The notes under the pieces were generated by a model. The model worked only from the letters and a program-made list of their open reading frames with translations, ran no database searches and was not told the DNA's origin. Shown here piece by piece: positions 1 through 64,000 of a stretch of DNA of 64,000 nt (positions within the stretch are counted from its first letter, which is position 1; the number at the start of each line of letters is the position of its first letter). The position numbers and the translations under genes were made by a program. Source of the DNA: Chiloscyllium plagiosum. Taxonomy: Eukaryota. The stretch is from the NCBI RefSeq assembly GCF_004010195.1, contig NC_057756.1:591805-655804 (forward strand). The letters run 5' to 3'.

Positions 1-216
1 GCTTTTCACGCATCTGTCTCAATGTTCCACATTGATTTCTGAACGATTCTTTATCTTTTGCAGAATTGCAAAAAATGGCTCAAGATTTCGATGACTTAGG
101 TAAGTCAAGCTAACAAGCAACTGAAGAATACGCACATGTCCAAATACTTCTTCTGATATTGATGCAAATACTTCACTGACTCCTCCCACAAGTTTTGCAT
201 GGATCAACAAAATCCA
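1..216 (-). mobile_element. Gypsy (Gmr1-type) gag fragment
   Basis: ORF 19..240 WILLIHAKLVGGVSEVFASISEEVFG aligns with gag at 28153..28380 WVLLIQTKLVGRAGEIFASASEEVSG. Confidence 0.8.
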
Positions 217-3200
217 AAGGATGGGTGAAATTTGCCTCAATAGTCAACCAAATTGGCAGAGCATCAAGGTTCTCATAATGGAGCCAATAGTCCAAATTTC
301 TAATGTTTTCTGCCCAATAATAAAGCAAAATATTTTGCAGCACTGTTCCACCCCAAATCTTATGCCTTTGCTTCCATAACCTAGGAGTTCTTTTTACTCT
401 AAATAAATTTAATAATAAGACTTTATGGAAAAAGGAGAGAGGTAGAAAAATTAGTATACATTGCAATAACTAAGAAAATCATGGATAAACCAACATTCGA
501 AGTCTCGTTGAATTTGTACCAGTAATAGTTCAAAGATTTTCCTGTACAAATTGCCTAGTGTATATGCCCAAGTGTACACTAAGATAAACAAAAGAATTGG
601 CAATTTTAAGTGGTAAATTATCTATTGGGTATTCCCTGGCAGCTTATTGATAGCAAATATCCCACTTCTGCTAAAATTCAATTTATACCCAGAAATCTTA
701 CTGAAAGATTCTAAAACCCAAAGTGGAGAGAGATAAGTTCGAGGAAAATAGAAAAAGGTCATCTCCATAGAGGGGAACCTTCAACTCCATACCATGCCAG
801 AGAAGTCAGGTTGAGTCCATTGATAGAGGTTCAATTACAATGGCAAACAGCAGTGGATTCATAAAACAAGATTGCCCAGTGGAACGTTAAAGATGGAACT
901 AATCGGAATTCATGTTATTGGGCCAAACAGAGGCCAGTCATAATGCATAGAATAGTTTGATCGAAGGAGTAAATTTTTCCCTGAAGCTAAATTGCTCCTA
1001 AGAAAAAAAAAGAAATGATTGGATTCGACTCTTTCAAAGGCTTTTTGAGCATCTAAATATATCCAAGCCTCAGGACAGTGAATGGGGAAGAATTGTAAAC
1101 AATGTTAAATACCCAGCCAAGACTAAAAACGGGGTGTCTGTTGTGAATAAATCAAGTTTGATCCAAGGATATAATAGATGGAGGGATGGTTTCCAATCAT
1201 TGGACCAATAGCTTTAACAATAATTCAAAGTCAACATTTCACAGACTTACAGGATGATATCAACCACACTATAAGGGATCTTTGCCTTTCTTAAAAAGCA
1301 AAGAAATTGATGCCTGAGGTAAAGTTTGGGAAGATACCCAGAATTAACACTTCAAAAAACATCTACTGAAAGCAGAGCTAACTTTTCCCAGAATGTTTTA
1401 TAAAACTCGATTGGAAAACTATCGGATCAAGGATTTTTACCACTTTCTAGGGATCTAGTCATAGCACAAGTTCTATTAATGTGATTGTTTGTTCCAATTC
1501 CTTTGCCACATTTTGATCAATAGTAGGAATGTTAATCTTATCCAAATAAGTCTCAAAACTTTGCTGTAGCAGAAGAACATTCAGATGGATTAAGTGAAAT
1601 GTAAAATTCCTTAAAAGTCTTGTTGCTTTCTAACAGATCTGATGTGACACTTGAATTAGTCTTAATTTGTATTATTAATTGAGATGAGAACATTTGACAC
1701 AACTGATGTGCCAACAATTTAGTAGTTATTTCGCCTTGTTAATAAAATTTAGACCCAGAATGATGTAAAAGTTCAGTGGGTTATTGTGACATGACCTGGG
1801 ATATGTTTCTTTACCTACTTCTGAAGACGTAGAGATTGTGTAAAGAGAGTCTAATTGAGACTGGTGTTGTGCTAACCATAACAATTTATTTTTCCTAAAT
1901 CGATTCTGATGCGCTGCATAGGAAATTGATTCATCCCCGATGAATGCCTTCAAGGTTTCCCATGGCAAGGAAGCTGTAACATCTGGGGTTTTGTTAAGTT
2001 TAAAAAAAAATCCAGAAATGGATGTGAGCAGTCTGTCATCCACCAAAAAGAAATCAATACGTGTAAAAGTATGGTGGACATGCGAAAAAAAACATTCCTT
2101 TTAAGAGGGATTAATGACCCGCCAGGGATCAACAACATTAAACTCCTCCATAAAAGTCTTACAATATTTTAGTCGATTTGTATTGGGTACTTGGAACAGA
2201 GGAAAAATGGTCTGAGTGAGGAATCTGCCAACAGTTAAAATCTCATCCTAAGATAAACTGGTGTGAAGATAAAGCCAGTGACATTGAAATGAACCACCTG
2301 ACAAAAACCTCATCGTCCCAGTTAGGAGCAGAAACATTGGCCAAAATTACATTAATGTCAAATATCTGTCCAGTAATAATAATAAATCTGCCAGTAGAGT
2401 CAGAGATAGTTTTAGCATGGAGAAAAGGAATAGATTTATGCAATAGCATAGCAAGTACTCTAGATCTATTACAAAAGGACAAAAATACACTTGCCCAATC
2501 CAACCTCGTTTCAACTTAGGACAGTCTATATTTTTCAAGTGGGGTTCTTGTAAACAAATTATATAGGCGTAAATAATATAAAACATTACTGCATTCAATT
2601 GGGATGTTCAGGACTTTGCAATTCAGTCTGACAAATTTAATGCCCTCACCTACCAAAGGTGGTGAAGTATTGAACTGTGTCATATGTAATAATCATACGT
2701 AAAATTCCAATGTGCAATAATAGATAAAAAAGTGTAAACCTTGTAAAAGTGAGGTATGAGCAAACTCCGCCACCTCCATAACAGTATTACCTCAAAAGGA
2801 ATACCTGCCCACCAACCCCACCCCCTCCCAGCAGAAGCTCCCTCTAGATGGGTGTGTACTCTCTTCCCTCATACTACAAAAAAAAACTATCGTCTTTTGT
2901 AGCTTAAACAATCTATATGGCGACCTCGGGGAATGTCACAGTTAACTGTACAAAAGCTACAAAGCAAAAATGGTCAAAAATGTAAATGTAATAAATATAT
3001 GTACTATATATAATTAAACAATTAAATTCTACATCCTTTGGTACCAATAGAGCAACTTCTTGATAAAGTAAATCCTTGAGTAAGAAAACATGCACTTCTT
3101 GGCGAATCAAGTGTAATATAAGAAGAATGCTAAATCCAGGCCTGTGAACACAGCAATGCATCCATCTTCATCTCCACAATGGGAAATATAGCATTTATCC

Positions 3201-4265
3201 ATGATAGTATAAAGCTAATGTCTTATTGTCCAAGTTAAGCCTAACCATCAATCCGTGATCTTCAGAAGGTTTTTATTCACAAAGCCATAGCCTGACATGG
3301 GTTATCAAATGTATGAGTTAGGCTGCTCGGCAAGATAATATGTAATATCACTGGATAACGAAGGCCAAATTTAACATTAGGACACGAATGTAGCTCTTTC
3401 TTTACTTTGGCAAAAACCGCATACTGTTTAACCACAGTCAGGGTGAGATCTGGAAAAAAACGGACACTCTCTTTCCATTATATACAAGGGGAGAAGCATC
3501 ACTAGCACGGTGCAGAATGCAATTTTATTTCATTTGAAACTGGTTCACCCTTTCGACCACCGGGCGCGCGAACTCACCTTCCTTTGGTTTAGCACGCAAC
3601 ATGCGATAAGCCCTGTCCAACACGGGTTTAACCTCAAGTCTGAGCAAGTCCTGTAAAAGTTGGGCCATAAATTCTATGGAGCGAGGACCCTTTAATCCTT
3701 AAGGTAAACCGACAAATCGAATATTATTCTACCTGGAGCAGGCCTCCAATTCTTCACATTTCTTAGTCAGAGACTCAGCTGTAGCAGATAAAACACTAAC
3801 ATTAGCTTGCAGGCTAGCTTTCTGGTTATCATGCTCATTTTCTGAACATTCCAGGTCCAAATTAGTCTATCAATGTGAAGAAACATTTTCCTCCAACGGC
3901 TTCAGAGAAGTTGTTACCTCCTTTTTAACTGCCTCTGAAATTATAGATTCAAATTTAGTAATGATTTCCGCCTGCATGTCGTTAATTATGTCCTTAATAC
4001 TACGAGGCATGGCTTCATTAATATCCAGCTTCTCTCGAGAGTTGGGCTCAGGTGAATGGCGCAGCCCAGCACCACCGGACTTGGCTGACTCAATTTTTGT
4101 TGGAAAAGTTGCTATTTGAATGGATACAGGTAAAAATGGGACGTGTTTTTTTAAAAAAGCAACCAAATGGAATGTAAAGGCCGTGTAACAACTAAATGTG
4201 AGAAATCAAAATATGCAAATTTACTACATTCCCGTGGAGCGACCCCATACTACATCCAACACTGT
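217..4265 (-). mobile_element. L1-clade LINE, decayed, 3'-truncated (5'UTR, ORF1, spacer, ORF2 endonuclease and RT)
   Basis: ORF1 about 3260-4170 (coiled-coil N-terminus, NIRFVGLP, VLDRAYR, FFPDLT, FGLRYP). ORF2 from about 2683: ICLQEPH, DSTGRFIII, NVSAPN, WETLKAFI, NPLLFAIVIEPL, LYGDD, LLYYWA. Many stops and frameshifts. Confidence 0.9.
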
Positions 4266-4267
4266 CA

Positions 4268-5631
4268 TTGCCAACCTGCACTCTGAAATCTGTGTTAACA
4301 TCTGTCCCAGTATTAGCCACATGCAATTATGCAAAGCCATTCAAGGTGGCTCTCGATACGCATGATCTGGGTGTTTGTGCTGTATTCTTTCAGGAAGATG
4401 ACGTGAATCTAGAAAGATCGATTTGGCATTTCTCCAGGAAGTTGAACATTCACCAACAGAAATATCCGATAGTTGAGAATAAGTCTTTGAGATTAGTTAA
4501 AAATCGCACAACACCAGGTTATAGTTCAACAAGTTTAATTGGAAGCACTGGCTTTCAGAGCGCTGCTCCTTCATCAGGTGGCTTGAGAATAGTGTTGGTG
4601 TTACAACATTTCAATGTTTCTGTTACCAGTAATGTATCTGAAATGATCATATACACTGATCATAATCCATTGAAGTTTGTGGAGAAATTTAAGGACAAAA
4701 ATTCCAGTCCATTTAGATAGAGCTTGATGTTGCAGCCATTCAATTTGAAAATTGTGGTAGGGTACATAAACATGATTGTCGACAGGTTATCAAGACTTGG
4801 ATGGGAAACAGACCGTGCTGGACTAAAACAGACTGAAACAGCACATAGTAGTATGGGTTCGCATATAAATTGACTAGAAACCCCAATGCTTGTGGGTATT
4901 GTAGTGTACTAACAGTGTAAGATTAAAGAGTTTTAAAATGATGCCATATTTGGATATTAATGATACTTTTTTTAAAGGTTGGAGCTTCATGATGAATCTC
5001 CTTTAACAAGGTTATTTTGCCATTGGGCATTTTCACTTGGGTCATAAACACAGAGGTTCTGGAGTGTCTGATTTGGATTGGTTTTAGGGCGAATTTGATT
5101 ATAGGTAACAGATACTGCCTCGGTCAAAAAGCTTTCAACTTAAAAAAAAAGTGCCCAATGAAATGAGCTGGGCATGTTCTCCCAGCTCAGCTTCTCTCTG
5201 GTTTGGTTGGTTTGATTTTTAATGTCTTTCTCATCAGAGCTGCTGGTTAGTTTTTTTTGACGCTGCTGTTCAAAGAAATAGTTCTTTGCTCATATTCTCT
5301 CTCTTTGTCACCTCTCGTGTCAGAACCTATGATTCTACCTTGTTTACCAAGGGAGTGCTTATGGAGACTTTGCAATTATTTGTAACATTAAGTTGTGATA
5401 GACTCATTTTTAAAAAAAATATTTAAAGCATTCCATATTCTGTTCTTTTTCGTTTGTGTTTCATTTGGTTATCTTCCAAATAAATTATGCATTTTGTTTA
5501 AAACTAAGTAGATCGACCAGCTGCATCACTCCTGGAATATTCACTGTTCACCTGCTTAAAACATTTAGAAATATTAGGGTCGGAGCTACCTTCTTGAAAT
5601 GTTTTGAGGTGGTCTACCCAGGTCCATAACA
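4268..5631 (+). mobile_element. Gypsy 3' fragment: RNase H, then purine tract and 3' LTR (about 4990-5631)
   Basis: LKSVLTSVPVL..KPFKVALD..GVCAV..HFSRKLN..YTDHNPL. LTR ends ggtccataaca, like the LTR ending at 27590. No integrase after RNase H. Confidence 0.85.
4497..4582. mobile_element. 86-nt short repeat insertion (probably Penelope-derived) inside RNase H
   Basis: Flanked by TTGAGATTAG (4487-4496) and TTGAGAATAG (4583-4592); family assignment is by recall only. Confidence 0.65.
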
Positions 5632-6468
5632 GGAGTCATGGAAAGTTTGTAAATAGTTTCTCACAATGAGTACGACTGTTAAGCGTAGAGTCAGGCATTG
5701 GAGTAGCTAATAAACTGCCTTAGAACTTGCCACACAAAGCTCTAAATACAAATCTGCCAAATCCAGACACAAACCGGACCCTTCCCGAACACCAATCCCC
5801 AGACAGGCGTCATGACATACGCTCACCACTGGATTCAACACCCCCACGCTGCATCTGGGAGCAGTCAATGCCCTGTCACTGGTCCCTCACTCTTTATTGC
5901 AGCAAAACGTAACCAACCTGACCCATCTTAGGGGCCAATATCGCCTGCCCTACTGCCATTCCTGAATCTCCTTTCCTCAACATTGGATTAGACTCCTGTT
6001 CTTCTGCCATCAGATATGAACCTTCCTTTGCTGACTTCAGACCAGACACATTTTTATTCCGACCTGCAACTTTCTTCTGCCACCACTGGGCACAAATCTC
6101 CTTTCCTCTTTTCCTGTGTTGATGGAACTTCCACCACAGTCATGACTTCCCACGTTGCTGCACCTGATATGCTCAGCTGTGATGTGAGATCTATTTCCTC
6201 ACTTAGAAGCTGAATCCTTCCTTCCCTACTTCAGATTAGAATTGCCTTCTCTTGCTCTGAATCAACTCACATTATTTCACCAAAGTATGTAACATCTTCT
6301 TCATCGGCCCGGCACCTATTTCCCACTGATAGATCCAAGACATCCGCCACCTATAATCCGATGCTCTCACAGCCCCAGCAGGATTAGATTCCTGTCATGT
6401 CCTTTTGTGAACCAATACAATTTGTTCTCTCGAATCCAAATCTCCCCATCAGAACCTAGTACATTCCA

Positions 6469-7087
6469 TGTTATGGACCAAACAAAATCCCCTAAAATAT
6501 ATTAAGAAGATAGCATAGACCATTATTTTCCTGTTTTTAAAGGTAAGTGTAAGACGTTGATTGTTCAGTAAAAGTACCACTCTTGAAGCAAAACACACAC
6601 TTTTCCTACTCTACAGTTAAAACATAAACAAAATAAAGTAGAATTGGTTTAATTAAACTATTTTTGAAAACATAACAGAATAATAGGTTATTTAACCATG
6701 AAACAGCAATATTATAATATTCCACAAACACACCCTTAGCAAAGGCAAATACATAAAAATAGGTTGTCTCAGATGTACTTCTCCAGTCCCGGAAGAAAGA
6801 GCATCAAGAGACAACTCTGACAGCGAGAGAGAGAACTCAAGAATTTTATTGTAGCAGGGATCAATATATAATAGCTTCCAAATCCTAACTGCTAATGAAA
6901 GTTGAACTAAACTCCTGGTTCATTGGTAGCTTGACTCCAACCATTCAAGCTTCTTCTACTGTTTAAAAGCAAACAAGGCCTCACAAGCTTTTTACTTTAT
7001 TGGTTTGGAACAGACCACTTAGCACATCTGCCTCATTCTCTTTTTATAAAAAGAACAGGACAAAATATACCTCTTAAAATCATAATA
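6469..7087 (-). mobile_element. Solo Gypsy LTR
   Basis: Begins tgttatggacca, the reverse complement of the tggtccataaca-type LTR terminus; about 620 nt like the other LTRs here; TSD imperfect (tcca/gcca). Confidence 0.7.
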
Positions 7088-7436
7088 GCCACACACGCAC
7101 ATGTTCTGAAAAACTCTGCTGAACTCACATTCCTGCCACTTTGCACATTGACAGCCTAATTGTCTTGCAGTCTCTCTACCTATCAGTCTATCATAATATC
7201 CAGCAGAAATCCTATATGCACGCACCCACCACCAACAAATTTGGCAACTTACCCACTTGCTCACACAACAACAACATAACTGCACCTCTTGACGAGCAAA
7301 TCACTAGCATTCAATTAACATGATACATTAATGTCTACACAAGTATTATCCAGACATCCTAACTCGTTTTTCTTATGTATGTATCATTTCAGGCGTTCAC
7401 AGTTGTTGACTATGTATCTACATCTATCGTTTCCAG

Positions 7437-7505
7437 AATACCATGGCTCTCAATCTGAAAACAAAAACTGCGTTGCTGTCTTACTTTCACTGATAGTAGT
7501 ACACT
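7437..7505 (+). CDS. Candidate upstream exon (69 nt, phase 1), xYHGSQSENKNCVAVLLSLIVVH
   Basis: Acceptor tttccag|AATACC and donor CACT|gtaaga; in frame with exon 7767. Alternatively a damaged 36-nt-class exon ending near 7471. Not clearly homologous to the others. Confidence 0.25.
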
Positions 7506-7766
7506 GTAAGAGAAATGTCAGAATAGAAGCATGTGTCTGCACTGCTGAAAGAGCGATGTTTACAAATGTGGAGCTCTTTCATTATATGGAGTAGACAATG
7601 CATGTAGCTGCTTTGTCTCAGAAAATCTGTTCCAATACCTTTTTCTTCAAAGTAATTCAGCACACAGGAAGGATACTGTCACATTGATATGAACGGTGTG
7701 AAATATACTTGATTAAATTAACTTAATCATTCAAATGTTCTTTCTTTTCTTTTATTATTTTCTTAG

Positions 7767-7793
7767 ACAAAAAATTGAAGAAATGTTTGCAAG
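7767..7793 (+). CDS. 27-nt micro-exon xKKLKKCLQ
   Basis: Long pyrimidine tract, ttag|ACAAAAAATTGAAGAAATGTTTGCAAG|gtaaac; similar to exons 14700 and 16864. Confidence 0.85.
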
Positions 7794-10700
7794 GTAAACT
7801 CGAGCAGAGCTTCCATATTAACATATTGCATATGTGTTACATATTCCGATGTTTTTGAGTCCCTTCAAGTTCTTCCCATAAATAAATTGTTTCTCCTTAA
7901 TATGAAGAAGGTCGTCTTTGTGTTGAACCTCAGGAGATGTGAGGGATAGTGAATGAATATTTCACATCAGGTTTTATACTGGGGAATGAAATGGAGAGTG
8001 GAAAGCTCAGGGGAATAAATGGTATTGTGTCCAAAACATTTCACATTTACAGAAGAGGAAGTTATGGAAATCTTAGAGATTATAAAGGTTGGTAAATCTC
8101 TTGGATCTTATATTATGCATCCCAGAATGCTATGTGAAGTAAGAAGGGAAATTGTGATGCCCCTTGTAGAAGTATCTGATAATTATGAGTGAGGTGCTTG
8201 ATGACTGGAGTTTGGCTAATGTGCCTTTGTTTAAAACAGGTTTGTAAGGAGAAACCGGGAAATTATTCACCTTTGAAACTGACTTCAGTTGTGGGTGAAC
8301 TTGTTGAAGGCGATTTTAAATGATAGGATCTGTAGACATTTATAGAGGCAAAAGGTTCATTACAGATAGCCCACAGAAGTTTCTGTGAGGAATATCATGT
8401 CTTACAAACTTGAGTGAGATCTTTTGAGAACGTTACCAAATTGATGAGGGCAGATTGAGAGATGTCGTTTGCTTTGTTATTAGTAAAGCCTTCGGCAAGA
8501 TTATGCTTGGGAAACTAATTAGTAAAGTTGGTCACATGGGATTCAAGATGAGATTGCCAACTGGACACATAATTGACTTAATGCTCGGAGACAGATTGTC
8601 TGAGGGTTGCCTTTCGGACTGGAGGCCTGTAACCAGCAACGATCCACAATGGTAGTTTTTGATTCTCATTTTTTGTTCGTCATTTATATAAATAATTTAA
8701 TTGATAATATAAAAGGCATGTTCAATAGGTTTGTGGACAACACAGTAGGCAGCGAAGAGGGTTTCCTAGGATTAGGAAACAATCTAATCAAATAAGTCAA
8801 TGGCTGAAAAATGGCAGATGGATTTCAATGGAGTATTTCATTTTGGTACAATAGATAGGAGCAGGACTTATACAATTAATGGTAAGTGTTGTTGAACAGA
8901 GAGACCTACAGATTTAGGTAGATAATTCTTTGAAGTTTGCCTCACATATAGACAGGTTGGTTAAAAGGCATTTAGCAGTTTTGACTCCATTGATTAGTCC
9001 TTTGAGTTTAGGAGTTGGGAAATAATATTGAAATTGAACATTGCTGAGGCCTCTTCTGGAGTACTATGACCAGTTCTGGTCACCCAGTTATAGGAAGGCT
9101 ATTACTAAGCAAGAAATGATTTAGAAGTGGCTTACCAGGATGTTGTCATGTTTGGAAGATTTGAATTATAATTGAAGGCTGGTTAGGATGGAACTTTTTT
9201 CACTGGTCTGTATGAGTTTGGGAGGCGACCTTATAAAGGTTTATAAAATCATAGATAGGTTTAATAGATAGGTTGGTGTATTTTCCTCAGGCTGTGACAT
9301 TTTAAGATGAGTGGACATATTTTTAAGGTGAGAGGAGAGAGTTTTGAAACAGGCATGAGTGGATTATTTTTAAACAAAAGGCGTTTCATCTGTGGAGTAA
9401 ACTGCCTGAGGAAGTGATGGAGTGGGCACAATTTCAAAGTTTAAAAGACACTTAGATACATACATGAATAGAAAATGTTAGAGTGATGAGGGCCAGGAGT
9501 ATGCAGTGGTACTAGTTTAGTTTGTGAATATGACCATACACTGGTTGAACCACAGTGTCTGTTTCCACGATGAATCTATATAACCAAATATTAAATTTAG
9601 AATGACCTTTATTTTTCCATGCAATGTGGGCGACAGTGGCAAAATTGGAATATCTTGTTCATTTGAATATCTCGCTAACCTTACACAAAAGGCTAGAAAG
9701 AGTGAATCAAATGAACATAGTTTTGGAGGCAGGCCAGACAATGTGCAAATGGCTAATTTATTTCTTAAAGACAATTACGAAACAGGTGGTTTTCATAACA
9801 ATCACTGAAATAAGATCTCATTTAATTATTAATTAATTGAATTTATGTTTCACTTGGAATGTATGCCTGCAGGTCAATATTCTCTCGTTTACTAGTTCCC
9901 TGCCATTGCCACCACATTTTTACTATCAATTGCATATCACTTCTCCAATTTATTCTAATGAAATTCTGTCACACTTATTTTTTCAGAAGGCGGAGGCAAG
10001 GATAAAATTGATGGTGAGTAGAATAAAACTCTTTGTGTTGTTTGGTAGGGTTTCAGCCTCGTATGGAGAACAAGCAAAAGTAATATGTTTAGACATCCAT
10101 GTAATCTGAGATAGAACATAGACCTCGAATACACCAGTCAACTCACATGCCTCAGTAAATATGAGAGAGTTCACATTACACTCATCATCATCTATCAATC
10201 GTTGCTTATTGACAGCATCTTGGGAGCAAGCAGTGAGAATACTGCAGAAGTCACTGGATTTTCCCAAAAATTTAGTGATGCTGCTCACGACCACTTGGAA
10301 AATATGTTGTGATCAACCAGCATAATCATAAATGAACCTTTGCATTTCTTTTACTGTTTATTCTTGGGATGTGTGTATCACTGAGCTGACTGGTTTGGGA
10401 AATTAAGCCAGTGAGACTGAAGGAACAAATGTGTAATTCAATATTAAGATTGTGAATAGCTTTGAAGTATATTTGTAGATAACGTGACTGCAATGTTCCA
10501 GCTGAACTTGTCAACTTAGATGATAACAGGCTTGTGTTTGGAAGGTCCTGTCAACGTAGCCTTTGTGCATTTCTGCACCTAGTTTATTGGAGAAGGATTT
10601 GCATGCTATTCAGTTGTCTTTATTCTCTGCCGTGGAAATTGCAGATTGCAATGTTCCCTTGTACCAGTTGCCATTGTCTATCTTGACTGCAGAAACGACC

Positions 10701-13700
10701 ACAAGGCCATACGATGTTGGAGCATAAGTCGGTCATTCGGACCTTTGAATCTGATGCACCATTCAGTCTTGGCTGCAATGATTTTCTTGCTGTCTCTGCA
10801 GGAGTCTAATCAAGAAACTATCCATCTCTGCCTTAAATTCGCTCAATTGCCTTGCCCCTACAGCTCTAGTTTCACTAATTAATCAAACTCGGACTGAAGA
10901 GAGTCCTCCTCACGTCAGTCTAAAAGTTTGACTCTTCATTGTGAGGCTGTGTTTTCCGTCCTAATCTCTCCTGCTAATGGAAACATTCGCTCTAGGTCCA
11001 ATCTTTCCAGGCCTCTAAGTGTTATGCAAATTTCAATCATATCCTCCCATCCTCCTCCTAACGTCCACCGAGAACAGAACCAGAGTCTTCAACTGTTTTT
11101 CATATGACAAACCTTTCATCCCAGTGATTTATCTCATGGACTTCTTCGGATCCATTCCAAGGACAATACAGCCTTCCTTAGATACAGGTCCCAAACAATA
11201 TACCAAATGTGGTCGAACTAGAGTCTTCTACAAATTCAGCAATGCATATGTGATCTGTATTCTATAGTTCGTCATGAGTTTCTCCGAACTTGTGTTTTGA
11301 ATTTCGTGAAATGTATGTGAACATTTTAGTTGCCTTCTTAATTGCTAACTGAAACTATATTACGATTTTAAGATTATCATGAGATAGGATTTCAAAGTTC
11401 CGTTGTGCTTCCAATATCTGTCGCCTTTCCCTATCTAGAACAGAGTCTGTGCCTGAATTCTTCAGACCAAAGTGCACAACGTCACTCTTTCCGTCAGTAT
11501 TTGAAGTCTGCCACTTCCTTGACCAGGCTGGAGTATTCCTTGTGCAGCCTCCTCGATTGTTCAGTGCTATCTGCAACTCGAACAATCTTTGTATCAATCA
11601 CCAACTTAGCAATTGTCCAGATACGACTGAGATGATTTTGTTCTTCCACCAATAGCCAAATACTGAATTCTGCTTTAGACTTGGCACAGATGATTTAAGA
11701 ATCATTAATTTTTCACATGATATCATGCTCCAAATGATTTTCGCCCTGGGATTCATCATTTGTATTCCTTTCCACATAATAGCTTTATTGAGATATTGTT
11801 GTTGAAACTGCTTTCTTCACAATGCTTGTGATAACGAGCATCATATCTGAGTCACTACCAGTGGAAACGTACTTCTTGGGAATTATCTATAAGACCAATT
11901 TGTGAATACACAGACTGAGTTGATTTTAGGCTGAACTCTCAGAATACGAACTGTCATCTCCACATCTATATTATCAAACTTGCATAGTTTTAAAACCTTC
12001 TGATTTGGTCACCATTTGTTCTTTAGTTTAAAAAAAAGATAACGAACATTTTCACTTATGTAATCATTTCCGTCTCTTACTTTTCGTTTCATTCCTTTAT
12101 ACAATTTGTACGTCTTCATAAATGGTATTTTTTGGAATAGAAAATCATTTTGTCGATTCTACCGTATTAATGTAAGTACAATTTTGATTTCTGTCCTAAC
12201 AAAGTAAATTTTCTGGCTTCTAATTCTTTCCTTCCAGGAACCAAAATTGGAACTTGATATGGCTTTCAATGCCATGATCCAAAAGTCATGTTGTTTATAG
12301 ATTGATGAGACGTCATCTCCAATCTAATCTACCCTTGACATAATTTATGTGAATATTTGCCAAGATAGTTGCAGTTTTATTTGCCAATCTATTGAGTTCT
12401 TGAAACAGCAAACAATGCAATCGAATGTGAATCATCTTGTATTGTGCAGAAATATAGTAGATGAAATTTTCTATCCGATTGGAATGTGCTCTTACAGTGC
12501 ACGGAAAGGTTGTAAATAAATATGAATTGCCAATGTTTTTCAGGGCGGTACCACTGAATATTATGGTGTCGATGGAGTAGTAGTTACAACACAGTTAGAA
12601 TTATGGGTTATATGGCATAAACGTCCTTTGGCATTGTGAATCAATGGTAAATATTAAAGAAGGATATTGAAGATGCAGAGGGACCCATCAGGCTTGGCAG
12701 TATCAGTGGTGAGAGAAACAGTGTTGGTATTTCGAGCCTGGTGTAACTTTTCTTCGGAACGACTTTGTGATGTTTGTGATAATGATTCTAGGGTGGAAAA
12801 ACATTGCTCAAGCAAGGAACCCAAGTCATTCCAGTTCAAAAATTTCTTATCGTAAGGATAGTAATATAATCATTTGGTAGAATACGAAAATTGTTCATAA
12901 TATTGATGAAACCTAGCAGAAGAAAATGACATTAGGCTATGCAAATAAAATCCAAGATGATGACACACAAAACAGAATAGAGAGAACTTTGAGCATTTTT
13001 ATAAATCTTCAACACTTGTATGGAACCAGTCGGTTGAAAATTTGGAAAGAATTGGAATAAACCTTCATGGGAAAGTTTGTAAAATAAAGCACTCTTATGC
13101 CACTACTAACCAAATAGCTCCACACACTTCTGTACTGGATGAAACAATTATATTCTTTTTGTTTTTTATGCATTACCAGGCATAAAAGAAACTGCCTGTT
13201 GAAGATTCGATTCTATTTGCATTTGGCTGGATTACTTAGAAACAAATAGGTAAAAATCTTTTTGACCTTTTGACAAAGGGTCAGTTAGACTCGAAACATC
13301 GTCTCTTTTCTCTCCTTACAGATGCTGCCAGACCTGCTGAGATTTTCCAGCATTTTCTCTTTTGGTTTCAGATTCCAGCATCCGCAGTAATTTGCTTTTA
13401 TCCAGGTCAACATCTGTGTTTGATCATTACAGTGATTTGTACAACATTGCAACAGCAAGGAATGAATGCCACACAATTGCTGTTAAAGCCATGCAATTGA
13501 GAGTCGGGGAAGCTCAGCAAGTTAAGCCTTTAGGAGTCAAAGTTCCATGCAGATAAATACAAATCGAATCATTAATGAGATCTTACACGAAAAGTGCACA
13601 GTTGAACAATTGGATGTATTTGCATGTTGCGATTCAATTTCAATTTTTAAATATAGTTAGACAGTTTTACATTTTAAAATCCAGTATACCAAAATTGACC

Positions 13701-16700
13701 AATGGCTTTTTGCAAATTCATTCAAGAAGATGTCATCGTTTGCACGTCGAGCAAATGAATGACCAATGGACCAATGCACTCCATGGCAATAAAAAAAAGG
13801 AAAAACTATTGCACCATTAACTCTTTGAATCGGTATTTTGCAGATGTGACTAATTTATGTTTTATTTTCAGAACTATTAATGCTGAAGAATGATCTCCAA
13901 GAAACAGGTCTGAATAGAAGTGTTTTCATTGCTGATGCAGTGTTATATTTGCTGTGGTAGAATGCTAAAGTAGGCAAGCTAAACGTGCTGACAATCTTGA
14001 AACATAGGATAGTATTATACTGAAATGCAGAGTGATGTTCAGTTAAAAGAAAGTATCAAAGAGGATTTTCTTCACTTGAATCCCCACATCCAAATTCCCA
14101 ATGAGACTATAAGCAAATGCAACAATTATTAGAAATCCAGAAGAAAAACAGGAAAATCATAGATAAACTAGTATGTCAGGAAATATCTGAGAAAGCACAG
14201 ATTGTTAATATTTCGGATTGATGACTTCAATCAGAAGCAGTCCTGAAGTGATAATTATGGTTCATCACAAACATTGCATATCCTGTGGATTGGTTCAAAA
14301 GTCTCCAGTTTACTTTTAGGCTACGTGATCATAATGTCTTGATTCATAGCCTCGAGAAGTTTAGTTTACTTATGATGACATAATTGCAACGAATTTTTGA
14401 TCATGTTCTAACTGTTATTCATTTATTACTTACTGTGATACTTTTGAAACTTCCATGATTTCACTAATCACATTTTGATTTATGATCCCTAATTATTAAG
14501 ATACTCAAGTATTGCTATTAACAATATTTTGTGGAACAACTACTTGTAGTATAAAGTAGGAATATATTATTCTCCTATTAACAAAGTGCCTAGAACTTCA
14601 ATACTAATCGTCTTAGAGCGAGAATTTCGAATGATTACGTTATTTGTAAGCATTATCAAGTAATAATAATAATAATAATAATACAATTTCAATATTTAGA
14701 AAACAAGTTGAAGATGTGTGAGAAAGGTAAAAACAGTGAAATGTTTTGCATCCATTGAACGCATTCGGGAAACATTTTATATACCATATCACTACGAACA
14801 GAATAGTCGAATATTCATGATTATTTCATTGTCTTTGATATTGTTAGAGATAAAGAAACAATCTGATGAAAACAGTGAGTGATTGATTTCAGAATCATAC
14901 ACACATGTTTTTGCGACATTTGCCATCGCTGATGTTCACTAAATGATGTTTGTTTGTTTTTACTTCCAATACACAAAAACCGAAAGAGCATGAAAAGTTT
15001 TGTTTGACAATAGACTTAACAACCGAATATTATGACACAGTAATTTGCACATGAAACTATCTCATTGCCAAATGGTTATGACTGGAAAACCTATATCAGC
15101 GTGGTACCATGTCATTTATTTTTCAATCCAGCGGTAGCACAACTAAAGGAAGATCTTCGTGACACAGGTATGTGAGTGACTCTCTGTTACAGGTTTTAAA
15201 ACTTCAATTTTTACATGCCAAACTTGAACTGAATTGCTGAGGTCCTCACTTTATAATCAAGGTGGCCACTCTAAAGCTAATTCAACCTTCTCTATCTCAT
15301 CCTGTCACTCTCTTTCAATGTTGCTGTAATCATGCCTCTCGCCACCACAATTTTCTAGCTGGTGTAAAGCCTGCTTCATTTTCTTGTTGATGACTGTCCA
15401 ATGGTCACCCACCTGCTAATCAGATTGCATCTTTACATCTGTAGAAAATGGTTGCACCATTCAATTTCGATACAAAATCGCTTGCAAAATCTATCACACA
15501 CTTTTAATCTCTTCATGTACTTTATTCTGAAAATGACGTTCATCAACACAATCTACTGCAATCTTATCAGAATTCTGTCCACGAATGTCTTCTCTTAATG
15601 CCGATTTATTTTGAATAAAGCATGACAATGTTATTGGTCACCCACCTTTTTGGGGATATTTCTATTCTGATTAATGATATGACTTGATCAGGCAACACTC
15701 CACTTCATCCCTTCCAGTTTCTCCATTTGGGCCTAATATTCTGTACTCGTGCGATTTCTGATCTTTAATTCGGCAATTGTAATGCTAGGAACTTGCAAGA
15801 GTTATTTTAATCAAATTTTAAACCACAGGAATTCGACATATAAGTGATTGCCACACTAAGTGCGCAGTATTTTTTAATTATGTTTGTTTTCAAGATTTGA
15901 AATTAACTGACCAAATCAATCTTGCCCTCTCACAATGAATTTATAATACTTATAGGATGAAGACACGTTTTCCTTAAAGCGGGGAAGCATTATTGTAATT
16001 GACATGCAATGTATTAATTGCATGTTATTATATATCCCTGTTATGCACCATTGAAATTTCGTCCTCTTTCCACGTAGCAGCAACATCAGAAGACCTGTGG
16101 CTGCCCAATGGTATAATTCCTGCCACTGGGCTCACCATTCCATTTTCACTCCCAACCGCCTTATCGACTTTGCCTTTCGACTGGAAAAAAATCTCTTTAA
16201 CAGTCGTCTCTACAACGTGAGTGCAGCTTCTGGACCAATGATCAGCATCACCTCGGATCTTGCATTGCTGCTGAATGTCCACGCTCAAGTCCCACTTCAT
16301 ACAGAGCTATGTGTGGGCAGGGTAGTCGCTCACAGTCCTAAGGATGTGGGTTAGATTCCACTCTCAGGTGACTGAGAGTTTTCACATTTTCCCCGTGTCT
16401 GCATGAATGTTGTACAGTTCAAAATGTGCAGGCTATGTGGATTAGCCATCGTAACTTGTGTCCATGGATTTGCAGTCTAAGTAGATTATCATAGGAAATT
16501 AACAGGGTTGGTGATGGGTCTGGGTGGGATGCTCTTCAGAGGGTCAAATATCTAGATTTCACAATGGACGGATTCTACTCTAAGTCACAACAGGTGTGAA
16601 AATTGTGGCAATAATGAAAGAAAACTTCGAATATATGCATATTAAATACAAGCCACGTATGATTATTATTACAAGAAATAAAAGGTGTATGAAGAGGAAT

Positions 16701-19700
16701 GGTTTACAAGCATATGGGCCTAATGCTGGCAAATGGGATATTTAGGATATTTGTTCGGCATGGACGAGTTAAACCAAAGGGAGTGTTTACATGCTGTATG
16801 ACACCATGACTCTCCAACTTGTAAGGATTGAGTTACTAATTCATATGCATTACTCTTACTCAGAAAATGAGCTTCAGAGATGCCAAGATAGTAAGTGCGT
16901 TATTATTATTGGTATAATAATATCATCACCAGTAGTATTTACATTCGTACTAATGTTGATGTTTTCAAAACTATTTTTACTAACATTACTCCTAACAAAA
17001 GAATGTCCATGGGAAGACCAGCATTATTTGAAGTTCGTTAGTACACTTCGAAATTGTATCACTGTTTCTTTATTAACTGCAAATGTTTTGCAATACACAA
17101 AGCTACAATTCGTTTTGGAAAGAATACCGAGGTTCTCCAGCCCATGTGTAGTGAAAAAAAACATACTTCCAAGTCAGGATGATGCAGAACTTAGAGGGAA
17201 ATCTGTATGATGTGGTTCTCCCAAGACGTTAAACAAGGTTGCACATTGCCGAGCAGTGATAGTTCATTCAGACAATTTGCTAACAGTTTGCTAACAACAC
17301 GAATTATGACTTCACCTGCTTTTCCAGTTGCCCACATGTCCTTTGGCTGCCTTTAATGCAGAAGTGCTTAAAATGCAGGAATATTCTCTAGTATATTCGA
17401 CAAGGTAAGATATACTCTTCTATCAGGCCAAAATATTCAAATGACGGATTCCTATCGAAGTGAATGGAGGAAATAATTAATTTCAATGACGTCGTTGTTA
17501 AACGATTGATAACTAATTAAAATTTTTGCATTGTACATTTCTCAACGGATTATTGTGTAGCAAATATGCAATCCATTATACAAAGGGACATGTCAAACCT
17601 TAGTTTTATTAGCATTACCAGTGCCTTTATTTTTTATAATTTAATTTTGAAACATTGTTGAGTTTTTAAATGTATTTTATGGAATACACTCCAACAAAAA
17701 AAAACACTCTTCCTTCCTCCCATTCAATGGTCCACCAGACTGTCCATGCGACTGTCTGTCTGTCTGCCTATCTGCCTACACTCGTAGCTCATTTTATGTC
17801 ACAGGACAGTTTCTCATTCCATGATCACTTTGTGCCTAGTCTTTGAAGGTTTGCAAAGCTCAGTCGGTCCTCTGCCTTCCAACATTTATTCACATGAGTA
17901 TTTATTTTTCTCTGGCATGCTCCTAATTTTTTTTCCACTTTATCACTTTCTTACTTCCCTTGAGCCATTGTTCCCTAAAATTAATCAGATTTGTGGAATT
18001 CAGATATTGCATTCAAAGTTTTCCACAACGTCTCTCCTGTACAATCATTTGTGCTATTTCCCTTCTTCACTTTGGCCAACTTCCTCATGCCTTTATGAAA
18101 TTTAAGACACTTGTCTTAAAGCCATGCTTCTCAACCCCAAGGAAAAAATCTATCCTTTTATGATAATGGTTTCTCAGATGCTAGCTTACAAGATGTTTAT
18201 GAAGTTATCATGCCTAACTGTACATTACGAACAGTAAAATTCCCTTGCCTCTGGTGGGATGAGAATATACGCTTGTCCGAATATACACTACAATATCATT
18301 TTGCAGATTATTTTTGCCAGTCAGATCAGCCTAATCTACATGACAATGAATATTATTCTTGTATTTGAAGCATGCCTTCTTGAAAACCCCAGTATTTCTT
18401 ACTTTACACTCTACAATGTGTAGGGATACAAGGTGAGCCTATAAAGTCCTAGCACAGATGAATTCCTACCCATGCTGCGCCCTGCTTTTATCAAACAGAT
18501 TCTGCGTCTTGTAATTATGCTAAGTTATTTTCACATTTATAATGATAACGTCCCAAAAATAATAGTCATAATTACAATGTCAGGCGCATTTGCAGAAAGA
18601 CAATTACTTTTACATTAAAGATATTGTTTCAACAGAATTGTGGAAAACTAAATTTGTAACAGCTTTTTCAATCAGGGGATTTGTATTTGTACTAACAGTC
18701 TAAGTAAATCCTCATAAAATATTGGAAACCTGAAATAATTGAATAAAAAAAACGTAGATGCAATGCAGGGTAAAGGAAAATATAGTCCAAAGTTGAGACA
18801 TGAGTTAAAGCCAACATCTGAAAACAAATTGAAGAGAAAAGAAAGAAAAACACCCGGCAAAAACAATCCTGCCATAAAATTGCTTTGACAAAACCAGTAT
18901 GTATAGACGCATGTTGATTTAGTGATTTCAGGTTGTTTAAGAGTAAAATTGGTTGAATGATTCTGAGATGAAAGATAAGGTCATCTGCTTTGTACCTGCT
19001 TTGAACAGAAGGGGTTGCTCCAGTTTCCACGGCAAGAAATAATTAATTGGAGACGTAAGGATGAGTGAAGTATCAAGTAAACCGAAGTACTTGCTACGCT
19101 TGTGGAATTAGTCACCCATTACTTCTTTCTGTGTGTCTCCCTCTCTCACACAAACGCACAAACGCATTCGCTGAATCTTGTACTTAGTTAATCTATACTT
19201 TAATTACTTTTACTCTCATCACATACTTACACACTCTGATTCATTTCCGCAGTACCTCAGATTCATACTCCCTGTAATTCACTTGATTTTTTTTCTCTAT
19301 CTATGAAACATACTCTTTCAATCCACTGTACTCTCTCCTGTACGAGTTTCGCCTCTCCTTCACTGCCCAATAAGATTACTGTAGTTAGCCTTCCAATTTT
19401 CTTACATTGTCTTTACCTTTGATGCATATGATCCCTTAGTGCCTATGCTTTCATATCAGGTTTTAATGATGTGCTATGTTAATCACATACATTTTTGCAT
19501 TGAATGCACTTACAGATTTTCTTTTCCACTGTACCAGATCTCGCTGCTTCCAAAGCAAATGTGAAGGATTTGGGTGAGAACATATTTTGTTAAATCAGAA
19601 AATGTTACCATGTTTAGGGAATTTCTACTGGTTGAATTGGTTTATTGGTCTTCCTCTGCAGAAAATAAATCTGTCTCTCGGTGACAAGACTAAAAGTGCA

Positions 19701-22700
19701 CGCAATGTGCAAAGTATGGTTCCATCAAAGTATATAATAGTAGCAAGTCTTCCTTATTCCTAATCTCAACTTCTCTTGGTGCAAAAATACTTATATATTC
19801 GTTATTGAATATTGTACCTTCATGTTAACGTCGAGGAACTCCTTAACATGGCCATGAGAGTCTGTTTGTTATTCCTCACCTCTCCCAACTTTCACAATGT
19901 TTTATGTTTCATTCTTTTACAAAAATGGATAACTTGGAATTTCAGCATGGCTAATCCTTGTGTATAATCCACCCCAACTCACTTAACCTCTCCAAACACC
20001 TTGAAACTCCTTTCCACCCACCTTAAATCTACCCCAGCCTCTTATTTTTCTGTATCTACAAACTTGTAGTGATTCAATTACTCACAATTCTTTCATAGCG
20101 ATTATTAATGGACAGATCCCAGTCATTGATCCTGGTAATTGCGTAGATCCCATTCTGCTATCCTGAAAATGACCATTTACCTCATATTTTGGTTTTTTGT
20201 GTGTGTGCTTGCTGGTTCTTAATCTATCCAATTATCGTTCCTGAAACCCATGTCTTGTATTTTCTTCAACGTTCTATTTCATTTGATGCTACTGCAAGTC
20301 TTATGAAAATCAAAATAAACAACACCAACAGATTCACTTTTTTTTAAAATTCATTCTTGTGATGTGTCTGTCACTGTCCAGGCCATTATCTAATACCCAT
20401 TCATGTGGTCTGGTAATTAAATAATCAAAACCTACATTTTTCTCCCCCTGAGTTTTGTTTAACATTCAGAAATTCGAGACGACTCTGTCCAACCTTAAAA
20501 CAGAAAGTGCTCGCGAATCTGAAGAGGTCTACCATGATCTGTGGAGAATATAACAGATTTATCGCATTGAATCTGGTATTACTCTTGTTCTGAGAACAAA
20601 TTGTCATGAAATTGTTTCTGTTTTGGATTTCTGAGAGTTGGAAATGTAGAACCCATGTAAGAGATGATTACAGTACCCAGTGCAAAATACCAATCTAACT
20701 AATCCTACTTTAATTTTCGAAATGCACTGCTCTCACATCCTTAACTATACAGGGACTTTTTAAACTGAAATGATAGAATTCCAACATGACTCAATTTGTT
20801 TTGCTTGTCCGCTCCTCCAGTGTAAACAGTGTTGTGTTGGTTAAAAAATAGAAGACTTTTCATTAGCTGTGACACTTTCTTCAACACTGTGTGATGTAAA
20901 CCAGCATACCTCAAATATCTATGAATGTTATTTCTCATTATTTTCGCAAATGCAACTCTTTCATCTATTATTAAATCTTCCAATATCTCCCGTTCATTAG
21001 GCTGTAAGTTCTCCGTGGTATCTGTGAGATAATCAGAATTATCTTCCATGAAAACGGTCACTTTATTTGCTTTAAATTTCATTTTCTAATTTAATATTTC
21101 CATTATAAATTCCGTGATTCTCCCTTCATCCATGCATGCTTTACAACTACGTTTGTATGGTAAATCGTTTGCACGCTATTTAAATAATAAGCATTATCTG
21201 CTGAACATTGCCTCTTCAAAAGTAGAAATCTCAGTTTCCCAGTTTCTCTGTTTTATATTGAAGTAAATACTATCATTATGTTGTCAATCGTTCTTAAAAG
21301 CTCTTCAAAATAAGGACATTAATTCTAACTTATTTTTCGTTGTCAGTACTAAATGTACACAATTTACAGTAAACAGTGATTTATATCTCACCTCTGTTAT
21401 ACAGACCTGTGATTCCTCATTGATACCATGACTCTCACTGTGTCTGCCTCCAGTCGTCTAGAAAGTAACCCTCAAAAAGGGATTTCAGCTGCGTTTTTGT
21501 TTCTGAAGGAGTTCCGCTTTAATGAAGAAAACCACTTAGCTAAATTTTATTAACTTGCTGCTTTTCAGAAGAGGCATTGAACGCAAAAGATGACGGTATT
21601 TCTCTCTCAGATATATTTATTGGACGAAAAAGTTCCCGCATATATAAAAAAATGTCAAATAGAATACATTTTAAAATATGTTATCCAGTTCCATTACAAG
21701 TTTTTAAAATACTCACCCTAATAGTGAGTAAAACATTGTTTTGTTCAGCGCATTAAAAGACTGTGAGGATTAGGGTGCAATGTGGTGAGAAAGTGACAAA
21801 TTGTTCATGTTATTATGTGAGAAAGGCGAATAAGTGACTAAACTTCTGATTATATGTTTATAAAACATTAATAAAATGAAAATCCTTCTTCTTCTCAACA
21901 GCAAAGCACACGATTCCACAATGTCTAATCTGTAGTCGGTTGCAAACATAAATATTTCTCCAGGTGTCAACACAAAGATGAGAAACGACTGAATTTATTA
22001 ACTAATTAAAATAATGACAACTGAGTAATTTTAACACTGAATGATAAACTGAATGAAATATAATTGGACTACAAGTATATTTGTGCTATCGTGCAGGATC
22101 AGGCATGACCCTGATTTTGCACACAGTTTAGTTAGGGTTCTGAAATGTTTGGTTCTTACTCCTTCCAGAGTTGGAGGACATCAGGAAGAATACTAATACA
22201 GAAGGTTGGTATACAGTGTTTTATGATGAATTGGAAATTGTTAGGCAACTGATCTATGTTGAGTGAACAGACAGTGACTACGTGTCATCGGATGTTAAAT
22301 TGAATGAAATTTGGGGTCTTGCAGGAATTGCAATTCAACACTTGTATGACTGCATGACATGACGCCGATTTCTGCATCTTGCACCTACGTTTTAGTGAAC
22401 GGTAACATTGAATCGATACTGTTGTTTTGAACGTATACTAATGTGTGGAATTAATTTAGAAATATCGGTGAGCCAAAATCACAATTGGCCATCACGCATA
22501 AATAGGAGATTTGGATGACAATGGAACCTTGTTTCAACGGCAAGGTCCAAGGTTTGCGAAGCGGTATTTCTGATAATGATTAAGAATGACAGAAATAGAG
22601 GAACTGTATTGCAATAGTGCTCGAGTGAAAGCATGTCCTGAAGGGATCAGTAGAAAATTCCTTTGGGTTGTTGAAAAGAGGCAACAGAATCCATTTACAT

Positions 22701-25700
22701 AGTTTTCTTTTCTCTTCCATAGACCATAAATCATTTTGGAAAGACGGAAATGGCCAATTTATTAAGAAAATGTGAATGATTAGAAAAACTTGCCAAAATA
22801 AGCTGTCTTTTATACTTTAGAACTAATGCAGCTGTCAAAGTATAAATAAGACAATAAAGTTGATCTGATAACTAGTGAAAAAAATGTGAAATTTGGAATT
22901 GAATTATATTTATGAAGGAGTTTGCAATTTAGGTATTAAAAGAAACAGAAGACCAAAATATTAGGACTTCTTTAGATTCCAGCTCTGAAGATCAAAGAAA
23001 ACGACTGAGTGTGGAACAATTAGGAAGGACAATAAGATTGAGTGGAGCAAACAAACTAGTTGCTCAAACACCTATAGCTTTGTGAGTAGAAAATTATCAG
23101 TGAAGAACTAAACAACAAAAAAAGCATTGATAGTCAGGGACACGGACAGTGATATTGGGGAGCATGCAGATTGCAGACCACGACACAGTTGTGTAAATTA
23201 AAGCTCTGCTAAATGAGTATCTGATTTCTGATTCTACAGTTTCAATTAATATATTGGTGATCGAAATATCTGGTTTTTTGAAGTGTTTGACAAATTGTGC
23301 ATTCAAGAAAGATGGAAGTCATCCAAAATAGAAAATGCAAATAGTTTGCATTAAGCCTCAACTATTCATTTAACAGTAAAACATTATTGCTCATAAGCAG
23401 CCATTTCTGAATTTTCTGCTTGCATTTTGTCCAAACACCATTATAAATCATGGCATGAGGGCGGACGTATGGTAAGTAGATTTGCAAGTGAAGATCCTCT
23501 TGTGTTATCCGTCAGTACTGACGAATGACTTTTTGTGGAAATCCACTGTCTACAATCTCTGTTGATTACAACGACTGTTAATATTTTACATATAAGCACT
23601 TCAAAGCCTATGACATGAGTGCATCTGCAATATAATCACTGTCCAAAATAAGCAGAAGCCAGAAAAAAGCATTATTACTAGCAGTGTGAAAGTGCCTGAG
23701 AGAATCAGTACGATTTTGAAATCTATTAGTTCTTAGAGATTTTGGATATCTACTCATCGGAACTGTATTGACCCATGATAACTAATGAATGATTGATGAT
23801 TGCACAGGGTTTGTGGTTAGTTTGACTTGAGCTGTAAACTGCATTTCCAACCATCTTGCCGTCAGTGGCTCTCGAGGATATGAATAGAGTATGTGTTGAC
23901 TTGCAGCCCCTAAGTATGTAAACACGAAATTCTACAGCCACCGAATTTTGGGCATTGCACAAAACTATTCGATAGCCCAAAACTGAACGCTAACCTATTT
24001 AAACATAATCAAGGAATTACAAATTCTCAGCCTAAAAACATTTAACAGATGATGTTGAAGTATAATTTTACAGGCCAGAAGAGGTATTGCGTAAATGAAG
24101 AATGAATTAATGATTTTACCATGGAATGCTTCTAAAACGGTCCACTTGAAGGGGTAATATTATTTTGTGCTCACTTACAAATTAAGCCTACACTCTTCAG
24201 TGATTGTTGTCCTGACAGTTTTTTTTAGATTCCCTACAGTCTGGAAACAGGCCCTTCGGCCCAATACCGATCCTCCGAAGAGTAACCCACCCAGACACAT
24301 TTCCCTCTGACTAATGCACCTAACACTATGGACAATTTGGCATGGCCAATTCAATGACCTGCACATCTTTGGACTGTGGCAGGAAACCGGAGCACCCGGA
24401 GGAAACACACGCAGACACGGGGAGAATGTGCAAACTCCACGCAAAGAGTTGTCCGAGGCACGAATCGATATGGGACAAAACACTAGGCTAATAATTGTTT
24501 AATGCTATTCCAGCTGCAAATATATTTTAGTGTTTATTTTTTTCTACTGTATGTTTTTAAAGTAAAAGATTCAAAGCGACAAATATCATCAATGCACTGT
24601 CAGGCTCCTCATGACATTGGTCAGGTTAACAAAATTGGTGTTTCTCTCAGATGGGCAAAACGAATCCTGCTTTCTTGCTTCTAGATTTCAATCACTTACT
24701 GTAGCACAATCGTAAGGTCAGCACGGGCATCAAAAATTACCAAAAAGAAATTAATCTTCGAAACATGGGTCACGAAATCTATCACTTGCTTCTGGAAGAA
24801 TAAGAAAAGCGTAATGATTATTAATATTCTTAAAATATGAAAGTCTGTCACCCTTACCTGCACTGTGACTCCAATATCAAAGTAGTGTTATTGAGTATCA
24901 ACTGATCTCTAAAAGGTTAAGCAGCTTACTCAGTCAAGTGCAGTTATGCATGGCTAATAAATGCTGAAGTTTAACAAACATTTTCAAAATAACAATCAAC
25001 ATGCTCTCTCGCCAAACTTATTTTCAGCCATTTCACGGCAGCACCATTTGCTACCTGAATAAAAATCTATCTGGATCCTTTGAATTGTGCAAACTAGAAG
25101 GGACAGGGCTGCTCTGTCATTAGAAAAAAGATAACCAATGTTGATTTAATCTAAGCATCGCCCAACCTCTGGTATGGAGCAAGGTCGATGAGGTGGGATT
25201 TTCATGGTGACCACAGTGGTAGAAGAATTGAACGCACTCTGATTATTTCTCTGAACATGACGATTCAAATGTTGAACCAACTGAGTTAAATGCAAATCCA
25301 ACAGCTGACGAGATTTTTCTAATGAGACTGCAACTCGATGTGCCTCTGGCATCATGACAATCTTCCTACCTGGTATTTATAAACAACTTTCTGTATTAAA
25401 TAACTGTCTCAAAGCGATTGCAATCAGATTATATTAACACTGGAATTTCATTTATAAATCACTCCTTATTTGTAAAGTTTCCTCCTACATTAAGTATATC
25501 CGTGAGTCCTACTTCAATTGAAATGATATTATTAGCCATGCCTATTCTATGGACTCTCATGCATTTTTTGGTTTGTGCAACACTCTGGTTTTAAAATGTC
25601 TCTGTGAAGTTCAGTGTCTTGCAGTCTTGTTTACATAAACGTAGGACTGGATACTTGCAAGAAAAGTGTAAAAGAATTAGGTCAGTAGGGTGAGATTCGC

Positions 25701-28700
25701 TCTTCACAAATCTTTCCAATAGGGCTACCAGTGACATCAAATTACTAATATCCAAATATCAACAGTTCGAAGATTGGGCATTAAATAAAATATCACTATT
25801 CTGGTCTTTGAATATTGATGTTAAAAACATTAAGTGCTCACATTTTCCATAGGCAACATTTCACTACATGATTGAATGATTATTCAAGCCATACAAGAAT
25901 AAGGATTAAATTGGGTTCTGCACTTTCAAATCCCTATTGGCTTAAAAATACTTATTAACATTTTCTTAATAGACCCCTAATTGATTGTAGAAAACAAGAT
26001 AGTAATAAAGGATGATGTAATATATTGAACATTAATGTTTGCGAAAGCTTTATTGCTAGAAATAGCTAGGAATTTGCAAGGGAAGCAGAGACCTCACAAT
26101 CTCTTGCAGTGTTCTTTAGATATTCTAATGTAATATCCCCGTGAATGTGAAACAGGAAAGACATTGCGGGAGCAAATTGCAGCAGCTATTAGGACAGATT
26201 ATTTATAATGGAAATGACATGCTGCGAATGTGATGTGCAATGACGATCATGGAGAATATGGTTAAATTGCTATATTATTTGTGCTTAGAATTTGTTAATG
26301 TATTGCTGCAGTAATTGATTGTTTTTGTTGTACTGATGATAAGGTAAATGATCCAGCAAAGTTGGGAAGGCAAAATGTTGCTTTGTATTTTCCTTTTTTT
26401 TGTTTGTTATTGACAATATTAATGACCATAATGCTGAGAACATTTAAGCAATATCACAAAGCTAGCCCTTCTTTTTTCGAAAAGCTTTTACTTGGCTCAA
26501 TGATACTCTGTCCTTGATTATTTTCAAAGGGGTGAAAGACCAGGCCATCTCTGCTCAGACTGGTTTGGTACAGAGATTAAAGGGTATTGAGAGGCCTTTT
26601 TGTTATTATGTAGACGAATGAGACTTCAGGCCAAAGTGGTCATATTATGGAAGTGACATGTAGAGTGAAAGGGGAATGGTCAGCTCTCTAGCTGAGTTGA
26701 GTAGTTTAATTCAGTCCAATACTGGTCGGGAATACAACAGTGAGCTGTGTGGAAACTCTCTCTTCTAACTTCAACCTGTAAACATCTGATGCTTTTTTTG
26801 TACTGTGTTTAAAGGGGGTTTGCTTATTGGCACTGTTGTGTATATTCATAACAGCATACTTAAGCCATGTTTGGATTGACTGAGTTCCGCAGGGGTTCCT
26901 TATTCTGTTCTTCGTGTTTCATTGTTCAATTTTGTGAATGCAGTGGTCATGTTTTAGAAGTAGCCTGTAGAATGAAAGGTAAAAACAATGACTGCAGATG
27001 CTGGAAACCAGATTCTGGATCATTGGTGCTGGAAGAGCACAGCAATTCAGGCAGCATCCGACGAGCAGGAAAATCGACGTTTCGCCCGAAACGTCGATTT
27101 TGCTGCTCGTCGGATGCTGCCTGAATTGCTGTGCTCTTCCAGCACCACTGATCCAGAACCTAGAATGAAAGGGTCAGCTATTTAGCTGAGCTCAGCAGTT
27201 TAATTTAGTCCAGTACTAGTTGAGATTTCCACCGTGACCTGCGTGGAAACTCTCTCTTCTCTCCGTTCTATCTTCAACCTGTTAGTATCTGATCCTTTTT
27301 AATACAGTCTTTAATGGGGATTCGCTTATTGAGACTTCTGAGTATATTGCATACGGCATACTTAAGTCTTGTTTGGATAGAATGAGTTCTGCAGGGGTTC
27401 CTTATTCTGTACTTCATGTTTCATTGTTCAATTTTGTGAATACATTTTTTGTCTGGTTTAAACCTGGTAGTCAACCTCGCTAACATAATCTGGGTAATTT
27501 TCATTATACACTTACCGAAACATGTTGCAAAGTTATAGACTGGGCTGCCTGCTTAAGAACCTTTTGAGTGGACTGGCCTAGTCCATAACAGATTGGAGGT
27601 TATTTGTGGGATTTTAAGCAGCAAATGGTAGGTGCTAGTGTCTGCATTTCGGGTGTTGGTTTGGTTGAGTAGACAAAGCTTGGGATATTAATGGCTCTTT
27701 CAGTTTTCTAGATGTTGTTGTGGTGACTTTGGAAATTATGCAAAAAGTGAATAAGACTAAGCTGCAGAAATTAGCTGAGAAGATGGAATTGGAACTGTCT
27801 GCTTCTGTGAGGAAAGGAGAGATAATTACAGGAGGAGCTCAGCATTTAAACTTGCTAGAGAAACTATCAGAATCTATAGCGATGGCAAGAATTCAATTGC
27901 AAATGAAACAGCTTGAGTTAGAAGCAAGAGATAAAGAAAGGGCAGCAGAAATGAAATAGTTTGAGTACGATTAAAAGCAGAAGAGGGGAAAAAGAGAACG
28001 CAGAGAAAGAAAGAGAGATTTTTTGAACGTCAAAAACCGACACGTAAAAAGGAAACGCAGCTTTGAAGGCTGGAGATAAAGGCCGAGAGTAGGCGTAGTG
28101 AGGAAGAGAGGGAGGATGAGGAAGCCAATGGTTTTAGAAGCCCAGTGAGAAATTGTTTCAGTATGTTCAATCATTGCCTAAATTTGGTGAGAAGGATGTG
28201 GAAGCCTTTTTCATCTTATTAGAAAACGTGGCTAAACGAATGCAGTGGCCAGTGGCAATGTGGGTTTTGTTGATCCAAACGAAACTTGTAGGTAGGGCTG
28301 GTGAGATATTCGCATCAGCATCAGAGGAGGTATCTGGGGAGTATGAGGAGGTGAAAAAAAAACATTTTAAGTGCATATGAGCTTCTACCAAAAGTCTATA
28401 GACAACGTTTTCGGAATCTGATGAGGGACTCTGGTCGAGTTTGAAAGGATCAGAGTATTTTTGATCAATGGATAAGAGCTTTAAAAATCGAGCAAACCTA
28501 TGTTGCCCTTAGATAAGTCATTATTTTGGAGGAATTCAAAAATTCACTGCCTGAATTAATGCAAACACATGTGAAAGAGCAGCGAGTTAAAACAGCAAGG
28601 TTAGCAGTTAAAATGGCTGATGATTATCAGCTGGTCCATAAAACTCGGTTTGGCTTGCAGAATCAATTTCAGGCCATGAGAGATAGAAATTGGGGCAAAG

Positions 28701-31700
28701 AGAAATCGTCACGTGGCAAAGGAAAGGTAGATCTCAGTGAAGATCATAAGGATAACTTACTACAGGGTAAAAAAAGCTGTTGAGTCTGGCAAAGAAGTTA
28801 AAAAGCTCCGGTGTTTTCATTACAATAAAGTGGGCCACACGAAATCAAAGCGTTGGTGGGCTTGGAGAAAGCCAGATATAGTAAAAACAAACACGCCTGG
28901 AAGTTTTGCTGGACTATTAATAAAAAGCACAAGGGTAGTTAGACAACTGCTTCAGAGTGTACAAAATGTTCATAGGTTGATTAAGGAGGAAGTGCCAGAT
29001 CTGCTTAAAAATTACATGCAAGTGTAAATTTGATTCACATAGGCCAGGAGGGGTAGATAAGGAGTTTACAATATTAATGGACATAGGATCCTCTTAGTCG
29101 GTAATGCTGAAGGATGACGGAATATGTGCTCCTGAGGAACTATTGACAGAAATGGTACTGGTAACAGGAATTCATGGTGAGCCAAAAAGTGCTCGATTAT
29201 GTAAAGTGAGGCGAGAAAGTCCGGAGAAGAGTGGAGAATTTGTGGTAGGAGTGCTGGACAAACTCTCAGCTCCAGGAATTAAGTTTTTCTTGAAAATGAT
29301 ATAGCTGATTCACCAGTAGGTGTGCTGCCTACTCAAGTTGAAAAGTCAGTTGAGACACAGACAACTGAAGACATGGAGAATATTTACACAGGAATTTTTC
29401 CTCATTGTGTGGTCACAAGATCACAGAGGCACAAGCTGAAGCAGGATGGATCAAAAGGCACAAATAAGGAAGCTACATAATATTGTCCGAGACCTTTTTT
29501 GACCAGATAAGTGGAAAAGAGAAGAAACAAATAGGGAACCGAACAAACATTTTTGGCTCTGCTTGACTGATTGAATTACAGCAAAAAAATGAGAGCTTTG
29601 AACTTTTATTTCAAAGGGCATTAACAGAGACGGAAAGTAGATGTACTCCTGTGTTATTACTAAACAAGTGATGTCTTAATGAGGAAATGGAGACAATCAT
29701 ACTTTCAAGCAAATGAGAAATGGGCTGAGGTTCATCAACTTGTTTTGCCAGTAGAGTATAGAAATGATGTGCCGCGAGTGGCGCATGAGCTACCATTTGG
29801 AGGGCATTTTGGGTTTGAGGAAAACACAGGCGAAAATACATTTTTACTGGCCTGGAGTACACAAAGATGCAGTTGGATTACATGTCAGCTAATTTGAAAA
29901 CCACAGGCAGTAATAAAAGCCACACCTTTAAGATCTATTACAGCATTTGAGGAACCTTTCACAAGAGTTTTGGTTGATTGCATAGGTTCCCTACCTCAAG
30001 AAAAAAGTGGGAATATGTATTTATTAACGATAATGGATGTGTCGACTAGATGTCCAGAGACCAGCCCATTATGCAACTTTGCAATGAAAAGATTGGAGAA
30101 TAATTGCTTAAATTTTATTTCCTAGATATGGGCTGCCAATAGAGAACCAGGCAGATCAAAGATCAAACTTCATATCTAAACTATTCAAGAAGGTTATGGA
30201 TAACTTGGGAATAAGACAATTCAAATCTATTGCGTATCATCCAGAATCGCAGGGAGCTCTAGAGAGATGGCATAAAACACGAACCACCATGTTGCGGGCT
30301 TATGGTCAGGATTATCTAGATGATTGGGATAAGGGAGTTCCGTTTGTACCTTTTGCAATCAGAGATGCACCGAATGAATCGACTAAATTTAGTCCATCTG
30401 AATTAATTTTGGGGCATGAAATAAGAGGACACTTAAAATTGATTAAGTTGAAATTATTAAGTCAGAATTCAGAGACCACTCATTTTGACTATATGATACA
30501 TTTCAGAAAACGATTAAATAGAGCTGATGGGGTGGCTAGACGGCATTTTAAAGTATCACAGCATACGATGACACAGGAAGCGGATAAGAAATCACAAATT
30601 GATAGGCATCTGTCTTTGTAATGGTGTTGACTTTGCAATTTTTCAACTGGGGATAAGGTTGATTCCAGTGACAGATGAGCTTTTAAAAGCAAAGTTTAGT
30701 GGACCATATTAAATTAAGAAGAAATTGAGTGAGGTGAACTACTTGATAAGGACAGGAAGAAATCTCACGGAGTGTGTCATGGGAATATGCTGAAAAGGTA
30801 TTTTAATAAGGAAGGAAAGCAAGAGATGAAGGTATTAAGGAATACAGCACAGAAGGAAGAATCAAGTTCAGAGGATTCTGAATTGGGCATTCCTCAAATC
30901 AAATTGGACAATGAAGAAGTTCTCAAAGATTGGATTGAGTTATTGAATTACCTTCCACAAGAAAATCGAAATGACCTGAAAGAGTTATTGAAATAACATG
31001 GGGAGATATGTGGAAATAAACTGGGAAGTACTAACCTAATTGTACATGATGTAGAGATCGGCGATGCTGTTCCAATAAAGCAACATCCTCATAGGCATAT
31101 CCCTCTAAAGTTGGCACAGGTTCAGAAGGAGAGAGAGTGCATGCTCCAAGATGGCATAATTGAAGTGAGTTACAATGGCTGGAGCTCACCTAAAGTCATG
31201 GTGCCAAAGACAGATGGTACCCAATGGTAATGTGTGGACTATCGCAAAGTCAACATCATTACAAAGACAGATGCCTATCCAATCCCACGGTTGGATGACT
31301 GTGTCAAAAATGTGGGACAACCAACTTACATTTCTAAGTTAATGCAGTCTTTAATGGGGATTTGCTTATTGAGACTGCTGAGTATATTGCGAACAGCAGA
31401 CTCAAGTCTCGTTTGAATAGAATGAGTTCCACAGGAGTTCCTTATTCTGTTCTTCGTGCTTCATTGTTCAATTTTGTGAATACATTTTTTTGTCAGTTTT
31501 AAACCTGGTAGTCAATCTCGCTAACATTATCGGGGTAATTTTCATTGTACACTTACCGAAACATGTTGCAAAGTTATAGACTGGGCTGCCTGCTTAAGAA
31601 CCTTTTGAGTGGACTGGCTTAGTACATAATAGCAACCAACAATTTGGAAAATGCGCAACAAACATGTGCAACTTAATATCATTGCTATAAGCACTTTCAC

Positions 31701-34700
31701 GTATAATTTGCAAGTAATTATCCGATTTGTTATAGCTTTATTCTTTTATTTTAACGTGTTGGGTTTGAGACACTTATTTGGATGCCTCGTGGCGACATGA
31801 AAGAACTGAAGATAGAATTTGAACATCCTGATGAGACGGAAAAGATTAGGTAGGCATTGCTGTTTATTATCGAAAATTAATTAGCTTATGGTCAAACTGT
31901 TGTCACACAAATGTTAGACTTGAATCAGCCATTAACAGTGCATACAATTTACGAGGTATTTTCTGTCAAATGGAAGCAGCACATTCAGCTGATTATGGCA
32001 ACAAGATCCCCAAGGCTTCCTCGAGAAAGTGCTGGCAGGTGCTCTGAACAGTGCTTAGATGTTTTCTTTACTCACAAGTGGCTTAGTCGCTCATACCCAT
32101 TTTGTGCACCTTTGGAATCAAACAGTTGATTATGGAAATGGTTTAGATGTGTCACTTTCAAATTAAAGAAATGGCAAGTTAAATGACTAGAAATCAAACA
32201 GTAAACCAGAGGTTAAGTTGGGATATAAGAAAAATAAAAATAAAGGAATCCACAATGCAGACTGTGTAGCACATGTTAGCGCATGCATGTAAGAACTAAT
32301 TCATAACGAGAAAGTAGGTGCATATTTGGAAAATCATAACACGACTCGAGAGAGTGAAGATGAGAAAAGTACAGAGATGTTGTTCAGTAAATATAATGAT
32401 GTTACTTGAGAAATTAAAATTCCATTAGGTAATGGTTTAACAATACATAAATGTTAGATTTCCAAACACGATTGGTAAGATTCGCCTTTCCTGCTGACTG
32501 CACAAAGTGAAATCCAATGGTGATGCATTGGTCTGAAGATGTGATTAACAACCTACTAGAAAACAGAGAATCTCTTGGATAACATTGATGTTGAAGCGGT
32601 CTCAGAAGCAGAATGCCACAGGCGCCTGTGGTGAGGTCTCAATTATTTTGGACTATTTAATGAGGCCATATATATCACGGCTCACCACCATACACACCAC
32701 ACCTCCAACATCCCCCCGCCCCACCCTACACTTCCCCGACAAATAATTAATTATATGGAAATGATGGAAATAAGCAAATCCCAGCATAGATAATTGGGTT
32801 TAATGTGGAGGACGTGGAGTAGTGATTATATCAATGAATTGAAATCTATAGCCTGAGGCTTTGGTATTGAGGTGAAACAGTCAAAATATACAGTGAAAGA
32901 TATAACGGAGAAAATGCTAAACTGTCAAATACATAAAAAGAAAAGCAGAACACAATCTAACAGTAAACTTGACGTTTCAGACCCGATTTAAAAAAAAAGG
33001 AAATGTGAAAATTACACATTCCAAGGCATAGGATTGGAAATAGAACTCATATACTGACTGCAGAGATGGAATCTAATAAGTCACCTTTGCAATGAGATGG
33101 CAGATGATACTCCGCGGATCCGATTTTGAATCCTGCTGTGACAGATGGTGGAATTTGTATTTAATAAAAGATGCATTTAAGAGTCAAATGATGACCATGA
33201 ATCAATTTTTGACTGTCAGAAACAAAATACCCTCCGGTTTACTTATGTCTTTTAGAGAAATAAACTGTTATCCTAACCTGATCTGACCTACATGTACCTC
33301 CAGCCTTATGGGCAATTAATCATAAGCAATAAACACTGGCCTTTCTAGTGAAGATCTCATCTCGTGAATGAATTTTTAAAAAGTCTGAACTGCATTGATC
33401 CATGATCATTATTGAAAGGTTGATAGTGCACAAACGTTATTGTCAGCGTTTGGAACTGTAACAAATTTTTCCAATCTCCTCGTGATCAGTCTATTTATAA
33501 GATAAGAACAGAGTATTTATTAATTTTCAGCCCCTGAGTATGTAAGCACGAAAAACTAGATTGACAGACTTTTGGACATTAAACGAAAATGAACAGAGAA
33601 AACCTGAATGCTACCTCCAACACTCATACACTGACACATGCATGTACAATTAAGAAAGGTTTCAGGGACGATACTGTTACAAATTCTAAGCCTTTTTGAA
33701 AAATAAAGCGTGTGATTGATAATTTCTGGAAGATAGTGATATAAACCGGAAGATGCATAATATAATCGAAGATTCATTTAGCAATTTCATCAGGCAGGCT
33801 GGAAGTTCTCTGAAGATGTCCACTTGAAGGGTAATGTTGGCTTCTGTCTATTTACTCGAACAAAGAAAGAACAAATCCTTCTGTGGGCCTTGTCCTGGCA
33901 TTTATGGATGTTATCCAGGCGATACAAAACATAAGATTAAGTGTGTTTTAATGTTAACCCAGGGGCTAATGCTTTTGTGGTGTTTCTTTTATTTTTGAAG
34001 TAACTTGCTCTTGCACTGAGTCTAGAAGGAAATGTCACTGGTGTATTGTCTGATTTGTCCACAACAGTGTTTAGTTTACCAAATTTGGTGCTAGTCTTAG
34101 ATTGGTAAAATATCCTCTTTCTTGCTTCCAGATTTCAATCTCCTTATGTGACATTTCAACAAAATAGTTTTAAAAAATATTCTTGCCATGTCATATTTTC
34201 CCTTGTTTAATCTTCAAATTAATCCAGGAAAGTTTCTGTTGGCATTCCGTATAAATAAATCACGGCTGCGAATGTGTTTTTTTTTGCATGCCACTTGATA
34301 TTGTGCAGTAATTTTACAAATGACTGTGTGCTAAATCTAGAAGTCTAACATTATAACCTGTTTAGAATTCCCATAATTATCGCATTCTCACCCACCTGCC
34401 CAACAAACCATATCCCTCCTCCCATGTATCTGCCAACTCCCAGCCCACAAGCCTCATTTCTGATGTAGGGCTCATGCCCGAAACATCAATTTCTCCAGCT
34501 CCTCGGATGCTTGCTGACCTGCTGTGCTTTTCCAGCACTACACTCTCGAGTCTTACCTCCAGCATCTGCAGTCCTCATTTTCTCCTCGAATTCCCATTTT
34601 ATATGTATATGGTTTAAATTATGTGTTTGACGTGCTTCAATCGCCTTATGACATGGCATGATCTTACTTTTATACTCAGGGCACCTTTCAATTTTTTTTT

Positions 34701-37700
34701 ACTTTTGGACTTTTGTTAGCCACTGTTAGAAATGGAAACTATCCTGAATTGACTAGTTATTTTTACATTGAGATTGTAATCCTTCACTCACTACCCAACT
34801 ATATTTAACGATACCTTGTATACAGATGATCCACAAACATCTTCATCAAACATTATATTCGACAGCAAATTTGAAACCTGTGCCTACAAGAGGCCGAGTG
34901 CAGCGCAACCTGAAATGTGCAAAAAAAGACACTTCAGCATTCTGAGCACGAAGTAACTTAATTGTCCATGATTTTTCCTGTGCCAAATTCTTGACGTGCA
35001 TTTCTCAAAGGAGTGTTGATGCACTACACTAGGGGTGTGCAGTGATTAAATGCAGTGACTCAGTACTAGTTTTTGAAGAACAATTAATCAAGGGTATGCA
35101 AATTTGAGTATAGACAAAACTTTCACAAACAGTAAAATAATGGGCAGGTGAAACAAAGGGGGTGCGGGAGCACAATTGTTCAGACTGGGCCTTCTGGACA
35201 ATTGCAACAGCTGGACTTCATTGAAATGAAATGCTAACACTGAGAAAGTGCAGCTGAGAGCTGCATTCATCCCAAGTAATAGAATACAGGTAATGATGAT
35301 AAATAAAATCAATCTAACAACGATCAGAGCAGGTGGAAGATTTTTGCCCTTCCATATCTGATTTTGACGTTTCCTAGTGTTTCATTTCAAAGATACAGTT
35401 GAAGTATTTGCAGCAAGCTTCAGCAGAGAAGTAACAGAGCTATGACCTAACATGGACTATTTTCAGTTTGTGATGGGATAACACAGTCCAGAAGTAATGT
35501 TACAAACAATTGCATTTGGTCCTCACGATAGCAGAAAGGCAAAAGGTGGTGGAAGCTGATATCAATTGTCACAACAACGTTTACGGGTTTTTAAAGCATA
35601 ACTTAATATTTTAGTTTTTGTAAGTAGTACCTTGCTGATCAAATTAAAGGCTGGTTCAGTGAAACTATGTGAATGTGTGATAGTCTAGAAAATTCCAATA
35701 CAGAAAAAACCGTGAGATGTGATCTTATTGAGAATTTGCCCCAAATGTGCGTTCATTATAGATGCATGAATCAGCATCAACTCAAACTAATTATTACTAA
35801 ATCAGATTGAATGTGTGGAATGCATAATTCGGATTACTTCCTTGTGAAATTGCTACAAAACTTAAACTGGTAAGTATTGAACAGAAATGCACTCTCACTT
35901 ATAGGAAACCATATAAGAAAAATCGTAATTCCAGACAAAATGAGTCAAAATATTTACTGAAGTCCTTCAAATATGGGAAACTGTTGTTCATACCTGCTCT
36001 GGGCCACATGTAAATCCAATACCACAGTAATATGGTTAAATGCTAACTGAACACTCAAAGATCAAGAAGTTCACTCAGTCAAATGCAGAGGTAGATGACG
36101 AACAAATGTTCACTTTTAATAACTATTTTCTAAACAACCATGAAATTCTCCCAAGCTGATTTTATTTCCAGAGGTTTTAGGGCAACGCCATTATATTTCC
36201 CAATAGCAATCTGTTCAGATACCTGTAATTGCCTAAATGATAAAAAGGATAATTACTACATTCTCATAGTGCTATTCTGTCATTCGAGGCAAATGCCCAG
36301 TGGTGGTTTGATCTGAGCATCACTCATCCTTAGGCACAGGGCAAAATCGAGAAGGTGCGATCATTCTCAGTTGGTCCATAAGCTTGACATACTCTGTTTG
36401 TATCCCCCATTTTTGCAAAGCAGCTGTGGAACCAACTATTATGACCGTAACCCAGCATCTGCCGAGGTTTGCGAATGAGAATGCAGCTCAATATATTCCA
36501 CTGGCGTCATGATAATCTTCTTCCAATGTTCTTACACACAACTCCAAAGTTGGCATCTCTATCATGTCTTTACGGTAAAATTGGAATTTCTTTTAATCAA
36601 AATTTCTTTCAAAAGTTTTCTCCGGCAGTATGAGTGTCAGTGAATTCCAGTTCTTTTGAGAAGTATATTTACGTCTGCTGTATGGATGCCGAGATATATT
36701 TGTGCTTTGGGTAGCTGTCTGATGTCTCAGGATTGAATGGCAATCAGATTGTGTCTATGAAAATGGATGTGTTGACATGCTTGCTTCGACTCTTCCAGAA
36801 CTAAAAGATTTGAAGGAAAATGTAAAAGAATTAGGTAAGCATCATGGGCTTCACTCTTCATAAATCTTTCAAATAGGATTTCGATCCCATTGAGTTACAA
36901 ATGTTCAAATATCAATAGTTGGGAGTTCAGGCCATCGGACAAAACATCACAATTCTGTTGTTTGAAATATTGAGGTCCAACATATAAAGTTAGTGACATT
37001 TTATAAAGATGACATTGCAATTCGTGAATGAGTATTACAAGGGAATAGATTTATTAATAGCCTGTATTCGCAACTCAATGTTGTCATAAAAAAATATTTG
37101 ATTTCTTTTAATATGTTTGCAATTGTTTACAGAAAACCAGATAGCAACAATGGCTAATGGTAATGCATTTTACGTTAATGTTTGTTGATGTTTTCCTGCT
37201 GAAAGTAACTAGAAATGTTTGCTTTTTTGTTCCAATAAAATATTCCAATTAATTTAAAACAGCTAAGGTATAGCTGGAACAACTAAGAATAGCTTTTGTG
37301 TCAGATATAACATAAAGGGAATGCAATGCCAGAAATGTTCAGTGTGGTGACAGTAATGCAGAGTGTGAGAGGGGTTATTACTTTATAGAACATAGAACAT
37401 AGAAACTTACAGCGTAATACAGGATGTTCGGCCATCGCTGTTGCACCGATCTGTGAATACTATCGAAAGTCTACCTAACCTACACTATCATTATCATCTA
37501 TATGCTTATCCATTTACATGCCCTTAATGTTAATGAGTCTACGACTGTTGCAGGCACGGTATTCCTTACTACTCTCTGGCTAAAGAAACCATCACTGATA
37601 TCAGTCCTATATCTATCACCCCTTAATCTAAAACTTACAGCGTAATACAGGCCGTTCGGCCATCGCTGTTGCACCGATCTGTGAATACTATCGAAAGTCT

Positions 37701-40700
37701 ACCTAACCTACACTATCATTATCATCTATATGCTTATCCATTTACATGCCCTTAATGTTAATGAGTCTACGACTGTTGCAGGCACGATATTCCTTACTAC
37801 TCTCTGGCTACAGAAACTGTCACTGACATCAGTCCTATATCTATCACCCCTTAATCTAAAACTTACAGCGTAATACAGGCCGTTCGGCCATCGCTGTTGC
37901 ACCGATCTGTGAATACTATCGAAAGTCTACCTAACCTACACTATCATTATCATCCATATGCTTATCCATTTACATGCCCTTAATGTTAATGAGTCTACGA
38001 CTGTTTCAGGCACGGCATTCCTTACCACTCTCTGACTAAAGAAACTATCACTGACATCAGTCCTATATCTATCACCCCTGAATCTAAAACTCATGCCAGC
38101 CGCCACCTGAGGCAAAAGGCTCTCATTATCCAACCAATCTAATCCTCTGATAATCTTGTAGGTCTCTATTAAGTCGCCTCTTAATTTTCTTCTCTCCAAT
38201 GAAAACAGCTTCAAGACCCTCCGCCTTTTCTCATAAGATCATCCCCTCTGTACCAGGCAACATTATGGTAAATCTCCAATGAACCCCTTCCAAATTTTCC
38301 ACATCCTTCCTATAATGCAGCGAAAAGAACTGTAGGCAACACTCCAAGTTCGGCCACACCAGAGTTTTATACAGTGGCAACATGACCTCATGGCTCCAAA
38401 ACTTAATCCCTCGACCAACAAAAGCTATGATTTCTTCACAATCCTATCAACCTGGGTGGCAACTTTCAGGGAGCTATGCACATTAACACCAAGATCTCTC
38501 TGCGCATCCACACTATCCAGAATCTTATCATTAACACAGTACTCTGTATTCCTGTTACTCCTTCCAAAGTGATTCATCTTACACTTATCTGCATTAAACT
38601 CCATTTCCCACTTTGAACACAGCTCTGCAGCTCATCTACATCCCTCTGTAAACTGCACCATCCTACCGCACTATCCACAATTCCACTGAATTTAGTGTCA
38701 TCCACAAATAAATTGACCCATTCTTCTACGTTCTCATCTGGATCATGTATAAAAATGACAAACAACCTTACTCCTATTGTGGGCAAAGTTAGTGTAAACC
38801 TTTGCAATGAACAACAGCAAATCCTCTCCTCCAGGATATTGGTATCCCTCTGGTTCATGTATAGACTGTCCCGTTTGCAGAGGTCCTATCTACCCGAGAA
38901 TGGCCTCCTGTTATCCAGGCATCTGAAACCCTCCCTCCTGTACCATCCCTGTAGCCTCGTGCTCAACTGCTCTCCCTCTTCCTCGCTTCTTTGGCACGTG
39001 GGACAGTTGAGAAACCAGAGATAACAACTCTGTTTGTTCTAGCTCTAAGCTTCCACCCTTGGTCTCTGAATTTCTGCCTTACATCCCCATCCCTTTTCTT
39101 ATCTATGTCATTTGTGCCTATGTGGAGCACGACTTGGGATGCTCCCCCTCCCCCTCCCCCAAAACATAATCCAAGACATCACGGACCCTGGCACATGGGA
39201 GGGAATACACCAACTAAGAGTCTCTCTCGTTCCCATGGAATCTCCAATCTATCTGCCAACTATGGAGTCCTCTATGACTGATGGTCTATTCCTCTCCACC
39301 CCCCTTCATTCCTGAGCAGCAGGGACAGACTCTGTGCCAGACATCTGTAGTCCTTGACTTATGCTTGCTAAAACCTAACCCTCTTGAACAGTATCCAAAA
39401 CGGTATATTTGTTGTACAGAGGAACAACCACAGGGATCCCTGAACCTGACTGCTTCTTACCCCTTCTAACAATCACCCAAGTATTTTCATCTGTCCGAGT
39501 AGCTACCGACCTGTACCTTTTATCTATAGCTGCCTCTGCCTCCAGAATGACACAGAGTTCATCCAGTTCCAGCTGCAGTTCCCTAACACAATTTTCAAGG
39601 ATCTGGTATTGGATACACTTTCTGCAGGTGTACTCAGCTGGGACACTAATGGTATCCCTTACCTCAAACATCCCACAGCCCTACCTGCATTGCCATCCCT
39701 ATTAACTACCCTTAAAAAAGAACCGAAAGAGGTTGTTAATGCACTGTGGATTTATTGATTATTTGGTTATAATGATAATGAGGAAAAGAATCCTGCATGG
39801 TAGTGGAAACCAATTGGAAGTTGTTTCTTTCATATTGTCAAAGGTGTATATGATAGCAATGACGATAATATTCGAGCAGCTAAGTAACGGGAAGCGACAC
39901 TACAAGTATGTGTTAATCGATATATAACATGAAGGCTACAAGCAATTTAAGTTACAATTTGGAAGTAATTGTACTTTTTGCTTCAGTTTTATGTTTTTGA
40001 TTGCGTCAGGCTTGAGACATTTAACATTCTGGTGACATAAAATAACTAGATTAGATGACTTACAGTGTGGAAACAGGCCCTTCGGCCCATCAAGCCCAAC
40101 CCACTCACACCCCCACATTTACCCCTTACCTAACACTATGGGCAATTTAGCACGGCCAATTCACCTGACCTGCACATCTTTGGACTGTCGGAGGAAACCC
40201 ACACAGGCACAGGGAGAACATACAAACTCCACACAGTCAGTCACCTGAGGTGGGAATTGAACCCCGGTCTCTGGCGCTGTGAGATAGCACTGCTAACCAC
40301 TGTGCCACCCACAAATTCTGAGGACAGATTTGGAAATCATGATGATACACAGAAGAATAGGCCATCATTGATGTCCGGTCTCCTAAATTAGCTGGCCTTC
40401 TGTCACACGTTTTCAACCGTTCATACAATTTGCCAGGTATTTCCTATTTAATAGAAACCAACACCTTCAGCTGATTATGACCACAAAATCACTAACTTTA
40501 ACCTGAAAAGGCTATGAGCTTTACTTAATCTCCAGTAGCTTGATCATTCATACTCATGCTTTATTATTTTCAAATCATTCGACTGCATATCGTTGATCTA
40601 ATCCTCAAAGGATGAAATTAATTTCTGTTTCTTTGTGAACGTAAGTGCAATTCACTGCATTTGACAGAGTGGACTTGCAAACTAAATATGAAAGGGGAAC

Positions 40701-43700
40701 TTTTGTGAAGGCAGATTGAGGTGTTGGTGTCGCCCCTCCCCCTGTCCCTCCTCCCTACCTTTTATCTTAGCCTGCTTGGCACACCCTCCTCATTCCTCAA
40801 GAAGGGCTTATGCCCGAAACGCCGATTCTCCTGCTCCTTTGATGCTGCCTGACCTGCGGCACTTTTCCAGCAAAACATTTTTAAGTTATGTTGAAAGGGA
40901 ACATACAATTATCGTGAATATCAAAGATCAGTCAGGTTAGGCTAGGAAAATGAAAGTTGAAGTTTGTCAGTTCAATTTCCAAAACCTCAAACATCATTAG
41001 ATGTGGCCAATTAGTTTCCTGACACATAGTTTTTCACATTGACATATCATTTCATTATTGGACGACTTAATGTTGTCATACTTTTTAACATGCTCAAACA
41101 ATGTTTCTAATGTCCATTAGAAGTTGAATAATTTTGAGGATAACAGGAAAGTAACAAGAAGCAGTAATGCCGCAGCAGCAAACGCTATGGCCAAATCTAA
41201 GTAATGAAAATGTAATCACCCCTCTTCTTATTTAGACTACTTGAAATTAAGGTTCACAAGGAGGAGGTGTTAGCAATTCTGTAAAATGTGAAAATAAGTA
41301 AGTCCCCTGAGCTGGATGGGATTTATCCTCGGCAAGCCAGAAAGGAGATTGTAGAGTCTTTAGCTTTGATCTTTATGTCGTCATTGTCTACAGAAATATT
41401 GCCAGAAGAGTGGAAGATAGCAAATGTTGTCCCCTTGTTGAAGGAGGGGAGTAGAGACAACCCTGGCAATTATAGACCAGTAAGCCTTACTTCTGTTGTG
41501 GGTAAGGTGTTGGAAAAGGTTAGAAGGGATAGGATTTTTGATCATCTAGAGAGGAATAAATTGATCGTGGATAGTCAACACGGTTATCTGAAAGGCAGAT
41601 TGTGCCTCACAAACCTTATTGATGTCTTTGAGATGTTGACCAAACAGGTGGATGAGGATAAAACAGTTGATGTGGTGTATATGGATTTCAGTAAGGCATT
41701 TGATAAGGTTCCCCAGGATAGGCTATTGTACAAAATATGGAGGTATGGGATTGAGGATGATTTTGCAGTTTGGATCAGAAATTGGCCAGCTGGAAGAAGA
41801 CAGAGGATTTTGGTTGAGTTTAAATGTTCATCCTGGAGTTCAGTTACTAGTGGTGTACAAGGATCTGTTTTGGGGCCATTGTTGTTTGTCATTGTTTCAA
41901 ATGACCTTGATGAGGACTTAGAATGATGGAGTAGTAAATTTGCTAATGACACTAAAATTGGTGGAGTTGTGGATAGTACTGAAGGATGTTGCATGTTACA
42001 GGGGGACATATAAAGGCTGTAGAGCTGGCCTGAGAGATGGCAAATGGAGTTTAATGCAGAAAAGTGTGAGGTGAATCACTTTGGAAGGAGCAACTGGAAT
42101 AAATAGCACTGGGCTAATAGTAAGATTCTTGATAGTGTCGATGAACAGAGAGATCTTAGTATCCATGCACATAGCTCCCTGAAAGTTGCCACCCAGGTTG
42201 ATAAATTTGTTAAGAAGGCATATGGTGTGTTAGGTGTTACTGGTCGAGAGATTGAGTTTCGGGAGCCATGAGGTCTTGCTGCTGCTTTACAAAACCCTGG
42301 TGTAGCCATACTTGGAGTTTTGCATACAGTTCTGGTCACCACATTTTAGGAAGGATGTGGAAGCTTTCAAAATGGTTCAGAGGAGATTTATTACGGTGTT
42401 GCCTGGTATGGAGGAACGAGGAAAGGCTGAAGGACTTGAAACTGTTTATGTAAGAGAAAAGCAGGTTGAGAGGTTACTTAATTGAGACATACAAGATTAT
42501 CAGAAGGTTAGATAGGAGGGGCAGTGATAGCCTTTTACCTCGGATGTTGATTACTCGTACGAGGGGATACAGCTTTAAATTGATGGCTGATAAATGTAGG
42601 ACAGATGTCAGAGCTGGTTTCTTTATTCAGAGAGTAGTAGGATCGTGGAAGGCACTGTCTGCAACAATAGAACACTCGCCTACTGTAAGGGCATTTAAAT
42701 GGTCATTGGATAAACATATGGATGAAAATGGGATAGTGTAATTCATGGGCTTCAGATTGGTTCCACATGTCAGTGCAGCATTGAGGGCTGAAGGGCCTGT
42801 ACTGCGCTGAAATGTTCTATATTTCATCCTCTATGTTGCATTGAACAGCTTCTGATTTGCTGAAACGCTAGTCGCCTGAAACCTCCGGCGACAACATGAA
42901 TGAAAGTTTTATTACATTCAAAACATTGTGGTTTTCATCGAAGTTAGAAGCTGTGCATTCTGATAAAAGGCACAAGGAGTAAAAACCACATGCCTGATGG
43001 TTACAAAGTGCAATGAGACTTCCCTCAATATTTACAGCTCTAACATCCTTTATGCAGTTTGAATCCATTGATAAAAACAACTAATTTAATCACCATAGCA
43101 TCTCTAACTTTTGGTGTTCATCTCATCCACATCCACTGCATCCAAGCTATAATGTTTACACTTTGTACGATATAAGATGGGCAAGCAGTCTTTGTACACT
43201 GGCTGAGGATTGCATACCTCTATTTCATGAAATATTGGAGGTAACAGGCTGCTTTGTAACATTAGATTCCCTACAGTGTGAAAACAGGCCCTTCGGCCCA
43301 ACCAGTCCACATTGGCCCTCCGAAGAGTAACCCACCTAGACCCATTTCCCTCTGACTAATGCACCTAACACTATGTGCAATTTTAGCATGGCCTATTCAC
43401 CTGACCTGCACATGTTTGGACTGTGGGAGGAAACCCACTCAGATACAGGGAGAACGTACAAATCCCACACAGACAGTCGCCCAAGGCTGGAATCGAATCT
43501 GGGACTCTGGTGCTGTGAGGCATTAGTGCTAACCACTTGAGCCACCTCCATTAAGGCAACTTGCTTTTCTGTATCGTTAATTGTGATATGACAAGTTGAA
43601 AGTTGCTGCCAATATTGTAGACAGCACACAAGATAAAAAGATTGGTGAATCTGTGAAAGAAAATAAATCTCATTTTTCATTAATGAATGACCTTTTTTGC

Positions 43701-46700
43701 AAGTTATTACCATTAAAAAAGTAAATAGCTTAGATTTTGAGCATTTTTCTTTTTAAAAATCGTTTGCACTTGATATCAGATCAACATCAGAAAGTTAAGG
43801 ATCATAACGGATGGAGGGAGTAAAGAAAGAAAGACAACAATGTTAAAACTATTGGTGAACTCTTTTGGAAGCTAAAAAAACACGAGTTAGCAATCGGGTC
43901 ACACGGAATAGCGGTTTAAAGTAAGTATATGCAAATAATATAGGCATTACTCTCAAGTTAAAAACTAAAAAAAAAGCAGAACGGAAATCTAACAGAGAGT
44001 TAACACAAGAGTTAACCAAAATAAAACAAGGAGTTTAAGAATCTGCAAGGCGGAAGCATTTGTCAATGCAATACATGCTGGACTAGATTATTAACAAGGT
44101 TGCAGGTAGATATTTAGAAAATCATAACACAATTCAACAGTGTCAAAATGAGAAAACAACAGAAACCATGTTAAGCAAATGTGGTTTTGTTACTTGAAGA
44201 AATAAAATTGCGGTAGATAATAAGTATTGAAAACAAATACTCGATTGCCAAAAGACATTTCATAGTTTTCAACCTTATGATAACTGTACAAGTTAAAATG
44301 TCATGCGATCATTATCACACATTAGTTGGGGGAGATGATTAACCTTGTACAGGAAAACAGGCAATCGTGAGTACTTAATTATATTCATGTTGAAAAGCAG
44401 CAAGAAGCAAATGCCACATGGGCCTCTATTCAGACATGAGTCACTTCGGAGCTCTGTGAGTACCCAAAAGGAAAGGACTAGCTACATCACATCTAACTCC
44501 AGTGACAAAGCAACAATTAATAGCAAAGTAAGTACAAGGAATGACAGATAATTCAAGGGAATTGACAAGCAATTCCACGTGGAGGATAATGAAGAGGAAG
44601 TAGAATAATGAATATATCACTGGGTAGAAAGCAAGAGCCTCAGGTTAATGTACTGCAGTTAAGCATAATGGCATGTGGTCAACTATGCAACGGGGAAAAT
44701 GTTAAACCATCCACATTGTGACGATGCTGTCAATTTAAAAAGGTTGTGTTGACCTGTTGTTTTTTGGAATAGAGGTCGAAAAGGCAGAGGTGCGAATATC
44801 GTGACTGTAGACGGCTTAAGTAAACAACTTTGAACACCTCGAGCTTATTTTTAAAGAAGTCTGACTCGGGATGGCCGGCTCACATAGAAAGAGGCTTTAT
44901 GATTTTGTTTTTGTTTTAGCAGGCGAAGCTGTTTGGGTTCTGATAAGAGTTAGAAGCATCAGCGACTGATTCTTTGCTGCTACTTTCTCTGAACTCTCTC
45001 TTGATTATTTTTTCCTCCTGGATTGGAGAAGGGAAAGTAAAAAATTGTCTCCAAATTTTCCTTTATGACAAGAGGTGTGTTTATGCAACGTCACTATATT
45101 GGACAGTTAATTAGTAATAGGAACTACATCTATTATTTGATTGTTTTCCGATAGTTAGTTTGTTCTAAATACCACTTTCTTTTGTTTACATTTTAACTGT
45201 TGTGTTTAAATGCATTGTTTTGCTTAATGTTGAGTAGTTTGCCCATTCGCATCAAATCTGAAACAGGCATTTCACACCTACCAATAAACTGAGAAAAAGT
45301 TAGGGTCGAGGCTCTCATTTAAAAACGTTTTGATGGGTTCTGGTCAAGTAGAAACAACATGCATGCAAAGAATAGTAGCTCAAATCTAATAGTAAACTTC
45401 AATTTAACACTTGAACTTCGAAAAATAAGAGCACAACATCTTGAAACCAATAATTTCATAATAGAAGACACCAGATTGGTATTAGAACTGAATAATTGAG
45501 TGTGGAGATAGAAGAGAATGAGAGCAATATTATGAACTTCACAGAACAATGCCACATATGTGGTCCTTAATCTCGGCTGGTACAGGAGAGGTAAAACGAT
45601 TTCAGAACACAGAAAACGTGGAAGGGTGGATAGTATACTTAATGATGTCATTTGCATGGGAGGTAGAAATCATCTTAGTGGAGGAAATCATAATGTAGAA
45701 GCAATTTGAATAAATATGCGCAGTGATAAAATTTGTGTTACTTGTGGAAACAGTGCACAGCACTCAAGCCGAAAGAACTTGTTAGGTAGAGCATAAGATA
45801 AAGAATATTCAGAGGTATCATTAAAGAGATGGCAATCACTGTAGGAGCTTTTAAGCTGCATTTGAAATGGAAAGGTCAGCTGGGCACTTGTTGCCTGAAT
45901 ACAGAATTATACAATATTGTCTCCATTGTTTTTTAGAATGAACATGTTCTGGAGCTAACCAGATAGCGTGCTATAGCAGTCTGAGTATTGTGCAACTAGA
46001 TAAAGATTGCTTAATAATTGCATTATGCAGGGTACTGTACAAAGTATTCAAAGTCTTGAAAGTAATAACATTGAAGTTTTCGATCAGTTTGATGGGGAAG
46101 AAATGAGTAAGAGATTCCATTTTAAATTGAAAGTGGACAATGACAAGACATGATCACAAAACTTTATAGTGGTGTAAAAATCATTTTCAAAACAAGGATT
46201 ATATTTTCCTCAATTTGATCTTAATTTTAAGATATTTTATGGCAAGATCGTGGTATTTCTCAGTAGGAATGTGCTCGGATTTTTTGAATAAGGCGAAGTA
46301 GAAAATACAGCCATTATATTCTCAGAGGTCTGCTCTGTCATTAGAGAGATGACCAGTGGTGATTTAATGTCGGGGTTACCCAACCCCAGGCAATTTCGCG
46401 AATATACAATCACCATATTACCTCTTCTGGAACAACTGAACCAGCTGTGTTTATTATCGTCAGCATTTTAAAGTAGCGGTCAATCCAACTGAGCTGATCA
46501 CAAGTCAAAAGCTGCCAAATTTCTTTATTACTGGTGCAACTGTTTTTTCCTCTGGGTGCATTGATAATCGTCTTATACACAACTTCATATCACAAATTAT
46601 GCTGGATTTTTCTTTATAAATCACTCCTTCTTTCTAAAGTTATCTCCTTCAATATGATATCCCGTGAAAGTTACTTCATTTGAGAACAAATTACCTGTCA

Positions 46701-49700
46701 TGTCTTCTGTACGAGTATTGATCTATTTTTGTTTGCTGTGCAGCCTTTTTATATACCAGATATTATGTGATTTCGAAATGTCTCTGCTACAATTAATGCG
46801 TTGACATGTTTGTTTTCCACCATTCCAGAACTGGATACTTGCAAGGAAAATGTAAAAGACTTAGGTGAGGAGAGTGGGCTTTGCCCTTCATAAGTCTTTC
46901 AAAGGAAATGTCCAGTAAATCAAATTAGAAATGTAGAAAGATGAACAGTTGGAAGTTTGGGTCATCGAATAACATATCACATTCTGTAAATGGAACTATC
47001 AGGGTTCAACACATATAGTAACATTTTATAATGATGACATTTCACTATGCAGTGAATGATATTCAGTTTCCTACCAGATTATAAATATTTCTTTCTTGCC
47101 ATATCGTTGTTTGATCTTGTTCATACGTTTTTAATTATTTACAGAAAAACAGCTAGCAATGAAGGATGTTGGTAATGCATTTCAATCTAATTATTGCTGA
47201 AGGTGTACTGCCAGAGACAGCTAGAAATTCGCAACATACTCTTCCAGTTATCACAAGATGTTCCCCTGCAATAGGTCTATGAATGTGCAACAGACAAGAT
47301 ATTGCAGGAGCAAAGAGCAACATCTGTTGTCACAAACAGTTCATAATTAGAATGAAACCCAACAAAACAGAAAACGCAAAACAACATAAATACAACACAA
47401 CTGTTATGATGTTGGTTGAGAGCGTTGTCAGATTTCTACATCTTTTTTTAAATAATAATTAATGGTTTGCTGATATTATTGAGTATTTTCATTGTACTAA
47501 TAATGAGGAGAATACTCCTGTATGATGGTGGTTGAGAAGTTCCATTGTTAAATTTGAAGTGTAATCGATATGATACCAATTAAGCAAATAACAATTAGAA
47601 GAGACTCCACAAGCAGGTGCTAGTGAATAATATCAAGGCTGCTAACCTATGATTATAATTTGCATTTTGTGGTCACATTGCCGCCTCTCAGACTTGAAAT
47701 ATGCACTGGCCATTAACAGCATGTAAAATTTGCCAGGTAATTTCTGTTAACTAGCGTGCAACACATTGGGCTGATTATGGCCATGAAATCCCCAACATTA
47801 ATCTCACTAGAATGATGGCAGGTGTGCAGGACAATGCTTTGAAGCTTTACTTAATCACCAATACCTTGATCGCTCATACACTTTTTATGTTCGTTTCGAA
47901 TAGGACGACTACACATCGTTGATCCAATCAAGATGCAATTGCTACAGAAACTGACATCAGGATTTGACAGAGAGAACTTGCAGAACAAATTCGTTTTTCG
48001 GGAAATAATGGAGGGAGGGAGTAAAGCGAAAACGACAATGAGATTACAACAATTGGTAAACCTAATAGGAATAAAAAAAAGCCTTGAAAGTCAAAGTACA
48101 ATCCAAGCAGTTTCAATATACAATCTGTAAATAGTATAGATGTCTTGCTCTCAAGTTTATGACCTGAAAATTTAAACCAACGGAAATGTTATAGTAATCG
48201 AAACGTTAAGTTGAGATAATTTCAAAAATAACACATCCAGCTTAAGAAACTACAATGCAGAGTGCACATGTCAGTGCACACATGCTCGAACCAATCATTA
48301 ACGAGTTCGTAGGTGGATACATAGAAAATTATAACACTACGAAGAAGAATGTGGATTATTATGGAAGGGGTAACGTATTCAGCAAATATAATAACGCTAG
48401 TTGAGGTGTTCAAAGTATGGTACATAATGGGTATAGAAAATATAAAGTTTAGACTTCAAAAATGCATTCTGCAAGTTTCCACATTAAAACTTAACAAACA
48501 AATTTCTCATGATTTTGCAATAATGCATTAGTCTGGACAGATCATTCTCATTAAAGAACTGTTAGAAGCAGAATGCCTTGAGAGTCTGCATTCAGGCCAC
48601 CATCACTTCGGAGCTATGTGAATAATCTAAATGAAAGGATCAGCAGCATTACAGATAAACCTCCTGACAAGACGTCAAATAGTCAGAAATAAGTGCTGGT
48701 AATAATTAAAATATACACAACAGGCAATTCAAGTGAGTTTGAAAACAATTTCATACTGAGCGTAAGATGAGGTCGTGGACTAGTCATCATGTCAGTTGAA
48801 AGAAATACAAAGTATCAGGCTAAAGCATCAGATTTTAAATTAACCACTGTATATGGTGAATGATTCTTCGGGGAAAATACAGTTGCTTAAAAAGAATGGC
48901 AGCTTTATTTTAGCTGTAAACTAAAACATGAGAGTAGATTATATAAAAAGAAGAATGACATAATTCAACTAAACTTTTGATCTTTGGAAGATGGAAATAA
49001 TAATTATAGTCTAATATCCTTTACAGAGAGATTGCTGCTAGTTGATGAAAATGCGCTCTTGCATCCTGATATGTCCGGGACAGTGAAGAAAGACAGGACA
49101 ATCTGAAATGTTGGAAGCATGGATAGCATCCACATAATAATGATAGATGTACTAAATCTTACTCCAAAGTGAGATGTTGAAAGTTAGGGTTGTCAGAGAA
49201 ATAACAGAAAAATCTAACAGAAGACTTGGAATATTCACGAGTTGTTGGAGATAGTGATGGCTGCAGATATTGTAAATTCAGAGTCTATAAAGCACGGAAC
49301 TGGAAAAAACACAGCTGGTTGAGTGAAATCAGAGGAACGGGGAGTTGACATTACAGCTCGGAACCTCTCATCCAGAGTGGGGAGAGGGAAGAAGGCAGAG
49401 AACTAAACAGAGGAAGGGGGATATGTTTGGGGAAAATTTGGTGGGATGGCAATAAGTGTTTGCAGGTAGTAGGTAAGTGGTAAGGGTGAAGCAGATAGAT
49501 GGGAAACAAGATGAACATGTTAGGTCAGGTCAAGCGGGTTTGGCAGTGAGGGAGGAATGGAGTTGGTGGTTGGGTGGTGGGGAAATTTGAAAGCATATGA
49601 TTCTATGTTAAGGCCCTATGGTTGTAAGCTCCAGAGGTGGAAGACGAGATGTCCTTCCTCCAGTTTAGATGTGGGGCACAGGATAGAAATGTTGTCAGGG

Positions 49701-52700
49701 GAATGGATTGGGAATGGAAATAGATGGCAATTGGAAAATGGGTTGATTGGAGCACATGGACCATAGATGTTCCCTGAAAGAATCCTGGAGTTTGCACTCA
49801 GTTTCTTTGATGTAGAGGAGACCACATTGAGAACAACAGATGCAAAAAGTCAGGTTAAAGAAAATGCAGGCGGATCTCTGCCAGACTTGGTATAATTCTT
49901 TGGGGCCTTGGACAGAGGTAAGAGAGGAGATGTAGGAGCAGGTTATGTAACTCCTACAATCGCAGGGAAAGGATTCAGGTGTGAAGTGGAGGTTCGTGGA
50001 GAGTGCAGAACTATCGAGGGTGTCGTGAAGGGAACCGTCACTATGGAAAGAAGATATGGACGGGAAGGGAAATACCATTTGTTGGTGGTCACCTCTCACA
50101 CCTCCCTCCCTGTTTGTGGACCTCTCCATCTCCATCTCCGGCAACCAACTCACTATCAACATATAGTTCAAAACTGATTATGCCCACAGGTATCTTGACT
50201 GCACTTTTTCCACAACGCTTGCCCGCGTAGAAATGCAATCACATACTCACAATTCATCCACCTCCACTGTATCTGCTCCCAGGATGAACGATTGCACTAC
50301 TGGATACCCCAGATGTCCTCCTTCATCAGGGCCGGTTATTTCCCCTTCCCCCTTCATGAATAATGCAATCAACCTCATCTCCTGCATTTTCTATATTTCT
50401 ATCTTCAAACTCTACCACCAAACCACAACAAGGATAGAGTCCCGCTGGTCCTCACAATCCTACCCACTAATCTCGAAATCGAGTGGACCATCCTCTGCCT
50501 GACAAAGGAAGCACATGGTGAGGTCAGTGCAGGAGAGAGACAGAAAGAAACCCATATTGCAAACTGACAGAGCAATGAACCTGCTCAGTAACTGCCTTTG
50601 GTGTTGAATTCATGTATTGCTGGACATGAGAATGCGTCTTGAAAAATGAACAAACAATGAAATTCACAACAGATCTTGGAGGAACCTGTTTGGGAGAGGT
50701 CACAGCACAGAAACAGAAAAGTGGATATTTTAAGTGTGGCCTTACAATAACTTTGCAGTAGTGAATAGAGTGGGTTCTTTCTTGATTATATGTTTTATTG
50801 AGATATGTCTCTTGATTAAACTTAAAATATAAGCCATAAGTATTAATTTAATCTGGAACAACGTTTTGTAGAAGAATAAGACAGTGCTATTTTCTGGGAC
50901 TGTAGATTGAAAGAAGCAAAAATGTCCTTTAGTACAGTGATATGCTCTTCTTGCTGTTGGTTGCAAATCCTATCAGATCGAATGGATCAGTTGAAGAGAC
51001 ATTTAGAGGCAGTGAGGAATTTACAAGAGCAAGGGGATGTGATAGATGGCAGTTATAGGAAGGGGAAAAAGTCGCAGATACAGTCACATAGAAGGGTTAA
51101 ATCCAGGAAAGGTAAGAGAGGTAGGCAGTTAGTGCAGGAGTCTTCTGTGGCTATCCCCATTTCAAACAAGTATGCTATTTTTGGAAAATGTAAGGTTGTT
51201 GGATTCTCCGGGGAATGTAGCATGAACAGCCAAGTTTCTGGTATCGAGCTTGGCTGTAATGCATTGAGGAGTATGCCGGGTTCCAAGAGATCGATTGTGT
51301 TAGGAGAACATTCTAGTCTGAGGAAAAGACAGACGTTTCTGTGGCCAGCAGAGAAAAATCAGAATGGTGTGTTGCTTCCCTGGTGCCAGGATCAAGGGTG
51401 TCACATAGATGGTGCAGAATGTTCTCAAGGGGGAGAGGGTCTAGCAGGAGGTAATTGTACACATTGGAACCAACGACATCGGACGGGAAAAGTTTGAGAT
51501 TCTGAAGGGAGATTACAGAGAGTTAGGCAAGAATTTAAAACGGGGGTCCTCAAGAGTGGCAATATTTGGATTACTTTCGGTGCTGCGAGCTCGTGAGGGC
51601 AGGAATAGGAGGATAAAGCAGATGAATGCATGAGTGAGAAGCTCGTGCATGGGAGAATGATTCACTTTTTTGGATCATTGGAAGCTCTTTTGGGATAGAA
51701 GTGACCTGTACAGAAAGGACGGATTGCACCTATATTGGAAGGGGACTATTATACTGGCAGGGAGATTTGCGAGAGCTGCTCGGGAAGATTTAAACTATTA
51801 AGTTGGGATAGTGGGACCGAGGGAGAAAGTGATGAAAGAGATGAATCTGAGACTGGTACAGTTGAGAACAAAGAGGAGTCAAACAATCAGGGCAGGTAGG
51901 GACAAAACAGAGAACAAGGTAGGATTCATAAATTAAACTGTATTTCTTTCAATGCAAGGGGCCTAACAGGGAAGGCAGATGAACTCAGGGCATGGTTAGA
52001 GACATGGGAGTGGGATATCATAGCAAGTACAGAAACAGGGCTTAGGGATGGACAGGGCTGGCAGCTTAATGTTCCAGGGTGCAAATGCTACAGGTAGGCC
52101 AGAAAGGGAGGCAAGACTGGAGGGGGAGTGGCGTTTTTGATAAGGGATAGCATTACAGCTGTATTGAAGGAGGATATTCCCAGAATAACATCCAGGGAAG
52201 ATATTTGGGTGGAACTGAGAAATAAGAAAGGGATGATCACCTTATTTTTGACTGTATTATAGACTCCTTAATCGTAAGAGGGGAACTGGGAATAAATTTG
52301 CAAGGAGATCTCAGTTATCTGTAAGAATAGTAAGGTGGTTATTTTTTTTAGGTTTCTTACAGCGAGGAAACAGGCCCTTCGGCCCAACAAGTCCACACCA
52401 ACCCGACACCAACCCATGCATTTACCCCTTCACCTAACACTCGGGGCAAGTTAAAATGGCCAATTCACCTGACTTGCACATCTTTAGACTGTGGGAGGAA
52501 ACCCACGCAGACACGGGGAGAAAGTGCAAACTCCACACAGTCAGTCACCTGAGGTGGGAATTGAACCCAGGTCTCTAGCCCTGTGAGGCAGCAGTGCTAA
52601 CCACCGTGCCGCCCACAGTTATAGAAGGGGATTTTAAATTTCTGGACATACACTGGGACTGCCATAGTGTAAAGGGTTTAGATTGGGTTGTTTTTAATAT

Positions 52701-55700
52701 TCCCTACAGTGTGGAAACAGGCCTTTCGGCTCAACTAGTCCACACCCACTCTCCAAAAAGTAACCCACATAGACCCATTCCCCTATCTAATGCACCTAAT
52801 CCTAAAGGCAATTTAGCCTGACCAATTCACCTAACCCGCACATCTTGGAGAGGAATTCGTTAAGTGTGTACTGATTCACTATGTGGATGTACATAGCAGA
52901 GAAGGGGCAAAGCTTGACTTACTCGAGGGAAATAAGGCAGGGCAGGTGACTGAGATGTCAGTGGGGGAGCATTTGGGGCCAGCGACCATAATTCTATTAT
53001 CTTTAAAATAGTGATGGAGAAGGATAGACCAGATCTAAAAGTTGAAGATCTAAATCAGAGACAGGCCAAATTTGACTGTATTAGGCAAGAACTTTCAAAA
53101 GCTGATTAGGGGCAGATGTTCGCAGGAAAGGGATGGCTGGAAAATGGGAAGCCTTCAGAAATGAGATAACGAGAGTCCAGAGAACGTATATTCCTGTTAA
53201 GGTGAAAGGAAAGGCTGGTAGGTATAGGTAATGCTGAATGACTAAGGAAATTGAGGGTTTGGTTAAGAAAACGAAGGAAGCTTATGTAAGGTATAGACAG
53301 GATAGATTGAATAGTAAGTTAAGAGAAAAATAAGGAGGACAAAAAAGGGGACAAGAGATAGTTTTAGCAAAAAGAGTTAAGGAGATTCCAAAGGGTTTTA
53401 CAAGTACATTAAGGATAAAAGAGTAACTAAGAAGAGAATAGAGCCCCGCAACGATAAGCATGGTGACCATTATGTGAAGCCGCAGGAGACGGGGGAGGTA
53501 CTAAAATGATTATGTAACAGCAGTATTTAATGTGGAAAAGGCCATGGAAGATATAGAATGTAGGGAAATAGACGGTGACATGTTTAAAAAAGGCCATATT
53601 TCAGAGGAGGGAGTGCTGGATGTCTTGAAACGCATAAATCCCCAGGACGTGATCAGGTGTACCCTAGAACTCTGGGGGAAGCTGGGATGTGATTGTTTGG
53701 CCTGTTACTGAGGTATTTAAATCATTGAGGATTGAGTGCATTTAGATCTCACGATTCAGAGGCTGTAGAGGTGGAGTGTCTGAAAACATTTTAAGATGCA
53801 GGTAAGGATCCTGTAAAGAGCAGTATTACGAAAAGACTCGAAGTCTTAACTGTTTCTATCTGAAGTAAAGATCCCAGATTGGATGGATTTCCCAAGCAGT
53901 CTCTCTGATTGTTAACAGTTTTCTTTTTCTGGTCGTTTAGACTTTGAAACTGCTCATGTAAACAGATCAACGAGAACAGTCTTAAAGGACCAAATATTGT
54001 AATTCTACTACTAATGTGGATTTTTCGTATGAAGCTAATTATATTAGTTTTGAATGGTGCAGTTTTGACTGGGTCAGTGTTATGTCAGCGGATGATGACA
54101 GTAAATCTGCTTTTAATGGAGAAAACAATCATATCAATGAATCATTTCATTAGATTGGATGCAATGATATGAATGACCAAGGCCATTGTATCAGATTTGT
54201 ATCTTCCTTCATGTCGAAGTTCACGAATAAATCTTCTTTACATGAGAACTCAAGAAGAGTTATGACTCTTTTCTTAAAAAAAAAGGTTTACTTTCAAAGG
54301 AAATTAGCTCATGCTTATTTTTTTTTAATTCCAAAGTTGCAGACCTCGATGAATGTAAAGATGCATTGAAAACTTTGGGTAGGAAAGATTATATTCAATA
54401 TTTTAAAATACATATGAGTTTTATAGCTTTTGTGTACTATTGTCAGCAGCTACACCTAACATTCCGTCAACCAGCATTTCACTGGGAAAATGCAAAATTA
54501 TTTTAACTAATTAGACTATAGTCATAAATCCCTTATTCACACACTTTCATTTTTCTTACATTTGAAGTCTCTAATTCACCAATAGAATACTGAAAACTTC
54601 AACTCCTCTATATCACTTTTGGCAATTACCTGATGGCAAAAATATATCAAATCATCATTCCAGTTGTTGGAAATGTTTATTCCGTGGGTATTGTCCTGGC
54701 AAGACCGTACTGTTAATGCTTTCATATTTAGTCTTAAATTCTGCTCAAGCTGCAATTCAAACTGTATCTCTGTGATTTCTGCCATTCCTATAATTATTAT
54801 TGACCTTGGTACAGTAGTAATTCTATCTGCTTTGCATAATAATTTCCGAGAACTAAACATTGGCAGCAGTACCGTTGCTCATGTGTCCACAAAACTTTCT
54901 TGTTCAAAGGTGTTTTTGTGAAAAGTATTTGGTTTTTAAATGATTTTTAAAGCTCACTTACTTTAAAAATTATAAGCAATCGGTAAACCATTACGGTAAA
55001 CATTAGAACGTAAGACTAATGTGGTGCAGGATAATTCAATGCAGGATTGCAAATCGCTCAATCAATAAAATAAATAATGCACACGAAAAAGTCTATATGT
55101 GTAGGGAGAAAACAATAGCTGTTTCGTTTCAATAGGAAATCCGTTTAAATATTCATAATTATTACAGTAGAATTCATACCTTTACAGCAAATTGGAATTA
55201 AAATTATGCTACTGTAATTTTAACCCAGAGATGTAATGAAATGACAAGGCGAACTCAAAATAAAGCATGGCAAATGGGAAGTTAAATTAACTGGAAAGAA
55301 GCCTGAGTAAAACGTATATTTTAGTAGAACTGGTAAATATGCATCTCCATGGTTCTGGAGAAAAGAAACATTTTGAATATCAAAAAGTTTCAACAAAAAA
55401 TAGTTCGGACCTAAATGTACTTCTAGGAATATATTCATATATTTATGCATTAAAAGCTTTTGAAATAGTTTAGGAAATAAAGGAAGTATAACTAACAATA
55501 TTTTATTGTTCTAGAACGCCAGCAAGCATAGGCTAGCTAATTACAGACTAATTACAGATATTAGCGGTAGGGAAATTAGTGAAAACAAAAACGAGCGACA
55601 GGATTAATCAACAATTAAATAGCAAGTTTTAACCGAGAAGAAGGAGCATAGACTTATTGTTGCAAGATTTATTTTGGCTAATTTAATTGAGTTTTTTTTT

Positions 55701-58700
55701 GCAATAGTGACTCAATATATTAGATGAGGTTCGTGTAATTGTTCTGGTTTTCATAGACCTCAGTAGGCCTTTTGACAGCCGTCCCACACGGAAGGCTGGT
55801 CCAAAAGGTAAGAGTACATGCTGTTCAAGGCATGTTGCAAAATTGATCGAAAATTGACGTGCACATAAGAGGTGAATAGTAACTGTGGCGGATTGCTTTT
55901 TTGAGATTGAAAGCTGTGGTCAGTGGTGTACCATTGGAATGGTACTTGGAATTTGTCTGTATGCAGTGCACACTAATGGCTTGGAGTTGAGTGTAGAATG
56001 CCTAAGTAGAAAGTTTGCAGATGACACAAAGCTTGAAATGCTGTTAAAAGTGATGAGAATAATCTCAGTCTATCAAATACAGATCAATTTGATAATTGGA
56101 TGGAGCAATGGCAGATAGCACTATACATTGAAAAGTATAAATAATGCATTTTGGGATGTCTCATAATGGAAAGATTTACATAAGATATGTTAGTTTATTA
56201 AAAAGTATTGGGACTATCAAATATAACTCGATGTAAAAGTCCATACATATCTGAATGTGTCAGCATAGGTGGATAGGGTGGTGAAGACAGCACACGACCT
56301 TCATAAGGCAGGGTGGAGAATGTAGGAGCAGGAAAGATTTTGCAACTTTATGGAGCATTAGTAAGGTTGCAGTTGAAATATTTCATGCTGCTGTGTTTGC
56401 CACACTATCAGGAGAATGCGATTGCACTAAAGCGAGTGCTGATGACATTTACAGGTTAGGCAGTGAGAAAGTTTCCTCCATGGTAGACTTGTCTAAGATC
56501 AGAGGACATAGGTTTACGATTTTGAAATATGTCATTCAGAGGATATCCTCTGTGTTTCAGAGTAAAAGCATCATCCACAGAATTTAGAAATATGAAACAC
56601 GTTACCTAAGGGAGTGGTGTAAGCACATACTCTTGCAACATTGAAGAATGATCTGACTGAGTACTAACAATACCAGGGTGCAGTGAGTTAAGGCACAGTG
56701 CATGTGATTGGGAATAATTTAATTCGGAGTTAGTGTATCATCATAGACATGGTGGATCTTCTGTGCTATTAAGGTCTATCCTGCTATGACCTCAATAATT
56801 TTCATGGAGATCGATAATTTCGAGGTACAACAGGTAATGGGACCACTATGAGAAAGGGAACAATCTATGCAGGATGAAGAGTGTTGTACTTATATGCACA
56901 CCATAAACGAAACTGTGTAAATAGACTTGTAGAATACACTGAAATTGAGTAAGCCAGAGATATGAATGCAATGGGAACAGGGTGGGGAGCTAAATGCCCA
57001 AGGATATATTACGTATCGAAAGGGTAGGAGAGGGATGGCTGCAACGTTCGTAATACATGAAATTTAATCAATGGCAAAAAAAAACATAGAGGTGGAAGGC
57101 ACACGGGTCTTTCAGGAATGAACAGTTCAACTGAAAAGGAAAAGTGAAATGATAGCGGTTGTGTACCAGCAGTTAGGGTGTGGAGAAGAAAATAAATCAA
57201 AGGTAGAAAAGGCATGTAAGTAAAGCAATATTATGACTATCGTTGGGGGACCTCAATATCCGGGTGGACTGGGAAAATCAGGTTGTGGCGGGATCTTAGA
57301 AAAAAATGAATTCTTGGAAAATCCACGGGATGTGTGGGGCTCTTTATGCATTGTGGTAGTGCTGTCTGAGTAATGGCAAATTCTGAATACAGTGATGTGT
57401 CGTGAGGCTGACTTGGTTCTGGAAGTGATGTTGAAAGAAGCTCCAGGGACTGTTGACCAAACTTGGTATAATTCACCCTGCAGTCTGAGATGTGGAAGAT
57501 TGCATCGGATGCAACGTTATTAGAATTAAGCAAATATACTTCTAAAGTACCATTAAGGGTCGGTGTGGACTTGTTGGGCTGAAGGGCCTGTTTCCATACT
57601 GTAGGGAATCTAATCTAAGACATGAGGGAAGAGATTGCAAAATTTAATTATAAGGGAAATCTTACAGTGACGACAGCAATGACGGGGTAATTCAGGAGGC
57701 AAGCAGAAGGAAGAAGAGACTAATCCAGGGGAGGATGACTTAACCATGGGAGGTCAGAGGTCGCATAAAGGGAAAAGAAAACGTGCAAAATATGACAACT
57801 ATTAAAGGGAAGGCAGAAGATTTGGAGGTTTTAAAAAAAGAGCAGAGGATAACTAAAACAGCAATGAGTGAGGCGTTGGTGATGTGATGAAATGTAATTG
57901 TAACTTAGTTAGTAATATAAAGGAAGATCGTAGGAGTTTTTTTAACATATCTAAAATGTAAGAGAAAGGTAAGAGTAGACATTGAAATTCTGGTAAATGA
58001 GATTGGAGAAGTAGCAATGAGAGAAATGAAATGTCAGTGAGGGTTCCAGAGGACTGAAAATATGACCAACTTAAAAGTCCTGTTTCAGAAACGAGGAAAG
58101 TAGGAGGCAGGAAACTGTAGGCTGAACTTGGTAGTTAACAAGATTTTGCAGTTACATATCAAGGATGAGATTGCTTGAGTACTACGAAGTACAACTAAGA
58201 GAGGATAGAGTCAGCATGGTCTTGTCAAGGACAGCTCATACCTGACAATCTGTTGGAATTTTTTTGAGATAATGAACAAGTTAGAAAAAGGATAGACAGT
58301 GAGGGACGTGATAAATTTGGATTTCCAGAAGGTCTTTGAGAAGTTCTTACTTGGACAGTGCTCAACAAGATAAGATTTCATATTTTTGAGAAATATACTG
58401 GCATGGATACAAGATTAGCTGACTGTCATAATGCAAAACAGAGTTAAAAAGGTCTTTTTCAGGAAGACAGCTGGTGACTCGTGGAGTTCTGCAGGGATCA
58501 CCTTGGAACTACGAGTATTCACGTCATAGGTGTATGATTTAGGTTAAAGAATTTAAGGCTTTGTTGCTAAGTTTGCAAATGATACCAAGTCAGGTGGAGG
58601 GACAGCTAGTTTTGAGGAAGCGTGAATGTGGGCAGGAGTGTTAAAATAAGTGGCAGAAGGAATATATTGTGGGCAAATGTGAGCTTATTAATTTTCATGG

Positions 58701-59359
58701 GAAGAATAAGGATGTAATCTATTTTCAAATGGGGAATGGCTTCGGAAATCTGAATCACAAAGGGATTTACTGGTAGAACTGGTTCAGAATCCTCTAAAGT
58801 TCAGCACTCAAGCTTAGTTAATGATTGGAAAACAAATGCAAAGTTGACAAAGGTGCAATGGAATAGCGGAGCTGACTCAATGGCCTAATTCTGTTCTTGC
58901 ATCTTCGTGTCTTTTTTTTCCAAACATTTGTCATAGAGATGTACAGTATGGAATTAGACACGTTGGTCGAATTCGCCCATGCTGGTCAGGTATACTAAGC
59001 TAATCTAATTCGATTTGCCAGCACTTGGCTCACATATCTCTAAACTCTTCTTATTCATATGCCCATCCATCAACCTTTTAAATGTTGTCATTATGCCAGC
59101 CTTATTAATGCCTTTGGCAGCTCATTTCAAACACGCAAGCATCTTTGTGTGATGAAGTTGCTCCTTAGGTCCCTTTTAAGTTTCTCCCCTCTCAACCTTA
59201 ACTTATGCCCTCTATTTCTGGACTCCACACTGCACTGAAAAGACCTAGACTACTTACCATATCCATGCAGTCCAAGAATTTATAAAACCTCTATATTTAG
59301 TACAAATAATTAAATGATTTTATTTGGAGAAACAACACATCCTGGTAATGGATGAGAGA

Positions 59360-59397
<38 letters not shown>

Positions 59398-62300
59398 CAG
59401 TATTGTTATAATTATTATTGTTATAACTTCTAATGCATAACCTACAATATCTATACTGTCTTATTGAATCCACTCCATCCAGCATCCTAATAAAATATGT
59501 GGTTTTCTCCATTCTAGAAGAAAAACTGAAATCAAAAGAGAATGGTAACTCACTAAGAGATTAGTAGACTGCAAGCAAGTATGATTTGATGTTGTTCTTC
59601 GTGCAAAGAAGTGTTTCCTTAAATATTAGATTACTTTACAGTGTGGAAACAGGCCCTTCGGCCCAACAAGTCCACACCGACCCGCCGAAGCGCACCCACC
59701 CAGACCCATTCCCTACATTTACCCCTGCACCTAACACTACAGGCAATTTAGCATAGCCAATTCACCTAACCTGCACATTTTTGGACTGTGGGAGGAAACC
59801 GGAGCATCCCCACGCAGACACGGGGAGAATGTGCAAACTCCACACAATCAGTCACCTGAGGCGGGAATTGAACCCGGGTCTCAGGCGCTGTGAGGCAGCA
59901 GTGCTAACCACTGTGCCACCGTGCCACCCACCTTGCCTTCTGCTTGCCTTCTCCTCTGTTAGCTCATGGGTACACGTAGTCATGCAGGGAAATGAATAAC
60001 TGTTGATTAGCTAAAGCTTCATTATTACTGTAGAGATGATGGAACTGCCGTGCTTAGGAGCACATCTTGCATGATTTGTTCAGAGTAGGCCAGTGAAAAC
60101 GCATGGAAACAGTGTCCTTTGAAAAAGACTCCAAATAATCAAAGACAGTCAACACGGATTTGCATGAACAAAAAATGGAAGTGAAGCCTTCTTTTGCTTT
60201 TGTAGGCACAATTTGTAGTAGCATAAAGCTGGTCTATTATATTCTCATCACAATTTATAGCTCTACAAAATTAAATAATCCGAATTATTCAAAGTACAGA
60301 AAGAGGCCTTTTGGCCTGCTGTGTCTGTACCAACAAAATATCTGACCAAGTATCACTTGTCAGCTTTTGATTCTTAATCGTGCAACTTATGGCAATTGAC
60401 ATTCCAAGTATCTTGTTAAATTGAATTGATGTTTCAATTCACTAGTGTCAACATGGTTTCATGAATGGCAAGTCGTGCTTGATAAATTTGTTGGAGTTAT
60501 TTGAGGATCCAACTTGCAAAGCATTTGACAAATTGATCTAAAATTTAGTTCCCAACGGGTTAAAGAGTATTGACTTGAATAGCGGATTGGCTGACTGACA
60601 GAAAGTGAGGGTCGGGATAAATGGGTCATTCTTTGCTTCGTGAACTGTAGCAATTCCACAAAGGTTCACTTCTCGGATGTCATCTATTCACAACCTCTGT
60701 AAGCAATACAGTCTACATAAATGATCTGCAAGCAAAGGCAGAGTGTAACAGAGCAGATTCATGGGTGATACTATAATAGGTAGGAGAGCAGTCAGTGTTG
60801 AAGAAACAGCGTTTATAGATGGGCATTGATAGGCTCGGTGATAGGGCCAGAATCAGGCAGATAGATATTAGTGCACATAAGTACACAGTTGTCCATTTTG
60901 GCCAAAGCAAATGAAAATTACTATTAAGGTGGAAACAGATTCAAAGCCCATGAGTGCAGAGGGATCTCTGCATCTATGTACATGAATCTCGGAAAATGGG
61001 TGTGGAGGTGCGGCATATAAGAAGAAAGACAAATTGGGTCCTGGCGTTTATCGCAAAAGAACTGAATTATAATAAAAATGAAGTGCTGTTGCAATTATAT
61101 AAAGCATTAGTGAGACAATACCTGGAGCATTGTCTCCAGTTTTGATCTCCTTACATGAGCAAGAATGTCGTGGCACTGGAGCAGGAGTTTTGCCATTAGA
61201 GGAGCATTTGAATAGCTTGGTCTGGTACTCACATAAAATGAGGGGGGGAGGATCTGATTGAGGTATATGAAATGCTAAACAATATTGATAACAATGCTGA
61301 ACAGATGCGCCCCTTTGTCAGAAAGAGAAGAGGTCATAGATATGGATTGAGCGAAGGAAGGTTCAAAACTGAGATGAGGAGAAATGATTTGTCTTAGAGG
61401 ATTGTGAATCTGTGGAAATCACCGCCCCTAAGTGCAGTGGAGAAAGAATCAATCAATGGAAAGAAATACACATGTTACTGATGAAAAGTGGGACAAAGGG
61501 CTATGGGGAGCAGGTTATATAGTGGACCTAACACCAAGATAAGCTTAACCATGATAATGTAAAATGGCGGAGTGGGGTTGAATGGATGAATTGCCCACTC
61601 CCACTTCTAATTCCTAAGTTCCTCCTTGAACTCCTGTTGTTCCACTGGGCTAGAGATCTAACGAACCTTGATGAAAAATACACACACACACGCACAAATC
61701 CCAGAATATTTGTAAACCTGGTATAATGTAGCTAAAATACAGGCCTGTTATTTATGAAACCAATATATAAGAGCACAGGCGTATTCTTGCCCTATGTGAG
61801 GTTTCCCTACATCAGCAAAATTGAACAGATCAATTATGTCAACTCACAGCCTTCTGTGTTCTGACAAAAAAAATCCTTTCCAATCTTTCTTTCTAACTGA
61901 TGTGCCCGAGTATGTTCAACATCTACAAATTTGAACTTTGAAACATTTCTCATCCTCGCACATTTCTTAAATATTGTAATATAGAGAACACCGGCAGTAC
62001 TTCAGCTACAGCTTTCACAGCCTAATTTTGTTGACAATTACGACTGTATTATTATCCGAGATCTCTTACTTAATAGCTCTGCTAATTAAATCACGTGTAC
62101 ACACAAATGCATTCTTGACCACCTTAACTGTCCACACAGCGACTGTCAGAGATTTCTAGATATTGACAGCTATAGTGCCCTTCTTCCTTCACACTTCTTA
62201 ATGCCCTCCTTTTAACCTATATTAAATGTGTTGCCAGGCTTCCCCAAGTTCATTATCTCACAGATCTGGTTTCTTCAGATTGACCCTTAGCTAGTTCTAT

Positions 62301-63687
62301 TCTGCCCAGGTAATGCATTCAAAGATACCTTCAAATTCAATTCAATTGCTTCTGTTGTCCAAACAAACACTTGAAATATTAACCTGCTCTGATTTTTTCT
62401 AACCACACTATATTCACGTAACAATGGTTTTAGCATCATATGCAACAATATGTCCTAAATAGTACACTTCAAAACTGTTGTCTTTGTTTCAAACTAAACA
62501 CCTACCAATACTTGTTGGATTCGGCCACTTCAAAAAAGTTTAACACAAATAATAATTTTTTAAAAAGCTAACAAATGTCCCTACATCTGTTCAAGTATGG
62601 TAATAATATATACTCTCATGCGAACTGCTCGAACACATTAATTAATCTGTTCATAAACGCATGCAATGGTTATCTTTAATTTATTTTTCTACAAACATTT
62701 TCAGTCTTGCACGGTAAATTTCACCATTCAATATCTATCCATTGGGAAAAAAATTTATCAGGCAGCATCTATACTGAAAGAAGCAAACGTTGAGGAGAAG
62801 CGATGCCCTCATGGTATTATTGCTGACCGTTTATGGGAGATCCAGGTCAAAGCTCGCCATATTAAATGGTGCAGTTTGAGTTCATTGGATATTTGGAATT
62901 AAGAGTATGGTGATGATCATGAATCCATTGCAGATTGTAAGGGGGAAAGGTCTGGTTCACTAATGTCCTTCAAGGAAGGAAGGAGTCTGTCATCCTAGCC
63001 AGGTCTGGTCTACCTATTACTCCAGACTCACATCAATGTGGTTGACTCTTAACTCGTCAAAGAATAAAAAAAAAGTGTCATTGGCTCGGCTAGCATTTAT
63101 TGCTCATCCCGAATTGCCTGGAGGACATTTGAGAATCAATCACATTTCTGTGGATCTGGATTCACATGTAGGCCAGACCATGCCTGGATGGACGTTTCCT
63201 CCCTTAAATGACATAAGTGCATTTTTCCAGATATTCGACAATGAATTCATGTTCAGCGTTAGACTCTTACCTCAAGGTATTTATTGAATTCAAATTCCGT
63301 TATCTGCCACGACGGAATTCGAACCTGGGTCCCCAGGATCTTGCCTGTTTCTCTGGATTAACAGTGCAGCAATTAAAAAAACCTGAAACCTTTCCCTTTC
63401 AAATTGTAAGAAATTAAAAAAAAAAGGTTTGCGCAATTGCAAAAGCCGAGATGGAATAATTACAGAGATTCTCATCTGCAAAATTTGGCTGCTGAATCTG
63501 CAACAAACATAACCTTCAATTCAAAAACAAATGGTTGCTTAATATGTAATAAGTTTAAATTTGCTACGTGGTGTATTTGAAGATTTTAATGGTTTGGCAT
63601 TCACAATTGAAATTTTCAAAACATTTTTGATTTGTTGTTCTTTCTTGACAGAGCTGAATGATTGCAAAAAATTATTGAATGGTTTAG
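7767..63687 (+). CDS. Partial multi-exon gene (internal part only): coiled-coil protein encoded by phase-1 micro-exons of 27 and 36 nt
   Basis: 17 exons, each with ag|...|gt, length 27 or 36, all open in the same phase-1 frame and mutually similar. Spliced product, with the frameshifted exon at 17362 skipped and the one at 25991 bracketed: xKKLKKCLQ EGGGKDKID ELLMLKNDLQET ENKLKMCEK AVAQLKEDLRDT ENELQRCQD NLAASKANVKDL EEALNAKDD ELEDIRKNTNTE GLDTCKKSVKEL [ENKIVIKDD] ELKDLKENVKEL ENQIATMAN ELDTCKENVKDL EKQLAMKDV DLDECKDALKTL EEKLKSKEN ELNDCKKLLNGL. No start or stop seen. Confidence 0.85.
7905..9575 (+). mobile_element. CR1 LINE 3' half, decayed
   Basis: Remnants SCLTNL, SKAFGK, LFVIYINNL, FVDNT; colinear with 41235-42840. 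Confidence 0.85.
9987..10013 (+). CDS. 27-nt micro-exon EGGGKDKID (linker-like)
   Basis: ttattttttcag|AAGGCGGAGGCAAGGATAAAATTGATG|gtgagt; consensus splice sites, phase 1. Confidence 0.75.
10690..11640 (-). mobile_element. CR1 LINE 3' fragment nested in an older decayed repeat (about 10345-12900)
   Basis: Minus-strand WSRKWQ..KSDVVHFG (ORF 11355..11597) and a CR1-like 3' UTR. Confidence 0.7.
13267..13400 (+). mobile_element. Short Penelope-terminus-like repeat
   Basis: cgaaac...cagatgctgccagacctgctgagattttccagca motif shared with 27087-27158, 34381-34587 and 40732-40885. Confidence 0.7.
13872..13907 (+). CDS. 36-nt micro-exon ELLMLKNDLQET
   Basis: ttttcag|AACTATT...GAAACAG|gtctga; similar to exon 15132. 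Confidence 0.8.
14661..14682. repeat. (TAA)7 microsatellite
   Basis: Read directly. Confidence 0.95.
14700..14726 (+). CDS. 27-nt micro-exon ENKLKMCEK
   Basis: tttag|AAAACAAGTTGAAGATGTGTGAGAAAG|gtaaaa. Confidence 0.8.
15132..15167 (+). CDS. 36-nt micro-exon AVAQLKEDLRDT
   Basis: tttttcaatccag|CGGTAG...GACACAG|gtatgt. Confidence 0.85.
16313..16580 (+). mobile_element. Decayed HE1-type SINE
   Basis: Degenerate tRNA head, ttccccgtgtctgc core and ggattctactcta tail. Confidence 0.6.
16864..16890 (+). CDS. 27-nt micro-exon ENELQRCQD
   Basis: ctcttactcag|AAAATGAGCTTCAGAGATGCCAAGATA|gtaagt. Confidence 0.85.
17362..17404 (+). pseudogene. Frameshifted (43-nt) sister of the 36-nt exons, KVLKMQEY...
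   Basis: ctttaatgcag|AAGTGCTT...CGACAAG|gtaaga; first 8 codons follow the pattern of exons 13872 and 15132, but the length is not a multiple of 3. Confidence 0.55.
19538..19573 (+). CDS. 36-nt micro-exon xLAASKANVKDL
   Basis: ttttccactgtaccag|ATCTCG...GATTTGG|gtgaga; NVKDL ending shared with exon 46829. Confidence 0.85.
19720..20340 (-). mobile_element. Old CR1 RT fragment
   Basis: Degenerate similarity to the minus strand of the other CR1 copies. Confidence 0.5.
21569..21595 (+). CDS. 27-nt micro-exon EEALNAKDD
   Basis: gcttttcag|AAGAGGCATTGAACGCAAAAGATGACG|gtattt. Confidence 0.8.
22169..22204 (+). CDS. 36-nt micro-exon ELEDIRKNTNTE
   Basis: ttcttactccttccag|AGTTGG...ACAGAAG|gttggt. Confidence 0.75.
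24226..24468 (-). mobile_element. HE1-type SINE, 5'-truncated
   Basis: Colinear with 43262-43547 and 59626-59929. Confidence 0.9.
25645..25680 (+). CDS. 36-nt micro-exon GLDTCKKSVKEL
   Basis: gtag|GACTGGATACTTGCAAG...GAATTAG|gtcagt; near copy of exons 36799 and 46829, with a weaker acceptor. Confidence 0.75.
25991..26016 (+). pseudogene. 26-nt (one G short) copy of the 27-nt exon, ENKIVIKDD
   Basis: tgtag|AAAACAAGATAGTAATAAAGGATGAT|gtaata; sisters 37133 and 47145 end ...G|gtaatg. Confidence 0.7.
26497..31631 (+). mobile_element. Gmr1-type Gypsy LTR retrotransposon, decayed and internally deleted (LTR-gag-PR-IN-RT fragment-partial LTR)
   Basis: 5' LTR ends gtccataaca at 27590, followed by a degenerate TGG primer site. 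Gag has EEFKNSLP and knuckle remnant CFHYNKVGH; protease ILMDIGSS near 29070; integrase AHELPFGGH and YHPESQGALERWH; RT WSSP and DYRKVN..DAYPIPR. 31340-31631 repeats 27300-27590. Confidence 0.92.
26980..27160. mobile_element. Hairpin-forming Penelope-terminus insertion within the 5' LTR
   Basis: TSD TAGAATGAAAGG at 26968-26979 and 27161-27172; inverted arms 27013-27084 and 27087-27158. Confidence 0.88.
34381..34587 (+). mobile_element. Short Penelope-terminus-like repeat
   Basis: gggctcatgcccgaaacatcaat...ggatgcttgctgacctgctgtgcttttccagca. Confidence 0.75.
36799..36834 (+). CDS. 36-nt micro-exon ELKDLKENVKEL
   Basis: ctcttccag|AACTAAAAG...GAATTAG|gtaagc. Confidence 0.9.
37133..37159 (+). 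CDS. 27-nt micro-exon ENQIATMAN
   Basis: tgtttacag|AAAACCAGATAGCAACAATGGCTAATG|gtaatg. Confidence 0.85.
37386..39710 (-). mobile_element. CR1 LINE, internally deleted: ORF1 region joined to the RT 3' end
   Basis: (catagaa)n tail at 37386; LFSLERRKLRGDLIETYKI; LFVDDTK. ORF1 YTCRKC..ILENCVRELQLELDEL at 39375..39671; junction near 38790. Confidence 0.88.
37403..38086. repeat. 3 x 228-bp tandem repeat of the CR1 3' end
   Basis: aaacttacagcgtaatacagg starts at 37403, 37631 and 37859. Confidence 0.95.
40047..40310 (-). mobile_element. HE1-type tRNA-derived SINE
   Basis: Minus strand gggtggcacagtggttagcagtgct...ggttcaattccc (A/B boxes); ctaatcta tail. Confidence 0.92.
40732..40885 (+). mobile_element. 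Short Penelope-terminus-like repeat
   Basis: gaagggcttatgcccgaaacg...gatgctgcctgacctgc..ttttccagca. Confidence 0.75.
41235..42835 (+). mobile_element. CR1 LINE, 5'-truncated, RT still open over 212 aa
   Basis: WKIANVVPL..PGNYRPVSLTSVVGKVLE..SQHG..CLTNL..YMDFSKAFDKV..QGSVLGPLLF; FANDTK; LRGYLIETYKI. Confidence 0.95.
43262..43547 (-). mobile_element. HE1-type tRNA-derived SINE
   Basis: tRNA-like head with A/B boxes; colinear with the other copies. Confidence 0.92.
44717..45356 (+). mobile_element. Solo Gypsy LTR with 4-bp TSD
   Basis: TG...CA termini flanked by ACAT (44713-44716, 45357-45360); 3' part resembles the LTR end at 5520-5631. Confidence 0.8.
46829..46864 (+). CDS. 36-nt micro-exon ELDTCKENVKDL
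   Basis: ttttccaccattccag|AACTGG...GACTTAG|gtgagg. Confidence 0.9.
47145..47171 (+). CDS. 27-nt micro-exon EKQLAMKDV
   Basis: atttacag|AAAAACAGCTAGCAATGAAGGATGTTG|gtaatg. Confidence 0.88.
49260..50500 (-). mobile_element. Penelope-like element with an inverted segment
   Basis: Minus strand CSQCGLLYIKETECKLQDSFREHL (GIY-YIG type). From about 50090 the upstream RT-thumb region lies on the + strand (LPVCGPLHL / NAITYSQF remnants). Confidence 0.8.
52349..52614 (-). mobile_element. HE1-type SINE nested in CR1
   Basis: Full head gggcggcacggtggttagcactgctgcc; flanked by gttat on both sides. Confidence 0.9.
52699..52846 (-). mobile_element. HE1-type SINE 3' fragment nested in CR1
   Basis: tccctacagtgtggaaacagg...ccaattcacctaac. 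Confidence 0.85.
54343..54378 (+). CDS. 36-nt micro-exon DLDECKDALKTL
   Basis: T-tract then ttgcag|ACCTCG...ACTTTGG|gtagga; same L-x-x-C-K pattern as its sisters. Confidence 0.85.
55560..56790 (+). mobile_element. Old CR1 RT/3' fragment
   Basis: KFADDTKL in ORF 55885..56118. Confidence 0.75.
56850..58920 (+). mobile_element. Old CR1 ORF2 remnant with a 60-nt HE1 tail inserted near 57555-57617
   Basis: Remnants SQHGLVK, LDFQKVFEK and KFANDTK. Confidence 0.7.
58930..59300 (-). mobile_element. CR1 3' end fragment
   Basis: Reverse complement of a CR1 3' UTR (gtcatagagatgtacag...tttataaaacctctata). Confidence 0.7.
59360..59421. repeat. (ATT)n microsatellite, imperfect at the 3' side
   Basis: Read directly. 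Confidence 0.95.
59518..59544 (+). CDS. 27-nt micro-exon EEKLKSKEN
   Basis: ttttctccattctag|AAGAAAAACTGAAATCAAAAGAGAATG|gtaact. Confidence 0.85.
59626..59929 (-). mobile_element. HE1-type SINE, full length
   Basis: Minus strand gggtggcacggtggcacagtggttagcactgctgcctcacagcgcc...gggttcaattccc. Confidence 0.95.
60450..61625 (+). mobile_element. Old CR1 RT/3' fragment
   Basis: QHGFMNGKSCLINL; VLLQLYKALVRQYLEHCLQF. Confidence 0.8.
62780..63385. mobile_element. Two adjacent fragments of old shark interspersed repeats (Deu-SINE-like; family uncertain)
   Basis: tctggttcactaatgtccttcaaggaagga...tggtctacct on +, and its approximate reverse complement atgtaggccagacca near 63166; similar to 33180-33370. 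Confidence 0.45.
63652..63687 (+). CDS. 36-nt micro-exon ELNDCKKLLNGL
   Basis: ttctttcttgacag|AGCTGA...GGTTTAG|gtgaga. Confidence 0.88.
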
Positions 63688-64000
63688 GTGAGAAGGAATT
63701 GTTCTGCTTCTTCAACCTATCGCACTTTTAAAGAGTGATGTGTATTTCAAAGGGCAGGACCATACAATGGCGAAGGTTCATTCGCCCTCACATGATTCAC
63801 ACTGCACGTGCAATACATTTTTTAAAATTGTATCTACATGATTCGACTGCACCATGTGTTACTGGTATAAAAACCCTTAAATTCTTGAAGTATGTCTTAA
63901 AATAAGAGAGGAATGTGGGATGGCATGATACAATTTTTTAAATTTACGACACGTTTGTATCAATGGAACACAGAGATAATGATTCCAATTGTTGTTAGGG

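Follow-up and report, generated by a model that had tools for sequence, protein, structure and literature searches.

An array of 27- and 36-nt phase-1 micro-exons in Chiloscyllium plagiosum, predicted to encode a long coiled coil and probably ending in a B30.2 exon

The window, a 64,000-nt stretch of contig NC_057756.1 (C47 in the coordinates below), carries a series of very small exons on the + strand (Table 1). All 17 exons listed by a first-pass annotation were recovered, each bordered by AG and GT and open in phase 1; eight are of 27 nt and nine of 36 nt, which makes 540 nt of coding sequence where about 0.55 kb had been announced, and translation exactly reproduces the peptide that had been quoted for the last five. 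Two other exons of the window are outside that list. One lies near its left end, and the second is a Gly-rich, hinge-type exon with strong borders (ttttttcag/gtgagt), which the earlier reader probably did not count; outside the window, at -32452 and -10035 in its coordinates, two further 27-nt exons that contain Gly/Pro and are non-helical are clearly paralogous to one another. The exon at 14848 was retained because its donor is GTGAGT, its frame is open and its product fits the coil. The exon at 25645 is part of a duplicate unit that is probably decaying: this unit aligns with those at 36799 and 46829, and, compared with the exons at 37133 and 47145, its second member has lost one base and would shift the frame if spliced in.

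Table 1. Micro-exons of the window (window coordinates). PWM, length-specific PWM score; CV, score of a splice-site and composition model trained outside the window, for which the control mark is the best - strand candidate, 15.6.
Feature	Position	Strand	Evidence
36-nt phase-1 exon xLQKMAQDFDDL, upstream of the earlier range	64..99	+	PWM 33.4; CV 28.5
27-nt exon DKKLKKCLQ	7767..7793	+	direct reading; PWM 26.7; CV 28.7
27-nt Gly-rich hinge-type exon EGGGKDKID	9987..10013	+	splice score 21.8; coding score neutral
36-nt exon ELLMLKNDLQET	13872..13907	+	PWM 31.6; CV 23.9; donor GTCTGA weak
27-nt exon ENKLKMCEK	14700..14726	+	PWM 24.4; CV 21.8
27-nt exon EIKKQSDEN, ends in A, weakest call	14848..14874	+	PWM 7.4; CV 12.8; both below control
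36-nt exon xVAQLKEDLRDT	15132..15167	+	PWM 25.0; CV 16.9
27-nt exon ENELQRCQD	16864..16890	+	PWM 21.5; CV 14.4, just under - strand best
36-nt exon xLAASKANVKDL	19538..19573	+	PWM 43.9; CV 20.7
27-nt exon EEALNAKDD	21569..21595	+	PWM 37.3; CV 23.4
36-nt exon ELEDIRKNTNTE	22169..22204	+	CV 21.1; PWM not over threshold; donor GTTGGT weak
36-nt exon xLDTCKKSVKEL	25645..25680	+	PWM 36.3; CV 13.8 (below control); weak acceptor, donor GTCAGT
Dead partner exon, 26 nt not 27	25991..26016	+	three-way alignment with copies 37133, 47145
36-nt exon ELKDLKENVKEL	36799..36834	+	PWM 48.7; CV 30.8
27-nt exon ENQIATMAN, paralogue of 47145 exon	37133..37159	+	PWM 28.4; CV 14.3
36-nt exon ELDTCKENVKDL	46829..46864	+	PWM 58.2; CV 32.4; exact match to genome-wide patterns
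27-nt exon EKQLAMKDV	47145..47171	+	PWM 30.2; CV 21.0
36-nt exon DLDECKDALKTL	54343..54378	+	PWM 40.5; CV 22.5
27-nt exon EEKLKSKEN	59518..59544	+	PWM 39.2; CV 27.6; among 5 genome-wide 27-nt-pattern matches
36-nt exon ELNDCKKLLNGL	63652..63687	+	direct reading; PWM 48.7; CV 31.7

The array does not stop at the limits 7767..63687 first given for it. Reading 353 kb of C47 (from 491805 to before 844805) revealed no fewer than 92 phase-1 exons, each exactly 27 or 36 nt long and all on the + strand, over the 329 kb from C47:500257 to C47:829527, of which the window is an internal slice. They are separated by introns of 0.1-19 kb, rich in retroelements. The description of the two sizes as mostly alternating holds from window position 19538 onward, where 43 of the 57 junctions join a 27-nt and a 36-nt exon; it fails upstream of that point, where 27-nt exons predominate (24 out of 34).

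Control scans of both strands show that the array is not a product of chance. With length-specific PWMs, 82 + strand candidates in 334 kb score higher than the best - strand candidate; these matrices were trained on the exons that they score, and cross-validation concerns the window part alone. For the latter, only exons lying outside the window, 53 of them, served to train a model of splice sites and composition: inside it, 16 distinct + strand places exceed the best - strand score of 15.6, one of which, a 39-nt candidate at 8053, resembles a LINE fragment, and the exons at 16864, 37133, 25645 and 14848 fall slightly under that score. When length was left free (12-99 nt, 334 kb), 78 candidates on the + strand outscored the 10th-best on the - strand, namely 37 of 27 nt, 30 of 36 nt and 11 of 12-21 nt, and the top 60 on the - strand comprise a single 27-nt candidate and none of 36 nt. 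Thus, 67 of the 78 are exactly 27 or 36 nt long, as against 1 in 60, and candidates of 21 nt (4/78) are at noise level. The array is also distinctive at the scale of the genome. The five matches to a 27-nt exon pattern in 3.56 Gb are all on the + strand of C47, at 651-733 kb (control matches: 0), and the + strand of C47 accounts for 7 of the 14 genome-wide matches to a first 36-nt pattern and for 11 of the 52 to a second one, the latter in two clusters.

Joined together, 89 of the exons yield 917 codons without a stop. All 89 are open in phase 1, against 43 and 23 in the two other frames, openness being a selection criterion for phase 1. An exon ends in G in 80 cases out of 89 and starts with A in 78, the split codon being nearly always G|A(A/G/T/C); any exon can consequently join any other, and the codon formed at the border of any two would specify Glu or Asp. 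Comparison of each exon with its closest paralogue gave 220, 172 and 280 differences at the first, second and third codon positions, with identities of 0.70 (27 nt) and 0.67 (36 nt); the same comparison on A-rich-matched intronic segments gave 0.54 and 0.46, and flanking introns are at 0.31-0.32. Such a substitution pattern fits purifying selection. One could propose instead that the array is a relic, formerly functional, now unexpressed and slowly decaying, as the frame-shifted pseudo-exon at 25991-26016 and the weak splice sites at 13872, 22169 and 25645 might suggest. Against this, the frame is open in all 92 listed exons (again, openness was a criterion for listing them), and the codon-position bias, together with exons conserved above introns that are at background, argues for continuing selection; we regard decay of the whole array as highly improbable. 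From the sequence, we infer splicing of all these exons into a single mRNA.

The conceptual product of this splicing, 945 amino acids so far, reads as a heptad coiled coil with a 21-residue repeat, ELxxCxxxLKxL from a 36-nt exon followed by EEKLKxKEK from a 27-nt exon. The coiled coil had been inferred in the first-pass annotation, and it withstands analysis of the longer chain: the power at period 3.5 is 2.7 and never exceeds 1.7 over 1000 shuffles, and identity at lag 21 is 0.33. Cysteines are regularly placed, 26 out of 35 being in an L-x-x-C-x-x-x-[LVIAM] context (shuffle maximum, 6); the ‘a’ positions are Leu or Val and the ‘d’ positions Cys or Leu. From window position 19538 the unit is 36 + 27 nt, that is 21 residues or three heptads; upstream, 27- and 36-nt exons follow a different order, broken up by Gly/Pro hinge exons. 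The units at 25.6, 36.8 and 46.8 kb can be aligned across exon, intron and exon, so the pair is the duplicating unit, as its description as a module implied. Tracking of the register reveals phase shifts along the conceptual chain, which could correspond to missed exons, skipped exons or real discontinuities. If continuous, the predicted α-helical rod of at least 945 residues would be about 140 nm long. Duplication, loss or skipping of a 36 + 27 pair would change this length by about 3 nm in either direction and leave the heptad register intact, and the array probably grew by such changes.

How the gene ends is suggested by a second, similar array 3.7 Mb downstream on C47. It is followed, 190 kb further, by a terminal PRY/SPRY exon of 172 codons, which opens in phase 1 after ttttgcAG, ends in a stop and is the sole C47 SPRY match among 150 scored. 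Its best paralogue in the genome (59% identity, E 1e-67) is at C47:994524-995036, on the + strand like the main array and 165 kb downstream of it. Of the flanking domains that the first-pass annotation proposed to look for, a B30.2 is therefore found downstream, whereas no IgV/IgC, TM or C-type lectin exon is seen near the array. We think that the main-array gene probably runs on to this PRY/SPRY exon, in which case it would span about 0.5 Mb. Another possibility is that the array constitutes one or several genes coding for a coil only, the B30.2 exon being that of a neighbour. The sequence read stops before C47:844805, its final 15 kb (window 237724-253000) yielded no micro-exon and the three exon patterns have zero matches between 0.81 and 0.99 Mb of C47, so a distinct gene may own the B30.2 exon; moreover, long heptad tails of chicken BG proteins can end without a B30.2 (PMC5938342). 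However, an array with a B30.2 exon downstream on the same strand is seen twice on C47, each of the two B30.2 exons has the other as its closest relative, the phase of the one behind the sister array is that of the micro-exons, and rod and SPRY are found in one model in a chimaera. We consider a separate coil-only gene improbable.

The chimaera model is XP_042192744.1 of Callorhinchus milii (1697 aa), an automatic gene model named ‘nuclear-pore anchor-like’ (an older version, XP_007898089.1, is a ‘myosin-2 heavy chain-like’). These names rest on similarity only, and the literature searched yielded no paper on the protein. It starts with a short hydrophobic segment, continues as a coiled coil of 1,400 aa and closes at the C-terminus with a SPRY domain 41% identical to the sister-array PRY/SPRY exon. 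In blastp, the conceptual peptide aligns with its rod at 58.9 bits (shuffle maxima, 24.6 and 29.6), a similarity which, between coils, can be partly compositional. The motif E-L-x-x-C-x-x-x-L(-K) occurs at 7 places in XP_042192744.1, and in extended form 14 times in the conceptual peptide. The chimaera protein resembles the shark one by its ELxxCxxxLK coil, its Gly/Thr-rich hinges followed by a Cys-containing helix, and its tandem modules of 12 and 8 residues starting with E or D; it also has a SPRY end. The chimaera rod is less regular (lag-21 identity of 0.11 versus 0.33), and the first 396 residues of XP_042192744.1 have no match in the shark genome. These resemblances suggest that the shark gene is a member of a cartilaginous-fish family typified by XP_042192744.1. 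The closest B30.2 sequences (37-45% identity) are from short elasmobranch coiled-coil-B30.2 gene models, namely Leucoraja ‘TRIM69-like’ XP_055510696.1, Narcine ‘zinc-binding protein A33-like’ isoforms and Scyliorhinus ‘TRIM39-like’. The Leucoraja model shows the same succession of hydrophobic N-terminus, coiled coil and B30.2, but in these models the coiled coil is of about 100-200 aa only, and either short paralogues or truncation of the models may account for this. The Narcine predicted isoforms differ by exactly 9 aa (DEKKARNSL) and 6 aa, which, as far as gene models can tell, would indicate cassette use in a relative. Despite the TRIM names, Pfam detected neither RING nor B-box in the four related models scanned, XP_042192744.1 included, only SPRY, plus PRY in one.

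A different architecture, that of a butyrophilin/BG-type membrane receptor, was suggested by the first-pass annotation: IgV(-IgC) and TM exons would lie upstream, and the micro-exons would encode a cytoplasmic heptad tail ending in B30.2. In butyrophilins a phase-1 B30.2 exon does come after heptad micro-exons of that phase, and TRIM/BTN-type B30.2 domains normally reside in the cytosol. C47 also holds 12 of the 114 C2-set_2 matches in the genome (150 of 302 candidates scored) and a V-set/C2 pair at 10.2 Mb (V-set search: 150 of 1319 candidates scored). Yet the C2-set_2 matches are all at 5.7-10.2 Mb, upstream of neither array, no Ig or TM exon was found in the 100 kb read upstream or within the array, and exons are of 27 and 36 nt instead of 21 nt. 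Among 150 + strand ORFs scanned over 334 kb there is neither an Ig-domain exon nor a zinc finger. The sole TM-like phase-1 candidate in 353 kb, at window -89803, is within a T-rich probable repeat. The related models begin with a 13-residue hydrophobic stretch, and no Ig domain or 19-residue window with mean hydropathy >1.6 occurs in them (two models, one being XP_042192744.1), so a ‘butyrophilin-like receptor’ identity is unsupported; the N-terminal segment of XP_042192744.1 resembles a signal peptide more than it does a membrane helix. A receptor of the butyrophilin/BG type is unlikely.

We consider it likely that the window lies inside one very large chondrichthyan gene of the coiled-coil-B30.2 kind, on the + strand and about 0.5 Mb long. 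Its rod could form a parallel homo-oligomer bearing a ligand-binding B30.2 head at the end. This would be an extreme gene design, in which about a hundred micro-exons spell a very long rod, probably B30.2-ended. As to its novelty, no description of a 36 + 27 exon design was found in the literature searched, whereas a homologous gene model, that of the chimaera, is public.

Two known systems invite comparison. The stalk of CD23 (FCER2), which precedes a C-type lectin domain, is built of a few 21-residue repeats, each encoded by one 63-nt exon. It shares with the shark rod the three-heptad module in a coiled-coil stalk, but the shark unit is made of two exons, and Lectin_C has none of its 43 genome matches on C47 (all 133 candidates scored). 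The closest analogue is the heptad exons of chicken BG and mammalian butyrophilin tails. These are numerous and tiny, mostly of 21 nt (a few of 18 or 24) and of one heptad each; their first codon is split and the true heptad runs across borders, exon number differs among paralogues, and a B30.2 exon follows in butyrophilins (PMC5938342, PMC12841164). BG tails have 27-37 such exons per gene (PMC5938342). The shark array departs from them by its exon sizes, with register restored by the pair alone, by its at least 92 exons over at least 329 kb, by its regular core cysteines and by the lack of an Ig or TM exon among those found, and it has in common with them a coil assembled from tiny phase-1 exons joined through a split codon.

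Scanning the window for AG-N27/36-GT segments with an open phase-1 frame brought back all 17 micro-exons of the first-pass annotation (eight of 27 nt and nine of 36 nt, 540 nt in total), together with a further exon at 64-99, outside the range then proposed; the translation of the last five is identical to the peptide originally quoted. Read directly, exon 7767-7793 (+) is ACAAAAAATTGAAGAAATGTTTGCAAG between ttcttAG and GTAAAC, and exon 63652-63687 (+) is AGCTGAAT...GGTTTAG between cttgacAG and GTGAGA. The initial limits of the array, 7767 to 63687, proved much too narrow: when the reading was extended beyond the window by 100 kb on the upstream side and 189 kb on the downstream side, 92 exons were found from -91548 to +237723 (negative positions lie upstream of the window start). 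This list is the set selected with length-specific PWMs plus a few exons added by eye. Over 334 kb, 1488 candidates were scored on the + strand and 1310 on the - strand, and the best - strand score is exceeded by 82 exons on the + strand, 45 of them 27 nt and 37 of them 36 nt long. Introns between the 92 exons range from 119 to 19459 nt with a median of 2185 nt, and 0.86% of the array span is coding. The array extends to the upstream edge of the DNA read; 15 kb separate the last exon detected from the downstream edge. No large host exon was found in the 334 kb, and Pfam searches of + strand ORFs of at least 88 aa (150 out of 163, the 13 shortest being left out and likewise 7 more spanning locus borders) returned retroelement domains only, i.e. 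RVT_1, endonuclease and RNase H.

Because length-specific PWMs are circular, a more general model, which combines splice-site PWMs with amino-acid composition and accepts exons of whatever length, was retrained on 53 exons outside the window. Applied to the window, it placed 16 distinct + strand places above the best - strand candidate, and four listed exons just under that mark; one of the 16, a 39-nt candidate at 8053-8091, was rejected, as it resembles LINE ORFs elsewhere in the region. A length-blind scan of 12-99 nt, multiples of three and other lengths alike, left 78 candidates on the + strand that score higher than the tenth-best of the - strand: 37 of 27 nt, 30 of 36 nt and 11 of 12-21 nt. 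Among the best 60 - strand candidates there is one of 27 nt and none of 36 nt. Genome-wide, the 'EKLKxK' 27-nt exon pattern (32 places, splice sites included) has 5 matches in 3.56 Gb, all on the + strand of C47 (contig NC_057756.1, on which the window occupies 591805-655804) at 651-733 kb, versus 0 for the reversed control. Seven of the 14 matches of a 36-nt exon pattern lie on the same strand of C47 (control, 3), as do 11 of the 52 of a looser version (control, 40); allowing one mismatch yields noise, 202 matches versus 184 in the control. We therefore reject both chance and transposon-derived repeats as the origin of the array: strand controls, length-blind scan and genome-wide counts together argue that it is neither fortuitous nor a dispersed repeat. 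A collagen-type origin of the 27- and 36-nt sizes was also rejected, sequence support being absent. Genuine repeats do occur in the introns of the window (see table); the copies of the dispersed one have no ARAGORN or Rfam match, and the window holds no tRNA or Rfam feature.

Features of the introns of the window and of the B30.2 (PRY/SPRY) exons on the same contig (positions without the C47 prefix are window positions)
Feature	Position	Strand	Remarks
Retroelement ORFs	4202-4717, 41285-41923	+	introns; RT RNase H (E 3e-13), RVT_1 (E 5e-19)
169-aa ORF without Pfam match	30112-30618	+	intron
228-nt unit, three tandem copies	37403-38091		96% matches; directly downstream of 36799/37133 exon pair
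Inverted repeat	38109-38766 vs 41881-42541		77% identity; adjoins 228-nt tandem repeat
Dispersed repeat, 200-300 nt	24225-24444, 40059-40313, 43258-43546, 52348-52617, 59622-59920; inverted 57557-57614		introns; 80-95% identity, at least 6 copies
(ATT)n microsatellite	59360-59424		about 22 copies; 94 nt upstream of 27-nt exon 59518
Second array, 36-nt Cys exons	C47:4308202-4387137	+	3.7 Mb downstream; found with looser 36-nt pattern
PRY/SPRY exon	within L033, C47:4577441-4578140	+	190 kb beyond second array; Pfam SPRY E 4.6e-18
Best genomic paralogue of L033 exon	C47:994524-995036	+	59% identity, E 1e-67; 165 kb beyond last micro-exon of window's array
Third B30.2 paralogue	C47:1296638-1297138	-	42% identity to L033 exon

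The exons behave as coding sequence. Joining 89 of them gives 917 codons with zero stops; all 89 are open in phase 1, which was a selection criterion, and 43 and 23 of them in the other two frames. The last base is G in 80 exons and the first is A in 78, which makes the codon shared between neighbouring exons Glu or Asp at almost every junction. Differences between nearest paralogues (73 pairs) number 220, 172 and 280 at codon positions 1, 2 and 3. Nearest-paralogue identity is 0.70 for 27-nt exons (n = 53) and 0.67 for 36-nt exons (n = 39), against 0.54 and 0.46 for A-rich-matched intronic control segments; the ungapped intron flanks of the same paralogues reach 0.31-0.32, the background level. 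The three youngest units (25.6, 36.8 and 46.8 kb) nonetheless align through exon, intron and exon, with a mean column identity of 78%, which bears out the earlier proposal that the 36+27 pair is the unit and identifies the pair as the duplicating module. The 25.6-kb copy has weak splice sites, and its partner exon, 25991-26016, is 26 nt long and breaks the frame.

The conceptual product of the 92 exons, joined in silico, is 945 aa long. As anticipated by the first-pass annotation, it has the character of a heptad coiled coil, its 3.5-residue hydrophobic periodicity being above that of all 1000 shuffles. From 19538 on a 21-aa repeat is apparent (lag-21 identity 0.33, versus 0.08-0.17 at lags 7-16 and 24), the aligned exon translations giving the consensus ELxxCxxxLKxL followed by EEKLKxKEK; 26 of the 35 cysteines lie within L-x-x-C-x-x-x-[LVIAM], at a core 'd' position. 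The alternation of 36- and 27-nt exons, first described for most of the array, holds downstream at 43 of 57 junctions but not in the upstream part, where 24 of 34 exons are of 27 nt and the Cys is carried by the 27-nt exon. The predicted rod is broken by Gly/Pro 'hinge' exons (ESKEGPTTH, ESKGDPEIH, EGGGKDKID), and register-tracking shows long in-phase stretches separated by shifts, which are either missed exons or real discontinuities.

Ig, transmembrane, lectin or B30.2 domains had been envisaged in the flanks. Only the last was found, as an exon at position 994.5 kb of C47, downstream of the array: Lectin_C has no match on C47 in the genome profile search, C2-set_2 has none near either array among the matches listed, and a scan of the region read for transmembrane and first exons gave one unconvincing candidate. 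A search of the genome for SPRY produced a single C47 match among 150 scored, 4577660-4577983 (+). The exon to which it belongs, in L033, has the acceptor ttttgcAG, then two bases and 172 codons before a stop; its phase is 1, that of the micro-exons. Together with the second array it probably constitutes a paralogous giant gene. The 994.5-kb exon is the best genomic paralogue of the L033 exon. Its location and strand, the sister array as a parallel case, and a chimaera gene model lead us to infer that it belongs to the window's array. Of the SPRY exons scored (150), the majority are on another contig, C37, at 9.0-34.4 Mb, which would indicate a very large B30.2 (TRIM-like) gene cluster there. 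C47 itself (10.7 Mb) holds 12 of at least 114 matches to C2-set_2, the B7/butyrophilin-type IgC domain, at 5.69-10.21 Mb, among them a V-set/C2-set pair at C47:10206275-10208261, suggesting that the coiled-coil-B30.2 genes share their piece of chromosome with a cluster of B7/BTN-like Ig genes.

The chimaera model came from a search of 1.84 billion representative proteins, in which the SPRY exon matched the C-terminus of a 1697-aa Callorhinchus milii protein, XP_042192744.1, annotated 'nuclear-pore anchor-like'. It begins with a hydrophobic stretch of 13 residues, continues as coiled coil for about 1,400 aa and ends in SPRY, the one domain recognized by Pfam. Among 163 proteins compared, the conceptual peptide matches this protein and its older model only, scoring 58.9 bits with the former; shuffling by residue gives at most 24.6 bits, and shuffling by blocks of 7 residues at most 29.6. 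The motif E-L-x-x-C-x-x-x-L-K is common to the peptide and the chimaera protein. The chimaera protein also has tandem 12-aa and 8-aa modules starting with E or D, as expected from duplicated phase-1 micro-exons. Its N-terminus has zero matches in this shark genome, and a word-based protein index returned its own older model as the only other long relative. Shorter relatives are present in skates and rays: a Leucoraja 'TRIM69-like' protein has the same hydrophobic start, coiled coil and B30.2, and Narcine predicted isoforms differ by cassettes of exactly 9 and 6 aa. Automatic annotation may perhaps truncate such genes in elasmobranchs; the family would be hidden behind misleading names ('nuclear-pore anchor-like', 'TRIM69-like') or, apparently, truncation.

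We propose that one gene of about 0.5 Mb would encode a coiled-coil rod that forms homo-oligomers and carries a B30.2 head. The gene would have grown as exon pairs, which leave the register unchanged, were duplicated in tandem, universal G|A(N) junctions letting any exon succeed any other. B30.2 domains are ligand-binding modules of TRIM, butyrophilin and pyrin proteins, and by analogy a role as sensor or tether is plausible. As to location, no 19-residue window of the chimaera protein has a hydropathy above 1.6, so that its hydrophobic start falls short of a membrane helix in length. This, and the disulfides suggested by the regular core Cys, point to an extracellular protein. The TRIM/BTN-type B30.2 domain and a basic cluster following the hydrophobic segment point to the cytosol. 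The fullest version of the extracellular reading strikes us as rather unlikely: a so far undescribed giant B30.2 class of cartilaginous fishes, with a ligand-binding PRY/SPRY head on a rod of more than 140 nm built from more than 100 interchangeable 27- and 36-nt exons. Given N-termini that resemble cleavable signal peptides and a 'd'-position Cys every 21 residues, the rod might on this view be an extracellular disulfide-stapled stalk, a coiled-coil analogue of collectins and ficolins, with its length tuned in 3-nm steps in evolution and perhaps also via pairwise exon skipping.

If transcribed as proposed, the gene with its rod and B30.2 head would be among the most extreme vertebrate micro-exon genes: in a locus spanning 329 kb or more, under 1% would be made up by about 100 exons of 27 or 36 nt, each of which would need recognition amid retroelement-rich introns of up to 19 kb. 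The gene would lend itself naturally to testing ideas on exon definition, and equally on the growth of a repeat protein by exon-pair duplication with structural register kept. Neither the 27/36-nt heptad exon design nor a coiled-coil-B30.2 family is described in the full-text literature covered, which excludes subscription-only papers. The nearest described design is the tail of chicken BG and butyrophilins. According to PMC5938342, this tail has 27-37 exons of 21 nt and a few of 18 or 24, with the first codon split and a/d residues across exon borders; PMC12841164 describes a variable heptad number in BTNs and their presence in cartilaginous fishes. The shark array differs in that no Ig or transmembrane exons have been found so far, in its exon sizes, in its core Cys and in its larger scale. 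Known from butyrophilins and chicken BG, the arrangement of heptad micro-exons with B30.2 behind them would extend to the base of jawed vertebrates, on a quite different scale.
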